From a virus (Duplodnaviria > Caudoviricetes), in IMG/VR virus record IMGVR_UViG_3300048672_000522, positions 1-60,534 of that record: DNA of 60,534 bases, one strand, 5' to 3'. Shown here piece after piece: positions 1-60,534 of the stretch (positions within the stretch are counted from its first letter, which is position 1; the number at the start of each line of letters is the position of its first letter). The notes beneath the pieces were generated by a model. It was not told the origin of the DNA. It did not search any database and worked only from the letters and a program-made list of their open reading frames with translations. The position numbers and the translations under genes are program-made.

Positions 1-43
1 TAAAAAGCAACTATTCAAATAAACCATCAATCTGTTATGCTTC

Positions 44-685
44 TTATTTTAGAGAAGCGAAAAACTCTTGTAACATCTTGAACTTACGTTCCTCGGTTAG
101 ATGAGTCTTCTTGATTTCTTGTTGCATCTTTTCTACAACCTGGCCATTATCTAGTACTAGCCATTGCTGTGATTCATTAACTGCGTCTACAAAACAGTCG
201 ATGCCAGAAGGATCTGCCACAGCATCAATAGCCATAACAACATAGTCATCATTGACGAATGTAGAACCACTGCGCTCAGCCACGGTACCGAGACCGCGAG
301 TAGAAACACCCATCTGAACACCACCATTCAACAGACCCGCAAGAACTTGTCCTTGTGGAGTTTCCAGTACACGGGCTTTACCGTATACATCATTACCATC
401 AAAACGAAGTTCTGTGATCAAATGTGATGCCAGTTCTGGTTTTACTTGTGGTCGACCCTCTGGGTGGCTAATTTCGCCGAGTGCACGTTTTTTCTTCACA
501 TGATTTTCAATATAACCATTTATAGACTTTTCCATCACTGATTTTGGATAGATACGGCCGTTGCGGTTTTTCTTTTCTGCCTGGGCAAAGATTCCTTCAA
601 TGTAAAGGGATTTCTTTCCCGATGCATCGGCTTCCGTCAACAATTGAACATCTGCAAAATCAACCTATTCTCTTAAAAGCAACAT
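44..685 (-). CDS. gp21: Prohead protease (T4 gp21-like); 1 in-frame TAG at codon 7
   Basis: YIEGIFAQAEKKNRNGRIYPK, ALGEISHP, GVSTRGLG and DAVADPS motifs; ATG at 685 reached by reading through TAG. Confidence 0.95.
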
Positions 686-687
686 GA

Positions 688-1116
688 TTAGCTTCCTACT
701 ACTGTTACGTTGTCATATGAGCCAAACTCTGCAGTCTCGACCTTAGACTTATACCCTGCTGCTTTACGCAGAGTGATATATGCAGTGGCGTTTCCTACTA
801 CTGAAATGATTAGATCGGATGCTTCACCAGATGTTTCTGCAAATCCACCATTACCAGAAAAATCAAAAACATTACCATTATCAAATAGAGCAATGACTTG
901 ATTGCCACCACGTGTGATCGTTATTTTAGATGCGCCATTATCACCCTGGACCTACCACTGAATATGGTTGATCCAAACCTTGAACGGGCCAGGAGCAGTC
1001 TGAGATGATGCAAGCAAATCAGTAGCCAGAGTAATAGTCTCGTTAGTAGTACCAGTAAGACCAGAAACTTTTACAACGGAAACAGTTTCTGTATTTTTAA
1101 GAACTGATTTCGCCAT
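688..1116 (-). CDS. Conserved T4-like hypothetical (probable virion) protein, 142 aa, 1 TAG
   Basis: Absent from the ORF track; ATG 1116 to TAA 688 is open if TAG is sense (MAKSVLKNTETVSVVKV...LRKAAGYKSKVETAEFGSYD); fills the gap between neighbours. Confidence 0.8.
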
Positions 1117-1121
1117 TCTGA

Positions 1122-1676
1122 TTAGTCCTTAGCCAGACGATCTGAAACTTCTTCTTCGGATTCTTTATATGTGTGCAATCTATCCTTTGCATTCTTTTCT
1201 CCAGCAGATCTTTTATCTGCTTTAAACCCATATTTTTCAGCTCTGTCAATCATTGCATCTTTATCAGAACGAGATTTAAATTTAACGGTCTGTGATGCCC
1301 TATGTGCATTAGAAGAAAGTTTTGAATTATATTTGCCGTCTTCTCGAGCTTTATTGATATATGACTTTAGAGTATTTTGACTCAACTCATCCAGAGTAGC
1401 AAAATCTTCTGATTCCATGAACTCTTGAATTTCTTCCAGAGTATATTCAGACAGATCAAATTCTTCTGAAATACTGGAATCATCTGCATCTTCTACGATT
1501 TCTTCTTCTGTAGATTCAAAGACCAATTCTGGATTGAATGTGTTGTCAATCACTGCTTGACGATATGATTCAATCCCTTCTTGAATTTTCTCTGTCATGA
1601 GAGAGTCAAAAGTGGCCTGGATAGTAGCACTTTTGCCTGATTGAATTGTATTTACTAGATCGCGTGCTGTTGTCAT
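1122..1676 (-). CDS. Probable prohead core protein (gp67/gp68 position), acidic
   Basis: 184-aa acidic ORF between portal and protease; DELSQNTLKSYINKA segment; assignment from synteny. Confidence 0.6.
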   Translation of the reverse strand: MTTARDLVNTIQSGKSATIQATFDSLMTEKIQEGIESYRQAVIDNTFNPELVFESTEEEIVEDADDSSISEEFDLSEYTLEEIQEFMESEDFATLDELSQNTLKSYINKAREDGKYNSKLSSNAHRASQTVKFKSRSDKDAMIDRAEKYGFKADKRSAGEKNAKDRLHTYKESEEEVSDRLAKD

Positions 1677-1692
1677 GTTTATTCCTTAAAGA

Positions 1693-3222
1693 TTATGCCT
1701 GAGGTGGTTCTTGCATCATTGCTACTGGGTCAACAATATCACCAGATTTTATCTCGGCTTCCATTTGTGTATTTATTTCTTTGATTTCATCATCTGTAAA
1801 TCTGAGTACTTTTCTTTGTATATACTCTTTACTTACATACTTGCCGACAAATGGATCCAATTGCATAGCAGTCTGAAGTCTAGTATTCAATACTTCGTTT
1901 TCCTTCAGCTCAGCAAAGAAGTTATCCTTAGCGTAAGTGACTTTAATCTTCTCTTTGAATTGTTCCCAATCCTTGCTAGAGAAAATACCCTTAGAAATCA
2001 ATTGAATACGAAGTACATCCAAGAAGATATTACTGAATTTGCTTCTCAGTTTGCCAACAAATTTTGCAAATTTTACTTCATCTCTAGAAACAGTATCTGA
2101 TCTACCAATAGAGAAACCACTATCTGGGACGAATCTAGATTTGGGTACATTCAATGAACGATACAACTTGTCCTTGAAATAATCCAAATCATCCAATTGA
2201 CCGAGCCCCTGTCCACCTGGCAGTGTAGTAATTTCTGTGGATTTATCTCCACGGCGTGGCATCCAGAAATCTTCCATCATTGACAGGTGTCTCTTTGAAT
2301 CAGCAAGTTCACCGGTAACAGCATCATATGAGAGTTTGTTCTTGAACTTGTTCATCATATCGCTGACATACTGCTCGGCTTTACCTTTTGGTAGATTACC
2401 TACATCAATATAGAAAACTCTACGTTCTGGTGCGCGAGTATATCTGTAAATGATAACCGCTTCTTCCAACATTTTCAATTGGTTAGCAGGTTTAATGGCT
2501 TTATGCAGGTATGATTGGACTAATCCTGTCTGTGAGTCAATCAATCCAGAATGGCAGTAAACAACAGAGTCCACACTCAGTCTGACACCCTGACTAGTAC
2601 CATCTGCAATACCCTTGTCATTGTACATGTAGTATTCTTGTACTTCCTTGACGATCTCTACACTATTTGCCAATTTCTCTTTGATCACGTTCTTGATTTT
2701 CTTGACCTTACGAGGGTCAATCAATCGCAATTCTTTGATACCATTTGAATGATTTTCATCTAGAAGTATGTGGAAAAAGATCTTCCCATCAACATACCAT
2801 CTTTCAAATAATTCATAACCTTCTTCATTGAAATTCATCAATGTGAGAATTTTTTGGAATTCTTCTGTGACTTTCTTCTTGATTGACTCTGAGATTTTTA
2901 GTTCTTCAAGATTTATTTCTGCTGGCTTGTCATCACCTTCAATAATGATAGCCTCATTAACGATATCTTCAATGGCTTCTGCTACTTCAGGGTATCTAGA
3001 CAATTCTCTATATCTGCGAATAAGATCGATCTCATTCTTAATCTGACCATCTGGATCAAATGCAAGGGTATAAGAATCACCAAGAATACCATTGCCGAAA
3101 TTCTGATTGATAACAATAGAACCGTCTGCTAGGTCTGGAGGGACAACCGATTTAGGAAGTTGTTTCTCTTCCTCAGATCGTTTGATCTAGAACCCGAAAA
3201 AATTGAATAGTGGATTAGCCAT
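1693..3222 (-). CDS. gp20: Portal vertex protein gp20, 509 aa, 1 TAG (FGF*IKR)
   Basis: WYVDG, RAPERRVFYIDVGNLPKGKAEQY, MMEDFWMPRR motifs; start at ATG 3222 with GAGG/AGGA-free AT-rich leader after gp19 hairpin. Confidence 0.96.
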
Positions 3223-3258
3223 TGAGGATATAATTAAAGTTCACAAGTAAGCATATTT

Positions 3259-3280
3259 AATAAGGGCCGAAGCCCTTATT
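3259..3280 (-). terminator. Hairpin/terminator after gp19
   Basis: Perfect inverted repeat aataagggc-cgaa-gcccttatt (UUCG loop on the minus strand) just past the gp19 stop. Confidence 0.75.
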
Positions 3281-3281
3281 T

Positions 3282-3827
3282 TTAAGCTACCGTAGCGCCT
3301 TGTGATGAAGAAGACGTCCAGTAGTTGTATTGGAATGTCACAGGGAAGATTTCAATCTGGTTGTTAGCTTCCCAATCAAGTGCAATTTGACCAACATCCA
3401 TCGGCCATGCATCCTTGAAGGTGTATTCCTTGACTACTTGGTCATTTCTGTCCATTTGCAGAACTTGCATATCCACTTGATACAACAGAGGGTTCTGTGT
3501 GCCGTTTGTAGATTCTGCGTTCTGGATTGTGTCGACCCAAGCTTCAAATGCATTACGTACAGTGAAATCATTGTCGTTGTACACTTCAATGGTCCAAGGC
3601 TGGAATTCACGTTCGCCTGCAAAATGTACTGGGCGACCGCGGAAACTTACCGCCACATCGGTGATTGTAGAAGAAGGCAGTGATGCAGATTTTGCAACGA
3701 ATTGCAATTTCTGACCTGCCAGTGCTGCATTAGGAACAATAGTAGGGAACGTGATCTGAACCATGAATTGGTTAGCACGTGCTCCGCCATTGATCATTTG
3801 AGCTTTAAATTGTGAAATTTGTGCCAT
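3282..3827 (-). CDS. gp19: Tail tube protein gp19
   Basis: GGARANQF, FRGRPVHFAGEREFQPWTI, FPVTFQYNYW; start MAQISQF with AAGGA RBS; no TAG. Confidence 0.96.
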   Translation of the reverse strand: MAQISQFKAQMINGGARANQFMVQITFPTIVPNAALAGQKLQFVAKSASLPSSTITDVAVSFRGRPVHFAGEREFQPWTIEVYNDNDFTVRNAFEAWVDTIQNAESTNGTQNPLLYQVDMQVLQMDRNDQVVKEYTFKDAWPMDVGQIALDWEANNQIEIFPVTFQYNYWTSSSSQGATVA

Positions 3828-3847
3828 GTTTATGTTATCCTTTTCGA

Positions 3848-3855
3848 TATTTATG
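3848..3855 (-). promoter_or_regulatory. T4-type late promoter (CATAAATA) upstream of gp19
   Basis: One mismatch to the TATAAATA late consensus, ~20 nt upstream of the start codon. Confidence 0.6.
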
Positions 3856-3859
3856 ATGG

Positions 3860-3876
3860 AAAGGGACCGAAGTCCC
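3860..3876 (-). terminator. Hairpin/terminator between gp18 and gp19
   Basis: Minus strand gggac-ttcg-gtccc followed by ttt. Confidence 0.7.
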
Positions 3877-3886
3877 AATCTTCATA

Positions 3887-5863
3887 TTAGGCAGTGCCGC
3901 CAATGATTTCATCAAAACTTGCGCCTGTGCGAGTAGCAACGAATGACAGTTGGATGAAGTTGATGGAACGTGATGGCTTCAGGTAAATGTCAGCAACAAA
4001 TCTGTTACCATCAATCACTTCGGCAGTGTTGTTAGTCTCATCACAAACGCACTTGAAGTCGATAATACCGCGGCGACCCTTGACATCACGCAGGAATGGC
4101 TCAACCATGTTACGGAATTGTGCACGAGTGAAACCATCGTTGAATTCAAACAGTTGGTACTTAGCAGCAGTGGCAATAGCCTTTTCCAATGTGATGAACA
4201 GACGACGCACGTTGATACGATCGAATGCGGATGGCTTAGCCAAACCGGTTTTGTCACCATACAGAACGACACCTTGACCTGGGAAAGAAACCACTGGGTT
4301 GACACCATTCAAGTACAGTGTATCGCGGCTAGCTTTGGTTGGGTTGTATGCCAGTTTGATAGCATTCTTCACCTGACCACGGTTAAAACCAGCAGGAGAG
4401 AACCATGGATCATCGGTGTAGTCGGTACGCGCACACAGACCTGCAATATCACCATTCAGTGGTACCCAACGATATGCATCATTGTAGCGGTCGTACTGGT
4501 ACTTGTAACCAGAATCGAACACAACGTAAGAGCTAGAAGGCAGAGAAGTCAGAGATGCACCATCACCATTCTTGTACTTAACAATTGCTTCATCAGCATC
4601 AGCATTAGAGCCAATGATTGGTTCACCGGTGCCAACGTTCTTAGGAGAAACGAATGCCATGCAGTCCTTGCGGACTTCAACGATATTATCGATGATAAAG
4701 CGAGCCATTTCTCTGTCTGCATCACCAGCCATAACCAAACTAACGTCATACTGTTCATCATTAGCGAACAGAGCATATGCATCAATTTTGTCAGCATTGG
4801 TAGAGGCATAATCATCTGCACCACCTGCTAGAGTAGATGTAACGGCTGCAGTCAAGCTCTTATATGCTGCACCATTGACAGCCACGGCCCCCCAGTCAGC
4901 ACCAGTACCAGAAACTGCTGTTGGGTGATCCATCCAGTAAACATATTGTGATGCATTGTTGATAGCATTCTTGATATAAGAAGAAGTACCATCAGATTTC
5001 TTAGCATTCGATGCTTTGGACAGGAAAGCATAAGATTCGATCACTGTACCTGCGGTACCAGTCCACTTGCCATCAGCGTCTACCACCACCACGTGCATTT
5101 CATCATTGCTAGCACCAACGGAAGTAGCAAAGTCGGAAGTTCCTGGCTTGATGCCGAAGACTGCTTTATAAGCCCATGCATCAAATGTAGCAGAGTCTGC
5201 CATCGACACAGTCAAGGAGTTACCCAGTGAACCTGGGTAACGAGCAGCAAATTCTCCAACAACACCTTCACCATTTGCATAAGACATCTGGTATGAATCC
5301 AGATTGTTGATCTTGATACCGCCATCTACTTTAGTAGCAGTAGCAGTAGCGTTGGCACCAGAACCAGTAGAAGCAACAGTTACAGTAGGGGCTGCAGTGT
5401 AGCCAGAACCTGGATTAGTAACAACGATACCTGTGATCACACCACCAGAAATGGTAGCAGTGCCTGTAGCTTGAATACCACCGGTGACCTGTGGAGCAGA
5501 GAATGAAACCGAAGTCTCAGAGGGAATGTAACCAGTTCCGCCGGCACCAACTGTTACAACACCGACTCTACCTGTGAGGGTAGAAACAGAGTTGAATTGA
5601 CCAGCGGTATCGGTACGAACAACGAGAGCCGAGGCGCTATAGCCAAGGAAGTTTGCCACGTTGAACCAGTTTTTGAAGTTTGAGTTGTTTGGTTTACCAA
5701 AGCGCTGAATCAAAACATTTTCGGAATCAATGCTTGTGACATCCATAACTGGACCCCATGCTGCATCGATAACCGCAGCACCAACAGAGCTAGATACTGC
5801 TGGGACGATGTTTGTCAGATCTTTTTCAGTAACAACAACTGATGGTGAAACGGAAATTGCCAT
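3887..5863 (-). CDS. gp18: Tail sheath protein gp18, 658 aa
   Basis: SPSVVVTEKDLT, PWFSPAGFNRG, SAFDRINVRRLF, FVATRTG motifs; no TAG. Confidence 0.97.
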   Translation of the reverse strand: MAISVSPSVVVTEKDLTNIVPAVSSSVGAAVIDAAWGPVMDVTSIDSENVLIQRFGKPNNSNFKNWFNVANFLGYSASALVVRTDTAGQFNSVSTLTGRVGVVTVGAGGTGYIPSETSVSFSAPQVTGGIQATGTATISGGVITGIVVTNPGSGYTAAPTVTVASTGSGANATATATKVDGGIKINNLDSYQMSYANGEGVVGEFAARYPGSLGNSLTVSMADSATFDAWAYKAVFGIKPGTSDFATSVGASNDEMHVVVVDADGKWTGTAGTVIESYAFLSKASNAKKSDGTSSYIKNAINNASQYVYWMDHPTAVSGTGADWGAVAVNGAAYKSLTAAVTSTLAGGADDYASTNADKIDAYALFANDEQYDVSLVMAGDADREMARFIIDNIVEVRKDCMAFVSPKNVGTGEPIIGSNADADEAIVKYKNGDGASLTSLPSSSYVVFDSGYKYQYDRYNDAYRWVPLNGDIAGLCARTDYTDDPWFSPAGFNRGQVKNAIKLAYNPTKASRDTLYLNGVNPVVSFPGQGVVLYGDKTGLAKPSAFDRINVRRLFITLEKAIATAAKYQLFEFNDGFTRAQFRNMVEPFLRDVKGRRGIIDFKCVCDETNNTAEVIDGNRFVADIYLKPSRSINFIQLSFVATRTGASFDEIIGGTA

Positions 5864-5913
5864 CTTATGTTCCTTTGTCAAATTAAAATATTGTAGAACT
5901 TATGTTCACTAGG

Positions 5914-5921
5914 TATTTATA
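5914..5921 (-). promoter_or_regulatory. T4-type late promoter TATAAATA upstream of gp18
   Basis: Exact TATAAATA in the gp17-gp18 intergenic region. Confidence 0.8.
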
Positions 5922-5937
5922 CTTTTGAATTCTTGAA

Positions 5938-7275
5938 TTAGAAGTGAAACGTATCGGCTTCAGATTCTGTCCCATCAGAAAAGAATCCAGCAGGCATCAT
6001 TGCATCTTCTGTTTGTTTCTGCCTCAATTCAATAATTCTTGCTTTCGCCTACTAACTTGTCAATTCTGCCATAATACCCTGTGTAGTTAGGTAAGCGAAC
6101 AGAACAAGGGTCATAACTCTGTCATCATGTCCGTTCTCTGCTTCATATGAAGAACCTTTAAGAGCAAAGTTCTATAGTTCATACAGAATTTCTGAATCGC
6201 GGATAATCAGCTGATCATTCTCAATCAATGTCTTGAGGACAGAACAGCCTACTGATTTTGTTTTCTTTGTAGTTCTCAGGCCTGGTTTCTCTCCACCAAA
6301 TGCAGACATTTCACCTTTACTATCTGACATGATCACTTCTTCGTATTCATAATCATAGTACAGAGAAGATGCTATACTTTCACCGATATCATTCGTTTCT
6401 ACTAACACAGATGCATTATTGTATTTTCTAGCCAGATTCAATATGACACCTGGCAAAAGCAATGGGCTTACTTCATTATCTGCATACACAGCATCCACTT
6501 TATATGGGAGCTATGTGACATTAACAATAGTAAATGCAGAATAATCATTCCCAGTACCTCGAGCAGTATCCACATTCATGACATACTGATTGCCTGGCTT
6601 TGGTTCATCATATACATGAAGGGTGGGAGACACAGCTAGCGGTACTTCTACTGGTATAGCATTTATCTTTGAACCAGAAATCAATGTATTACTAGCACCC
6701 TGGAACTCACAATTCATTTCTTGTGCGAATTTAGATTCACCCAATACTGCTTTTTGGTCGTCTGCCCATTTCTGATCTCTGCCGGGTACATCCTACCAAA
6801 TAGCTTTAGTTAAGTTAAACCCGTTCAATCCCTATTCTGCATCCTTCACAAGTTTATAGAAATGGTTCATCCCGTTAGGTGTACTGATAATTGCAATCTT
6901 AGATTCTTTACCAGAAGAGATCGTCGGATATACAGAAGCAAAGAATTCATCTGCGGTATTATTTGGAACGAACGCGAACTCATCCAATAATAACATAGAG
7001 CAATTGTGACTTATTTCTGTGCCGGTAATATATTGATTGCCATTTGCTACATTAGAAAGATCATAAACCGTTTGTGTCTTTGAAATAGAATGTGGCAGCT
7101 CTCGTGCTTCTATCCATTTGCCATTTCTCATTACTCTATGATCTGGTGTACAGACAAGACCAGAATCAAGTTCTATAGTTTCTCTATCTTTTGTGATTAC
7201 AATGCCTGAGAAATCTTGCCAACCCTATGGAGTCAAGATTTCCCACTCACTAACATCAATTAGTTCTTGATTCAT
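5938..7275 (-). CDS. gp17: Large terminase C-terminal half, preceded by C-intein (91 aa, 7003-7275)
   Basis: MNQELIDVSEWEILTP*GWQDF...CTPDH...VYDL...SHN|C, then LLLDEFAFVP (Walker B), STPNGMNHFY, VDTARG and GHDD; several TAGs; ends at TAA. Confidence 0.93.
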
Positions 7276-8248
7276 TAAATTTCTTCTTTCTTCCATTCGG
7301 ATTACCATGTAACCACCCAGTTGGTTGTTGATCAGGGAAACACTGAACAATCTCCGCAATGTTCAGCGGGTTGTGATATATCTTTTTGCCCGCATTAGAA
7401 GCACCACCGATCTATTTGAGATATTCTTTTCTTTTCTCGCTCATCAATTTTTTCTATTCTTCAGATCTTTTTGAACCTAGATGTTTTTCGACAGACTTTC
7501 GAATCTTGTCTGGGTTTTTGTTGATTTTATCTGAGTGTTCCTTAGACTTTTTGACACCAGTTGTGTATTCTTTTCTTCTAAGAGAATCTTTTAATTGGAG
7601 ATATTCTGGTGGCCAATATAATGTACTATCCTTTTCTTTGAATTTTCTTCCTATTTGCCAGTTCTCATGTAGTATCGGAGCTATCTAATAATGCACTTTA
7701 CATATTTCTCCAGTTATAACATGATATACTGGTATCAATTCTTTGCCAGCACACTATTCAATTATAGATTTACTTCCTTTTTCTATCTATTCTTTGCTTC
7801 TTTTTGTGCCCTTTAGTCTACCTCTATTAGCTTTGCTAATCTTTTCTCTAACTTCGGGTCTTTTCTATGGATTTAATTCACCCTTAGAAGCATCTGTATT
7901 TGCTTGTCTGGCTTCAGAACAAAGAACGGCATATTCTTCTAATTGATTTTCAGTCAGTGTCTATAGTCTTTTTCTTCTTGTTTTGTTTACTTGATTAAAC
8001 TATGAAAGTGAAAAGCATATATTTCTATACTGAACTTTATCTCTATCTTTGTACTCTTTAAATGCTTTGTACAGAAACCAATGAGCTTTGAAATGATCTA
8101 GAACAGAGATTTTCTTAGTTATGTCATTTGGACCAAATATACACTTTGGATATATGTGGTGGTTCTCTCCTATTTCTACTATCTCAGAGGTCTCAATATG
8201 ATTGAAATATTTTTCTAACCATATATTATGAAAATTGAATTTGTACAT
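7256..8248 (-). mobile_element. Free-standing HNH-type homing endonuclease with NUMOD3-like repeats, 330 aa, 8 TAGs
   Basis: ENHHIYPKCIFG...DHFKAHWFL motif; GELNP*KRPEVREKISKANRG and GSKRSEE*KKLMS repeats; overlaps both terminase halves. Confidence 0.85.
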
Positions 8249-8882
8249 TTATATCTTCCTCATCACTAGATGAATTTGCATTCTGTCTATTTAATGATGA
8301 GAATTTTTCTATTGACAATTTCTTCACTTCCCCCGTTATTTTATTTCGCACAGTTATTTCGGTGTCACCGGCGACACAAGTAAAACCCCGAATTGCACTA
8401 GATGATGTAGAAGAAGCAAGAACTCTAGATCCATTTTCCAGAACGAAAGAACCTTTATTCCATTCCACTACACCTTGCTGGATCCACTTAGGTAATAATT
8501 CATATGCAAACTGTACACGTGAAAGAATTTCTCTTGCTGTAGAAGCTTTGTTAGCTAGAATTGCGGTTGTTTTGTGATCATTAAAAAGAATATACCAGCA
8601 CACGAATGCCGCGACAACCGTAGTTTTTCCAGCCTGGCGACAGATTACAGCTGCAGTCTTCCTGTTCTGCCATAGAGAATAAACAATATCTTCTTGATAT
8701 TTGAATAATTTCATAGGCTGTACACCATGGTCTACAGTAACAATTTTTACATAATTCTGGATAAAATAGATTGGATCATATTTGCACTTGATCCATTCTC
8801 CAATATTATTTTCTGACCATTGGATTTCAACTCCTGCCGCCTTTAGCTGAGGATTACCATTGTATGAATGTGGTTTCTACAT
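8226..8882 (-). CDS. gp17: Large terminase N-terminal half fused to N-intein (50 aa, 8229-8378)
   Basis: M*KPHSYNGNPQLK, DPIYFIQNYVKI, CRQAGKTT (Walker A), SSSAIRGFT|CVAGDTEITVR; ends at TAA. Confidence 0.93.
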
Positions 8883-9595
8883 TAATTAATACTCCAATCA
8901 TCAACGATCAATTCACCGGTAGAAGGATTTACTTGCTAAACATGAGTAGAACCCATAGGATCTGGAAGATTGGTCTCAGTGCGATAAATGACACCATTAC
9001 CTCTAACCGGTCCGACTAATTTCACCTTAGCAGTAAAATCAAATACATGAGTCACGAGACGTCTTGTGCTGAAATCACCTTCATAATCATCTTGAACAGA
9101 AACACCATTCAGAATAATCGGGACATCAACTGCAAGATTCATTTCTGGCAATGTGTTAACGGTCAATGTATATTCAGGGGTGAATAGAGGTAGAATCTGC
9201 TCAACAATCGCAAGACCGTCTTCAGTACCCTTAGTCAATGCATATAACTGTATAGTGAGATCATATGGGACAGGGGTGTATACAAATGTTGTACCATCTG
9301 CCTTAGCACAAGAAATTTTGTTATTACGGTTAGTCATTTCAGCTGAATTGAAATTGTATCCTGTAATTTCAAACCCAAGTCTTGGAAGTGCGACAAACAC
9401 TCCAGCCGTCAATTCAGGATCTGCATCAAGCCGAGTAATAAACTTTTCTTTTGGCCCATACGCAATTGGTACTTTAACCACTTCTACAGTAGTGCCAGCA
9501 TTGCGTCTAATTACTTGGACATTAGAAAAAAGTGCACCGAACCCGATGATTACTTTCTTGATTGTTTCTGGATAGAATGCTTGGTCAAACATCAT
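8882..9595 (-). CDS. gp15: Tail sheath stabilizer/completion protein gp15
   Basis: KVPIAYGPKEKF, LPRLGFE, EQILPLFTP, YEGDF; reads through TAG 8936 to a TAA overlapping the gp17 ATG. Confidence 0.93.
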
Positions 9596-10233
9596 AAATC
9601 TCCAAACGGGTTGTTAGTATCTAAGATGAATTGAGAAGCTTTTGATTTAAGCTTTGTGTTATCACCAAATGATTGTGGAGTTTCTACATTGGCAGTTCCT
9701 GTTGTAGCTAGATCATTGAATGCATCAATAGAGGCTACACCTGTCTCTAGTTTCTCACTCGAGTAACGGAATTTCTCAACTGTGAGTTTGTAGACATATA
9801 ATTGCCCGAGTTGATAGAATGGATTTGAATGTTGCACGAACATAATTTCAAGAAGCGCTTTTGTCCTTGGATAATAGATCAGATCACCTTCCGCTGGGCG
9901 ATTCGGTAATATCGTTTGCCCATACTGACCAACAGTCTGATCCCAAGTTCTTCTTGCCACAGTCAGTGTAGCTTGTTGGTCCATCTGAAGACCAAACTTG
10001 GACATCATTGCCCCCTGACCTTCAAATCCGTCAATAGATTCTAGGTACATCACAACTGGATATGAATTCTTGAACTTACTCAGTCTGTCTTCTCCAAGAA
10101 CTTCATCCTTAGCAACAAATGTTCTTGGTATGTACATGAAATCATCACCATGCATTTCAACTGCTTCTGTGATGAGACTTTCATATAGAAGATTCTCTGA
10201 TGTGTAGGCAGAATTTAAGAGTCTTAACGTCAT
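9592..10233 (-). CDS. gp14: Neck protein gp14
   Basis: YIPRT, LGED, GFEGQG, SKFGL, RPAEGDLIY, PFYQLG, NPFG. Confidence 0.93.
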   Translation of the reverse strand: MTLRLLNSAYTSENLLYESLITEAVEMHGDDFMYIPRTFVAKDEVLGEDRLSKFKNSYPVVMYLESIDGFEGQGAMMSKFGLQMDQQATLTVARRTWDQTVGQYGQTILPNRPAEGDLIYYPRTKALLEIMFVQHSNPFYQLGQLYVYKLTVEKFRYSSEKLETGVASIDAFNDLATTGTANVETPQSFGDNTKLKSKASQFILDTNNPFGDL

Positions 10234-10595
10234 TGTATTACCCACCCTCTAGTGGAATCCGTGTATGTAAATTTCAGTGAGACATTCTTAGAGTTGATAG
10301 TAAAATCCTCTAGCAGAGACATGATCCTCTATCCATTTCTGAGTACAATAGGAGTTATTGTACCGCTTGCATTCACTATGATAACCCAGTCACCTGCTGA
10401 AGGTGTCGCTGGCAATGTTATATTTACAGCCGCGCTTAGAACATATGTGATTGATCTAACTGCCGAAGTATTAGTTGATACAACTTGGATTCCATCTGTT
10501 ATGACTGGGGTAATGAGTGTCTTGTTAGTTAGAGTTTCTGTACCAGCAAGCGTGACGGAAGTTTGTGTCCCGAGAATAGATGAAAATGTAGCCAT
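10230..10595 (-). CDS. Small tail-fibre-associated protein, 121 aa
   Basis: TLPATPSAGD...RNG*RIMSLLED...FTYTDSTRGW; TGA stop overlaps the gp14 ATG. Confidence 0.75.
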
Positions 10596-10597
10596 CG

Positions 10598-13480
10598 TTA
10601 TACCACCATGAGTGTTGCGACACCTTTAATTGAGATCTAGCCAGATGAACTCGCTGCCAATACTCTCATCATACCAGTGTTTATATCTGCAGTGATAGTA
10701 GCATTTGTGCTTCCTATTTCAAGTGATACACCGAAGAAATCATATATCTGCACGGTAGTACCATCATGAAGAACATTGAAGTTCATGTATCTATGAGCAG
10801 ATCCATTCTGTATCGTCAGTCTGAAGTTACCACCCCTGTAGGTAGTAATTGGTGCAGTGAATATAGGTGAGATAGTAGTAATTCCGGTAGCACTAAACTG
10901 TGCTTGTTTCTCAAATGTAATTGCAGAACCATTAGAACCAAAATTGCTGTAATAGTACAACCATTTCTAGCCAGTGTAGATCAGATGAATTTCTATACCA
11001 GCGATATCAAGAATCAGACTCTCATTGACTGTAAGATCACCTATCTATGCCCCAGTGCTAGGTGCAATAGTGAGACTGTTTAGTGCCCATGAAGAACCAT
11101 CTGCAATCCATACTTGCATACCAACAGTGGGAGAAGATGGGAGAGTTACTGTAAAAGCACCTGCTGAAGTATCAGCAAGAATACCGTCTTTATCCGCTGC
11201 AGTGTAATTTGCAATCTTTTTGGTGTATGTTATTCCACCCCCTGCTCCGGAGATTGTAACATTCCCAGAACCAAGAATGGACACACCATTGATCGTCTTG
11301 ATGTTCGTCCCTGATACTAGAGGGGCTTGTGCGTAAGAACTGACATTAACCGAATCTAAAACTGTTCTCCAAGGTTGCCATGTGCCGTTATTTTTACCTC
11401 TTACAGCAATTTGACCTGTTCTATAATCTCCATATATGTTATGTTTCCATGAAGAAGAATAGACATGCGAATACAAAGCACCATCGACTTGACCCAGTAA
11501 AGAAATTCCACTGATGTAACTGACACAACTTTCTGTGTTGTCTAACCCAGCGTTTGACGATGTAGTGGATGTTAGATTTGTTAGTCTAACAGCAGTCGTT
11601 GCAGATGCAGCATTTCCGGTAATATCGCTTGAAGTGAATGCTAGTTGTTTCCATGTTGACCATGTGGTGTCCGCATTTGCTCCGCGCACCCAGAGATTAT
11701 GATTGTCTGTGAATCCGACCTGTCTAACTCCGCCACCCGACCAATCAGAACCAGATGCGTATTGTCTGAGAGTCAGAACACCATGATACATGCCACCATC
11801 ATTAAGACCATCTGTGGTATTGGCTTTAAAATCTGCTTGAATTCTATTGCTAAATGATTGCGGTGTTGATGCTACTGATCGCGTATCCGCTACTAGAACT
11901 GCCCCAGAATATCCAGCTGTATTCTGATTTAATGTAGGAATATCAGCTGCAACGATTGTTCTAAATGACGGTTGTCCAGCAGCCGCATTAGGAGCAGCAT
12001 AGAATGTATTAGCTGTTTTAGATACTGGTTCCAGTTGATCGATTGTATGAGTGAATACATCGGAAAAATACACATTAGAAAATATGATCTGTGATGTGCC
12101 GCCAGTAGCGTTGTAATCCGTCAATGTCCCGATAACAACAGATGCAGTTGATATTGGTAGCCCGGTAGTCGCTGCCGATGTTAAGTCTGTATGAACTCCC
12201 CCTGTTAGAGTCCCTACATAAGTCGTCCATGATTCTGGTACTGGATATGGGGTAATTGGATATAAATACGACGCGCCGGATGAACCGTTGCCCACTATAT
12301 GTCCAGCAGCAAAATTTCCACCTACCCAGGGTGATTTAAGGGTGATAACGTTTCCAGAAATACCCCCAGCAGCCCACAAACCAGCAGCCCAATAGTATCT
12401 TGAATACGTACCAGGGGGCCATGTCTTTCCGAATGAATCTGTCCAGTTCCAGAAAATGATAGAACTTCTGTGATCTGAAGTAGAGTTCCACCAGTTTGCA
12501 GCTGATGTCAGAGTGATAGTAGTATCACCATTATTTAGGGGGAGTGCTAACGTTGTCCGTGTATTTGCCTGCTCCATGTAATTTGTCGGCTGGATACTCA
12601 AACCAGCGCCGTCATACGGAGCAATATACATATATGCCCGAGCAAGAACACCGGCATTTAATTGTTTAAATGCTATTGATGAATAGTATTTCTTATTCGG
12701 ATTTACCGGGATAAATTCAGATGTCGAATTGTTATTCTGAGTACCCGATCCAATTGATCTAAAAGCCTGTTTTGCCCCAACTGGGACATCGGCATAGATT
12801 CCGGTAACATTGTTCCAGTTGTAAAGTGTTCCAAGAATACCATTGCCGTTTGCTACAAGATTATTCCCTCTGCTCAGAATTGCATCTTTTTCTGATTTTA
12901 TAAACGCAGTGGTTGCTAGTTGTGCAGTATTCGTTCCAACAGTAGCAGTCGGTGCTGTTGGAACTCCGGTTAAAGCCGGAGATGTCGAAAAAACAAGAGA
13001 CCCAGTTCCAGTCTCGTCAGTTATTGACGCAGCTAGTTGTGCTGAAGTTGCTACAAAAGTATTATTTGATAGATCTATCGTCTTATTGGTTAATGTAGCA
13101 GTCGCAGAGTTCTTAGTAGCATCAGATGTGTTATCAACATTACCAAGACCAACATCATTTTTTGTTAAAGATATGCCATATCCAGCAAGAGTAGTTGGCT
13201 TAGATGTGATACTGGACCATGCGGGAGTTATAAGAATATCGCTACCAGCTGATGTAATTCTCCCCTTCGCGTCAACTGTGAAGTTTCTAAGCTGAGTTGC
13301 TGATTGATATGTTCCGGCAACAACACCGGTAGCCGTGAGCGTAGAAACTGTGGAACCAGCTGATATAGAAATGTCGCCTGACACAGCTGGAAATTGTGTC
13401 ACTGAAAGTTTAGTATTTGAATCGAGAGTTGCTATGCCGTTGGCAACACCAACCTACGATATTTGTGTTGCTTTAGTCAT
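10598..13480 (-). CDS. Long tail fibre / receptor-binding protein, 960 aa
   Basis: Joins ORFs 11045-13402 and 10637-10960 through TAGs; VGLGNVDNTSD, SPALTGVPTAPT, IKTINGVSILG and WSTWKQ fibre motifs. Confidence 0.85.
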
Positions 13481-14274
13481 TAATTAATCGCCCAACCATA
13501 AGTCTAATTGACATAGACAAATTCTATCTATACCGATGTATACACATTAATAGTCATATCCTCTGCCAACCCCATTATGTTCTGACTATTGCGAAGTACT
13601 GTCATTGAGAACCCATGTGATTTGTGAATTTTGACAAAATTGCCAACAACTGGATTTGATGGAAGTTTCAGACTATTTCCGGCACTCATGTACCATAATT
13701 CACCTGGAAATGAATCCATTATAGCCCCAGAATCCTATCCACCATCTCTAACTTGAACTTGTGACTGGCTAGTTACAGAATCAAACCAATACGCTTCAAA
13801 CACATCATCAGAAGAAGTAGATATTCCGAATATTGTAATCTAAGTCCCAGATGAAGCATCATAGTCCAAACCTGCTACTAGCTTTATACCATTTCTGAAA
13901 AATTCGATTTTATTAGCAGGATATCCGCCAGAAATCGGAAACACAGTTTGGCCTACAGTAGGAGTGCTGAATATTCTTTTTTCATATGCAGAAGCCGCCA
14001 CAGTGTTGATGTTACCTGTCCCAACGACAGAAACACCATTTATGGTTTTAATGTTTGTGCTAGTGATGAAATTGGAGTCGTTAGTGAGCTGACTGTTGTT
14101 TATCAGCTATTGATCTGTCCAGACCTTTACGATCTAGTCAGTAGTACCATTATTTCGTTTTAGAAATAAAGTACCATCCCTACTATTGACTGCAAGTTCA
14201 CCTAATGCTAGTTGCCCTGTAGTAGGTGCGGCACTAGCCGTGGACTATCGCTTTAATAGTAGGGTATTTGCCAT
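13480..14274 (-). CDS. Tail fibre-like protein with Mtd_N/hyaluronidase-type N-terminus, 264 aa, multiple TAGs
   Basis: MANTLLLKR*STASAAPTTGQLALGELAVN; C-terminal RNSQNIMGLAED...YVN*TYGW. Confidence 0.8.
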
Positions 14275-14289
14275 TCATTATCCAGAGAG

Positions 14290-14439
14290 TTACTCTGTTT
14301 TAGAATCTAGAGATTGTACTTGGTACTGTTGTTGAATCTTACCGATCAACTGGAATACTTGAACATATGGCTATTGAGCCAACGAATTCAAGATTGTATT
14401 CAGTTCTTGTTCTGTGAGATCAGATAGAGTGAATTTCAT
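14290..14439 (-). CDS. Small fibre-associated hypothetical protein, 49 aa
   Basis: MKFTLSDLTEQELNTILNSLAQ*PYVQVFQLIGKIQQQ with GAGG RBS. Confidence 0.65.
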
Positions 14440-14462
14440 TTAATAGCATCCTCAAGTTCAAA

Positions 14463-15863
14463 TTAATATGTGCCGCAATCGATAGTCACATTATCGAAGG
14501 TGGTTAGACCGGTGATAGAACCACCGGTTATATTTATGTTTGAACTTGATTGTGTTGCTATTGTGCCTAAACCCAATGTAGTTCTCATTGTAGATGCATC
14601 GGTGTCATCCAATAGAGATCTAGCAAATGTTGTCAATGTAGTGAGTGCTGCTGATGCTGCGCCTGTGTAGTATGCCAACTGATCAGCCGCAGGGGTGAGA
14701 CCACCAACAGTCGAAAGAGCGGCAGACAGAGAGAACGTTGGGTTACCGGCTACACCATCGCCATTCGATACACTGATGCCAGTACCGGAGACTGACAGTG
14801 TTCTTGCTGCGATAGTACCCGATGCAGTTCGGGTAATTATACCATTAGTTGCATTGCTATGATACCCGGCTAATTCTGTACTGACGGAAATTGTGTTACC
14901 AGACTTAACGATGCCAGTACCAGCAGTGATACCGCCAGCACCGTTGAACTGCACGAAATCAATACCAGTTGTGTCAAGAGTTCCGCCTGCATTAGAAGTA
15001 CATACGAAGGCAAAATCCGCCTGAGTAGAACCTTCCTCCACGAACATGTAAGCACCAGGTACTTCTGCCCAGGAATTCATATCCGTAGCACGAGTCCAAG
15101 AACCTGCAGCAACAATATAGACACCATTCTGAGATGTAGTAGATTGGTTCTTTACCAGAACTCTGTCACCTGCAATCAGTGCTACACCATCAATCGTTTG
15201 TGTGCCAGAGAGGGTGATGTTAGCAGTAGTCGCAGCTCTTACAGATGCTTTAGGATCCAAACCTTGCAGCAGTGTATCCGTTTCCGTCTTGGTATAAGCA
15301 TCAGTGATGCCGTATCCAGAAATTGTAGTCGGCTTGGATGTAATGCTAGACCAAGCAGGAGTAATTGTGGTTAGTGCTCCGGTAGAAGTAACTCTACCCT
15401 TAGCATCAACTGTGAAGGATTGTGTCTGTGTGGCAGAGTTGTTATATGTGCCAGCGGTGACACCGGAGTTCGCCAGGGTGAGAGTGATTGCTGTAGTACC
15501 AGTACCAGAAGCATCGCCAGAAACTGTTATCGATTGGTTACCTGTAATGTAACCTTGTGCTTTAACATAAGCAGTAGTCGCAGCAGCAGTGCTGTTATCA
15601 GAAATAGCTGGAGTCGGGAGAATTGGAGATGAGGAGAATGTCTTGACTCCTGCAACCGTCTGCGCTCCGGTGAGACCAACGAAAGCACCTGGTCCACCGA
15701 TAGGTATAACTGTTGTTGCACTGCCACCGCCACCGCCAGTTCCTTTGCCGTAATAGAGTACATCATCTACTTCATTAAAGGCTAATTCGGCATTAGCCAA
15801 ACTAGCAGGAGCGCCTGCAGCACCACCCTGGGCACGTCTTTTGATTCTTACTGTATTCGCCAT
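14463..15863 (-). CDS. Tail fibre protein, 466 aa
   Basis: IRIKRR-type N-terminus with ELAFNE; KASVRAATTANITLSGTQTIDGV...RVLVKNQ...NGVY...WTRATD; ends IDCGTY. Confidence 0.85.
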   Translation of the reverse strand: MANTVRIKRRAQGGAAGAPASLANAELAFNEVDDVLYYGKGTGGGGGSATTVIPIGGPGAFVGLTGAQTVAGVKTFSSSPILPTPAISDNSTAAATTAYVKAQGYITGNQSITVSGDASGTGTTAITLTLANSGVTAGTYNNSATQTQSFTVDAKGRVTSTGALTTITPAWSSITSKPTTISGYGITDAYTKTETDTLLQGLDPKASVRAATTANITLSGTQTIDGVALIAGDRVLVKNQSTTSQNGVYIVAAGSWTRATDMNSWAEVPGAYMFVEEGSTQADFAFVCTSNAGGTLDTTGIDFVQFNGAGGITAGTGIVKSGNTISVSTELAGYHSNATNGIITRTASGTIAARTLSVSGTGISVSNGDGVAGNPTFSLSAALSTVGGLTPAADQLAYYTGAASAALTTLTTFARSLLDDTDASTMRTTLGLGTIATQSSSNINITGGSITGLTTFDNVTIDCGTY

Positions 15864-16129
15864 TAGAAATTCCCACCATCTGTTATATTATCTTGACCGA
15901 AATTGGACCAACTCTAACCCGAATACTGTAGTACATCACCATTAGTTAAAGAAGAAACTGAAACTGGAACACCAGCAATAGAAGTAGCATCACCAGATGT
16001 TCCACCTCCACCACCTGAAATTGATATATCCATTGTACCATCAAACTCTACACCATTAATCTTTCTTGGTGTAGCAAGTTTCTCTGCAGCGTGAGTATTA
16101 ATTAACTGAAGATCATCGTGAAGAGACAT
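15863..16129 (-). CDS. Small fibre-like protein, 88 aa
   Basis: KLATPRKINGVEFDGT fibre motif; YSG*SW...DGGNF; TAA overlaps the next ATG. Confidence 0.75.
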
Positions 16130-16164
16130 GGTGAAACTTGTGGTGAAACTTGTGGTGAAACTAG
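16129..16164 (+). repeat. Three tandem 12-bp repeats TGGTGAAACT(T/A)G
   Basis: Units at 16129, 16141 and 16153, directly upstream of the conserved promoter element. Confidence 0.9.
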
Positions 16165-16166
16165 TG

Positions 16167-16272
16167 AAAAACTTTTTGCTAAGAGGGGTTTACAAAGATC
16201 CAGGGCAATATACAATCATATTAAAAGGATAATCTTAGTTGCTACCCCCGTTCGTTGGTAATGGAACTATCT
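16167..16272 (+). promoter_or_regulatory. Conserved ~105-bp intergenic element, copy 1 (GTTTAC...TACAAT early-type promoter plus conserved downstream block)
   Basis: Shares blocks with 57498-57602; GTTTAC 16188-16193, TACAAT 16211-16216. Confidence 0.75.
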
Positions 16273-16276
16273 CTGG

Positions 16277-17020
16277 TTATCCTATAAAGAATGAGAGTGG
16301 TGCCAGAGAATTCATAATCTGATCTTCAATTTTCTCGATATCATCCTGTGCTGCATTGTACATGGTCTGCCCATCCAGAGTTACACCACCAGGAAGAGAC
16401 ATACCCTGATATTTACTCAGGTTTTGTGCCCATTGCATCTTAGTGAGTGCAATTACATATTCCTTGAATAATCTCTCATTCCACATTTTAGGAGATGTTT
16501 CTGGATCTAGTGCAGCGTAACATTCCAACATAATCCAAGCACCTTCAGAAATCTTGACATCCCAATTCAGATTGAGATACAATTTACCTTCAAGTCGGTT
16601 AAAATCAAACTGCCTATCTGCATTCAATCTATTCTGTAGCAAAGAAATATGCTACATAACTTGTTCATAATAAATGATACTTGTTGAGGTTAGATCCCTC
16701 ATATCATTCATTCTTAATTGGTATTCAAGGTCAAATATATTTGGTTGACCATTTGTGCTATTACTAGCATTGAATACATTTGTGATTGACCAGATGTGAT
16801 CAGGGATAACAATATACTTGTCCAGTTTATTCTGAGCAGTAACCTGGTGTTTGAAGTATTCCTTCTTAATGCCATCCCAATAGTACTCGCGAAAAAATGC
16901 AATGGCTTCATCGATTCTGTCCTCCAGCTGCTCAGTAGCAACATCGATATTAATTAACGGCGCGCCAAGTGCTCTAAAGACATAAGCCTTCAATTGTTCT
17001 CTATTTGAAACGATCGCCAT
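16277..17020 (-). CDS. gp13: Neck protein gp13, 247 aa, 1 TAG
   Basis: LGAPLINIDV..EQLEDRIDEA, FDLEYQLRMND, QWAQNLSKYQGMSLPGGVTLDG; two track ORFs are in frame across TAG 16652. Confidence 0.95.
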
Positions 17021-17457
17021 TACTAACCCTTCTTATCTACTGCCAATTTAAGAGCATAGTACAAAGTGCCTGGATTGAATAATTGCGCTTTTTCAATTCC
17101 CAGTAACTCAGCCATTAACTCAGAACAGAAGTATTTATTCTTGGTATTGTCAAAAGATGGGAAGATGAAACCGAAGTTGCCCAAGATATCATACCCGAGA
17201 CCTACTTTAGTAGCAAGTTTCAATCTTATCTCATTCTCCCATTGGTCTGGAAGTTCGATGTAGTCCCAATGCTCTGGATTGTATTCGATAGTTTTCAGTC
17301 GGACTCCACCATCCACGTAAGATGCAGAGCCAGATACTCCGTCAGAGAACAGGAATTCACAGTGAGAGTATGGGGTTCTAGTCCACCAATGAACTGCTCT
17401 CTAGTAGAGACCTTCCAGCCCGGGGCGAACACCTTTATAGAAAGCAGCTTTGAACAT
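17020..17457 (-). CDS. Permuted papain-like NlpC/P60-type protein, 145 aa
   Basis: AFYKG...GLY*RAVHWWTRTPYSHCE...YD..G...KYFCSEL (His before Cys); final TAG is followed by TAA. Confidence 0.75.
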
Positions 17458-17512
17458 GATTAACCTCCAGGTTCAGTTGGTGCTAAGGTCTATCTGTATA
17501 GAATCTTTGCTA

Positions 17513-17848
17513 TTATTGACCCTTGAAGACTTCATCTTGTTGGATAACAGAGTCCAGAATGATCAGTGCTCTACCTTCCGCCAGTAGACCCAAAGTTTCT
17601 AGAGCAAGAACACCCGCGCGGGTATCTTCTCTATCCAGATCGATGAAAGTAGCCACAGTGATCTTTTCTTTGTACCTACGGATAGCCGCTGCATTCACAG
17701 TAGCACCAATAGAGGCAAGATCCAGAGCAATCGCTTCTGCATCAGTGAACCTGTTCATGAACGCCAACTTAGTAATGTGACGAACTGGGGCAACGGGTTC
17801 TTGATAAACTTCCGGTCTAATTCCTGTATCAACGACGATTAATGTCAT
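17513..17848 (-). CDS. Tail fibre assembly/chaperone-like protein (paralog of 22653-23060)
   Basis: ITKLAFMNRFTDAEAIALDLAS...IDL...GLLAEGRA; located in the fibre cluster. Confidence 0.65.
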   Translation of the reverse strand: MTLIVVDTGIRPEVYQEPVAPVRHITKLAFMNRFTDAEAIALDLASIGATVNAAAIRRYKEKITVATFIDLDREDTRAGVLALETLGLLAEGRALIILDSVIQQDEVFKGQ

Positions 17849-18327
17849 ATTGTTTCTCTCTTTTCTTGGAATCCAAACTACAGATTGATCCTGGGTACAT
17901 TGCCAATTACTTTAGTGGAAGCATGAGTTACATGACTTGCTACTATTTTGAATGCCATGCGTTCCTTCAGCACTACAATCTTACCATCTTGGATCTAATC
18001 ACCACCACTAAGTGGTTTTTGTATGATGATATTTATTCTCGTATGTTGAGTAAATCCATCCTGGATAGGGTCGGTATGAGGATGGATCTCTGCACCTTCT
18101 TGATTGAATGACAAGAAATCTGTGAAGTATGGATCTGGATATTCTAGACCGAACTGTGCCTTAACTCGTTCCCTGACTATGTTCAGAACTGGAATGTGCT
18201 ATAGATCACTCAGTCTCCTGAATTCCCTACCGGGGCCATTTGGCAACAGCAATGGCAAATTCTCATTAGCCCAAGAAAGGAGAGAACTTCTCTCCTATTC
18301 TGTTATGAACTCATCAATGAATTGCAT
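17845..18327 (-). CDS. 2OG-Fe(II) oxygenase-like protein, 160 aa, 4 TAGs
   Basis: Not in the ORF track; IHPHTD (HxD), distal His (VTHAST) and RINL*FGF. Confidence 0.75.
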
Positions 18328-18767
18328 TAGTGCTCGTGATCATCTAAATCTGGGTGATATGTCGGGACAATATCTTCACAGTACTGGGCGATGCAATCAG
18401 GTTCTGTGCCAGGTGGGATCATGTCGGCATCAATAATAGAACCAGACTTGTCTCTAAGTCCGTGGACACAGTAAATCATTGTGTCATCTTCTAGTGCCTC
18501 GAATTGATGCTTGTAGTTCTTGAGAACCAAGAGCATCGCTGGTGCATGGTACACAGTAGACACACCATTGACCGTCAGCCTAGCAGAACCTTTAGCAAGA
18601 AGTGAGGCATGGTCCCTGGTGTGAAAGTGGGGAGTATTTTTCTCCCCTGCTTTCTTGAAGTGCATCTGCCTCACCCATACATTGTCGATATAGGCGAGGC
18701 GGACATCAATCTCAGGTTCGCCGCCCATCTATTTGAAATCAGCCTTCATCATTAGTTCTTGTGTCAT
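18327..18767 (-). CDS. Cupin-domain protein, 146 aa
   Basis: VRQMHFKKAG...HFHTRDHASLLAKG...KHQFEALEDDTMIYCVH. Confidence 0.75.
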
Positions 18768-18792
18768 AGTATATCCTAAAACAGGTATATAA

Positions 18793-21639
18793 TCAAGCCA
18801 CACGCATGTATTTCACTACACCTGCTTGCGGGGAGACATAGTTACCATTCTTGATGTAGTCGCCATTCAGACCACCGATAAAGTTACCGTTATAAGTGGT
18901 ATAGATCTTATCATCTCTGGTGTGAATACCAGTAGAGATGCCATCACGGTTAAAGCCGTGATCTCCTGGCGCCCCATTGTTTGCAGTATTGTAAGCATAC
19001 CCAAGATTACTTGAAACAATAGCTTTTGCTGTTCTAGATGTTTTTGTTAAACCGAATGTCGTGCCATCATCTCCAGATGTGAGAAGTTTGTCATCATATC
19101 TGATAAATAATTTCCCAGTAGATGAATCATATGAGCAGAAAATGGGTGAAGTATATGTTTTACCCGTGATCTAATACGTGCTGTCATATGCAGACAAAGA
19201 TCTTACTACCCAATTCGTTCCCAGATCTTGCTACATCGCAACTTGATATGCCCCAGTAATTGGCTGCTGTATGCTGCCAACCACTCTATATTCTGCTTGA
19301 CCGAATGTTAATACCAATTTACCCGTGTTTGTGAAACATGCACCAAACAACATATTGAACTGATAATTCACGCCGTCTGTAAATCTAGTATTCAATGCAG
19401 TCTATGATAAAGGTATTTGTCCAATTGTCCCATTAGAAAAATCTGTTGGGCTAAAAATGATAGAAGTATTATCACTTGAATATCCTGTTGACCCACCACC
19501 GAAACCGACTGGGCAGCTAAATGCGATATATGTGCCACCAGAAGGAGCATAAAATTCTTTCACAATTCTTAACTAAGCTTGATAACCTATTGTGCCACCG
19601 GCACCTTGGCCAGTAGCCAAAGTATAAACAGATGTCCAAGTTGCACCTGAATCTTTCTAGTTAAAGAATCTAAATCCTCCGAATGCAAAATCAAATACCA
19701 TGATATTCGAAGATGTTTGATTCTTGTCTGCAAAAAATTTCAGTGCTTGTGTGCTAGCTTGAAGATCTGCTACTCTAGTCCAAGAAGATAAATTAGAAGT
19801 TCTATAGATTCTTCTATCATCTGTCATCGTCTATAGTGTAGGATAGTTGATGAACTGTGATTGTGCATTAGACCCATTCGCTGTAGCATAGACATCACCA
19901 TTCTGCCCAAGTCCCGGGCAAGACCAAGACGCCATGTATGGCATAAAACCATACTACCAATTTGCCCCGCCGTCAGTGGTGTACAGATATTTTCGGAACA
20001 TACCAAACCCGTAGTGTGATGATCCAAAACCATTAAGAAACGATGTTCCGTTATAATCCGTTGCAAATCTATTAAGGTTTCCTGCCTATGCCTATGATCT
20101 AAGTCCAGAAAGAAGAACTGCACCTGCTTGTGCATCTGGGATACCAGGGAAAAGCAAAACCGTATTCTAGTTTTTCCAAAGAACTGTTTCTACAGTTAAC
20201 CCATCTGCTACTTGGTCTACTATAGTCGCAGTAGTGAATATGTTGGCAGTAGTGTAATTATAGAAGTTGATAAGTGGTCCATTTCCGCCACCACTTTGTG
20301 GTATTCCCCAGTTGATACCGTGCCAAGTACCACCAACATTTACTAGATCTCCCTGTATTGAAGTCGTGTAATCTACCTATCCGGTAGAAGTATGTTCAGT
20401 CCACGTTGTACCGTTAGTCGTCTTATAAGTCTTTCCACATCTGAACCATAGAGTAGTACCATCAAATAGAAAGGATGATTGAGGAGCAGAAATATATGCA
20501 CCCGTTCCCGTTTCCGATGTATTGTTAGATAGTCCAACACCAACCCAAGTGACACCATTGTCTGTACTGTACCAAAGTGCTCTATTATACAGAGTCGCAG
20601 TATAATATGTCATGCTTTGACCATATGAATTTAGTCCTGGATTTGCAGCGATGAGCACTGTACCAAAAGTTGTACACACCTACACTGTAGGTGGAAGAAA
20701 ACCCTAGAATAAAGCAGGTGGGGGTGTCGTAGGTAGTACCCAAGTAGATGTTGGGTCACCAGCTGTGACACATCTACGTATAACTTGTGCGCCGCAAGTT
20801 ATAATATAGACGCTGCCATTGTGAGCAATATCGGTCCATCTTTGTGATTCACCTACGTCAACAATTGACCATGTAATAGAATCAGACTACCAATACAAAA
20901 GTTGAGATGCCGTGCCCTGGAGTGCTCTAGGAGAATCTGCATATCTACTCAGTCCAACTGAAGCATAAGCAGTGCCGTTCTAGTTAAATGGTCCATCCTA
21001 TCCAGGTAGAATAAACATTCTGTTATTCACAACTTCTACATTGCCTACTCTTCCACCATAAGATATGTTAGCTATTAAAGTCCATGTAGAACCATTGTTT
21101 ATAGATCTATAGATATTACCGTTTCTAGTAACACACACAAAGGCACTATTAAAATAGAATAACCCGGCACAACCATATAGCGCTGCTGGATACTCATCTG
21201 ATGCAATTGTATCATTTACCCAGGGAGATGCAATATATTCATATGTTGCGCCAGAATCGGTAGAACGACAGAAGATCTAGCATCTAGTATTGTCGGCAGC
21301 AGCATTCCAACCCACTGGAAATCCAATGATCGTCGTACCATTGGCTGCCATCTTAAATGATGGGGGGTTTGATTGAAGACGACCTGAGTTATTCCAAGTA
21401 GTCAAACTGCCGATGTAAGGCAGTGGATACTTCTGCAAATTCTGCTTGATCTCTGCATTATAGATCTATCCGCGGATTGAAGCGGGCACCTGAGGATAAG
21501 TAGAACCCAGTGCAGAAACTCCAGATCTCAGGAACGTCTGACCGCCTGCTTCATACACGTTTGGTGCTTGATCGGGTATATCCACCATAGAACCAATTGG
21601 CACGCCGCCACCACCGAAGAATTGAGTTAAAGTGCTCAT
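18793..21639 (-). CDS. Large BNR/Asp-box repeat (beta-propeller-like) putative receptor-binding protein, 948 aa, ~18 TAGs
   Basis: Single frame ATG 21639 to TGA 18793; MSTLTQFFGGG start; STDSGATY, SINNGSTW, STDNGVTW and TTDGGANW repeats; ends YMRVA. Confidence 0.8.
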
Positions 21640-21684
21640 CTTATTTCTTATCCTATTTCAATTTGTTTGAACTAATCTATTTAT

Positions 21685-22653
21685 TCAGAGTGTGTAAGCC
21701 ATCCACTCGATGATGACACCGCCATTACCACCTTTACCACCTGTCACATTATAATAGTTTTGGTTTGCATATAAGCCAGATCCGCCTCCGCCTCCGCCGA
21801 ATGCACCACCAGACCCACCACTTCCGTAGTAATTAGTCCCATATGTACCACCCCCGCCTGCAAACATGCCACCAGGGTTACCAATGAAATCATAATAACT
21901 TTGGCCGCTCTGTGTCCCACCAACTCCTGCACCACTCTAGCTTCCAGTAGAAGTATATCCGGTTGGTTGCAGAATTCTATTCTGAAAGATTGGCACTACA
22001 CCTGTGATGGTAGGAGTCAGAGTCCCAAAGTTATAGCTGTACACACCACCTTCAGTTATATCAGACTACGAAAGTTCCATTGCATTCATGTAACAAGTAA
22101 GTGATGGGTTACCAGATGTTCCGGCGCCACGGCCGTTTCCGGCATTTTGTGCATCGCATACCTTGCCATACACACCTACTGCTCCACCACCACCCCCAGC
22201 TAAAAATCCCTGTAAAGAATACTGGAAGCCATTAGCGCCACGGCCGCCATTCACATTCATCACATTTCCACCGGTGCCAGCGCCGCCGTTTCCACCGATT
22301 CCAGGTGTTGAAGATCCGGTGCCGGATCCACCCCATTTACCACCTGTGGCCGAAAGAATACCAAGACCGTTCAATGCAATAGTAGTGTTCCCGCCATTTG
22401 CATTCTGTGCCCCAGCACCGCAGATATATGTAAGAACATCACCTACTTCTAGGGTTAAAATGCTCTGTGCTAACCCACCTGCACCACCTCCACCTCCACC
22501 ATAAGCCCCACCTGCACCACCCGCACCAATAGCGGTGACAAGATATTTCGTTCTGATTTTTGCAGTAAATGTGCCAGAGAAAGTACTTACATGGAACTGA
22601 TAAAGACCTGTAGCACCAGAGCCAGAACCAAAGAATTGCTATACGTTACTCAT
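21685..22653 (-). CDS. Glycine-rich adhesin-like protein, 322 aa
   Basis: MSNV*QFFG start, many GGGG runs, ends GGNGGVIIEW; resembles glycine-rich fibre-tip adhesins. Confidence 0.75.
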
Positions 22654-23060
22654 CAGATACCTCTTGGAATTTCATTTGTTTGTACTGGCGCATTCAGAAT
22701 TTGGTCTGCTCTACCCTGAGCCAAAATGCCCATCTGCTCCAGAGCACTAACACCAGCGATAGTCTCTTCAAGCACCAAGTCGATGTAGGTAGCAGCATTT
22801 ACTTTCTGTTGAAATCTTCTCAGTGAAGCAGCCAGGATGCTAGAACCTTGCTATGCAATGTCCAGAGCGATAGCTTCAGCGTCACTGAAGCGATTCAGAA
22901 AAGCCAGTCTGGTCACCCTCTTTGGCTCTGGCATCGTATTCACTACTTCTGTGATCACCAGTTCACGATACGTACCATGCTCAAAATTCTGTAACATGAA
23001 TTCATGCTACGCAGAGATAGTGTTGATCACTTCCCCATCTTTTAGAATTTCATAAATCAT
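22653..23060 (-). CDS. Tail fibre assembly/chaperone-like protein, 135 aa, 2 TAGs
   Basis: MIYEILKDGEVINTI...VTRLAFLNRFSDAEAIALDIA*QG; paralog of 17513-17848. Confidence 0.7.
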
Positions 23061-23086
23061 CTGTTCTCCAATTGCATTGCTAAGCG

Positions 23087-24967
23087 TTAAGATATGGTCC
23101 AGCCAATGCCCTGATCCATGTAAGTGAATGTCAATGTACTGTTGTTGTAGTCGATGTTACAATTCTCAGATAGTGACATGATGTTCTGACCGTTGCGCAT
23201 GACAGTGCATGCCTAAGTCCCTTGCTTGTATATAACGACCTTGTCACCGGGGACAGGGCTTGCGGGCAAGAATACGTTATTGCCAGCCCACATGATGCAG
23301 CAATCATTTGCTAGTGCATAGATAGGAGTCCCAGCAGAACTACCGCCGTTTACTACTCTCTGCCCACCGATAGAAGTCCAGTCGCCCCACGCGGTACCTT
23401 CTGCCACACGCAGATACATTCTACTAGCATTACCGGCAGACAACTCCACTGCCAACTGGGCGGCATAACCCGTGTTGTCATGATAAAACACCAACACATG
23501 CCAGTAACCTGCCAGAGCAGTAGCAGCGCCTGAAGCATTCTGCAGTCCATTACCATCGTTGGTGTAGAAACCAGCCTCAAGTGTAGTTGATTGGAAGAAT
23601 GCTGCCGTCCTTGGTGCATTCTCGAAGATAGGAGTCTGCAACAGAGCACGTGCAGAAGTAACATCTGCGATGCCAAACAGAGATTTACCTACTACAGAAC
23701 CACCCAGATTAGTCAGTGCCTGGCTTGCAGTAGTCGCAGCAGTGCCACCCTACGCAATAGGTAGTGCAGTGGTTAGTGACAGACTATAGAGGTTACCGGC
23801 GCCAGCAGTGATCTAACCGTTATCACCAAATGAGTGAGTAACACCAGTCCCATCAGCAGTAAGAATCTCAACTCTGTTATCTGCTACAACTTTTCTAACT
23901 TCTCTGCCACCCAACTTAATAGCACCAGAGTACAGAATGGAACCAGAGTCGCCTTTGAAATCAGGCACACCGGTCAGGTCGATCTCAATCTTCTCCGTAC
24001 CAGACAACTTGATAGAGATTGGCTTGTAAACACCTGTGCCGAACTTACCGGATTCAATTACCGCTGCATCACCATCAATCCCAACCTACGTGAAACTTGT
24101 GTTTGCGACATCAGAACTTGAGTAAGAGATAAGACCTGCGGCATCGCCAGTGCCATTTGGTGCGATACCAAGTTGTGCAGAAGAATCTGTAGCGGAAGAA
24201 GTGATCAGGAATCTCTTAGTGTGGTCCGCATTGCTCAGGTCAGCACTGATTTTTCTACTGTCACCCACGAACTCATACGATCCGCTATGAGTTACATCTA
24301 CATCACCCAGAGAAACAAGTCTCTGCGTCACATTAACAATCTCTGTGTATCCGGTTACTACCTTTGCTGTCAGAGTTCTTGCAGGTGTAAACTTAGCAAA
24401 GTCACCGGACTCGAGTAACATGATCTCAAAAGCGATGTGATCATAACTAGCAGAACCAGTTGGCACACAGAAGATACGAATATTGCCGGTAGGAGTAGTC
24501 CAAACTTCAAACTGGAGACTCTGTGGCAACTCATTAGACTCATGACTAGTCCAGTGAAATACGGTGATAGCAGAGCCAGTGGTTGCTTGGAAGTAAATCT
24601 TCCCTTTGCCTTCCAGTGTAGTTGTGCTCTACTTCTGCAACTTCACTGCGATATCAAAGATCGCCTTCTCACCATCATTTCCTCGTGTATAATCACCAAT
24701 GAGAACACCGGAGGTAGGAACGATACCAGAGTAAGCGATTACATACTTCTTGATTCTACCGCCTGCCAGATACAGATCATTCATGCGAACGATATCATTG
24801 AACACTGGGTTGGTAGCACTAGCCTTGGTCTTGATTTCCTCGTTCAGCACCCAGAGGTTGTAATCACCCTCGGCGTTGGTAAGAGGAGAACCTTTGATGG
24901 CAGAATCCTAGATTACTGCTGATGGTGTTCCTGGTGTAGCTGTCTGTCTGTAGAATATATTTGCCAT
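23087..24967 (-). CDS. Tail fibre protein, 626 aa
   Basis: N-terminal KGSPLTNAEGDYN, LPIA*GGTAATT, WGDW and C-terminal RNGQNIMSLSE module; four track ORFs share one frame. Confidence 0.8.
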
Positions 24968-24982
24968 TGTTTGGAGTCCTGA

Positions 24983-25171
24983 TTATCGGCTAGACAATAG
25001 TTGCAGAATCTTGTCTAGCTTATCCTCAAGATTTGCTAGTCGCTGCTCTGTCTCTTTTTCCTTCAAGTATTTATTAAGACCTTCTTGATCTTTCACTACT
25101 ATGCTACCATTAGGAGATTTGTAGACCCCAGAAAGAGGTCTACCAGATGTATCAACCGCCTGCTTGAGCAT
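24983..25171 (-). CDS. Small hypothetical protein, 62 aa
   Basis: ATG overlaps the upstream TAA; coiled-coil-like C-terminus. Confidence 0.65.
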   Translation of the reverse strand: MLKQAVDTSGRPLSGVYKSPNGSIVVKDQEGLNKYLKEKETEQRLANLEDKLDKILQLLSSR

Positions 25172-27669
25172 TAAACAACCGCAATAACTCTATAGTTCTT
25201 GATCACAGGTGACATGTTCTTGTACTTAGAACTCATGACGCACTTCAGGTTGTAAGTATCAAAACCTGGTAGATCATACAGATAGAATTCATAGTCGAAC
25301 AAGTCACCGAATGAAGTGGATTTATTTCTTGCCACATCACAGTTCAACTTCTTCCATGGTAACTCAGAGTGAGTGCTGGTATCGTTAGACATGCTAGTTC
25401 TGATGTACCATTCTACCGATGTGTCAGGAGTAGAAGCCAAGAAGGAAATTACCTTGATACCAGTAGAGAGAGTCTCCAACTTGATTTCTTTGGTGATGTA
25501 CTTAGCCAGAGCGTAACCGTTGTTCGGCAACAACTCAGAGTTGACTCTATCAATAACAGCGGCAGCAGTAGCAGTCTGACCTGCTCCACCCGGTGCGGCA
25601 ATGACGATAGTAGGAGTTCTAGTGTAGCCAGAACCACCGGAGATAGCCAGTGTAGTTACTGCGCCACCAGATACGGTAGCAGTAGCAGTGGCTGTTACAA
25701 TGTTCTCTTTATTTGGTTCATCTTCTGCAGGGATGATAGTCACAACAGGGGCACCAGAATAACCAGTACCACCAAATAATTGTGTGAAGCCGGTAACAGA
25801 ACTGGATGCAATAGTAGCATTCACATCTTCAATGAACGCTTGATCGTTGATCGCATTGGCATAAGAAGTAACGGTAGCACCTTTTCTCAGATCAAGAACC
25901 GGTGAAACGTTACTAGCAGAAGTAGTAAGTGCGACATTCAGCTTGAACGATGCATCTGTTTCACCATTGTTCACAGAAGTTGCTCTGTTTGCAATAATGG
26001 ATTCATATAGAGCGAAGTTAGCAGCATACAGATCGGTAGGCATATCACCACCGGTGTACTGGTATTTTGTGTCCAGAAGTTTATGTGATGCTCTCAGTGC
26101 TGTACCGACTGGAGTTGCAAACTCAAGATTTGGAACGAACAAGCTGATTGGCTTATTGATGCTGACGTTGAACCATGCCTCAGAATAAGCCATCACAATA
26201 CCTGGCCAAGTACCTGCATCTACTTGAACATTAGTAGTATATCCAGAACCTGGGGTGGTCACAGTAGCACCAACGAATCTAGGCCCTGTGCCAAAGTGTT
26301 CAGCAGTGTTAACAGTAGCAGTTGCCGCAGTACCTCCGACAGGAGTAGGAATTACCAGACTGGTAGGAATGGGGCTATCTGCATTCTGGTTCTCGAATAC
26401 AATGTGAGTAATCACACCGCAAGAATTTATAGGACCTGTGGTGTCTGCGGTGAATCCTGCACCAGAACCCGCCAATTCAAATTCAATAGAGTAATCATCA
26501 ACGATTCTGGTGATGCCAAAAGAACCCTGCAGATTTGCACCATTGATACCATTGTAGAATGAATTGGCGTGAATGGAGATAGGATTGATAGCGATTCGTT
26601 CTTTATTGTCAAACAGTGTGTAACCGTGCTGCTCGAAAGAACGATATACAACTTTATTGCTACCCTCGGTAGTGAAGAACTGAGTACCTTTGACCCAACG
26701 GTTAGCAGAATCACCACCCAGAGTAACAGTAGCTTCAGATGATGTGAAATCTGCAATGTTCATGCGGAACTTCATATCTTCAAACTGATCGGTTGTCCAA
26801 GTAGAATCATTCTAGCTCTTAAACAGAGAACCAACATATGGTTGTTCGAAGATGGTTTTCTTAGTCTCATTAGACTTTTCACCCATCTTAGATGCCCAGA
26901 TTTGGTAGGTGTTGCAATTGGATACAACTACGAAGCAGTATTCTTGATCTTGAGACAGATACACGGGCACAGGGAATGTGAACTTTGTGGGTACCGATGC
27001 GTTGTTCTATACTGACACTTGATGTGGATATAGTGTTACTTTTGCATCTTCAGAGACCACAGTACGAGTTGGATAGCCGTTAAGCATCTCTCTCAGTTCT
27101 AGTGTGACTGGGAAAGTACTATCCTTAGTATAGAAATACACTTCGATACTGGTAACGAATATACCACCTTGTTTGCCATAGGTGAAGAATGACTGCGCCA
27201 GTGGATCTGTACCAGCAGGCTGTGGAGGAGGTGGCGGCTGGACAATATCAACATCCAACAGAGAGATTGTCTTTCTGAACACTTGCAGAGTACCCTGAGC
27301 AACGAATTTTGCATCCAGTTTGCCAAGAGTGTTGCCGCTGATAGCAAGTTCTGCTACCTCTGCTGCTTCAGTTGCGATGATATCCAGATCTCCGGCCTTG
27401 AATTTGCCGCCCTCAATATTGATAACAAATTCCACTTCACCAGTCGGAGACACAATAACAGGTTGTCCCATCTACTTGAATGCTGATGCAGTATTCCAAT
27501 CTCTTGGTTCAATGCGGTGATCATACTTCACACCATCCAAGAAAATATGAAGAACCGTATTAGGTCTTGCATCTTTATAAGTACAAGTCACTTTTTGTGC
27601 ACGGATATAGACCAGAGGTTCTGATCCAAGCAGTTTCGTCACTGCATATCTTCTAGAAGTTGTTGCCAT
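25171..27669 (-). CDS. Virion structural protein, C-terminal part of DUF4815/VrlC-like baseplate protein, 832 aa
   Basis: DPLAQSFF, GIFVTSIEVYF, TKFTFPVPVYL, QPYVGSLFKS*NDSTW..DQFEDMKF, YITKEIKLE. Confidence 0.8.
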
Positions 27670-27677
27670 AGTTTATT

Positions 27678-30600
27678 TTATCTCAAATTTAAGCCGTTGC
27701 GGATATATTGCTGGATGTTAGGGTATTCCCACGTAGATAGGCCGCGTGTCTTAGAATCCCAACCCATGATTGTATCTATACTGATCTCTGAGGGACCAGA
27801 GTAATATGCATCACCAAGTTTGTTTGGTAGTTCATATTTAACACCGGTGTATGGAAGTTCAGGGATATTGTATGGCTCTGCAAGAACAGGTGGCACTGCT
27901 GCGGGTTGAGTAGTCCAAGCCCAAGCAGTTCTTCTCAGTGTTACCTCAGGTAAGAACAATGTCTCTACCCAGTAATCTTGCTTAGGTGATAGAGCCATAG
28001 TCCCGGAGAAATCCACCACGTTGAATGGATTCACGTTAACGATCTTGGACGAGTATTGCGACTTCGCAAAATTCTACTCAACGTAGTTCAGTGTAACAAA
28101 TCCGCCATCATTCACTCTCACTTTAGTTGCTTCTGTGGCAGGTACATACAACTGCAGATTGATAGATTCATTCTCCAGGCGGCAGTAGATGCCATCCTGT
28201 GGAGAAGTAGAGGCGGAGTAGCCAGTAGCCAGAACATCAGCAATCTCAAATGGGTCCTGCACGTTCTCTACCAAGTAACCAGTCTTGTATTTCTCCAGAC
28301 CCGTCTTAGCATCAATCACCTTAGTCTGTAGCAATTGAGTCTCTGCAACCGACAATGTAGCAAATTCTTCCAACTTATCGATTCTTTCTTCGATATTGGA
28401 AATTGCTTCCATTGTATATGTACTAACAGCCATACGATAAGAACTGATATCGTTGATGGAGTACAAATATGGAGGCAGGTCATATCTGTCCAGAACATAC
28501 GCATCTTCTGGCACTGCAGGGACTCTAGGTGCTTTACCAGGGTTGCCTTCTTGAACAAAGATTTTACCAGATTTATCAATGCAGACAAGATCAATTCTGC
28601 CAAGATAGTAAGTAACACTTGTATCAATAGAAGAACCGGACACAACTGGATTTGAATTTACTCCGGTGCGAAGATCCAAGCAATCTCTCAGAGAGATAGC
28701 AGAACCATTTGCAGGAGTATACGATTCAATGTAATGGTTTGGAATGCCGATATAAGAATCTGCACTAAAGAAACTAGATGTTCCGGAGTGTTGCAGATAG
28801 ACATACTTGACTTGGACAGTCTGACCTGCAGGCAGCGAAGAGATACCAGGACGCAACTCAAGATAAGAGTTCAGATAAGCAAACTCAGTAGTATTTCTCT
28901 CGAATCTGAAATCATTAATTCTTTCAATGCCACCGATTACAACACTCTACACGAACACGACATCATAATGAGGTAGAGTGATTTTTCTCTGACCCAGAGT
29001 AGAAGTCGTTGAGAATGGAGTACCAGAAACTTCTTGCGCGGATTTCGTCTTTGCAGCGGCAGCAGATTTTCTTACCTGAACGAAGCAGATGTAGCCAGCA
29101 GTGTTTGGCCCTGTGATAGATGTACCGCCACTTGATACACTGAACCCTGCGATAGACACAGGGAGACCAGCCAGGCTGTATACAGTAAAGATACCAGTAT
29201 CAACACCTACGATAGTGCCAGAACTCACGGTGCCAGAAACAGATGAACCGGAGTTGATCGTCAATCTTTCCCATGTAGTGATGTCCATATCTGGCAGACT
29301 GTTAGAATCCTTCAGAGTCTTGACACCATTTCTGCCCAGATACTGGATAAGGTTATCAGCACCATCAGAGAACAGGCAGCCAATAGAAAGAATCTTGGCA
29401 CTTGCAGCAGGAGAGGTAGTAGCAATAATCTAACCTGGCTGTGGCATAAAAGTGCCAGAAGTATTACCAGATTTGAATACGAACAGCATATTAGTGGACT
29501 GATCATACCCACTGATAGAGAATTCTGTGCCGTTGATAGCGGTTACTGTAGAGATAGATGCCCAGGTGCTAGTGGAATCAACTTGTGTTTCATGGACCAA
29601 TGCACCGAATGTGGTGCTAGTGCCTACAATTCTTGCACAGGTGGACAGTGAAGAGTACCCGTTTGCATATGCAAAATCATAGAAGTAAACTTTGTCTACT
29701 CTTCTTGCACCCCATGAAGAACCTGCATAGAAATCTACAGTCAAAAACTTGGCAGTAGCTACAACATTGCCACCAGCAGACGCAGTGTCATAGAATGTAA
29801 TAGTGCCGCCAGCCGCAGGCAACTGACTTGCGTTAGTAACATTTACCAGAACATATGAACCGTAAGCGATTCTCTTGGTCAGTCGCTCTGGCGCGCCACT
29901 AGTTCTAGGTTTGTCAACTACTACATGTTTTGGTACCAGTGTCTCAACACCAAAGCCGTAAATGTACGCCTTGCCCTGAGTGACATTATACACCAACTTC
30001 TATTCAAAGCTAGTCTCTTCTGCTGGAGATGTGGCAGTAAACTTGCCACTGTTGTTACCTGCACGAAGATATTCCTGAGCATAACCCTTCAGCCCGTCTA
30101 CTACGTAGTTACCGGATTCTTCGTATGTGCGCTTGGCAAATGATTTCTCGAGTTCGTTGTACTTTGGGAAACGAGCGTGTTCTTCCAGAACACCCGCATT
30201 GTATCTCATCAATTCAACGTACTCATCAGTGATTGCTGCATCCAGTGGAAGTGATACCAAGTCGATCTGGATCTTTACTCTATCCGCACCCGGAGCAGTG
30301 TAGTTATAGCTACCCTGAGATGGATCCAACAGCGTCTCATCATCAGTATATTCAATCAGAGATTCTGTGATCTTGAACAGAATGTGAGCAGAAGGGGAAA
30401 CGGTGTATCTGGAGATTGTTACGGTCTGCTTTGGTGTGCTAACGAATGATCCGTTGATGTAATACACGCCAGAGTTGACGAAAGCAAGTGAGCCAAGACC
30501 AACAGGAGAAGGTTCACCAGAAACCAGATCCAAATCATTGATCAGTGCTCTTTGTGAAATGTCAGTTTTAACATACACTTCTTCATCTGGCAGGAATTTG

Positions 30601-31022
30601 CTAGTAGCAAGAGTGTTCCCACTCTGAGTGTAGATACCAGATTTTGTATAGGCGAGATAGAAGGTCTTCGGTGCGCTGGCCGACAATTCATTCTCAATAT
30701 GAATGATCTTGGCCTCGACACCGGAAGTGACACCAACGATAGTCTTATTAAAGAATCTGGTGTCATCAATTATTGTGCCATTGAATGACGAACCGATGGT
30801 GATATAATCAACACCGAGTTGTGCAAAACTGTTACCAGGGATTACAATGGAACCATGCTTGAAGATATGGTTGCCGAACTTCTCAATCTGATTTCTCAGT
30901 ATGGACTGAAGTTGAGTCAATTCTCTGGCTTGCACTGCGTAACCAGGTTTGAACATAATCTGATGATAATTCTTGAACTCATCAAAATCATCAAAATATG
31001 GGCTGACGTTATAGTTCTTCAT
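27678..31022 (-). CDS. Virion structural protein, N-terminal part of DUF4815/VrlC-like baseplate protein, 1114 aa
   Basis: NVSPYFDDFD, FKPGYAVQARELTQLQS, APGADR, RTYEESGNY, YYLGRID, NVNPF; one frame across TAGs. Confidence 0.85.
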
Positions 31023-31069
31023 GTTTCTGTGTCTTTCCTAAACAATCTCTAGGAGTATTTACGGCCGAA

Positions 31070-33406
31070 TTATAGAGAGATATTCTAGAAATTCAGGAAT
31101 GTTTTGATGATGATACCCTGATTCTCAGAGAATGTAAAAGGTTGTTCGTAAGAATAGAATACCAGGTCGCCAGAATTTCTATTGATGGTAGGTGTGTCAG
31201 CAATCTCTGTCACAGTACATCTGATAAGAGTGTTTGTCTCAAGGAACAGTTCTCCAGATGGCGGGATATTTCTATCACCCATTGGGACAAGAACCAATTC
31301 TGATTTTGCGTCATTTACTGATAGCACTCTAAACTTCTGGATACCGTACTGAGTATCTGTCATAACCAGAGTCTTTTCATAGAAACCTTCAAGCGACACT
31401 TCATTGGTAGAGATACCAACGGTGTATGTCTAGAGAGTTTCATCCGACTTGAGTGGCTTTGTGTACACATCCTTAGGTCCGCGCAAGAGTCCATACAATC
31501 TATAATCTTGATTGATATAGTTCAGAGCACTGCTCATACGGAATGAAGCGTAGATACTGACACCCTGAGCACCAAGTTCTTTTGGGGCATTAGAACCATG
31601 TCCGCCAATAGGAGGAACAATAGCGTAACCTGATGCTTCCTCCAGCGATACATTAGAATTCTCGCGTTGACTGTCAAAGAAAGACAAATTGGCGTAAGTG
31701 TAGCCATAACCTGGATCTGTGAATCTCACATCCACAATCTCGCCATCATATACAATCGCTTCTGCTTTTGCACCAATACCATCACCAAGAACCGTCACAG
31801 AAACAAACTGGCTGTCTGTGTATCCGGTACCCTTTGTGATAGCACCCGTAGCGATGTCAGACATTTTGGCAGCATACAGACCACCGGGGATTGCAAGTTG
31901 CTCAATGTACTATTGATCAGAAGTGAAATCCTACTGATTGATAACAGCTTCAAATGATGCAGGAGAAACACCAACTGCACTAGTGCTAGCACGCAGAGAG
32001 ATCTATGTGTATCCATCACCTGCATTCTGTGTTACAACTTCAATAATTCTGCCATTGGAGACGATAGGCACAAACTACGCACCATTTCCATCACCTGCAA
32101 CAACGATAGCAGTGTCTGCATTGGATGGATATCCCATTCCGGGGTCTTCCAGGAAAACATTTACTACTTTGTTCTCAGAGACGATACACTTCACAATTGC
32201 AGTCGGATTCTGCACACCTCCAGCATTGAAGAATTTTCCAGTCGGATAGATACCAACTGCATTGTTCTAGACGACAAGATCGGGCGCGGAAGTGTAGCCA
32301 ATGCCAGGATCGATGATAGTAACCTTGATGATCTCGCCCTGAACGTATTCTTTGCCATCTACAGATGTCCCAGCCTCTTTAGCAACTGCAACACCAAATG
32401 TAGCACCGCCGACAGACACTGTCACACTGTCAGAAGTCTCGTAACCATATCCTGGGTTCACAATGGTAATACCAGTGATCACGCCAGCGGTAATAACTGG
32501 TTCTAGTACCGCACCTACACCGAACACGGAACTCACCGTTATTCTTGCACCAGCTGTGTAACCAGTACCACCGGTAATAGTCAGTGCAGAGATTGCACCG
32601 ATGGGTGAAACGGAGCTGATCTAAACCTATGCACCAGAACCTGTCACATGCCCAGTATCCGTCACAGATACAGTAGTCGCTTCGTAGTTATCATATCCAG
32701 AGCCACTGTCCAGAACGATCACATTCTCAATCTAGCCGCGGTTATAGAAACTGTCAGAAATAGCTTTCTGCACGGGCACAAAAGATGAATTACCAAATTG
32801 TCTAAGTTTATACTTCGGAATTTCGTACATGTACTTCCACATGTAACCATCCCCAAGCACAGCATTAAGAGAACCTTCTGCAGTTGGATAACCAGTCTCA
32901 GAGTTATACCATTCTGTCTCCAAGAAACGAACTGGAGTAACACCTGTGAAGGTAGGTTTGATCTTTGAACTAAGGCCGGCCGGAGCAAAGTGCAGACTTG
33001 GGTTATCCAAGAAACGATTCTCGTTGTTATCCAGGCACTTGTATACTCTATAGATCTGGTCCGCACCCTGAGTCACAACATAGAAACTATTCTTGTAATC
33101 GTCTGTCTCCAGAGGGGAAACGCAATTTCTTGTGTGATCCCATCTAGAATAAACAGTATTAGCCTGCCATTCAACACGTGGGATCACCTTCGACACTGCA
33201 TTGGAAGAAATCTTCTTATAGTACACAGAATCATTTCTGATATCTGATTCATCTTTAGCCGAACCAATCACAGATGGAAGAGTCCCTCCGTATTCATAGC
33301 CGGATGTTTTACCTAGGAAATGATACCAGATAGATCTTTTGAGTTGAATGTCACTGACGATAATATCAGCAACATCCCCAGCGAAATCGGTCTTTAAAAC
33401 GGACAT
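31070..33406 (-). CDS. gp8: Baseplate wedge protein gp8-like with G-x-G-Y repeat insertions, 778 aa
   Basis: VIPRVEW, FYVVT, VYKCLDN, DGYMWKYMY, PIGGHGSNAPKELG, SGDLVFY. Confidence 0.8.
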
Positions 33407-33425
33407 AAGACTCTCAGTTCAAAAA

Positions 33426-33908
33426 TCAGTTAACGGTAATAGACCATGTGATAGTAAGAGAATCACCTGCTTCTTTGTTCACTACGTTGAAAGTAGTTCT
33501 TGCCAACATATTGCCACCAGAAGCAGCATTAAGAATTCCGGCTTCCTTCAGAGCACCAGTACCAACGCCAGGGCCAAAAGAAGCACTGTATGTTGCAGTA
33601 GGACCTGCACCGGTGTTTGCACCAGAGGAAAGAGTTAGTGCGACTCTGCCAACTTCCGCGCCAAGACCGACATCACCAGTAACTGCCGCCGTTTGTGTAG
33701 TACCTACTGCCATGTGCGACATAGGAGATGCATATACAACACCTGTTGCTGCTTGTCTCATCAATCTGGCAATATAATCTTTACCAGATCCTACAACAAG
33801 GTTCTTCACCTCTCTGTTGTCTTTGACGGTACCATCGGCTGCCGTCAGTTTAATCGTAAGCTGACCAGTTACACCTGAATCACTTACTAATACTTTGTCA
33901 TTGATCAT
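33426..33908 (-). CDS. Virion structural protein (baseplate/fibre associated), 160 aa
   Basis: NLVVGSGK, HMAVGT, GTGALKEAGILNAASGG, DSLTITWSIT. Confidence 0.75.
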   Translation of the reverse strand: MINDKVLVSDSGVTGQLTIKLTAADGTVKDNREVKNLVVGSGKDYIARLMRQAATGVVYASPMSHMAVGTTQTAAVTGDVGLGAEVGRVALTLSSGANTGAGPTATYSASFGPGVGTGALKEAGILNAASGGNMLARTTFNVVNKEAGDSLTITWSITVN

Positions 33909-35635
33909 TCTACGATCTCCAAATGTTTTGTTAAGAAACCACCCTCAAAAAAAGAAGTCAATGTAACACTCTATATTGGGTAATTATAGTCATTATTTAT
34001 GTCATACCATGTATCGGATGTCCCAGAAACATCACCATATGAAAGATTTGGATCCCAGACCCCAAATTGAACATAGTCTACTAATCCAGACTTCGATACA
34101 TTCTTAGTAAGTGTTTCCGAAGAAGAAATATAATCTTCAAATATCTTTTCTACATGCTTGACATTAAAATCAAACGTCGTTGTATCATCAAACAGAACCA
34201 CATAATCAGAAGATATGCTTCTCTACCCTGTTATAGTATAATCAAAGTCGTTCATTCTTCTCTATTGAATGAACGACTTAGTTCCGGCAGGGTGGTTGAA
34301 TTTAATTATCTACTCTGCTTCTTTAAACTATTTCTATGTCTCAATAGTATACGAATAAGTCTGGTAATAGAAACTATCCTGAATGACGGATTGCGCATCA
34401 GAAATCAATCCAGTCCAATCATCGAATCTGCCATTGCTCTTTACGATGTATTCGAATTTCTAGACCAATACAGTTTCAGATTCTTTCCACTGTTCAATTG
34501 TGTAAGAATTGAAATCTGTGAAAAGGATTGGTTTAGTCTGACTTACAGTCTGGATAAATGCTAACGAACCATAATATGGGCCTGTTTCTGGTGCTTGATG
34601 CTGGTAATAATCTCCAGACAACATATATGTCTGAATCCATGAACCACCATCAATTACCTCCGTCATTCCTTCGACATCATCTAGAATATCAATTCTGTGA
34701 TGTTTTGTGATAGCACCTGTAGTGAAATTGAACTAATCAATCTCAGATGTTATATTGATATTTCCAGTAGGTGGCTTCTAGAATGGGTGAAGTGTGCACC
34801 ATGAATTTTCTAGCAATTCATAGCCATATTCTTTCACTTCTACAGTTTTAATCTGCCCTAAACCAGTTGAACTAAAAACTCTGCCGATTGTTGCTTTCTT
34901 AGATCCAGGTATCTCAAAGACCTGACCTTTTTGCCAATACTTACCACCTTTTTGTACATGAAAATGGCTGAAGGTCTTTTTAATGATCCCTTCATATACT
35001 TTAATACCATTTCGTTTAATCTGGAATTTCTGAAGATTACTCGCCGAAGTTGTGTCAATATAGAATTGCTGTCTAGAATCAAAGAAGATCAATGAATCAG
35101 AATCAGAGATAACTTCTACATTCTTTACGTTAATCTAGAAGCTACCTTTTGCATTAACCCAAGACAACTTGTCATACGGTTCAATTACAAATGCATCTGA
35201 TAATTTGTAAAGTGTCTATAAACGAATGTGATATTCCTGAGTCCAAGTAGACTCAGAAGCACGTAACATATTGTACTTCGGATATGCTACTTCAATTTCT
35301 TCACCAAATGCAATTCTGAATAAGAACTTCAGACATTTCTCAGTACCCTTATGTGAATATACTTCTGCTGCATTTCTTAAGAAATTGACAGTTGATATAT
35401 TTGGGAATGTAGGTACATCGATTGCAAATTGATTTCTGTAATGTTCAATGAAAACATCCAGATACTTTTCATCCAATGAGGAAGCAAGATCCAAATCAGT
35501 AGCATAATTCAACTTACCATTGAATGTATCTTCCTCAATGAATCTGTAGTATTCCTCTACGAATTGAATTAGATCCGGGAATTCTTCTCTAAAGAACTCC
35601 GGGAATCTATTGCTTGTTATCAGATTTGTTTTCAT
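33905..35635 (-). CDS. gp7: Baseplate wedge protein gp7-like, 576 aa, many TAGs
   Basis: FPEFFREEFP..IQFVEEYY, KGTEKCLKFLFRI, IQDSFYYQTYSY, HPAG. Confidence 0.75.
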
Positions 35636-37422
35636 TTAATAGATGAGAATGTCTTCGCCTGCACCTTATCATAATCAACATAAGTAAGAACTTCACAGTC
35701 TTGATAATCTATTTTCATAATCGTGTCTCTCAATGGAATAACATCATAAGATGACACAAATATATCAAACCAGAAACCATCATCATATAAACCAGAAATT
35801 GTGATGGCATCAGTCTTGATAATACCTTCTTTGAAATCAACAGATCCGATCTATTGAATGAATTGATCCACCCCTGATGGCAGAACTTCATATAGATCCA
35901 ATTTACCGGCAAGTGAATTCATTAAGAAGAAGGAATTGGAAGAACTAGGGAGATAAAATCTACTAGATTTAACAGACCCTGCTTTGATGTCAATAGGGTT
36001 ATTTAATCTCACTGAATATGTTTCAGATGTGCCAACGATAATAGTTACATACTGTTTGACATATACCTTAGTCAAATTACTAACAATACTGTAATCAGTA
36101 GAGTCAATCAGTTTAGTCAATGTAGAATATCTGAAACTCTTTTTCAATGAATTCAGAGAATTTACATAATTCAGAATACCATTCTTAATCAGCACAGAAA
36201 GATCATCTGCCGTCTTAGTTGTTTTGTCTGGGTTGAAATACACACCAGTCTTAATCACCAGATTAGTATATGTTGGATCAACGATAATAGGTTGAATAGA
36301 AAGCATTGATCTATTCGCCTTCAAGAATTCAACTATTTCATACTTCTCATCTGCAGTACATACATTTCTGTCAAATGGTTTCGCACAGATATACACAGAA
36401 CCATATCTTGGTGGATAATGATCTTCCCCACCCCAGACAGATACTGATTCTACAAATGGGAACTGTTGCAATATCTGTGAGATATAATCTTTGTCGGTCA
36501 CAGCTCTGTTCTGTGCAACATAATTACGAGGTGCATTATACTTTACAGACTCAATTGATTCTGCATTTGCGCCACCTGCAGATAATTGCAGAGTCGTTAC
36601 CTGATAAAGTGCATCGCCTCTGTATCCACCGGCGTAATAGAATTGACCGCAATTATTTGCTGCTTGTCCAGAAGAGGCATAATAATCCAGGTAAACAACA
36701 TTACCCGAATTTATAGCTTTACCCAAGACACCATTGCCGAAATAAACTTCATAGAAAAGATCTTCTCTTTGTTTGACAAAATAAACAGAATCTTGACTAG
36801 AAACAGATAATAGGCCCAATGATCTATTAAATGTCTGTGATGATATATTGCTTACCTATTCTTGAACTCGCACGGTCAGCGAAGTCATATCGGCATTCTT
36901 ATTTGGAATAACAAATGTAGTGCCAATTGAATTGACGTAACTGGTCTGGATATATGATCCTTCAATTACATCTACTTCAAATACAAACTTGCCATTTAAA
37001 AGTTCGGCCGTCTTAGCATAATAAGTCTGGAAAACATATTCATTGTCTCCAATGACACCTCGGAACATAGTCCCTTTTGGTAGAGTCAATTGTGTTGATG
37101 TAAGATTTTGTACTTCCTACATCTCAACTCTTACCTTTGCTCTGGCAGACGTAACAGATTTTGCAGTATAACCAATTGATTTAGCAAGGGAAACAACACT
37201 TGAATACTTACTTGCAGAATCAATAAATGACTCATTGAGAGCCATGTTTGTATACAACGAATGGTAATGCAGATTGTAAGCAAGAACATCGATTAAAGTA
37301 CTTAGAGCGGACCCCTCGAAGTTATAATCACTGAATGTAGCTTGACCTTGAAGGAATGTTTTAATGTTGGCTTTAATTCCGTCAAAATCCAACTAGTCTA
37401 CTTTGATAAGATTATTACTCAT
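35632..37422 (-). CDS. gp6: Baseplate wedge protein gp6, 596 aa
   Basis: LDFDGIKANIK, DYNFEGS, FGNGVLGK, AQNRAVT..DY, VWGGED. Confidence 0.92.
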
Positions 37423-37805
37423 CTTGTTCTTTCTAATACTACATTAACACTTATTGGCTGTTCAGTGTTGACAATTTTGTAAATGATTGTGATATAGATA
37501 GCATTATTATCAGGGCTATCTTTGATATCTGTGTTAATCAATACAGCTCTTGGTTCATAATTTCGAATGACATCTGCTATCATCTTTTTCAACATGATAT
37601 TTAATTGATCGCCATGCAATTCAAATAGCAACTTCTTTACAGGAGTTCCTATGCTAGAATTAAATGGTCTTTCTCCATTCAATGTCAGAATCAAATTCTT
37701 GATGGCAAATGAAATTGCTCTTGCATCTGTCTTGACTGCTATATCTCCTGTGATAGGATTACTGATGAAAGCAGCATCAAAATCTGTGAATGTTCTTGTT
37801 GCCAT
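37419..37805 (-). CDS. gp25: Baseplate wedge protein gp25
   Basis: NPITGD, IKNLILT..GERPF, YEPR, LERTR. Confidence 0.92.
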   Translation of the reverse strand: MATRTFTDFDAAFISNPITGDIAVKTDARAISFAIKNLILTLNGERPFNSSIGTPVKKLLFELHGDQLNIMLKKMIADVIRNYEPRAVLINTDIKDSPDNNAIYITIIYKIVNTEQPISVNVVLERTR

Positions 37806-37806
37806 T

Positions 37807-40245
37807 TTATGCCTTTAACACAAATTTCCCACTGCCAATTGTCTTGTTGATTGCAGCATCAATTGTAAGATTTTGGCAACGATTATCACCTTCTTTGAAC
37901 TAGACATGGATCCATGTGCTAGCACCTTTGTATTCTAGAATCAATTGTCTATATGCAGGCAGTATCTTTTGAATCTCGATGATCGCCTGATAATGTTGTT
38001 CTCTAGAGAAACCTGACAGTTGAATATCAGCAGCACATCCAATCAAGTGATCCGATGTTTTCTAGCCACCTATTTTACTATTTACGGCCTCTGATCTCCA
38101 AGTGTTTGTGATTCGCATATTAGGGAACTTAGCCTTAATAGGATTCAGACAGTTGACTGTCAACTTCTTGAGGTTACACACGATCTCGGAAGCAGTCTTG
38201 CCGTAGTTCTTGCCTCTAGGATAACCAGAACTTCCCGTTAGAACATCGCCAAGTTTGAATAGTGATGACAATTGATATTGCGGAACGATGTCAGCATCAG
38301 TCAGATTTTCACATTCTGTTGCTAATGGTTTAGGTGTCTTTTCTTCTGCCACAGTTTCTTCCTTTGCATCACCTGTTGCCTCTTGAGTCTCATCCTCATC
38401 GAATTCCTTGGCGTTTCTCACCTGGAATTCTGCTGGAGATCCTTCCTCTGGGGTCTCATAGTTTGCATTGAACATTGCTTTTCTGGTAGGAGTTGTGAGC
38501 AAAGGTAGGTCAATTTTACCGCCAGGTTCTTCTGTCGGAATTTCCAGCCCCCCTACTTTTCTGCCAGAGTTTAGGTGAATTTTCTATCCTTCCAATGAAG
38601 TCTCACCTGCGGATTCTTCCATGAATGACCCATCTGTTTTAAGACTGATACCTTCACTTGCATGCAGTGCAAAATTCTTACCCACAGCGAGAGTGTAATT
38701 GCCAGTGACCTCGGTTTTCATATCACCAAGAACTTGTAATTTTGCATCATTCTCTACTCTAATGTTGGCGTCACCGACTACAGTGAGATTGCAATTTCCC
38801 TTGATGAAAATGTTTCCATCTCTGTCCAGAATCTCGTACGAATCTCCAACGATTCTAGTGACCTTCGTACCGTTAACATCAATCTCTTCATATGTGCCAG
38901 ACTTGTGCCATCTATGGAGTCTCTCGTTTCCCTTAGAATCATCAAACTCCTCGATATGCCCACGCTCTGTCATCCTGACATGGTTGTTTGGCCAAGTTGG
39001 ATTGTATGGTACCGGCGGTTGTTTCCATGTCTTACCAGATGCAGTCTTTACCTATTTGATTCTACTTGCATCTTTTCTGGCAACAATGGTCTCATTAATG
39101 TTCTCTGCTCTGGCAAGACGGTTAGAATCAGGTTCATTCTTATCTCTGGGATAAACACCATTTGGATCTTTAAATCCTTCTCCAGTGCTAGACTGCTGAG
39201 TAAAGGTAGGAGGTTTGACCCATCTACCAGCTTCTTTTTGTGTTTTTTCTTCTGTCAGAACTTGATCTGGCGTCTTGTCGATCTTGCCTTCTGAGTTCGG
39301 GAAACCATCTCTCTCAAACCATTCGCGTTCTTTGGCACGTCTGTTACCGAGATTCTTCGCATATGTCATCGGAATCAATGCTGCAGCCTCATCATATCTA
39401 CCTGAATTCAGTGATGAGAAGAACTGAGACTTGATCAGTCTTGGGTAACCGATGTTATATGCCATCTAGACTACAGCCTCAAACATACCCTGAGTCACAG
39501 GAGCAGAAAGATTGCGTTTGATAGCAGCAACAAATTCCTTGTTCAGCTTGTTCTTGAACAGATCAATACATTGTGCCTTAGTCAGAACGGCCCCGGATCC
39601 TACTCTGGAATTGTCCAGCAGATAAGTAGAACCGAAGCCAATAGTCCAGACATTGTTTATGTCTTGGTATGCATAGATTCTAGTCTCATCTGGTATGTTT
39701 TTCCAGTTCTTCCGATAGTCGTTTCTGCCCGCAGTCAGTGATGACAGTGCTTCTTCATCCATAATGAACATCTCTCCAGCATCGGTCATTGAGAGTTCTT
39801 GTGGGTACTTTAGTGTGTCCGGAGTTGTGTCACCAGAAATAACAGGGTTACCATAGCCATCTGTTACCGGATTTCCACTCTAGTCCGTTACTACGGAGCC
39901 TGTACTATCTCTTGGCACAACTGGTTGGTCAGAAACTTCCTGACTAGTGTTATCAGGAGATTCAAACGGCACGCCGGCTATAGAACCTAAGATGATAGGC
40001 TGCTGGCGATGTTCATCCGCGAAGGCGATTGCCACCCATGATCCTTCTACTAGCCCCAGCGGGGTCTGACCAACTCCACTCACACCAGCAGATGTGATGT
40101 CTTGGATCGGCATTGCCCATGGTAAATCTGTAGTCGGCAGTTCTGCTTTATTCTCAGAATGGACACCGAAAACTCTTACTCTGCATCTGCCGATCTTGAA
40201 TTTATCATTTGTACTTCTTTGTTCAACTACACCAAAATAAATCAT
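37807..40245 (-). CDS. gp5: Baseplate hub/tail lysozyme gp5: OB-fold + lysozyme + beta-helix + peptidase M15-like domain, 812 aa
   Basis: GRCRVRVFGVH..LPWA; YQD...WTIGFG...FEAVV*MAYNIG...RRAKE; GHIEEFDDSKGNERL; GG*KTSDHLIGCAADI...WIHV*F. Confidence 0.9.
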
Positions 40246-41522
40246 GCTATACTACCTTCTCTTGATAATTCAATTGTGCACAGATGTGCCTTCTTAGTAA
40301 ATCTATGATTGATCGCCGTTATAACATAGTAACCACTATAAACAACATCCAATAGATTAGATGGATCATCCTGTGCGGTAATCTATAGTTTAGCATTTGA
40401 ATCATAATAGATTACTTTGCCCACAGTGTAATCAGTTCTACCAAAAACATCAATCTCTATTTTCTATGAATTGATTATGCGCATATCCTACATTCTAGAT
40501 TGAAAGAATTTAGAATTAGTACTATTCGCATAATCAGTTACATCGTAATGTTTCGCCGCGAATACTCTTAACGGATCAACCGATTCAACTATCTATTTCG
40601 GAAACAATGGTGACTTATTAATTCTAGACTCAGTTCTGGCAGAATGAGTTTTTGCCGAAACAGTTTTCTTTAGTAGATCATATGAAGTCAATCTAGTTGC
40701 AATTGCACCAGAGTTATAAACATCAAGATAATCATATAATGTATCAACTCTGACTGATTGAACAATCTGAACATCTTTATTAGGATTACGGTCAGCCGTT
40801 CCCATTAAATCGCCTTCAGTCACAATATCAGCACTGAAATCATTTTCTTTGAATACTTGAAAAGGTTTTTCCTTATCAATATTGAAAATGGTACTCAACG
40901 TCTTGAAGTTAAATCCATCTCTATTCTCAAAGAACTAGAATGAAGCATCTCCTTGCGGTGATATTGCGTGTTGCGTACAATACTCGATACATTTCTATGG
41001 TTGCCAGAAATTTGAGATAAACTTCATCTGATGGGAAGATTTATCCGCGAAGAATTCCTTACCAGAATCCGGATAATACTTCTTCAGAATCTGCGAAATG
41101 ATCTCATCCTATGTGCCACGGAATGCAGAACTTATTTGTCTCTTGAAATCAAATAACATTTCAACTGAAGCAAAATAGAATGCATATTGTTGCATTCTAT
41201 CTCCAACCATAGTTCTATCACCCATTTTATAAACCCAGAATAATCCTGATATCACATTCCTAGGTTTATTCTTGTCGATACCCTTTGTTCGGATAGATAG
41301 ATTGATAAGATCCTTACCACCTCGCCCGAGATAATTTGGTATGTCAATTGTATCTCTCATTACTACTTTTCCAGTAATGAAAGGTGAGTACATATCCTCG
41401 TATATGTTAATCAGGTCAATCTGTTCGGTGATATCAATACCTTCTCCTTCTGCTAATAACAGTTCGAAGAAATCTAATTCATATTCACCTGCTTGGGTAG
41501 AAAATTCTGTTGTTTCTGCCAT
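40242..41522 (-). CDS. Probable baseplate hub protein (gp27-like position), 426 aa
   Basis: INIYEDMYSPFITG, FENRDGFNF, SGYYVITAINH; lies between gp53 and gp5. Confidence 0.7.
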
Positions 41523-42340
41523 CACACACCTGACAATAATCTTTGAATATCTGATACAACCTTATCAATCATAGCAGGGTTTAGTACTCTAATTCTTCTC
41601 TTGGATTCATTTAATCTATCTTCATATTCGAAGTTACTAATAGATTCAAATCCTCTACTGTATTCTTCATACTATGCATATGGATAAGATTGACTAAATT
41701 GATATTCAGACATTCCAGTACGGAGAATGGTCTGATTCATATCATCGATGATCTGTTGTCTTTTGTAAAGATACTCTTGATATGTTTCAGATGGTACTGA
41801 AAACATAGTCCCAAGACCATACATTGGATAGATCTCATTATATTGTTCTTCTGTCAACAGAGTTGGATAATTTGGTGAAACTAGATCAATTAAAGACTAT
41901 TGATAATCAGAGTATGAATCATAAGGATACAATGCAGTGAATTGCTCTTGTGTTAATTTCTATACAATATTCCCATCTCTATCTTCATAATGCAAATTAC
42001 CGAAGATCATATGCTGATCATATACATGTTCTTTGCCATATTTCTGTTCGCAGTATCTTATTAACTGTACAGATGTTAATGGGAAATCTTTTCTGTAATC
42101 AAATCTTTGATTAAGTAGCATTATGGTCCAATGATAGATTGGTTTGCCATATAATTTTTCAGAAATGATGTCAAACGTCTCGTTATCTTCGATGTCATAT
42201 TCGTCGAACAGAGTAATGTTCTGAAGAATCTCTTTTCTGACTCTGACATTCAATGCAATATCTTTGATAGCAACTAGTGTTACTTTTCCATCTATCTCAA
42301 AGTTATATGCTACAGTTGGGAAATTATTGAAGTAAGACAT
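41522..42340 (-). CDS. gp53: Baseplate wedge protein gp53, 272 aa
   Basis: YFNNFP, YDIEDNET..ISEKLYG...HWTIMLLN, YEDRLNESKRRIRVL. Confidence 0.88.
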
Positions 42341-42342
42341 GA

Positions 42343-43335
42343 TCAGATTCCCTACTTATTGAAAGGAGATGTCTCCTTGGTAGGAACACCCAACTCTTTA
42401 AACTGCAGTTGCAATCTTATTTGTGTAGGCATCCCGTTAGCAAAAGTATTAAATTGTCCATTTGGTGTATAATTAACTGTACAGTTAGTCAACACAGCGG
42501 TCATCTGTTTTTCCAAATACGTGTTCTCTGCATCACCCTTGAAGTATTTGATCTCAAATTCCTATGGGTAAATGTACAGGTAGTTGTTCTTGTCCGCGTA
42601 TTCTGGCAGCATGTGATGACGGAACATACGGACAATGTCAAGAACAGCATTCGCTTCGGCTTCACTTCTTGGCGCAAAATCATAATCATATGAGAAAGTA
42701 CGGAAATCTACACCCTTGAAGAGTTGTTCCATCTTAGAGTTGCCGGCAGTAATTCTAGTAGCTTTCTGGACGTAATTCTGGCCATCAAGAATTTTTCTAC
42801 CGATTGCAGTAGCACCTAGTGCCACAACATCATTGATACTAGCAGAACCCTTTCCCACACCCAAAGCAGTGGAAGCATCTTCAACAAGACTTCCGTTTGT
42901 GAGATCTTCCTCTGACCAGTTGACGGAGTATGTGTTAGAAAGAGCATTTGGCACATACAATGTAATCGCTGCCATGAGACGTTTCATAGGTGCAACAATG
43001 AGATTTGAATCCTACGCACCAGTCCAATCCCTAATTGTCTCTTTTAACTTCTCTCCAGATGCTTTGTAATACTCGTTTGGCGGAAGATCTTGTGCATAAC
43101 CTCTATAATCTTCAGCATCCTGGCCGGAGCCTTGCCCCAATGTTTTACTATTCCCGGACACATTGATGAAGAATACTACTTTATTTCCACCGAACTCTGG
43201 GCTAGAATCCAATGTGATAGGATATTGCAATGCAAATTTGTCCTGCTGCATACTCAGAGCGTACATTGCATTACCTTTTGCATCAACATAACCTTCAGCT
43301 TTCGTATATGATTCTCTTTTGTAAACTAATCCCAT
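42343..43335 (-). CDS. gp48: Baseplate tail-tube cap gp48, 330 aa
   Basis: ITLYVP, EQLFKGVDFRTFSY, PRSEAEA, YP*EF, VNYTPNG. Confidence 0.88.
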
Positions 43336-43345
43336 TTGTGGATCC

Positions 43346-43374
43346 TAAATATAGTAACAACTATACTATTTAAT
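43346..43374. promoter_or_regulatory. Divergent pair of late-type TAAATA motifs between gp48 and gp4
   Basis: TAAATA on the plus strand and TATTTA (minus-strand TAAATA) in a 47-bp divergent intergenic region. Confidence 0.5.
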
Positions 43375-43382
43375 AGCGTGAC

Positions 43383-43820
43383 ATGGCAAAATTTCATCAA
43401 GGTAAATACAGTCTCAAGAACCCTGACAAGTATGTGGGAGACAAGTCAAAAATTTTTTTCCGGTAGTAGTGGGAAAAGAAATTCATGTCATGGGCAGATC
43501 AGAATCCCGGAGTAATCAAGTGGAACTCTGAGGAATTAGTAGTTCCGTATATGAGTCCAGTGGACGGATTGCAGCACAGATACTTCGTAGATTTCATGAT
43601 CATGGTCAAGACTCGGCAAGGTGAGATAAAGAAATATGCAGTAGAGATCAAGCCAGAAGCACAGACCGTCCCACCTAAACCTAACAGGAACAAAGTCCGA
43701 TACCTGAATGAATCCGCTACATATGCCATCAATCAAGCGAAGTGGGAAGCGGCATCAAGATTCTGTAATAAGATGGGGGTTGAATTTGTTGTACTTACAG
43801 AGAAACATTTAAAAGTCTAA
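43383..43820 (+). CDS. gp4: Head completion nuclease gp4 (TnsA-like), tandem TAG TAG
   Basis: KNPDKYVGD...FR**WE...WNSEE..VPY.SPVD...HRYFVDF...VEIKP...NQAKW. Confidence 0.93.
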
Positions 43821-43821
43821 T

Positions 43822-44409
43822 ATGGCAGGACAGAACAAGAAAACAGTATTCGAGTTATCAAGAATCAACGCGGAGGAAGTTAAAAAGTCCTCCGCGTGGT
43901 TTGACGAGCAAGTAAAAAGACTGTCGTCAAAAAAGATAACACCGAACAGAGTTATGAATGAAGCAGGGATGCATCTGACAAGTCGATTAGTACCAGGAAA
44001 GATGTACTTCTACTTTTACAATCCCAAGTTTAAAGAAACTCTACCTTTCTATGACCAGTTCCCACTTGTGCTACCATTTGCAAAAACTCAGGGTGGTTTC
44101 ATTGGGCTGAACATGCATTATCTTGACTACAAGATGCGCATGGCTCTGTTTCAGAATTTACTAGAGACGGCAGGTGCGAAACATCTGACTGAGACTACAA
44201 AGATCAAATATTCATGGGCAACGGTAGCTCAAGCTTCGAGATTGGCTCCAGCGCAGGCATGTGTAAAACAATATCTCACAGAACATGTAATGTCACCATT
44301 CTGTGAAGTACCACCAGAATTTTGGCACACTGCACTGATGTTACCAGTGCAAAGATTTGTTGGTGCAAGTAAAGAAACAGTTTGGAAAGAAAGTAGGAAA
44401 TACAGATGA
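43822..44409 (+). CDS. gp2: DNA end protector gp2
   Basis: PGKMYFYFYNPK, LPFYDQFPLV, GLNMHYL, CVKQYL. Confidence 0.92.
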   Translation: MAGQNKKTVFELSRINAEEVKKSSAWFDEQVKRLSSKKITPNRVMNEAGMHLTSRLVPGKMYFYFYNPKFKETLPFYDQFPLVLPFAKTQGGFIGLNMHYLDYKMRMALFQNLLETAGAKHLTETTKIKYSWATVAQASRLAPAQACVKQYLTEHVMSPFCEVPPEFWHTALMLPVQRFVGASKETVWKESRKYR

Positions 44410-45779
44410 GTGATGCTAAATCCAGCCTGAGCAATTTTATTGCCAGAGTAAAGAAGAATGGTCTGCTTTCTGCATCTCATTTCTATATTGTCATTCCTAA
44501 CTTTAGCCCTAATTCTTAGGACAAAGATTTGCTCATGTTCTGTGATACTGCGGATCTACCTGGCATCAATTTGATGACAACAGAAATCAGGCAATTTGGA
44601 GAATTGACTACACTCCCTCATGCACCAATGTATCAGCCAATTCAATTGTCTTTCATTTGTGATTCTACTATGGATGTTAAGTATGCTCTAGAGGATTGGT
44701 TAGATTCTGTTTTCGATCGCAATACAAGATCGTTCAATTACTATGAACAATACACAAAAGATATTGAAATCTACATAACAGACAAGTACGGAAAAGATGT
44801 TCACAGAGTAACATTATTTGAAGCATATCCTACTGCGATAGGAAATATACAACTCGATTATTCAAATGAATAGATCATAAAGATACCCGTCACAATTTCA
44901 TATAAGTGGTGGGAATAGAGTTTCTTTGATGTGAAGTACGGAGGCCAATCATCTATCTTTGATAAGAAGTTGCCGACTGCAGTCCCAGTATTTGCCGGTG
45001 ACATCAAGCCAGGAACAGCATATTATTTCAATGGACAGAAGTTCAGTGGCTTTGAGTTTATGAATGCCAATGGGACAATGTCTCCGGAGAACCAGAATAT
45101 ATTTACTGGGGTCACAGCATCTGGCAGTACTACCGGTAATACCATGTAGAATGGTGCATTCTCTAGAATCACCGGGAATGTGTCAAGCGATATCATCAAT
45201 TTTGGCAACAGTGTGCAGAACACATTTGGCAGAGCAGGGAACTCACTTGCAGCAGCAATGATGGTTGTGCCGGTGTCAACGAGCCAGGGTGCTGCATATG
45301 TATCTCAGATGGCTCTTCATGCTAAAACGATTTCCTCAGACATGTCTGGGTACGCTCAGGGTCTTGTAGAATTGGGCAAGAATGTCTCGAGCATAACCAA
45401 ACCTGCTAGCATCATCGGCCAAGCAGTCACTTCTCTGGGCGGCACACTGTCGTAGATAGATGGAACTTTATCTATGTTGGGGATCAATTCATAGCCATTC
45501 TAGAAAGTGGCCAGAGAACTATATGGCGCTGGCGGTAAAATTGGACAAGCAGCAAATCTACGAGGGCTGTCTGGCGGTCTGCAGACAGTTGGTGCTAACA
45601 TGTCTGCAACAAGTTCTATTTTCCAACAGGTACAAGGTCAGCTAGCTGGAAAAGAAGGTTTCTCTAAATCAATAGAGAATGCAATGAATTAGATGAGCAG
45701 GGCGTTCTAGAACAATGGATCGAACACAATGAATGCAGCAAATGTGCTAGCAGATAGAGCAGGAGACTCAAATGAGTAA
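44406..45779 (+). CDS. gp54: Baseplate tail-tube initiator gp54-like with long C-terminal extension, 457 aa
   Basis: CDTADLPG, FNYYEQY, LFEAYP in the tube-like N-terminal ~165 aa; one frame to TAA 45779 across several TAGs. Confidence 0.7.
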
Positions 45780-46188
45780 AGCTATAAGTGAAGTTTTTGA
45801 TGTTGAACCATACCAGCAACCCACCCCACAGGCACCTATGGTTCAGGGAGACGAGATTTAGCATGATGCAGAGTACGCATCCGATAACATCAGAAAACTT
45901 ATTGAAATTGGCATGGGTGCGGTAGAGGATGCAGCATCAGTTGCTAGAGATTCAGAATCTCCCCGAGCATATGAAGTAGTTTCTACTATGATCAAGAATC
46001 TGACTGACATGAACTTGCAATTGATGGATATCCACGGGAAGAAACAAGATCTAAATAGAGGTAACGGAACCACACCTCAACAAGGTGTTGGCAATGTGAC
46101 AACGAATAATGCGTTCTTTGTAGGAACGACTAAAGATCTTAATGAATTGATTATGAAAAGGATGTCTGGAAATGGCGACACAATCTAA
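45772..46188 (+). CDS. gp16: Small terminase subunit gp16, 138 aa
   Basis: ARDSESPRAYEV, TNNAFFVGTTKDL. Confidence 0.88.
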
Positions 46189-46891
46189 ATTAGCAAATAT
46201 AAATGTTTCACCTCTGTATGATGTGATTATACCATAGACTCAAGAAAAAGTAAAATTTCGCGCTTACAATGTAAAAGAAGAACGCGCGCTGTTGACGGCA
46301 GACGAATCGGGTGACGGGTCTGTCATGATCTAGACACTGAATCAAGTCGTTCTCAACTGTCTCAATCCGGCACCAAAATCATTAACATCATTTGACCTAG
46401 AGTATATCTTTTCCCAGATCAGATCTAAATCTGTTGGAGAAGTAGCAGTAATCAAGATCGGATGCGACGAAGCGGAGTGTAAAGATGTCTCAATCGAGTA
46501 CAGATATGATCTATCTCAGTTGCAGGTAATCTTCCCCGAGGGTATCTCTAAGACAATCAAACTATCGGATACCATCGCCGTGAAGATGAAATATCCGTCT
46601 GTGGAAGATTCTCTGCGCATTGAGTTTATTCAATCAGAATCTGACAAGAAGTATGAAGCGATCAAGTCATCTATTGATCTGATCTATCACGGCGATGAGG
46701 TAATTCATGTCGATGAAGAACCACCACAAGCAATCGTAGAATTTATCGACGGTTTGAATCCACAGTCATATAGAAAACTAGAAGGTTTCTTTGAAGAGAT
46801 GCCTTATCTGGAAGGTGAATTGAAATATCGCTGCACAAAATGCAGAAAAGATCATACTAAAAAGGTAAGAGGTCTGGCTAATTTTTTCTGA
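46172..46891 (+). CDS. gp26: Baseplate hub subunit gp26, 239 aa
   Basis: IP*TQEKVKFRAYNVKEE, FDLEYIF.QIRSKSVGE, MKYP, GLANFF. Confidence 0.9.
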
Positions 46892-46893
46892 TC

Positions 46894-47064
46894 ATGCTCT
46901 GTCATGATAGTCTTGAAAATCATTATCGCACAAATTTCTTGTTGCGGCATGAGTTCAATTACTCTTTGACAGAGCTAGAAGAAATGTTACCATACGAACG
47001 CGAGATTTACATCGGCCTCTTGTTACAACACTTGGAAAAGAAAAGACAAAAGAATGCTAGCTAA
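46894..47064 (+). CDS. gp51: Baseplate hub assembly protein gp51-like, 56 aa
   Basis: HDSLENHYRTNF...YSLTELEEMLPYEREIY; below the ORF-track size cutoff. Confidence 0.85.
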   Translation: MLCHDSLENHYRTNFLLRHEFNYSLTELEEMLPYEREIYIGLLLQHLEKKRQKNAS

Positions 47065-48847
47065 CATCTCAAAATCTATCTCTGGTGCACTTTCATCAGA
47101 CGGTCTTGAACAGAAGATAGACAAGATACAAGAAGCAGAGAAAAAGAACTCAGACAAATTAGTTCATGCTCTGACCGATCTGACAAAGCATCTGAAGAAG
47201 GTAGAGAAAGAGTAGAAGAATCAGAAGGGCAAGGATCGCCCAACTATCGGCGGGATGATTGATAAGGCCAAGGAACTGAAAAGTAAGTTCACTAGTCTGG
47301 GGGGTATCGCTGGCATGGCAGCAGACCATTTAGCAGACAAACCTGTTCTTGGTGCTATCATGGGATCTGTTGCTAATAAACTTGATCAGAGAGCAGAAAA
47401 CAAGCGCAAGGAGTCCGACTTTGTTGCTACTGTTGCACATGGTACTAAGTTCGGCAGACAGATTATGGAGAAGGAAGGTAAAGAGGGTGGTCTTAAACAG
47501 ATCTCTACCTTGTACAAAGACAGATCCCGAATTGAAAATTTGGTTGAAGCTAAGAAGGCTAAGCAATCTGCATTGAAAGAAAAAGGTAAAGAAGCTGGAG
47601 TAGAAGTAGATTTGCCAGAAGCAGAATTAGAAGATCTAAAGAAATGGGAATCCCAATTAACCAAGATCAATGCTACGATCAAGGAAGGTCTTGATCCTGT
47701 AAAGGAACCATCAGAAGAAAAACCATAGTAGAAAAAGTCCGGAATGTCTGACGATGAAGCCGACTCTCTGCGCAAGGAACTCATCGAAGGCATTAAGGCT
47801 GGGATGGAAGAAGCATTCAGTCAAGCATCTCCAGAGGAAAAAGAAGCACTGCAGAAATAGCACCCAGAAAGAATGGGTGGCATCATGCAAGGTGTAGAAG
47901 ATGAGATCATGAAGTTGAACAAATCTCAACTTGAGGAATTGATCAAACTTAATGCTCAACTAGAGGGGAACGATGCACAAGATAAAGAAGCAGATCTTGA
48001 ATCTCGCATCAAACAGTTGAATCCACCACCAGAAAAGAAAGAAGAGAAGGAAGAAAAGAAATCACTACTTGGCACTCTTCTGGATGGAGCTAAGGCACTA
48101 TTCAGTGGGCCATTGAAAAGTCTTACCGGCATGTTCGGTAGATTCATACCTATGATCTCCGGAATAGCTGGTTCTATTGGTTAGCTAATGAGTGGCCTAG
48201 CACCGCTATTAGGACCCGCATTAGCAATATTAGGAGCAGGTGCCGCAGGCCTAGCAGTAGGGAAAGGTATCAATTCTGCTGTTGAATAGATGACAGGAGA
48301 TACTGTCGGTGGTAATATACATTCTGCTGTAGATTCATTTCAGGGTTCTAAACTTGGAAATATGCTAGGGTTAAAGTCCGATGAACAGAAGATGAAAGAG
48401 GCAGATGATAATGCCGTGAAAGAACTTGTTGAGAAGAAACTCAAAGCAGGTGAGAAAATTTCTCCAGATCTTGCCCAGAAGGCAGAGGCACTTGGCATGA
48501 AGATTGAGAAATCCAGCATCATCAACAAGTAGGAAAATGCATCTACTGATGTCCGTAGGATTGATAACAATATTGAGAAAACAGAGAATGCATCTACTGA
48601 TGTCCGTAGGATTGATAATGCACTGATCGAAAAATCAGATAGCAAAATGGAATCTGCCACTCATGCTATTGAGTCTATCTCTGAAGAACTTGCAACAGAG
48701 AAGAAGGAAGACAAACAAGTTGTAGCACCTACTATCGTCAATGCACCCAGAACTGTTAACAATACTACACAGAACATCATGAGACCTCAGATTAGAAACC
48801 CTGAACCATAGTATATCAAGGTAGAATCTAGAAGGTTTGCTTTCTAA
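47054..48847 (+). CDS. Probable tape measure / hub protein (gp29-like), 597 aa
   Basis: Helical K/E/A/G-rich frame with a hydrophobic G/A/L stretch directly after gp26-gp51; continuous across TAGs. Confidence 0.7.
48536..48618 (+). repeat. 32-bp direct repeat (51-nt period) encoding NASTDVRRIDN twice
   Basis: aatgcatctactgatgtccgtaggattgataa at 48536 and 48587. Confidence 0.9.
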
Positions 48848-48852
48848 ACTAC

Positions 48853-48875
48853 AAAGGGACCTTTCGGTCCCTTTT
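48853..48875. terminator. Bidirectional rho-independent terminator
   Basis: aaagggacc-tttc-ggtccctttt between convergent genes. Confidence 0.85.
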
Positions 48876-48877
48876 CT

Positions 48878-49108
48878 TCAAGCAGATTTTGCTTTTCGGA
48901 TTTTCTTCCCCTGTGGGGCTTCAATCGGCACTTCAACTGCTTCGGTGAATTCTTCTGCAACGATTTCAGCAGGCTTGTCTGCTTCAATCTGAGCCAGAAC
49001 TCCATCAAGTTCAGTCTGAACAGCAACTGCTGCTTCTTTGTTGCCAGCACGAGTGTGGAAAGCAACCATGCGTTCCAGTGCTTCTGCTTGTGTCTTTTTG
49101 TCAAACAT
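48878..49108 (-). CDS. Hypothetical protein, 76 aa
   Basis: MFDKKTQAEALERM with GGAGA RBS. Confidence 0.7.
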   Translation of the reverse strand: MFDKKTQAEALERMVAFHTRAGNKEAAVAVQTELDGVLAQIEADKPAEIVAEEFTEAVEVPIEAPQGKKIRKAKSA

Positions 49109-49130
49109 AATCTTCTCCAAATTTAAGAAA

Positions 49131-49199
49131 CATAAATAATGTGGTACTCGCGGAATCCCCATTCCCAGTACCTTTAGTCAACCCATCTTAAGGATCTAT
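49131..49199 (+). promoter_or_regulatory. Late promoter (CATAAATA) plus hairpin leader, copy 1
   Basis: gtggtactcgcggaa...attcccagtacct shared with 52456-52521. Confidence 0.7.
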
Positions 49200-49628
49200 A
49201 TGACCAACGAAACTATTTATTATTGCGTCTACCGCATAACAAACCTAGTAGAAGGCAAACACTACTACGGTTACAAATCTTCTGCTCAACATCCCAAAAA
49301 TATTCTAGGAAAGAAATACTTTAGTTCCTAGACAGATCTAGATTTCATCCTAGATCAGAAGAAAAATCCACAAAATTACAGATATAAAATAGTTGGAATA
49401 TTCAATACAAAAGAAGAAGCACTTGCTCGCGAAATCAAACTCCACAAGAAATTTGATGTTGACAAAAATGATCACAGAATTATTTCTGGAGAGTTCACAA
49501 TAACTGACAGAAAAAATATTAAGAGAAAAGAAGAATCTCAAGAAACTAAACTAAAAAAGAGTTTATCTCACACTGGAAATGCTTAGCATATAATTCCAAA
49601 GGAGATAAACTCGGCTTTAGATAGTTAA
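49200..49628 (+). mobile_element. GIY-YIG (Seg-like) homing endonuclease, possibly degenerate, 142 aa
   Basis: CVYRITNLVEGKHYYG...KYFSS*TD...EALAREIKLH; the expected YN motif is not evident. Confidence 0.7.
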
Positions 49629-49681
49629 CAGATACTGACTGGGGAATTCATATTTTTCGTTCTCCAGTCAGATGAATCTAA

Positions 49682-50608
49682 TTACTCACCAATACTCTTA
49701 AAATACTGCTCAATGTCGTCTTCGCCGGCATCTGGTTCTGCTTGAGGAGCAGGTTTGGCTTTTGTCTGAACTTTTGGTTCAGCAACAGTCTTACCTTGTG
49801 CCTTAGGAGCAGCAACAGGCATCGAGGACATGGACTCTGCAACTTCCTCAGCAGTCTTAGTACCTGCAGGAGTTCCATTCATGACGGATTCAAACTTACG
49901 CTTGAGCTCATCGTATGACTTGAACTTGGCAGGAGCAATCAGTTCCTTCAGTGGCTGCATTTTGTTGAGAATTTCAACGATTTCTTCATCAGAGCCGGCG
50001 ATAGGAGCAGGATCAGCGAACTCAGACTTGTCGTAGTTAGGATAACCTTCTACTTGACGCATGCGGAGTTTGAAGTTTGCACCTTCGAACGGATCGAATG
50101 GGTTCAGCGGCTTCTCATCTTCGAATGTTGGGTTGGCGGATTCCATCAACTTTTCAAAGATTTTCTTGCCGAACTTGAACTTCATCACACTTCCTTCCAA
50201 TTCTGGCTTACCTGGGCAAGACACAATCAGAATGTTTGCAATGTAGTTCAGGCGACGCTTGGATTTGCGAGCAGATTCTTTGTCTGCTTCCAATCCGGTC
50301 TTCCACAGAGCAGCATTGTGCTCGGAGACTGGATCTGCTTCACCCAAAGTGGTGCGGCTGTTCTCAATGTACCAACGACCGGTAGGGCCTTGGAAAGCAT
50401 GGTTGTAAATGCTCACCCATGGTAGTTCGTCATCGGGGTGTTTTGGCAGGAAGCGAATGACAGCAGAACCGTTACCGGCTTTGTCACGTTCCAATTTGAA
50501 GAAATCATCGTTATCATCCTTCTCGTACTATGTAGTCTTTTTCAAGGCTTGTTGCAGAGAAGCGAAGTCGCCACGTGATTTTCTTAGATCTCCAAGTGAA
50601 AAGCTCAT
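49682..50608 (-). CDS. gp32: Single-stranded DNA-binding protein gp32, 308 aa, 1 TAG
   Basis: DKAGNGSAVIRFLP, WYIENS, FGKKIF, GANFKL, NYDKSEF, acidic tail. Confidence 0.96.
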
Positions 50609-50734
50609 TTTATTTTCCTTTAAGTTAAAGCGGACTTGCCGCTACAATTATAGTGCATATAGCACTTCTGATAAGAGGTTTTCACCCTCTGCACTTATTT
50701 ATTCTATCAAAATCTCGATAGAAGTAAACAGTGC

Positions 50735-51022
50735 TTAATCACAAAATTCAAGGCGATTTGATTTTGGCAAAAGGCCTGCATCTTGCATCTCTGTTGCTAC
50801 TTTGTCCTTAAGGGACTGTGTCAGCATCCTTGCAAGAGTTTCATACTCAAGATCATATACTTCACAATAGTCAACAAGGACTGAAGTGATAGTGGTAGAA
50901 TCTCTGTTTGCAAGTGTTTCCACAAACTCCGAAAATTCTACGGCTGATTTGAAGATCAGATTCGGGGGATTCTGAGCCAACTTTACTAAGTCGACTCTCT
51001 CAAAGATTTCAACTCCAGGCAT
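50735..51022 (-). CDS. gp33: Late transcription co-activator gp33-like
   Basis: FSEFVE...VDYCE...SLKDKVATE..DAGLL; sits upstream of gp32 as in T4-like phages. Confidence 0.7.
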   Translation of the reverse strand: MPGVEIFERVDLVKLAQNPPNLIFKSAVEFSEFVETLANRDSTTITSVLVDYCEVYDLEYETLARMLTQSLKDKVATEMQDAGLLPKSNRLEFCD

Positions 51023-51266
51023 AAGCTTGTGTCAGGCGGTGCAGACGTTGAACCAAAGAATATTCTTCTGAGATATCCTTGAACTTCTGGGATTTGGTGA
51101 AACCTGATCGCTTCATAGATTGATCTGCTTCCATGTCCAGAATACGAGTTTTGTGCTCGAGAATCATCTTAATATCTTCCATTCGTTGGAGATTTCGCTC
51201 GCGTTTTGCGGAGAGAATAGCAACTTCAATTTTGCGATATTTCATCATTTTAGTACTTTCAATCAT
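51009..51266 (-). CDS. Hypothetical protein, 85 aa
   Basis: ATGA overlap with the upstream gene. Confidence 0.55.
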   Translation of the reverse strand: MIESTKMMKYRKIEVAILSAKRERNLQRMEDIKMILEHKTRILDMEADQSMKRSGFTKSQKFKDISEEYSLVQRLHRLTQAYAWS

Positions 51267-51472
51267 CGGCCAATAAGTTGGAAAATCATAAAGAAAAAAG
51301 TAGCACCGGCAGCAAAGAGGGCACCGATAGTCAACAATGCAGTGATAGGAAGCAACAACAGAAACCAAGAAAGATCACGTGCGTAACACGGGGCATTCAC
51401 CAGTTTCAAGAAGATTGTGACCAACCACATAATCACACCAAAAATAATCAAGCCGAGAATGGGAAAAATCAT
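51263..51472 (-). CDS. Small membrane protein, 69 aa
   Basis: Two hydrophobic segments; GAGG RBS. Confidence 0.65.
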   Translation of the reverse strand: MIFPILGLIIFGVIMWLVTIFLKLVNAPCYARDLSWFLLLLPITALLTIGALFAAGATFFFMIFQLIGR

Positions 51473-51513
51473 TTCAAAGACCTCACTGTTTCACATTTTG
51501 TTTTCATAGATGT

Positions 51514-51543
51514 ATTATAACACACTTCCGAATAAAAGTACAC
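51514..51543 (-). promoter_or_regulatory. Sigma70-like early/middle promoter
   Basis: GTGTAC-18 nt-TATAAT with extended TG. Confidence 0.55.
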
Positions 51544-51966
51544 TCAGAATGCATTCTTTTTCAGTGCCTACTGAACATGTTTCTTAGTGATTTTGCACTA
51601 GAACCATTGGTTATAGTAGTCTTCACTGAACATCGCTCTTTCTTCCATGATGTACCGAGTCTCTTCGTAGTTGCACTCCTACTTCTAGAAACAGAACTTG
51701 ATGATCTCTCTACGAAACTTATCGGCACCAAGTAGTTTGACTTCTTCTTGGAGTTCTTGATTGGACCCAAAGTAAGTCTTCCAGTCCTACTCCACCATCA
51801 TCTTTTTCTTGACACCCTTCACTTGTTTAGTACGACGGAACTGGAGAAGTTTCTTTCCCAGATACTGCCGGCCGGTGTCCAAACGAACAATCCGGTAGAT
51901 GAACCCAACAGCTTTATCTGGTGGCTCATCTACCGGATTACCATTTAACAACCATTGATCACTCAT
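51544..51966 (-). CDS. GIY-YIG nuclease (endonuclease II/DenA-like), 140 aa, 5 TAGs
   Basis: GFIY...YLGKK...VE*DWKTYFGS...FRREI..FCF*K*ECNYEE...YYNQWF*CKI. Confidence 0.8.
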
Positions 51967-52102
51967 CGTCAGTTTCATCTAGTGGTGCAGGAGAACCGCA
52001 CACTGGACAATACTAAACTTGTGCATCATCAAAGTCATCGCCGAGAATAACTTTGACATCAACACCGCAATCATCGCATGTAAAAACAACCTTTTGAGAC
52101 AT
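51959..52102 (-). CDS. Small zinc-ribbon protein, 47 aa
   Basis: CDDCG...V*YCPVCGS; GAAAGG RBS. Confidence 0.7.
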
Positions 52103-52159
52103 TATAGAGACCTTTCATATAGTAAAATACGCTCAGGTCTATATATTCATCTCATTGCT

Positions 52160-52408
52160 TCAGGCCAAGAATTCCAGAATCTTTTCCTTGGGTTGATTAC
52201 CATTCATAGTTCGGATGACTTGATCATTCTCATCTACGATCACCATAGTTGGAACTGAACGGACACCGAATTTCATGGCTCTATCAATCTGTGTGTCGAT
52301 GTCAACCTTCTCCATAGAATGAACAAGAGGGTGATCGACATCATTCAGTGTCATTTGCAATCCTTTGCAGGGCTGGCACCAAGCGGCGCTAATCTTAACT
52401 AGTTTCAT
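52160..52408 (-). CDS. Thioredoxin
   Basis: SAAWCQPCK, VRSVPT; downstream of nrdAB. Confidence 0.92.
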   Translation of the reverse strand: MKLVKISAAWCQPCKGLQMTLNDVDHPLVHSMEKVDIDTQIDRAMKFGVRSVPTMVIVDENDQVIRTMNGNQPKEKILEFLA

Positions 52409-52455
52409 ATTTGCTCCTTGAATCATTGGCAAGCTAATGCCGTTTATTGAAAATT

Positions 52456-52521
52456 TATAAATAGGTGGTACTCGCGGAACGCCAATTCCCAGTACCTCTA
52501 ATCAACCCAACGAAAGGCCTT
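52456..52521 (+). promoter_or_regulatory. Late promoter (TATAAATA) plus hairpin leader, copy 2
   Basis: Exact TATAAATA followed by a ggtact...agtacc stem; similar to 49131-49199. Confidence 0.75.
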
Positions 52522-53208
52522 ATGACCAGCTCAAACTTATTTTGTGTGTATTTGACTATATATCGCGGAAACAGACTTCCCCCTTTTTACATTGGATCAT
52601 CCAGTATTCAAAAAGTTAATGAAGGATACAGGGGTTAGGTATCATCAAAGAAATATAAACACATTTGGCGTTATGAACTTAAACACAATCCACAGAATTT
52701 TAAAACCGTCATAGTCTGTCATACAGACACTCGACAATCTGCATTAGAAAAAGAAGAAAAATTACATAGATTATTGAGTGTAGCTAAAAATGATCTTTAT
52801 ATCAATCAAGGAATTGCTAGCGCTAATGGAGCATTCGGTAGAATGTATCACAAAGAAAGAATGAAATATAACAATCCAATGTTTAATAAAGATATAGCTA
52901 AAAAAGTAGGTGCGCGATTAAAAATAGGCAGAAAGAATGGCGAATATAAATCTTCTTCTAATAAACCAGCGACATTAGAGAAAAGCAAAGAAAGGATGAA
53001 ATATAACAATCCAATGTTTAATAAAGAAACATTGAATAAGATGTTAAATTCTAGAAAACCAGAAGATTCTGGTAAAGGAATGATATGGGTCGCCAATATA
53101 CACACAAAACAACGAACTAGAATTCCACCAGATAAACTAGAATAGATGTCTCATCATGGATGGATTAAACTCTGGAATCGGAGACCGATTCCAGATTCTA
53201 TTTCTTAA
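52522..53208 (+). mobile_element. GIY-YIG homing endonuclease, 228 aa, 2 TAGs
   Basis: CVYLTIY...FYIGSS...GYRG*VSSKKY...ALEKE...YIN; duplicated KERMKYNNPMFNK; stop overlaps the nrdA stop. Confidence 0.82.
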
Positions 53209-54926
53209 CTACAGGCAACGCATTCTGTAATTTTAGATGCGGCAATACCAGACTTACTGTAAATGTAATACAACCCGCGAATACCCTCGTCCATGAAGGC
53301 AGCTTGATGTACTGCTGCAATTTTTTCTTCATCTTCCTCTGCTGAACAGAAGAGGTTAAGAGACTGCCACTGATCAACAAATTTACCCCTAGCGGATGCC
53401 AAACGAAGAATAGCCATTTGATCAATTTCGAATGCAGTCTTGAATACAGACTTCTCAAAGGTGTCGAGCCACTCAACGTGCTGAACAGAACCAAATGCTT
53501 CTGTGACCTGAGCGATATTCTGCTTAGTGTACACACCCTTCTTCTTCATCAACTTCAAAAGTGTTGGGTTGATTCTGTCAACTTCACCAGCAGCGGTGGA
53601 TTGAGTGAATGTCATAGCAGGATCTGGATTAATACCCTCAGAGATACCACCCATTAGCAAAGCAGTGGACTTGGTAGGAGCAATAGCAATCCTATGTGTG
53701 TTTCTGAGTCCGGAACCTTCACACCACTCAGGTTCACCAAGTTCGATAGCTAGATCACGAGAAGCGCGTAGAGATTCATCATGAATATGTTTTGCAATCT
53801 CCTGAGACAACATGTGTGCTTCCAGGCCCTCAAATGGCAGCATTCTCTCTTGAAGCAAAGTATGGAAACCACACTGGCCGAGACCTAGGGCACGACCTCT
53901 TACAGTAGCACGAACTGCAGATTCTAGTCCTTTGACATTATGTGCACGCTCGATAAACTCAGAAGCAACACAATCCAAGAAGATCGTCATCCAGAAGATA
54001 GCATCAGAATTTTTGATCAGATCCCATTTTACCATATTTGCCGAGGATAGTACACACGTAAAAGTATGTTCTTCACCTTTGTACATCCCTGCAAACAGAG
54101 TAATCTCGTCACATAGATTAGATGTCTTCACTGTGAGACCAAACTTCTTGTATGTCTCTGGGTTGTTACGGTTGATCTTGTCGATAAAGCAGAAGTATCC
54201 CTTGCCTGTGAGCATCTTTAACTTGAGTACTTTGCTGAATCTTCTAGATGCTTCAGCATCGCCGGACTTAAGATCTTCGATATACTTGTCTGTGATATTC
54301 CATCCGATATTTGCATCATCAGGTTCTGCAGCAACATAATCTGCAATCTCATCAAAGTCGCCATGATCAATAGGCAAGTATCCTGCCCATGCGCCACGCC
54401 GCGCAGTACCTTGTGCTACATTTCGCATGGTATGAATGCGATCCTTGAACACGGGAAGAACACCAGATGCCTTGCCACCAACAGAGATAGGTGTGCCACG
54501 TGGACGAATATCACCCAAATAAGAACTAGTACCAAACCCGTGTTTTGTGAGAAGTGCAGTCTCAGTCAGATCAGAATAGAAACCATAGATGCTATCTTCA
54601 ATAGTGCCGCCAGAACAACTCACTGGCATACCGCGATTGGTACCCATATTCGCCAGAACTGGCGTAGAAGGACTCATCAGACCTTCCCATAAGAGATTGA
54701 AGAACTTGGTTTCAGCCTGAGTTTCGTATTTAGTACCTTTAAGGTGTTTTGCAGCAGTTATTGCAATCCTCTCGAACTGTCCGCGGACACTTCTTCCACC
54801 CGTCTCATACTCATATTTTTCCTTGAACAACTGATACCCACCAGATGTATACCACTCAGGGACAAGACCTTCTTCTTGAAGACGCTTTCGTTCTTCAGAC
54901 AACTTTTCATAAATGCTAACCGACAT
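53205..54926 (-). CDS. nrdA: Ribonucleotide reductase class I alpha subunit
   Basis: SPSTPVLAN, PVSC, SNLCDEI, AIAPT, LYY and C-terminal CVAC; no TAG. Confidence 0.95.
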   Translation of the reverse strand: MSVSIYEKLSEERKRLQEEGLVPEWYTSGGYQLFKEKYEYETGGRSVRGQFERIAITAAKHLKGTKYETQAETKFFNLLWEGLMSPSTPVLANMGTNRGMPVSCSGGTIEDSIYGFYSDLTETALLTKHGFGTSSYLGDIRPRGTPISVGGKASGVLPVFKDRIHTMRNVAQGTARRGAWAGYLPIDHGDFDEIADYVAAEPDDANIGWNITDKYIEDLKSGDAEASRRFSKVLKLKMLTGKGYFCFIDKINRNNPETYKKFGLTVKTSNLCDEITLFAGMYKGEEHTFTCVLSSANMVKWDLIKNSDAIFWMTIFLDCVASEFIERAHNVKGLESAVRATVRGRALGLGQCGFHTLLQERMLPFEGLEAHMLSQEIAKHIHDESLRASRDLAIELGEPEWCEGSGLRNTHRIAIAPTKSTALLMGGISEGINPDPAMTFTQSTAAGEVDRINPTLLKLMKKKGVYTKQNIAQVTEAFGSVQHVEWLDTFEKSVFKTAFEIDQMAILRLASARGKFVDQWQSLNLFCSAEEDEEKIAAVHQAAFMDEGIRGLYYIYSKSGIAASKITECVACS

Positions 54927-54928
54927 AT

Positions 54929-55891
54929 TCAAACCTTCCAAACAAATTTAGACTCATCCCAATCTCTAGCATATTCCCTCTACATCCCCTAAAAGAAATC
55001 ATTGAACGTATAATCATTGATCGCTTTATAGAACCAATCAGAGATTGGATCATATGTCACATCAAACAAAGATTGGAAACCAAGTTGCTTGAAGCATTCA
55101 TTGATTCTTGCTTTGACAAAGTTCTTCAACTGTTTGGCTGTGATACCGTCCTGAGTACCTTTTTCAAAAACCATATCGATGATTTCATCTTCATGTTCGA
55201 AGATTTTAAGAGCAGCTGTTGTAATTTTACCCTTCAGTGATTCCCATTGTTCTGCATTCAGACCTGCATTCTTGGCCTTAACCTTGAAGGCATAAGCAGA
55301 AGCGAGTGCGTGGAGATTTTCATCACGTAGTGAGAAATTGATACCGCGAACGACATTCAGCAGTTTATTTTTACCCTGAGATTGGAAGTGTTTCAAGTAT
55401 GCGAAGGCAGAATAAAGAACGACACCTTCGACCATAGAGAAAGTAGCAAGAGCAGCGAGTTCATCTTCTTCAGAAATGATCTGTGCAATATGCTCCATAC
55501 GTTCTTTTAGTACGGGGTTGTCCAGATACTACATGTAGAAGTTTTCATCATCAAGATGCAACAATTGGTTGATCTTATTGTAGAACGGACCGTGAACGGC
55601 AAGTTCAAACATTGCAAAAGTAGAAGCCATCCGGTGCCATTCCACACCATCAAACATCTCCTTGAATCTACCACCCCACCATTCGTCTCCGGCATGAGTT
55701 TCATACAACTAGAATAATTTCAATGTAGTAATCACACCGTGCTTTTCCGCTGGGGTGAAATTTACCAACACATCCTGAATATCTTTTTCTACATTAACTT
55801 CTTCTGGTAACCAAAATATCTTGAGTTGTTTGTCCGTAAACTATTGTGGAACTGGATCCGTATCGATCGGGATTAAGTGTTTTGCTAGCAT
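54929..55891 (-). CDS. nrdB: Ribonucleotide reductase class I beta subunit, 320 aa, 5 TAGs
   Basis: FWLPEE, ELAVHGPFY, EGVVLYSAF, RDENLH, NDFF. Confidence 0.93.
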
Positions 55892-55897
55892 TTTACC

Positions 55898-56293
55898 TCA
55901 ATGTAAGTAAGTTGGTTTTTGTTCGTCATAATTGTGTGTATCAATATCTTCCGTCATCAATTTAATAATCCCATTCCAATTAACATCTTCAATTTCATTC
56001 ATATCTTCATCATATACAGTCCCATATGCGCAAACATCGGCTATAAAGAAACCTGTGGAAGTTAACTTGCCAATGAATTCCGCAACTTCATATAATTCAT
56101 TGCAGACTGCACCCGTTCTGATAGTAAAACCAGCTTCTACTTTCTTTTCTGTATGATTCCTAATCATGAATCTGATTATAGGCACATAAAATGTATCAGT
56201 ATCCTATTCTACTTTAATACAATCAATTGCTAATAGATCGAATTGATCTTCGATCACCGGGAAACACGAGAAAAGTTTCTTATAATCAATCAT
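55898..56293 (-). CDS. Hypothetical protein, 131 aa
   Basis: Frame open from ATG 56293 across one TAG. Confidence 0.65.
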
Positions 56294-56296
56294 GTC

Positions 56297-57313
56297 TTAG
56301 AATTTCTTCCTATGACTAATCTCTAGTTTGGCCTTCAATCCACTGGTCACATTTTGCATAATTATTTCCATCACTTTCTGTTTAGACAAATTACCTTTGA
56401 CAACACAATCATTTATATCTTTCCACGGAACAGATTCGGGCATCAACGATACTCTGAACCCATCATTAATAATCCTCTCCAATGATTGATACACCTGCTT
56501 ATTTCTTTTCCAATCAGAATCTGGTATTACTATAATCTTTTCTCTATTTTGTTCGAGAAATGGAAGACTAAAATCACCACCGTTTACTGCTATGCAATTA
56601 TCAAGGAACAGAGAATCAATCTGACCTTCAACAGCCAGAATATCTCTGTTCATATCCAACTTCCATAGACCGTAAATTTTTGGTCTAGCTTTGTCTACCA
56701 TCACAGTAACATATTTTGGCTGTTCTGCTCCGAAGGAACGACCTGAATAGCAAATAACAGATCCATCTGAATCATAAAAAGGAAATACTAATCTCGGATG
56801 GGGACTATTTAACTTCTCAAAAACTTCATCATACTTCGCTGCAAATTTATAGAAGTTCTTGGCGATGCTAATGTCCGGCCATGACTCTTTTGGAATCTTG
56901 CGGGACATCACATATTGTATCACAGAACTGGTTTCTGGTAGCTTTGTTAGAGGAATCAAGTCTTGATCTAGTTCTACATGCTTTGGCTGCGGTTTCACTA
57001 TGGAGGTGAACAGCGGCTTGGTTGTAGCAAGCCCTCCTCTAGAGTCCTTAAACTTCTCCATCCTGTACTCTTGATACAAGTTTGGGTCTTCTTGCTTTAA
57101 GAAATTGCCGAACGAGCTTGAAGCCGAACAGTGGTAGCAATGAAACATCATACCATCATCCGTCTGGTAGAAGTTCCCTCTAGCTTGAACTCTGCTTTTG
57201 CCGAAGTCCTCGCATGAATGAGAGAAAGCATAGACATTCCCTCTCTTCTGCTTGAAGTTAGGAAGTCGGCCGCCTAGTAGTTTGGTGTATTTTAGGTCAA
57301 TGTAGTAACTCAT
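56297..57313 (-). CDS. gp61: DNA primase gp61
   Basis: CYHC, RLVFPF, GRS, VEGQIDSLFL, KDIND. Confidence 0.93.
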   Translation of the reverse strand: MSYYIDLKYTKLLGGRLPNFKQKRGNVYAFSHSCEDFGKSRVQARGNFYQTDDGMMFHCYHCSASSSFGNFLKQEDPNLYQEYRMEKFKDSRGGLATTKPLFTSIVKPQPKHVELDQDLIPLTKLPETSSVIQYVMSRKIPKESWPDISIAKNFYKFAAKYDEVFEKLNSPHPRLVFPFYDSDGSVICYSGRSFGAEQPKYVTVMVDKARPKIYGLWKLDMNRDILAVEGQIDSLFLDNCIAVNGGDFSLPFLEQNREKIIVIPDSDWKRNKQVYQSLERIINDGFRVSLMPESVPWKDINDCVVKGNLSKQKVMEIIMQNVTSGLKAKLEISHRKKF

Positions 57314-57497
57314 ATTGAGTACTATATCATAAAAACGAGGGAGAAACGAGAGACTTAAGAAAACTGTGTTTTCTATCAAAAAGGTAAGGGATACCCCTTA
57401 GACGTAAAAAACGATCAAAAAAGTGTATATAGATCAATCACTTAGCTGTGTGTTTTTACAGTTCTAAACAATTTTCTAAGGAATTTTGACAGTGGAG

Positions 57498-57602
57498 AAA
57501 AACTTTTTACTAAGAGGGGTTTACAGTGGATTCGTTCAATATACAATCATATTAAAAGGATAATCCAGATGCCTCCCCCGTTCGTTGGTAATGGAACTAT
57601 CT
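57498..57602 (+). promoter_or_regulatory. Conserved ~105-bp intergenic element, copy 2
   Basis: GTTTAC 57519-57524, TACAAT 57542-57547, then cccccgttcgttggtaatggaactatct identical to copy 1. Confidence 0.75.
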
Positions 57603-57739
57603 TAGTTCAGTGTCTTTAACTTCACGGGATCTTGCATCAGATCGGTAGGCGGCATTGGAAACTTTTGTTTCTCAACGATTGGAGTTGTGCAGCAACCTGC
57701 CAGCATGAGAACACATAACGATGCTAGAATGAATTTCAT
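57602..57739 (-). CDS. Outer-membrane spanin (Rz1-like lipoprotein), 45 aa
   Basis: MKFILASLCVLMLAGC lipobox, Pro-rich mature part, overlaps the end of the Rz-like gene. Confidence 0.75.
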   Translation of the reverse strand: MKFILASLCVLMLAGCCTTPIVEKQKFPMPPTDLMQDPVKLKTLN

Positions 57740-58302
57740 TTCTTTTCGTTCCATAATTTTTCTTGTCTGCGAACCCACTCTTGAAGAGACTTGAGTTGTT
57801 GAGCAGTTCTCTGGCAGGTAGAATAATTCTCCTTGACAACTGAACCGACTTGACTGAGTTTAACTTCGGATGGAGAAGAATCTGTTTCCTCCGGCTTGAT
57901 AAGAACTTGATTCACAACTGAGTCATGCAATCTCACAAAACCGTTGTTAATAGTACAAGCAGAATCATCCTTCACGGTAACAAATTCAGTCACTACTTGC
58001 TGTTCGATTCTATCTATATATCTGATCTCAGGATAGAACTCCGTCAGAATCTGTGTATTTATATCAGCGGATTGTGCTTGAAGAGAAGCAATTTCTAATC
58101 TAGCTTCAGCCATCTTAATTTCCCAATCAAGTCTTTCCTATTCCTTACCTTTAAAGAATAATCCTAGACTAATTAGCAATACACCCACGAATTGACCTAT
58201 TATCTTGTACTGACCAATTGGAAGAATATAGGAGGCAAGGAATAGTACAGAACCTATAATCAATATAGAAAAACTGTACTAGATAATAAAAGATTCAATC
58301 AT
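57736..58302 (-). CDS. Inner-membrane spanin (Rz-like), 188 aa, 2 TAGs
   Basis: N-terminal transmembrane segments, coiled coil, C..NNGFVRLHD, ENYSTC...QLKSLQEWV. Confidence 0.75.
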
Positions 58303-59057
58303 CAGATATCCATTACTTCAATTTCATCATAAATTGTATGAACTGATTCGGCCAATTGCTTTGGCTTACGTTTGATATTAGCCCAATTACCAGAACCTTT
58401 TCTGGAATATCTAATACCTTTCATCGTCCCTTTTGAATCCTTCAGAACAATAATTCCGGTTGGATTCTTCTTTGCAAAATCATATATCTCTTTGTGGCTG
58501 GTGTCTTCTAAATTAAGATATTGATTCCATCTACGGTATTTAGCCTTGCCTTTGCTGAATTTTCCAAATGTGTCATCGTCCACTTGAAATTCAGCAAATC
58601 TTCTTACGATCTTAGATTTCTTGACTGGAGCATCGGTGGAAACTCCAGCTCCTGCTGAGTTTGCTGCAGCATCTTCTGAAAGTGCTTCGAATGCATCTTC
58701 TACCAAATCTCGTTCTTCAAATGGTAGATTCCAGACTCTGTCAAAATTCTCATGGAAGTGCTTTAGTGCTTGATCTTCTGAGTGCTGGGATTCCATCTAT
58801 TCTCTTACCAACAGATACGCTGCTGCGAGAGATCCGACTCTAGTTTTGCCACCTGGGACTAGTGCGAAAACCTTCTTGATATTCCATACCAGGCGATGCA
58901 ACATACTAGTAGAATTTTTCTCATCTGCAGTTTCTGCATCTTTTAATTTGCTGCCATTAGCATCAATGAGACCAAATTTAAATGCATCAGTCTTTTCAAA
59001 TGGGACCGTCAGCAAGTAAATGATGCGAAGGGCTATGAGATTATCTACAATGCGCAC
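58302..59057 (-). CDS. Conserved T4-like hypothetical protein, 251 aa
   Basis: Two track ORFs abut in frame at TAG 58797; TDAFKFGLIDANG, HRLVWNIK. Confidence 0.75.
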
Positions 59058-59060
59058 TTA

Positions 59061-59426
59061 TTACTCCCAGAGAGTTGTTTTGTTATCACCTAGATATTTC
59101 TTAGCAAGACCTAGTGAAATTAATTGTTTGTTAATTGATGGTGCATCTAAATCTAGATTGATATCAGCCAACCATCTTCCATATTTATCGGTCTTCGTCG
59201 ATAATATTGTAACTTGTTTATTCAGAATTTGATCTACTAAGAACTGCTTAGCCTAAGATGCAATTGATTTAATTTCAGAACTTTTCTAATTTAGTTCTGG
59301 TGTATCAATGCCATTTAATCTAAATCTTATTTTTGTCTGCACACTGAAACCTAGATCAACAATAGCATCGACTGTGTCACCATCTATTATCTTAGTAATT
59401 GTAGCAGTGTAGATATAATTGATCAT
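59061..59426 (-). CDS. Staphylococcal nuclease (thermonuclease) family protein, 121 aa, 2 TAGs
   Basis: IIDGDTVD..VDLGF...RLNGIDTPE...DKYGRWLA; missing from the ORF track. Confidence 0.88.
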
Positions 59427-59797
59427 AGTTTTCTTAATTTTTCGATAATGACTTCATCGAGTTTTATATCTGTTATAGGAGTTTTTCCAGAAATCAGATA
59501 ATTTGGAGATAATCTGTTGAGAAATATAAGATATGGGATCAATGTTCCCCATTGATGGCTTTCTATCTTATAAAACACCATATCCAATGTGGAATTTCCA
59601 AATATATTAAAACAAATAACTAGATGGTTCAGAACTAGACGTTCATTGCTAGCTCCTGAACCATCAAGATACTTATTGAATATCTTTTTAATGTGAGAAA
59701 ACCTATCGAGATCCTATTTGAACTCATCCACAGATATACACTGTGGATTATCATATGAGTGCAAAGCAAGTTGGAGAAAGGTTTTCTCATTCATCAT
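59423..59797 (-). CDS. Conserved T4-like hypothetical protein, 124 aa
   Basis: YDNPQC..DEF.*DL...ERLVLNHL..CFNIFG. Confidence 0.75.
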
Positions 59798-59810
59798 ATA
59801 GCAATCAGAA

Positions 59811-60383
59811 TCAAGCTACTGTCAGTTCAGCACCCTTAGATGTGACTTGAGCAGTGCTAGCGGCATTGGTAATTACACAGCGATACTTGACACCATTCAG
59901 ACCGGTAGAATTAGAGATATTCAGTGTAGCAGTAGTTGCTGTAGAATACACCCCACCATTAGCAATGTTTGCATATGCTGCAGCACCAGTCTTTTGTTGC
60001 CACTGATACGTAGCACCAGCAGGCACAGAAACGACCACACCGAATGTTGCCGCGGCAGGAGCTGTCACACTTGCTGCACTTGGTTGTGTGGTAATAGCAA
60101 ACTCGACATCAGCAACCACCAAGTCATCTGTAGCATCACCAGACTTAGAATTGAGAGCTGTAGCATTAGCAAGAGCAACCAAGCACTCCATAAACGTGCG
60201 CTGATTGCCACCAGCTTCATCTTTAGTCTTGATCAGGTACCAGCCTGGACCTTTGATACCTTTTGCCTTGTTAGAAGCCAGTGCTGCTTCTTCAGAAGAG
60301 ACGAAGAATGCCTTTGCTGCATCTTCAGCAGATAACCACTTTGGTTTAGAGATTTCTGCATCTGTTACGCCGAATAGTGCCAT
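59811..60383 (-). CDS. Ig-like domain virion protein
   Basis: ITTQP...TYQWQ...TLNI...KYRCVIT Ig-fold signature. Confidence 0.75.
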   Translation of the reverse strand: MALFGVTDAEISKPKWLSAEDAAKAFFVSSEEAALASNKAKGIKGPGWYLIKTKDEAGGNQRTFMECLVALANATALNSKSGDATDDLVVADVEFAITTQPSAASVTAPAAATFGVVVSVPAGATYQWQQKTGAAAYANIANGGVYSTATTATLNISNSTGLNGVKYRCVITNAASTAQVTSKGAELTVA

Positions 60384-60413
60384 TTTGTTTTCCTTTCAGT
60401 CCGTATTGAACTA

Positions 60414-60534
60414 TTATTCTTTGATGAGGTTTTTGCCGATAAGTGCGGCATAACGTTGGATATTTAGGTCTTCAGTTGATTCATTGTTCGGTTCATATTT
60501 CTTGATGATCTTGTGGCCACCGGCTCTAGAACCA
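60414..60534 (-). CDS. 3' end of a gene truncated by the window edge
   Basis: Open frame ...GHKIIKKYEPNNESTEDLNIQRYAALIGKNLIKE-TAA. Confidence 0.5.
   Translation of the reverse strand, partial: GSRAGGHKIIKKYEPNNESTEDLNIQRYAALIGKNLIKE

What the first reader, a model, noticed from the sequence alone, without database searches (positions are those of the whole stretch)
1..60534. T4-like phage with the amber codon (TAG) reassigned to serine rather than glutamine
Seen: essential genes (gp20, gp21, gp17, gp13, gp6, gp5, gp32, nrdB) contain in-frame TAGs, the fragments join in one frame, and every traced gene ends in TAA or TGA, often overlapping the next ATG. From recalled family motifs TAG occupies Ser positions: gp4 R**WE (43464-69, RSSWE), gp26 IP*T (46235), gp5 FEAVV*MAYN (39466), GG*KTSDH (38062), WIHV*F (37900), gp48 YP*EF (42562), GIY-YIG VE*DWK (51787), NrdB LKLF*LYE (55709) and NDFF*G (54989), TerL W*DVPGRD (6793), portal FGF*IKR (3187), oxygenase RINL*FGF (17878). 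The well-known phage amber recoding (crAss-like, Lak; table 15) is TAG=Gln, and I know of no standard translation table with TAG=Ser. Whether this has been reported before needs a literature check.
Basis: partly seen in the sequence, partly recalled or inferred. Interest (0 to 1): 0.97.

Follow-up and report, generated by a model that had tools for sequence, protein, structure and literature searches.

The report
T4-like phage reading TAG as serine
This 60-kb piece of a T4-like phage uses the stop codon TAG as an ordinary serine codon throughout its genes, a rare variant of phage stop-codon recoding, which is usually TAG to glutamine.

Summary
With TAG as sense the window resolves into 61 genes covering 97% of it. 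43 of the 61 carry in-frame TAG (172 in all), and all end in TAA (35) or TGA (26).

Three lines of evidence point to serine.
1. A sister genome (two IMG/VR contigs, about 177 kb, 84% nt identity) gives 16,401 aligned codons. TAG pairs with TAG 70 times. Of the 122 other pairings, 66 are Ser codons (mostly TCT/TCA, two base changes away), 22 Gln and 9 Ala. Ser beats Gln by 164 ln-likelihood units.
2. In columns at least 90% conserved among standard-code relatives, TAG occupies 4 of 49 Ser columns, 0 of 26 Gln columns and none of the other nine residue types tabulated.
3. The sister genome encodes a 90-nt tRNA(CUA) with a long variable arm, G1-C72/G2-C71 and a tRNA-Ser-like D-arm, but U73.

No release factor or seryl-tRNA synthetase gene was found.

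It is not unprecedented: a 2015 review credits Ivanova et al. 2014 with UAG-to-Ser phages carrying Ser-tRNA(CUA). I rate it a new member of a known but little-known kind.

The parts
1..60534 (.). Whole window: T4-like phage fragment in which TAG is a sense codon (172 in-frame TAG in 43 of 61 genes). TAA and TGA are the only terminators.
44..685 (-). Prohead (head maturation) protease, gp21-like; 1 TAG (at 665)
   Evidence: phrog_207, E 3e-66; script
1693..3222 (-). Portal protein (gp20-like); 1 TAG at 3187, in a variable column (Q22 E10 S7 K6 T5 in references)
   Evidence: PF07230, E 1e-173
3887..5881 (-). Tail sheath, 664 aa, no TAG (one of ten genes of at least 150 aa without TAG)
5938..7359 (-). 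C-terminal piece of the large terminase, preceded by an intein C-end; 7 TAG. 6172 sits in a Ser column (S60 of 64) and 6793 in another (S44 of 59); the sister genome has TCA and TCT there.
7256..8248 (-). Homing endonuclease ORF between the two terminase pieces; 8 TAG in 330 codons
   Evidence: (phrog_655)
8226..8882 (-). N-terminal piece of the large terminase, ending in an intein N-end-like stretch; 1 TAG
   Evidence: phrog_5989, E 1e-57
18793..21639 (-). 948-aa ORF of no known family with 18 in-frame TAG, the most of any gene
25171..27669 (-). Structural protein (phrog_358). TAG at 27007 sits in a Ser column (S6 of 6 ungapped references). TAG at 26812 sits in a Gln column (Q6 of 7; sister CAG), the one counter-example.
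35632..37422 (-). Baseplate wedge subunit (gp6-like); 4 TAG; 36856 sits in a Ser column (S5 of 6)
   Evidence: phrog_219, E 4e-142
37807..40245 (-). gp5-like baseplate hub with lysozyme and M15 peptidase domains; 6 TAG (39466: sister TCG; 38062 and 37900: sister TAG)
43383..43820 (+). Head closure protein (gp4-like) with tandem TAG TAG at 43464-43469. The sister genome reads AGT TCT. References show S5 of 5 at the first codon and L2 S2 N1 at the second.
   Evidence: phrog_218
46172..46891 (+). Baseplate hub (gp26-like); TAG at 46235 in a Ser column (S5 of 5)
   Evidence: phrog_150
49682..50647 (-). ssDNA-binding protein (gp32-like); 2 TAG in the ORF as called (one lies near the N-terminus and may precede the true start)
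   Evidence: phrog_224, E 1e-100
53205..54941 (-). Ribonucleotide reductase large subunit, 578 aa, no TAG
54929..55891 (-). Ribonucleotide reductase small subunit; 5 TAG (31% of its Ser-type codons). 55709: sister TCT. 54989: sister TAG.

Best explanation
The window is part of a T4-like myovirus whose nearest named relatives are Pelagibacter and Methylophilales phages. It belongs to a small clade that has reassigned UAG from stop to serine across the whole genome. Inferred mechanism: the phage carries its own tRNA with anticodon CUA, derived from a tRNA-Ser. Host RNA polymerase transcribes it, and host seryl-tRNA synthetase, which recognises the long variable arm and acceptor stem and ignores the anticodon, charges it with serine. 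Ser-tRNA(CUA) then outcompetes host release factor 1 at UAG, helped by a suppression-friendly context (A after TAG). UAA and UGA remain the terminators. Shown here: TAG is sense; its evolutionary partners are Ser codons; it sits in invariant Ser columns; a Ser-like tRNA(CUA) exists in the sister genome; neither genome encodes a release factor or SerRS. Inferred: that the window's own unsampled part holds the same tRNA, that host SerRS charges it despite U73, and how RF1 is overcome.
For: (1) Codon exchange with the sister genome (G001+G007, two contigs that abut at both ends, about 177 kb). Of 16,401 aligned codons in true frames, window TAG pairs with TAG 70, Ser 31 (TCT 22, TCA 6, TCG 2, AGT 1), Gln 6, Ala 4, Thr 3 and others 6. 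Sister TAG pairs with window Ser 35, Gln 16 (CAG 14, CAA 2), Ala 5 and others 14. Against substitution tables from the same alignment, Ser is best and Gln is 163.8 ln units worse. TAG-TCT and TAG-TCA need two base changes, and the partner codons follow Ser codon usage (TCT 629 > TCA 328 > ... TCG 80), so the link is at the amino-acid level. A more distant recoded relative, L021, shows the same: its TAG pairs with window TCT 6, AGT 1, GCT 2 and TAG 2, and with no Gln codon among 17 aligned. (2) In columns with at least 4 standard-code references and at least 90% one residue, TAG fills 4 of 49 Ser columns (8.2%, close to its 10.2% share of Ser-type codons). It fills 0 of 26 Gln columns and 0 of the T, A, N, D, E, K, L, Y and W columns. 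At a 75% threshold the 8 TAG columns are S 5, E 1, Q 1, D 1, and Ser is best by 12.3 ln units over Gln. (3) tRNA: L085:17520-17609 (+) is 90 nt with anticodon CUA, a 6-bp variable-arm stem, G1-C72, G2-C71, A3-U70 and C11-G24, with CCA encoded. Among 14 class II tRNAs of related phages it is nearest to tRNA-Ser (61% and 57%), while Leu and Tyr all have A73 and different D-arms. Of 25 phage records with a blastn match, 16 are annotated tRNA-Ser, including all 4 annotated full-length matches; 3 partial matches are tRNA-Tyr and 1 is tRNA-Leu. The single E. coli match is tRNA-Ser. [quoted passage not shown] (4) TAG is followed by A in 48% of cases against about 30% for other Ser codons (Fisher p 6e-6). 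True stops are followed by T in 32 of 61 genes. (5) In a quick sheath tree the three recoded rows form one group (SH-aLRT 99), sister to non-recoded contigs.
Against: The window itself has no tRNA; the tRNA comes from a sister genome at 84% nt identity. Its discriminator is U73, not the G73 of all 4 tRNA-Ser of related phages. The review calls G73 a moderate determinant in E. coli and strong elsewhere. Gln is over-represented among TAG partners: 22 of 122 changed pairs, against 0.9% for ordinary Ser codons. In the two closest standard-code homologues of gene 44382-45779 (P0001 and P0002, 80% and 78% identity), 4 of 9 TAG sites align with Q in each, while Ser fills 3 of 9 in P0001 and 1 of 9 in P0002. 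One TAG (26812) sits in a Q-conserved column with CAG in the sister. I read these as CAG-to-TAG transitions giving Q-to-S changes at tolerant sites, but that is inference. No peptide or aminoacylation data exist. Only 67 of 172 TAG sites had any ungapped reference, and only 8 fell in conserved columns.
Confidence: 0.9

Rival explanations
1. TAG is read as glutamine (NCBI table 15), as in crAss-like and Lak phages.
For: CAG is the commonest single non-Ser partner of TAG (19 of 122 changed pairs). Q fills 4 of 9 TAG sites in each of the two nearest standard-code homologues of one gene. Site 26812 lies in a Q column. In the pooled tally over references Q is second, at 14-22% of cells.
Against: The Gln model is 163.8 ln units worse than Ser on sister-genome partners. 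Only 2% of real Gln codons pair with Ser in the sister, yet 54% of changed TAG pairs are Ser. CAA, the commoner Gln codon (389 vs 310), pairs with TAG only 3 times. TAG fills 0 of 26 strongly conserved Gln columns and 4 of 49 Ser columns. The only CUA tRNA is class II and Ser-like, not a 75-nt Gln-type tRNA.
Confidence: 0.03
2. UAG is decoded ambiguously: mostly Ser from the phage tRNA, with a substantial share of Gln (near-cognate host tRNA-Gln) or of termination by RF1. TAG would then be tolerated mainly where either outcome is acceptable.
For: There is an excess of Q at variable TAG sites. No RF1 antagonist or RF gene was found. The U73 discriminator might lower charging specificity. Ten genes of at least 150 aa, including sheath, tube and NrdA, avoid TAG altogether.
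Against: TAG occupies strongly conserved Ser columns at about the same rate (8.2%) as its overall share of Ser-type codons (10.2%), which argues for faithful Ser decoding. TAG is spread evenly along genes (deciles 12-23) and occurs up to 18 times in one gene, which heavy termination would not allow.
Confidence: 0.05
3. TAG encodes another residue carried by a long-arm tRNA (Leu or Tyr) or pyrrolysine (ARAGORN's label).
For: ARAGORN labels any CUA tRNA 'tRNA-Pyl'. Bacterial Leu and Tyr tRNAs also have long variable arms. There are 3 partial blastn matches to tRNA-Tyr and 1 to tRNA-Leu.
Against: Leu is a partner in 2 of 122 changed pairs and Tyr in 0. TAG fills 0 of 104 Leu and 0 of 102 Tyr conserved columns. 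The tRNA lacks A73, which is critical for Leu and Tyr. The Pyl label rests on the anticodon alone.
Confidence: 0.01
4. The in-frame TAGs are artefacts: sequencing or assembly errors, or a decaying genome.
For: None found.
Against: 70 TAG positions are conserved in a separately assembled sister genome. The recoding signature also appears in contigs L021 and L022. There is not one in-frame TAA or TGA in 61 genes. Logan contigs of run X1 are identical over 43300-46775, though X1 may be the source sample.
Confidence: 0.005

Closest known systems
Amber-recoded phages with Ser-tRNA(CUA) reported by Ivanova et al. 2014 (Science 344:909). Known to me only through a passage of the review PMC4695839; the primary paper is not held.
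   Same: UAG is read as Ser in phages that encode a Ser-tRNA(CUA).
   Different: The review says those phages also encode RF2; none was found here or in the sister genome. I could not see which phage lineages or habitats they reported, so overlap with this T4-like clade is unknown.
Genetic code 15 phages (crAss-like, Lak and other gut phages): TAG to Gln (Borges et al. preprint 10.1101/2021.08.26.457843, passages; Peters et al. PMC9523058, abstract)
   Same: A phage-borne CUA suppressor tRNA, TAG inside essential genes and a presumably standard-code host.
   Different: The amino acid is Ser, not Gln, and the tRNA is class II. TAG is spread over the whole sister genome (38 of 39 five-kb bins hold TAG) rather than concentrated in late genes. 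Borges et al. state that they saw only TAG-to-Q and TGA-to-W where the phage code differs from the host's.
Serine-inserting amber suppressors of classical genetics: E. coli supD (Su1) and phage T4 psu1+, a mutant T4 tRNA-Ser. This is recalled knowledge; a search for psu1 found no paper holding that term.
   Same: A tRNA-Ser with anticodon CUA, charged by SerRS, reads UAG as Ser in competition with RF1. In T4 the suppressor is phage-encoded.
   Different: Those are laboratory mutants that suppress occasional nonsense mutations. Here the suppressor appears fixed and the genome has accumulated TAG as about 10% of its Ser-type codons.
T4-like marine myoviruses Pelagibacter phage HTVC008M and Mosig, and Methylophilales phage Melnitz (Kyanoviridae in their records)
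   Same: They are the best named matches of the sheath (52-56% identity), with a shared T4-like structural and nucleotide-metabolism gene set.
   Different: They use the standard code. The recoded clade is nested among standard-code IMG/VR contigs.

Membership tests
Stop-codon-recoded phage (TAG as sense) | In-frame TAG in conserved essential genes, with the fragments joining in one frame | tested here: met
   172 TAG in 43 of 61 genes; portal, TerL, gp5-like, NrdB and SSB are all continuous with TAG read through
Stop-codon-recoded phage (TAG as sense) | Coding density restored only when that stop is read as sense; the other two stops still terminate | tested here: met
   0.51 rises to 0.90 for TAG, against 0.66 and 0.65 for TGA and TAA; terminators TAA 35 and TGA 26
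Stop-codon-recoded phage (TAG as sense) | Phage-encoded suppressor tRNA with anticodon CUA | tested here: inconclusive
   None in the window, which CheckV estimates at 35% of a genome. Present in the sister genome at L085:17520-17609.
NCBI genetic code 15 (TAG = Gln) | TAG aligns with Gln in conserved columns and exchanges with CAA/CAG | tested here: not met
   0 of 26 conserved Gln columns; Gln model 163.8 ln units worse
tRNA-Ser (bacterial type) | Long variable arm (class II) | tested here: met
   90 nt, with a 16-nt insertion at the variable region and a 6-bp stem
tRNA-Ser (bacterial type) | G1-C72 and G2-C71 acceptor pairs | tested here: met
   Acceptor GGAAGUU/AACUUCC; rule taken from PMC9976931 passages
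tRNA-Ser (bacterial type) | Discriminator G73 | tested here: not met
   U73 in the sister-genome tRNA. G73 is present in the 81%-identical tRNA(CUA) of the unrelated recoded contig G009.
tRNA-Ser (bacterial type) | Serylation by SerRS | not testable with these tools
   Needs an aminoacylation assay
Late-gene code-switch model (Borges et al.) | Early genes free of the recoded stop, with recoding concentrated in structural and lysis genes | tested here: not met
   TAG is found in every 5-kb bin of the sister genome but one (G001 75-80 kb, 0 of 1329 codons), and in NrdB and SSB of the window
T4-like myovirus | T4-type portal, sheath, large terminase, gp5 hub, baseplate wedge, gp32-like SSB and NrdAB | tested here: met
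   nearest named phages

The most novel reading that the evidence does not exclude
A clade of T4-like phages, seen here in a freshwater metagenome run, uses a genome-wide UAG = Ser code for which no NCBI table exists. A phage tRNA-Ser(CUA) with an unusual U73 drives it, and there is no phage release factor or synthetase. Ser-type amber suppressor tRNAs are also scattered through unrelated phages: 15 further IMG/VR contigs have one, including a second, unrelated, heavily TAG-recoded myovirus, G009. TAG-to-Ser would then be a recurrent phage code that code-4/11/15 gene callers miss, and it would contradict the view that only GlnRS and TrpRS can be co-opted for phage stop-codon recoding.
Probability: 0.45. 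Interest if true: 0.75.

Novelty: new member of a known kind. Interest (0 to 1): 0.6.

Why it matters
Current phage annotation pipelines consider only codes 4, 11 and 15 (abstract and passages of PMC11210395). A TAG = Ser phage is either fragmented or translated with Gln at about 10% of its serine positions. The leading survey of recoded phages states that only TAG-to-Gln and TGA-to-Trp occur where phage and host codes differ, and builds a synthetase-susceptibility argument on that. SerRS ignores the anticodon, so Ser should be the easiest reassignment, and this clade shows that it happens in a T4-like lineage. T4-like phages are genetically tractable and have cultured relatives. The case therefore offers a way to test how a phage overrides host RF1 with no release-factor gene of its own, and whether recoding that is genome-wide rather than late-gene-only serves regulation, defence evasion or neither.

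Tried and rejected
Pooled residue tallies over all six-frame ORFs were contaminated by antisense frames and by pseudo-replication: 58-64 references around the sheath against 1-7 elsewhere. They gave an ambiguous Ser/Gln likelihood. I replaced them with true-frame, one-vote-per-site analyses.

The first codon comparison with G001 also mixed frames and was redone.

PDB homologues of NrdB were too distant to inform the TAG sites.

The search for related loci returned only the sister contig G007 for the 27678-31022 protein and only the contig itself for the G009 terminase. The amino acid at TAG in G009 was therefore not tested.

The sheath protein found no match in five other records that carry class II tRNA(CUA); an empty answer there shows nothing.

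The exact anticodon-arm pattern hit mostly 73-77-nt CUA tRNAs of other phages, which did not bear on this question.

The ARAGORN 'tRNA-Stop (tta)' at L085:10036-10111 aligns to the Rfam tRNA model with anticodon UUU and C33. TAA ends 35 of 61 genes, so I do not read it as an ochre suppressor, but the loop is ambiguous.

Sequencing runs: no RNA holder was listed. X2 holds only short parts. Uncovered stretches are not interpreted.

The careful tree search did not finish; the quick tree is used. L022 and loci L041-L072 were left out of the tree, as were rows with less than 420 residues of cover.

Literature: six phrase variants of 'TAG/UAG/amber to/as serine' found nothing relevant. Broader term searches produced only the review passage. 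Ivanova et al. 2014 and the published Borges et al. 2022 are not held.

Full report
What is there. Under the bacterial code the window is broken up: ORFs of at least 150 aa cover 0.51 of it. Reading TAG as sense raises this to 0.90, whereas reading TGA or TAA as sense gives 0.66 and 0.65 (ORF lists). I curated 61 genes from the TAG-sense ORFs. They cover 0.97 of the window and hold 172 in-frame TAG in 43 of 61 genes. There is no in-frame TAA or TGA. The genes end in TAA (35) or TGA (26), and 16 same-strand junctions overlap by 1 or 4 nt. The genes are those of a T4-like myovirus. Pfam identifies portal, sheath, large terminase, gp5-like hub with lysozyme, NrdA and NrdB. PHROGs identifies prohead protease, sheath stabiliser, neck/adaptor, baseplate wedge subunits, tube cap, head closure, baseplate hub and gp32-like SSB. 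The nearest named phages by sheath are Pelagibacter phages HTVC008M and Mosig and Methylophilales phage Melnitz, at 52-56% identity.

Relatives. The window is the whole record held and has no tRNA gene. A sheath-based scan of IMG/VR gave 72 loci. Only three show the TAG signature: L001 (0.60 to 0.90), L022 (0.59 to 0.76) and L021 (0.29 to 0.94). The other 69 do not. L001 lies on a 79.7-kb contig (G001). A second scan found a 97.3-kb contig (G007) from the same IMG dataset number. The two contigs abut where the window reaches about 16.8 kb, and their far ends share 127 identical bases, so together they look like one genome of about 177 kb. The window aligns to it at about 84% nt identity. In a quick maximum-likelihood sheath tree of 44 rows, the window, L001 and L021 form one group (SH-aLRT 99). 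That group is sister to four standard-code contigs, which is compatible with a single origin of the recoding. L022, L041-L072 and rows with short cover were left out of the tree.

Which amino acid: codon exchange. In true reading frames, 16,401 codons of the window align to the sister genome. Window TAG (122 aligned) faces TAG 70 times, Ser codons 31 (TCT 22, TCA 6, TCG 2, AGT 1), Gln 6, Ala 4, Thr 3, and Asn 2, Glu 2, Val 1, Gly 1, Leu 1, Arg 1. Sister TAG faces window Ser 35 (TCT 14, TCA 11, TCG 6, TCC 3, AGC 1), Gln 16 (CAG 14, CAA 2), Ala 5 and others 14. I scored the 122 changed pairs with substitution frequencies taken from the same alignment. Ser is the best model, with Gln 163.8, Ala 196.6 and Thr 222.4 ln units worse. 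The main partners, TCT and TCA, differ from TAG at two positions, and their ranking follows Ser codon usage in the window (TCT 629, TCA 328, AGT 221, TCC 143, AGC 115, TCG 80). The relation is therefore one of amino-acid conservation, not mutational adjacency. The more distant recoded contig L021 agrees. Its 17 aligned TAG face window TCT 6, AGT 1, GCT 2 and TAG 2, with the rest singletons and no Gln codon.

Which amino acid: conserved columns. I aligned the 61 proteins (X at TAG) by tblastn to standard-code relatives: five complete phages, five long IMG/VR contigs and the other sheath loci. Only 67 of 172 TAG sites have an ungapped reference. Among columns with at least 4 references and at least 90% one residue, TAG fills 4 of 49 Ser columns, 0 of 26 Gln columns, and 0 of the T (54), A (59), N (65), D (122), E (92), K (83), L (104), Y (102) and W (22) columns. 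The 8.2% figure is close to TAG's share of Ser-type codons, 172 of 1,688. At a 75% threshold the eight TAG columns are S 5, E 1, Q 1, D 1.

The tRNA. The sister genome has a tRNA cluster: 13 tRNAs by ARAGORN and 13 by Rfam. Its last member, L085:17520-17609, has anticodon CUA and is 90 nt long, with a 6-bp variable-arm stem. ARAGORN's name 'tRNA-Pyl' reflects only the anticodon. The acceptor pairs are G1-C72, G2-C71 and A3-U70, the D-stem has C11-G24, and CCA is encoded. Among 14 long-arm tRNAs of related phages, its nearest are two tRNA-Ser (61% and 57%). The Leu and Tyr tRNAs have A73 and a different D-arm. Of 25 phage records that blastn finds, 16 are annotated tRNA-Ser at the match, including all 4 annotated full-length matches. 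Three partial matches are tRNA-Tyr, one is tRNA-Leu, and five have no annotation. The one E. coli match is a tRNA-Ser. [quoted passage not shown] They also say that G1-C72/G2-C71 are conserved in bacterial tRNA-Ser, that G73 is of moderate weight in E. coli, and that A73 is critical for Leu and Tyr. The tRNA has U73. This is a real deviation from the four tRNA-Ser of related phages, all of which have G73.

Results that cut the other way. Gln is far commoner among TAG partners (22 of 122) than among partners of ordinary Ser codons (0.9%). For gene 44382-45779 the large protein database gave three standard-code homologues at 70-80% identity. One of the 10 X lies upstream of the aligned start; I read off the other 9 TAG sites. 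P0001 shows Q 4, S 3, A 1, N 1. P0002 shows Q 4, A 2, D 1, N 1, S 1. P0003 shows S 5, Q 1, N 1, L 1, M 1. Site 26812 lies in a Q column (Q6 of 7) with CAG in the sister. My reading is as follows. CAG to TAG is a single transition and CAG is four times as common as TCG. Many TAG codons would therefore arise as Q-to-S changes at tolerant sites, while TAG to TCG and onward to TCT gives the synonymous traffic. CAA, the commoner Gln codon, pairs with TAG only 3 times, and no strongly conserved Gln column holds TAG. Both results fit this reading and not TAG = Gln. It remains an inference, and some ambiguity of decoding cannot be excluded without peptides.

The sister genome has a Ser codon at 7 of the 13 (6793, 39466, 42562, 43464, 43467, 51787, 55709), TAG at 5, and is unaligned at 1. 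The reference columns support Ser at 6793 (S44 of 59), 43464 (5 of 5) and 46235 (5 of 5). They do not support it at portal 3187 (Q22 E10 S7 K6 T5). PDB homologues of NrdB have E or A at NDFFx and T or A at LKLFx. The conclusion is right, but several recalled motifs are not.

Mechanism. Neither the window nor the two sister contigs has a match to the RF-1 domain or to the class II synthetase core that SerRS carries. The controls matched in 10 and 14 of 14 genomes respectively. TAG occurs in all but one 5-kb bin of the sister genome, and in NrdB and SSB as well as in structural genes. There is therefore no standard-code early block as in the late-gene switch model. A tRNA needs only transcription and host processing, so suppression could begin at once; that is inference. 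TAG is followed by A in 48% of cases, against 20-54% for the six other Ser codons and about 30% pooled (Fisher p 6e-6). Real stops are followed by T in 32 of 61 genes. From recalled work on E. coli, A after UAG favours suppression and U after a stop favours release, so this suggests selection under competition with RF1. Ten genes of at least 150 aa, including sheath, tube and NrdA, have no TAG. This fits avoidance of a slow or leaky codon in highly expressed genes.

Wider occurrence. I scanned IMG/VR with a motif for a Ser-type D-arm followed by a CUA anticodon loop. It hit 32 loci. Besides G001, 15 of these carry an 84-90-nt CUA tRNA; most have G73 and one other has U73. The closest (81% identity, G73) is the only tRNA on G009, a 61.9-kb contig of an unrelated myovirus with terminase, portal and sheath. 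G009 is itself heavily TAG-recoded, 0.43 to 0.89. I could not test its amino acid because no relatives were found.

Prior knowledge. The Borges et al. preprint states that only TAG-to-Gln and TGA-to-Trp were seen in phages whose code differs from the host's (passages). Pharokka-gv and related tools consider table 15 (abstract and passages). [quoted passage not shown] 2014 (passage). That paper is not held and supplements are closed, so I cannot say whether T4-like phages were among their cases. Phrase searches for TAG/UAG/amber to or as serine found nothing relevant. No NCBI table assigns TAG to Ser (recalled). From recall, the serine-inserting amber suppressors supD of E. coli and psu1+ of T4 are the laboratory counterparts.

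Verdict.

Noticed in passing
window 5938-8882 (- strand): The large terminase gene is fractured. An N-terminal piece ends in an intein N-end-like stretch (8226-8882). A separate homing-endonuclease ORF lies in another frame (7256-8248) and holds 8 TAG. A C-terminal piece begins with an intein C-end (5938-7359). This looks like a split intein with a free-standing endonuclease between the halves. The sister genome has only about 400 bp where the window has about 1,240 bp (7075-8317).
   Followed up: partly
L085:13257-13522 (sister genome G001): A permuted (two-piece) tmRNA gene sits inside the phage tRNA cluster (Rfam RF04321, 94.7 bits against a gathering score of 47). ARAGORN gives the tag peptide ANADTFLMAA. 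A phage tmRNA in a stop-codon-recoded phage may bear on ribosome rescue or on host identity.
   Followed up: no
L085:14657-14849 (sister genome G001): A group I catalytic intron match (RF00028, 66.4 bits) lies in the tRNA region.
   Followed up: no
L085:10036-10111 (sister genome G001): ARAGORN calls this tRNA 'Stop, anticodon tta', but the Rfam model aligns it with anticodon UUU and C at position 33 (loop CCUUUAA). It could be an odd tRNA-Lys or an ochre-reading tRNA. TAA is the main terminator, so I favour tRNA-Lys.
   Followed up: partly
L196-L199 (G009, IMG/VR contig of 61,947 bp); tRNA at G009 6730-6819 (-): An unrelated myovirus contig (GC 0.38) is strongly TAG-recoded: ORF cover rises from 0.43 to 0.89. 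Its only tRNA is a 90-nt Ser-like tRNA(CUA) with G73, 81% identical to the sister-genome tRNA. This may be a second TAG = Ser lineage; the amino acid was not tested.
   Followed up: partly
L165, L170, L171, L173, L176, L177, L183, L185, L187-L190, L192, L194 (IMG/VR): Fourteen further phage contigs of varied GC (0.41-0.55) carry 84-89-nt class II tRNAs with anticodon CUA and a Ser-type D-arm. Most of the short loci show no clear local recoding signal.
   Followed up: no
L151:8018-8108 (G008, 435.8-kb phage with terminal repeats): A huge phage with 67 tRNA matches also has a 91-nt class II tRNA(CUA), with A73 and a different sequence. The local ORF signal for TAG recoding is weak (0.89 to 0.97).
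   Followed up: no
window 18793-21639 (- strand): A 948-aa ORF with no Pfam match has 18 in-frame TAG. It has no alignment in the sister genome between window 17.8 and 21.7 kb, so it is a variable, TAG-rich gene next to the tail-fibre-like genes.
   Followed up: no
window 44382-44405: The ORF 44382-45779 as called starts upstream of the start shared by all homologues (MSDAK...). The first TAG (codon 5) probably lies outside the gene, so the true count of coding TAG is slightly below 172. The same may hold for TAG near the 5' ends of 8226-8882 and 49682-50647.
   Followed up: partly

Follow-up and report, generated by a model that had tools for sequence, protein, structure and literature searches.

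A terminase gene fractured by a naturally split mini-intein and a putative free-standing endonuclease gene in a T4-like phage contig

Organization of the terminase locus

The window, i.e., the whole 60,534-nt contig analysed here, carries at 5938-8882 on the minus strand three overlapping genes in three reading frames, as seen from ORF listing and translation (Table 1). The first gene (TerL-N; ORF 8226..8882) encodes 218 aa, comprising the 168-aa N-extein of the terminase large subunit (TerL) and a 50-aa N-terminal intein fragment (IntN), and its C-terminal part reads ...SSSAIRGFT, followed by CVAGDTEITVRNK...IQFS and TAA. The last gene uses another frame and encodes 445 aa, consisting of a 91-aa C-terminal intein fragment (IntC) and a 354-aa C-extein, with CTPDH (block B), VYDL (block F), SHN, Cys+1 (codon 7000-7002), and SMLLLDEFAF (Walker B) in this order. 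The initial annotation of the locus had described these two genes, and the TAG codon inside IntC, and all are present as described. The middle gene shares 23 nt with the TerL-N gene and 20 nt with the IntC gene; this 330-aa endonuclease ORF, and the genome-wide sense reading of TAG, were omitted from that annotation.

Table 1. Features of the fractured TerL locus and its 3' flank (window coordinates).
Feature	Position	Strand	Details
TerL N-extein	8379..8882	-	168 codons; Walker A region; ends ...AIRGFT; codon 2 is TAG
IntN core	8301..8378	-	26 codons from Cys1 (codon 8376-8378); block A
IntN tail	8229..8300	-	24 codons (SSLNRQNANSSSDEEDINVQIQFS); followed by TAA at 8226-8228
Putative free-standing homing endonuclease	7256..8248	-	330 codons and TGA; 8 in-frame TAGs; third frame
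IntC	7003..7275	-	91 codons from ATG 7275; block B TPDH, block F VYDL, block G SHN; TAG 7225-7227
TerL C-extein	5938..7002	-	354 codons from Cys+1; Walker B (LLLDEFAF), nuclease domain; six TAGs; TAA 5938-5940
TATAAATA	5914..5921	-	3' of TerL, 5' of sheath gene; pattern search

Both exteins belong to recognized terminase families, the N-extein matching Pfam Terminase_6N (E=1.4e-11) and phrog_5989 (E=1.5e-57), and the C-extein Pfam Terminase_6N and Terminase_6C and phrog_2 (E=5.8e-30). They abut exactly on the intein-less 521-aa TerL of a related phage, L003: N-extein residues 1-168 align gap-free with residues 1-168 (86% identity), residues 93-445 of the IntC gene product align with residues 170-521 (71% identity), and Cys+1 faces residue 169. 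The same fit is seen on Cr30, and the family profiles halt and restart at one position across the junction (position 364 on both sides for phrog_2). Since the profile positions abut, the exteins fit L003, and the IntC profile matches the solved CatC chain 6DSL_B (see below), a chance arrangement can be dismissed, and the fractured TerL locus is confirmed at the coordinates of Table 1.

The octamer TATAAATA downstream of TerL corresponds to the T4-type late promoter consensus. The pattern has four matches in the window against 2.9 expected, which alone is not significant, and no such site lies within the fractured locus. Scanning 5800-9700 for sigma-70 promoters and terminators yielded no usable match.

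Reading of TAG and integrity of the genes

Throughout the contig TAG is a sense codon, and its most likely meaning is Ser rather than Gln. Distant cultured phages alone left its identity ambiguous (Gln scored best, with Ser 2.7 nats behind), and close relatives were needed to settle it, their codon comparisons pointing to Ser. The replacement of TAG by TCN (Ser) codons proposed initially for expression of the halves agrees with these comparisons, and the probable Ser reading is directly relevant to anyone expressing these proteins. ARAGORN detected no tRNA, and so no suppressor tRNA, on the 60,534-nt contig, so that the evidence for reading the TAGs of IntC, TerL, and the endonuclease gene is purely comparative; no report of TAG-to-serine reassignment in phages was found in the literature searched.

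With TAG read as sense, as the whole contig requires, all three ORFs are intact, which speaks against a nonfunctional or degenerating terminase gene in a defective phage, and against a chimeric, wrongly assembled contig. The contig is a 60.5-kb metagenome fragment and its junctions are spanned only by one sequencing run (X1), possibly from the source sample, both of which leave some room for such an artefact. In X1, a single 30.6-kb DNA contig covers 5500-9300 with zero differences; in a second run (X2, DNA contigs) four identical 151-nt pieces match, bridging neither gene junction; and no joints or indels were seen when these runs were compared with the locus. The same break is moreover found in other, independent contigs as well as in cultured phages, and comparison with a relative, L002, gives pN/pS of 0.24 for the IntN core, 0.36 for IntC, and 0.17-0.23 for the exteins, values that suggest purifying selection on the intein core. 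Decay or chimerism is thus very unlikely.

The split intein

The IntN core starts at Cys1 and is the counterpart of the N-terminal 26 residues of a contiguous intein in a homologous protein, P0058. In 10 IntN sequences Cys1, Val2, and Thr6 do not vary, and Gly4 hardly does. Of the 50 IntN residues, only about 26 resemble intein core. Within the DNA of the remaining tail lie a Shine-Dalgarno sequence, GAGGA (8257-8261), and the beginning of the endonuclease ORF. The tail motif NANSS is found again in IntN tails of relatives, and pN/pS of the tail is 1.10 (vs L002; 21 codons, low pS of 0.34), i.e., the distal half of IntN shows no constraint at the protein level. No Pfam match was obtained for IntN, and a PDB sequence search returned only a chance-level match.

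The 91-aa length of IntC depends on its start at ATG 7275. If translation began instead at the in-frame ATG 7296 or 7308, IntC would have 98 or 102 aa; the homologues P0003-P0005 start, according to gene callers, at the Met equivalent to ATG 7275, and in L002 the IntC frame opens only 21 nt 5' of its ATG. Eight IntC sequences share invariant T43, H46, D72, H90, N91, and C92, the last being Cys+1. The features of a class 1 intein, i.e., Cys1, Cys+1, TxxH, block F Asp, His-Asn, and exact extein abutment, are present. The intein is naturally divided between two genes; the break falls after block A and before block B and leaves IntN short.

An intein HMM comparison with the AceL/GOS inteins had been suggested initially. 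The profile built from the eight IntC sequences matches CatC, a solved fragment of the AceL/GOS consensus intein (6DSL_B), with E=4.7e-10, profile positions 6-93 aligning with chain residues 12-114, so that the IntC start falls within a few residues of the CatC start; the lone IntC sequence reaches E=0.068 only. The Pfam Intein_splicing model gave 15.5 bits for IntC, below its cut-off of 35.8, each piece being a domain fragment only, and the contiguous homologue P0007 passes this threshold (37.3 bits). Because the IntC profile matches CatC nearly over its full length, homology to the AceL/GOS/Cat TerL inteins, with a break at the same atypical point, is supported.

The insertion site is RGFT/C...SHN/CSMLLLDEF (slashes mark the splice junctions), directly before Walker B. 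The Cat-like contiguous intein of P0009, matched by CatC at E=2e-34, is inserted at QEFE/C...SHN/CEFMG, and through this match the AceL/GOS/Cat insertion site is inferred as ...E/C...HN/CEF. As the insertion site differs, the present intein is a different allele; the atypical, AceL-type break point noted initially stands.

Complex prediction was applied to a natural pair of homologues, P0005 (residues 1-102) with P0012 (residues 100-162), which are 63-65% identical to the proteins of the window. The predicted complex has an ipSAE of 0.68 vs 0.00 for the best control, passing a mark that is reached by 58 of 80 solved pairs and by 2 of 110 mismatched pairs; at least 67% of the contacts agree between runs and partner pLDDT is at least 62. 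In this model Cys1 adjoins blocks B and F, and the confident interface consists of the first 14 residues of the IntN core and a few near its end, with four proximal residues of the IntN tail inside and its last 16 residues outside. As a like complex (6DSL) is solved, this outcome may reflect memorization by the predictor.

The predicted complex speaks of association only, which would equally suit TerL halves held together non-covalently, the intein halves acting as a dimerisation handle in the absence of splicing. T4-like phages do have split genes that work unligated, such as Aeh1 NrdA, split by an HNH endonuclease, as described by Dassa et al. (2009; PMC2677866). The residues of the splicing chemistry (Cys1, TxxH, block F Asp, His-Asn, Cys+1) are nevertheless all invariant, an unexcised HINT domain of ~140 aa would abut Walker B directly, and the characterized relatives with the same fold and break point, AceL, GOS, and Cat, do splice, as stated in a review (PMC11766414). 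Non-covalent association thus seems improbable. Trans-splicing would be needed for an active TerL, as the initial annotation had it, because the intein sits directly before Walker B.

The intervening endonuclease gene

The gap between the TerL halves is a gene for a putative Mob-like HNH/NUMOD homing endonuclease. The N-terminus of its product contains the His-Me (HNH) catalytic motif, with NUMOD-like repeats downstream, and its profile matches are phrog_655 "homing endonuclease" (E=1.3e-10) and phrog_12434 "HNH endonuclease" (E=2.7e-6). Among 29 homologues, 15 carry a precomputed PF07460 assignment; E28, H30, H31, H52, and H56 are invariant in nine sequences, and residues 28-65 are modelled as strand-strand-helix with pLDDT of ~90. 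There are 41 BFVD fold matches at E<=1e-3, with HNH, NUMOD, and Mob names, including T4 MobC. Searched against Pfam, the N-terminal 100 aa gave no match, no HNH model reaching even E=10, and the whole model had zero PDB fold matches at E<=1e-3, this search being uninformative for an elongated multi-domain model.

In T4-like phages, group I introns frequently carry endonuclease genes, which makes it conceivable that a self-splicing intron, or else ribosomal bypass, removes the interruption and that a contiguous intein splices in cis. A search of 6800-8600 with Rfam found no intron family at E<=1 (a single below-threshold snoRNA match was returned). The three frames and overlapping ends, the GAGGA Shine-Dalgarno sequence of the endonuclease gene, and a purine-rich stretch before the IntC start fit separate translation instead, and gene callers place the start of homologues at the IntC Met. 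Only 108 nt separate the two halves in L002, where they are still distinct genes; an intron would not fit into that distance. An intron or bypass is therefore extremely improbable.

Relatives and evolutionary states

The pre-Walker-B site is found in several states. It is empty in L003, holds a contiguous mini-intein in P0058 (60% identical over IntC), is split with an orthologous endonuclease in P0011 with P0205 and in P0012 with P0206 and P0005 (groupings that rest on source contigs of equal size), and is split without endonuclease in L002. Because the empty, contiguous, and split states, the last with and without endonuclease, occur at one site, the gene-breaking model of 2009 becomes testable on a single series.

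An ORF of 30 codons lies in the gap of L002, with a Shine-Dalgarno sequence placed as in the endonuclease gene; this is only suggestive of an endonuclease remnant. Aligning the DNA of this gap with the endonuclease gene gave just a 16-nt identity, which shuffled sequences equalled. The endonuclease-less L002 indicates that the split state can outlive the endonuclease that presumably made it.

L014 and L016 have the same three-gene layout, with the insertion two residues downstream and a homologous HNH gene (27% identity, E=5e-15). A search for related loci with a 948-aa fibre-like protein found no relative. On a tree built from 148 IntC-like domains, IntC of the window falls into a starred set of 22 rows, all at the pre-Walker-B site. 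Split and internal states are not clustered on this tree (48 changes vs a shuffled mean of 49.7), and the splitting events are uncountable because the tree is too poorly resolved. In one search, 91 of the best 150 representatives had the IntC-like domain at the N-terminus.

Proposed mechanism

The locus is very probably best explained as the TerL of a T4-like freshwater phage whose class 1 mini-intein has been split by an endonuclease gene and which is made whole by trans-splicing, a reading drawn from sequence comparison. The mini-intein before Walker B would have been broken after its first ~26 residues by the free-standing Mob-like HNH/NUMOD gene. Three proteins would be translated separately from the overlapping, probably co-transcribed genes, with TAG codons decoded as an amino acid, most probably Ser. 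Docking of the short IntN onto the larger IntC, which supplies blocks B, F, and G, would then give the full HINT fold, and splicing would proceed through the acyl shift at Cys1, transfer to Cys+1, cyclisation of Asn91, and the final S-to-N shift. Ligation of the 168-aa and 354-aa exteins would give a TerL of ~522 aa. The endonuclease would be the mobile part, presumably cutting intein-less terminase alleles of co-infecting relatives and thereby bringing in itself and the intein.

A joint reading of these features, which we put forward tentatively and with considerable doubt, is that of an uncharacterized, possibly orthogonal, compact pre-Walker-B intein in a TAG=Ser phage, in which TerL would depend on both amber suppression and trans-splicing. 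If this were true, the split after a 26-residue core, the 91-aa IntC shorter than those of AceL, GOS, and Cat, and the low similarity to them could make an orthogonal ligation pair, and TerL maturation would require both amber-to-Ser suppression and protein trans-splicing, one layered on the other. Natural inteins with short N-fragments are wanted for protein semisynthesis and labelling, and the locus with its relatives adds a second, diverged atypical allele family at another TerL site.

Comparison with known systems

The locus is a new example of an arrangement already known from a few terminases, not a new kind. The initial annotation overstated its novelty: such loci are widespread, and a gp17-type terminase fractured with this unusual intein break was published in 2009 (Dassa et al., 2009; PMC2677866). 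In the GOS fractured gene described there, IntC keeps all the N-terminal motifs except the first, and the intervening endonucleases are GIY-YIG or Vsr-like, HNH cases being anticipated. Like the present locus, the GOS terminase locus comes from an uncultured aquatic myovirus and has a gp17-type TerL divided into two genes that flank a free-standing endonuclease gene. Its IntN and IntC have 37 and 115 aa and Ser at position 1, whereas 50 and 91 aa and Cys are found here; its site is inferred at CEF and its endonuclease is GIY-YIG/Vsr-like, whereas the window has the pre-Walker-B site, an HNH/NUMOD gene, and TAG as sense. The window thus has the adjacent same-strand split-intein halves and the free-standing endonuclease gene between them that define a fractured gene, with an HNH/NUMOD instead of a GIY-YIG/Vsr-like endonuclease.

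AceL-TerL and Cat share with the present intein the HINT lineage, the break point, an IntN core of ~25-30 residues, Cys1, Cys+1, and TerL as the host protein. Their similarity to IntC of the window is distant in single-sequence comparison, and they differ in insertion site. AceL IntC has 104 aa according to the review (PMC11766414), compared to 91 aa here, where IntN has an extra 24-residue tail; the review names only AceL-TerL and GOS-TerL as natural atypical split inteins.

DnaE-type split inteins are likewise two-gene inteins that restore an essential enzyme via trans-splicing, but their break lies between blocks B and F, and that of the window between blocks A and B. The canonical DnaE-type break is at the endonuclease-insertion loop, giving an IntN of ~100 aa and an IntC of ~35 aa. 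A canonical break point is also stated for the other GOS inteins by Dassa et al. (2009; PMC2677866).

The T4 Mob family resembles the endonuclease of the window in its N-terminal His-Me finger domain and NUMOD-type DNA-binding repeats, and its members are free-standing within or between essential genes; MobC and MobE/MobD-like proteins are among the fold matches. T4 Mob genes sit between genes, whereas the endonuclease gene of the window sits inside the intein coding region.

In Yersinia phage phiR1-RT, g166 encodes TerL-N with a 31-aa IntN, g167 an endonuclease, and g168 IntC with TerL-C. This phage and ~35 GenBank T4-like phages share with the window the two-gene TerL, the short IntN, the endonuclease between the halves, and the long IntC with block B. 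Their site lies after Walker B (...IYIDE/C...SHN/CAFIPNF) instead of before it, their endonuclease does not belong to the HNH/NUMOD family seen in the window, their genetic code is the standard one, and IntC identity is ~30%. No paper mentioning both "phiR1-RT" and "intein" was found in the literature search. The phiR1-RT-type records are annotated only as "terminase large subunit" and "endonuclease", and such two-piece terminase annotations in cultured T4-like phages probably represent split-intein genes. Altogether 36 GenBank phage records match IntC, and cultured, viable phages carry the same kind of fractured TerL locus.

TAG as a Probable Serine Codon

The 46 long, tiling ORFs of the contig hold 169 in-frame TAGs, and TAG must be a sense codon because the contig makes no sense otherwise. 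Its meaning was examined by codon comparison of the window with three TAG-recoded relatives (the phage loci L031, at 92%, L002, and L003), using long non-overlapping ORFs only. The non-TAG partners of TAG were Ser in 56 of 109 cases, followed by Ala (12), Gln (11), Glu (9), and Thr (7); with substitution frequencies from the same alignments, Ser has a lead of 133 or more log-likelihood units over any other amino acid. On these counts Gln, the usual assumption for phages, is the less likely meaning. TAG also occupies conserved Ser positions, such as at TerL codon 2 and within the L003 motif STSSSAIRG. In IntC, the TAG reported by the initial annotation is present, and Ser stands there in Cat, L002, and the database protein P0005. 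Opposite TAG in cultured standard-code relatives, the majority residues were S (9), D (7), T (6), Q (2), and N (2), in 30 of 84 covered columns, and the single-genome likelihood for TAG identity was ambiguous. In these alignments TAG behaves as a serine codon. No suppressor tRNA was detected on the contig, and a non-exhaustive literature search found no report of a natural phage code reading TAG as Ser.

Four database proteins (P0011, P0205, P0003, and P0004) have Q at TAG or conserved-Ser positions, e.g., STQQSAIRG versus STSSSAIRG, probably from gene callers using table 15; if so, public gene calls for this phage group mistranslate TAG. Several abundant structural genes (sheath, tube, a 466-aa fiber/decoration-like protein, and head closure) are TAG-free; in others TAG reaches 2-3%, with 8 among the 330 codons of the endonuclease gene.

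Gene Organization of the Fractured Terminase

With TAG read as an amino acid, 5938-8882 holds three genes whose ends overlap, each in a frame of its own, and the minus strand carries every gene of the region. The endonuclease gene starts 23 nt before the end of the TerL-N gene, with a GAGGA Shine-Dalgarno sequence in front, and the IntC gene starts 20 nt before the endonuclease gene ends. The first gene encodes a gp17-type large terminase from its N-terminus up to ...AIRGFT, then 50 residues from Cys (CVAGDTEITVRNK...). Neighboring genes follow T4 order: head closure, sheath stabilizer, TerL, sheath, tube, and portal.

Coordinates of the terminase locus and of other features in the window
Feature	Position	Strand	Remarks
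TerL-N + IntN gene	8226..8882	-	218 aa, TAA stop; Terminase_6N (E=1.4e-11), phrog_5989 (E=1.5e-57)
Endonuclease gene	7256..8248	-	330 aa, 8 in-frame TAGs, TGA stop
IntC + TerL-C gene	ATG at 7275	-	91 residues to SHN, then Cys and SMLLLDEFAF (Walker B strand)
TerL C-extein		-	354 aa; Terminase_6N, Terminase_6C, phrog_2
TAG at TerL codon 2	8877-8879
TAG in IntC	7225-7227		within ILTP-x-GWQDF
N-A-N-S-S motif	8262-8290		IntN tail
Late-promoter-like site	5914-5921		downstream of the three genes
Genes listed as TAG-free	3887-5881, 3282-3878, 14463-15863, 9592-10245, 1122-1676

At 8880-9595, the end of the sheath-stabilizer (gp15-like) gene is the start of TerL with no small-terminase gene between, whereas S-PM2, HTVC008M, Melnitz, Cr30, and phiR1-RT have one at this position. 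In L003, a 61-aa ORF stands alone in the corresponding interval.

Intein Identity

The initial annotation described a fractured large terminase and a separate gene opening with IntC, and both descriptions stand. The phrog_2 match breaks off and restarts across the two TerL pieces at 364|364, and the phrog_36964 match at 516|517; the IntC gene carries blocks B and F ahead of SHN. In the related IMG/VR phage L003 (70% identity and likewise TAG-recoded), TerL is a single 521-aa protein without interruption. Its residues 1-168 align gap-free with TerL-N residues 1-168, residues 170-521 align with IntC gene residues 93-445, and Cys+1 stands opposite residue 169. TerL of Caulobacter phage Cr30 also has no interruption at this point. 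Eight aligned IntC sequences all keep the block B residues T43 and H46, the block F residue D72, and H90, N91, and Cys+1; 10 IntN sequences all keep intein Cys1, Val2, and Thr6, with Gly4 nearly invariant. Because the profile matches abut, the exteins fit an uninterrupted TerL and the catalytic residues are invariant, the element splitting TerL is, as judged from sequence, an intein.

Curated intein models are not reached by the single pieces because these are too short: Pfam Intein_splicing gave 15.5 bits on IntC alone (cut-off 35.8) and no match on IntN alone. A single IntC sequence against PDB reached E=0.068 only. With eight IntC sequences combined in a profile, the match to the "consensus engineered intein CatC" (6DSL_B) reached E=4.7e-10, covering profile positions 6-93 and chain residues 12-114.

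In the freshwater metagenome run X1, possibly the source of the window, one 30.6-kb contig spans 5500-9300 with zero differences. The freshwater metagenome run X2, from another study, gave four 151-nt pieces, three identical and one with a single-base difference; two lie within the endonuclease gene and two in TerL-N, and the gene junctions are spanned by none of the four. Neither run listed joints or indels against the window.

Break Point and Insertion Site

Block B lies within IntC, whose N-terminus aligns within a few residues of the CatC start, which bears out the atypical, AceL-TerL-type break before block B. In P0058 (669 aa), a contiguous relative with exactly the same insertion site and 60% identity over IntC, 26 residues of N-terminal core and a loop of 15 precede the strand EWEVLTPSGW; the equivalent strand of the window follows a nine-residue IntC head. 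From this unbroken form, the 50 residues of IntN are therefore about 26 of core and 24 of tail, so that the initially noted length is retained but only about half of it as intein core.

Cat is a consensus of AceL-TerL and GOS-TerL, according to the review PMC11766414. CatC matches the contiguous intein of the database protein P0009 (E=2e-34), sited at ...QEFE|C...SHN|CEFMG, far downstream of Walker B; AceL, GOS, and Cat would therefore belong to the CEFMG site, and the window's pre-Walker-B intein to a different allele. The likeness to AceL-type inteins thus holds for the break point but probably not for the insertion site. The window's intein also differs in its shorter IntC and its longer, partly unconstrained IntN; AceL-TerL (25/104), GOS-TerL (37/115), and Cat (30/104) have since been characterized as tools (PMC11766414). 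Fractured TerL with an atypically split intein is already known, and the window's locus adds another example.

In a FastTree phylogeny of 148 IntC-like domains (the window together with near-full-length matches in the best 150 representatives, 28 of 175 matches being left out for want of a recognizable end or extein class), insertion site was clustered, with 23 changes versus a shuffled mean of 44.5 and minimum of 38 (200 shuffles). In this poorly resolved tree, the window belongs to a starred (97) group of 22 rows, every one of them pre-Walker-B.

Predicted Complex of the Intein Halves

Complex prediction was run on a natural pair of homologues, P0005(1-102) with P0012(100-162) (6 and 9 alignment rows), and scored 0.68 versus 0.00 for the best control. 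Of 80 solved complexes, 58 reach the mark for this score; of 110 mismatched pairs, 2 do. Agreement between runs extends to at least 67% of contacts, and partner pLDDT is at least 62. Modeled Cys1 and its neighbors touch block B (40-47), block F (68-73), and block G/+1 (89-93), and the IntC head (residues 8-14) pairs with IntN strands. Four proximal tail residues lie inside the confident interface and the last 16 outside. Since 6DSL, a like complex, is already solved, the prediction is a likeness and not independent proof of binding.

Putative Homing Endonuclease Gene

For the middle gene, the match to phrog_655 ("homing endonuclease") has E=1.3e-10 and that to phrog_12434 ("HNH endonuclease") E=2.7e-6; 15 of 29 database homologues carry precomputed PF07460. 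E28, H30, H31, H52, and H56 are invariant in nine aligned endonucleases (GE.HH...H..AH). The AlphaFold model (mean pLDDT 72.7; about 85-96 in the first ~130 residues) contains the strand-strand-helix of the His-Me finger. Foldseek found no PDB match at E<=1e-3 and 41 BFVD matches at that threshold, named HNH, NUMOD, or homing endonucleases, including T4 MobC and MobE/MobD-like proteins, with low TM-scores of the sort that a beads-on-a-string protein would give. The product is a predicted homing endonuclease of HNH/NUMOD type. Its closest homologues, P0205 (67%) and P0206 (63%), lie on contigs equal in length to those of IntN-bearing P0011 and P0012 and IntC-bearing P0005; these matching lengths suggest that the three-gene layout recurs there.

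Recurrence in Other Phages

L002, an independent IMG/VR contig (75% identity), has the same intein and break, with 108 nt between the halves. Its TerL (L002:2656-5422) is in three pieces, a second atypically split intein lying in the P-loop (RQMGK|C...SHN|S), and neither intein has an endonuclease gene between its halves. At a point two residues downstream of the window's site, phage loci L014/L016 combine IntN, an HNH/NUMOD gene homologous to the window's (27% identity, 315 columns, E=5e-15), and IntC. In L005 (1942-3501) and L012 (1645-3498), a GIY-YIG endonuclease is fused in frame to IntN and the IntC gene is separate; in P0022, an HNH domain is fused to IntN. Such fusions are intermediates between bifunctional inteins and fractured genes. 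L024 and L011 have a CEF-site intein plus a GIY-YIG gene, and L006-L009 and L013 the contiguous form.

Searched with a profile, 1.84 billion representatives yielded 1161 matches with E<=1e-3, of which 318 had E<=1e-10. Among the best 150 representatives, the IntC-like match begins within the first 25 residues in 91; a pre-Walker-B extein follows 51 N-terminal and 49 internal matches, by our own extein patterns and with a profile whose 11 extein residues favor that site. IntC is matched by 36 GenBank phage records, and cultured T4-like phages with homologous TerL IntC infect Yersinia, Escherichia, Salmonella, Shigella, Vibrio, and Shewanella. In cultured Yersinia phage phiR1-RT (L032:1531-4380), the TerL sequence of g166 runs to ...IYIDE and gives way to a 31-residue IntN, g167 is annotated "endonuclease," and g168 starts with IntC ending in SHN, then CAFIPNF; TerL is thus fractured after Walker B, and the GenBank record names no intein. 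Because this viable phage carries such a layout, it argues by analogy that such TerL halves are joined or at least functional. Open-access literature on split inteins in terminases yielded no description of the pre-Walker-B allele as an intein, nor did open-access literature for phiR1-RT-type loci.

Proposed Mechanism

Pattern searches found no terminator-like or late-promoter-like site between the three genes, because of which they would probably be co-transcribed; the sole TATAAATA at the locus, which we take to be the T4-type late promoter consensus, lies downstream. Each gene would be translated from its own start, IntN would dock into IntC to complete the HINT fold, and class-1 chemistry (Cys1, Cys+1, Asn91) would ligate the exteins into a TerL of ~522 aa and release the intein halves. 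The endonuclease would carry the element to empty alleles. The series of empty (L003), contiguous (P0058), split with endonuclease (window), and split without endonuclease (L002) forms is in line with gene breaking as modeled by Dassa et al. (PMC2677866); the window's endonuclease is HNH, whereas those described there are GIY-YIG or Vsr-like. At the position of the endonuclease gene start, L002 has a 30-codon ORF with a Shine-Dalgarno sequence, which looks like an endonuclease remnant, its similarity to the endonuclease gene being not significant.

Against L002, pN/pS is 0.24 in the IntN core (25 codons), 0.36 in IntC (88 codons), 0.23 and 0.17 in the exteins, and 1.10 in the IntN tail (21 codons, with an unusually low pS of 0.34), all rough ratios because synonymous sites are near saturation. 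An N-A-N-S-S motif is kept in IntN tails of phages with and without endonuclease, and its region includes a 16-nt stretch identical to L002. Its role may be at the DNA level, e.g., in endonuclease expression signals or as a recognition site.
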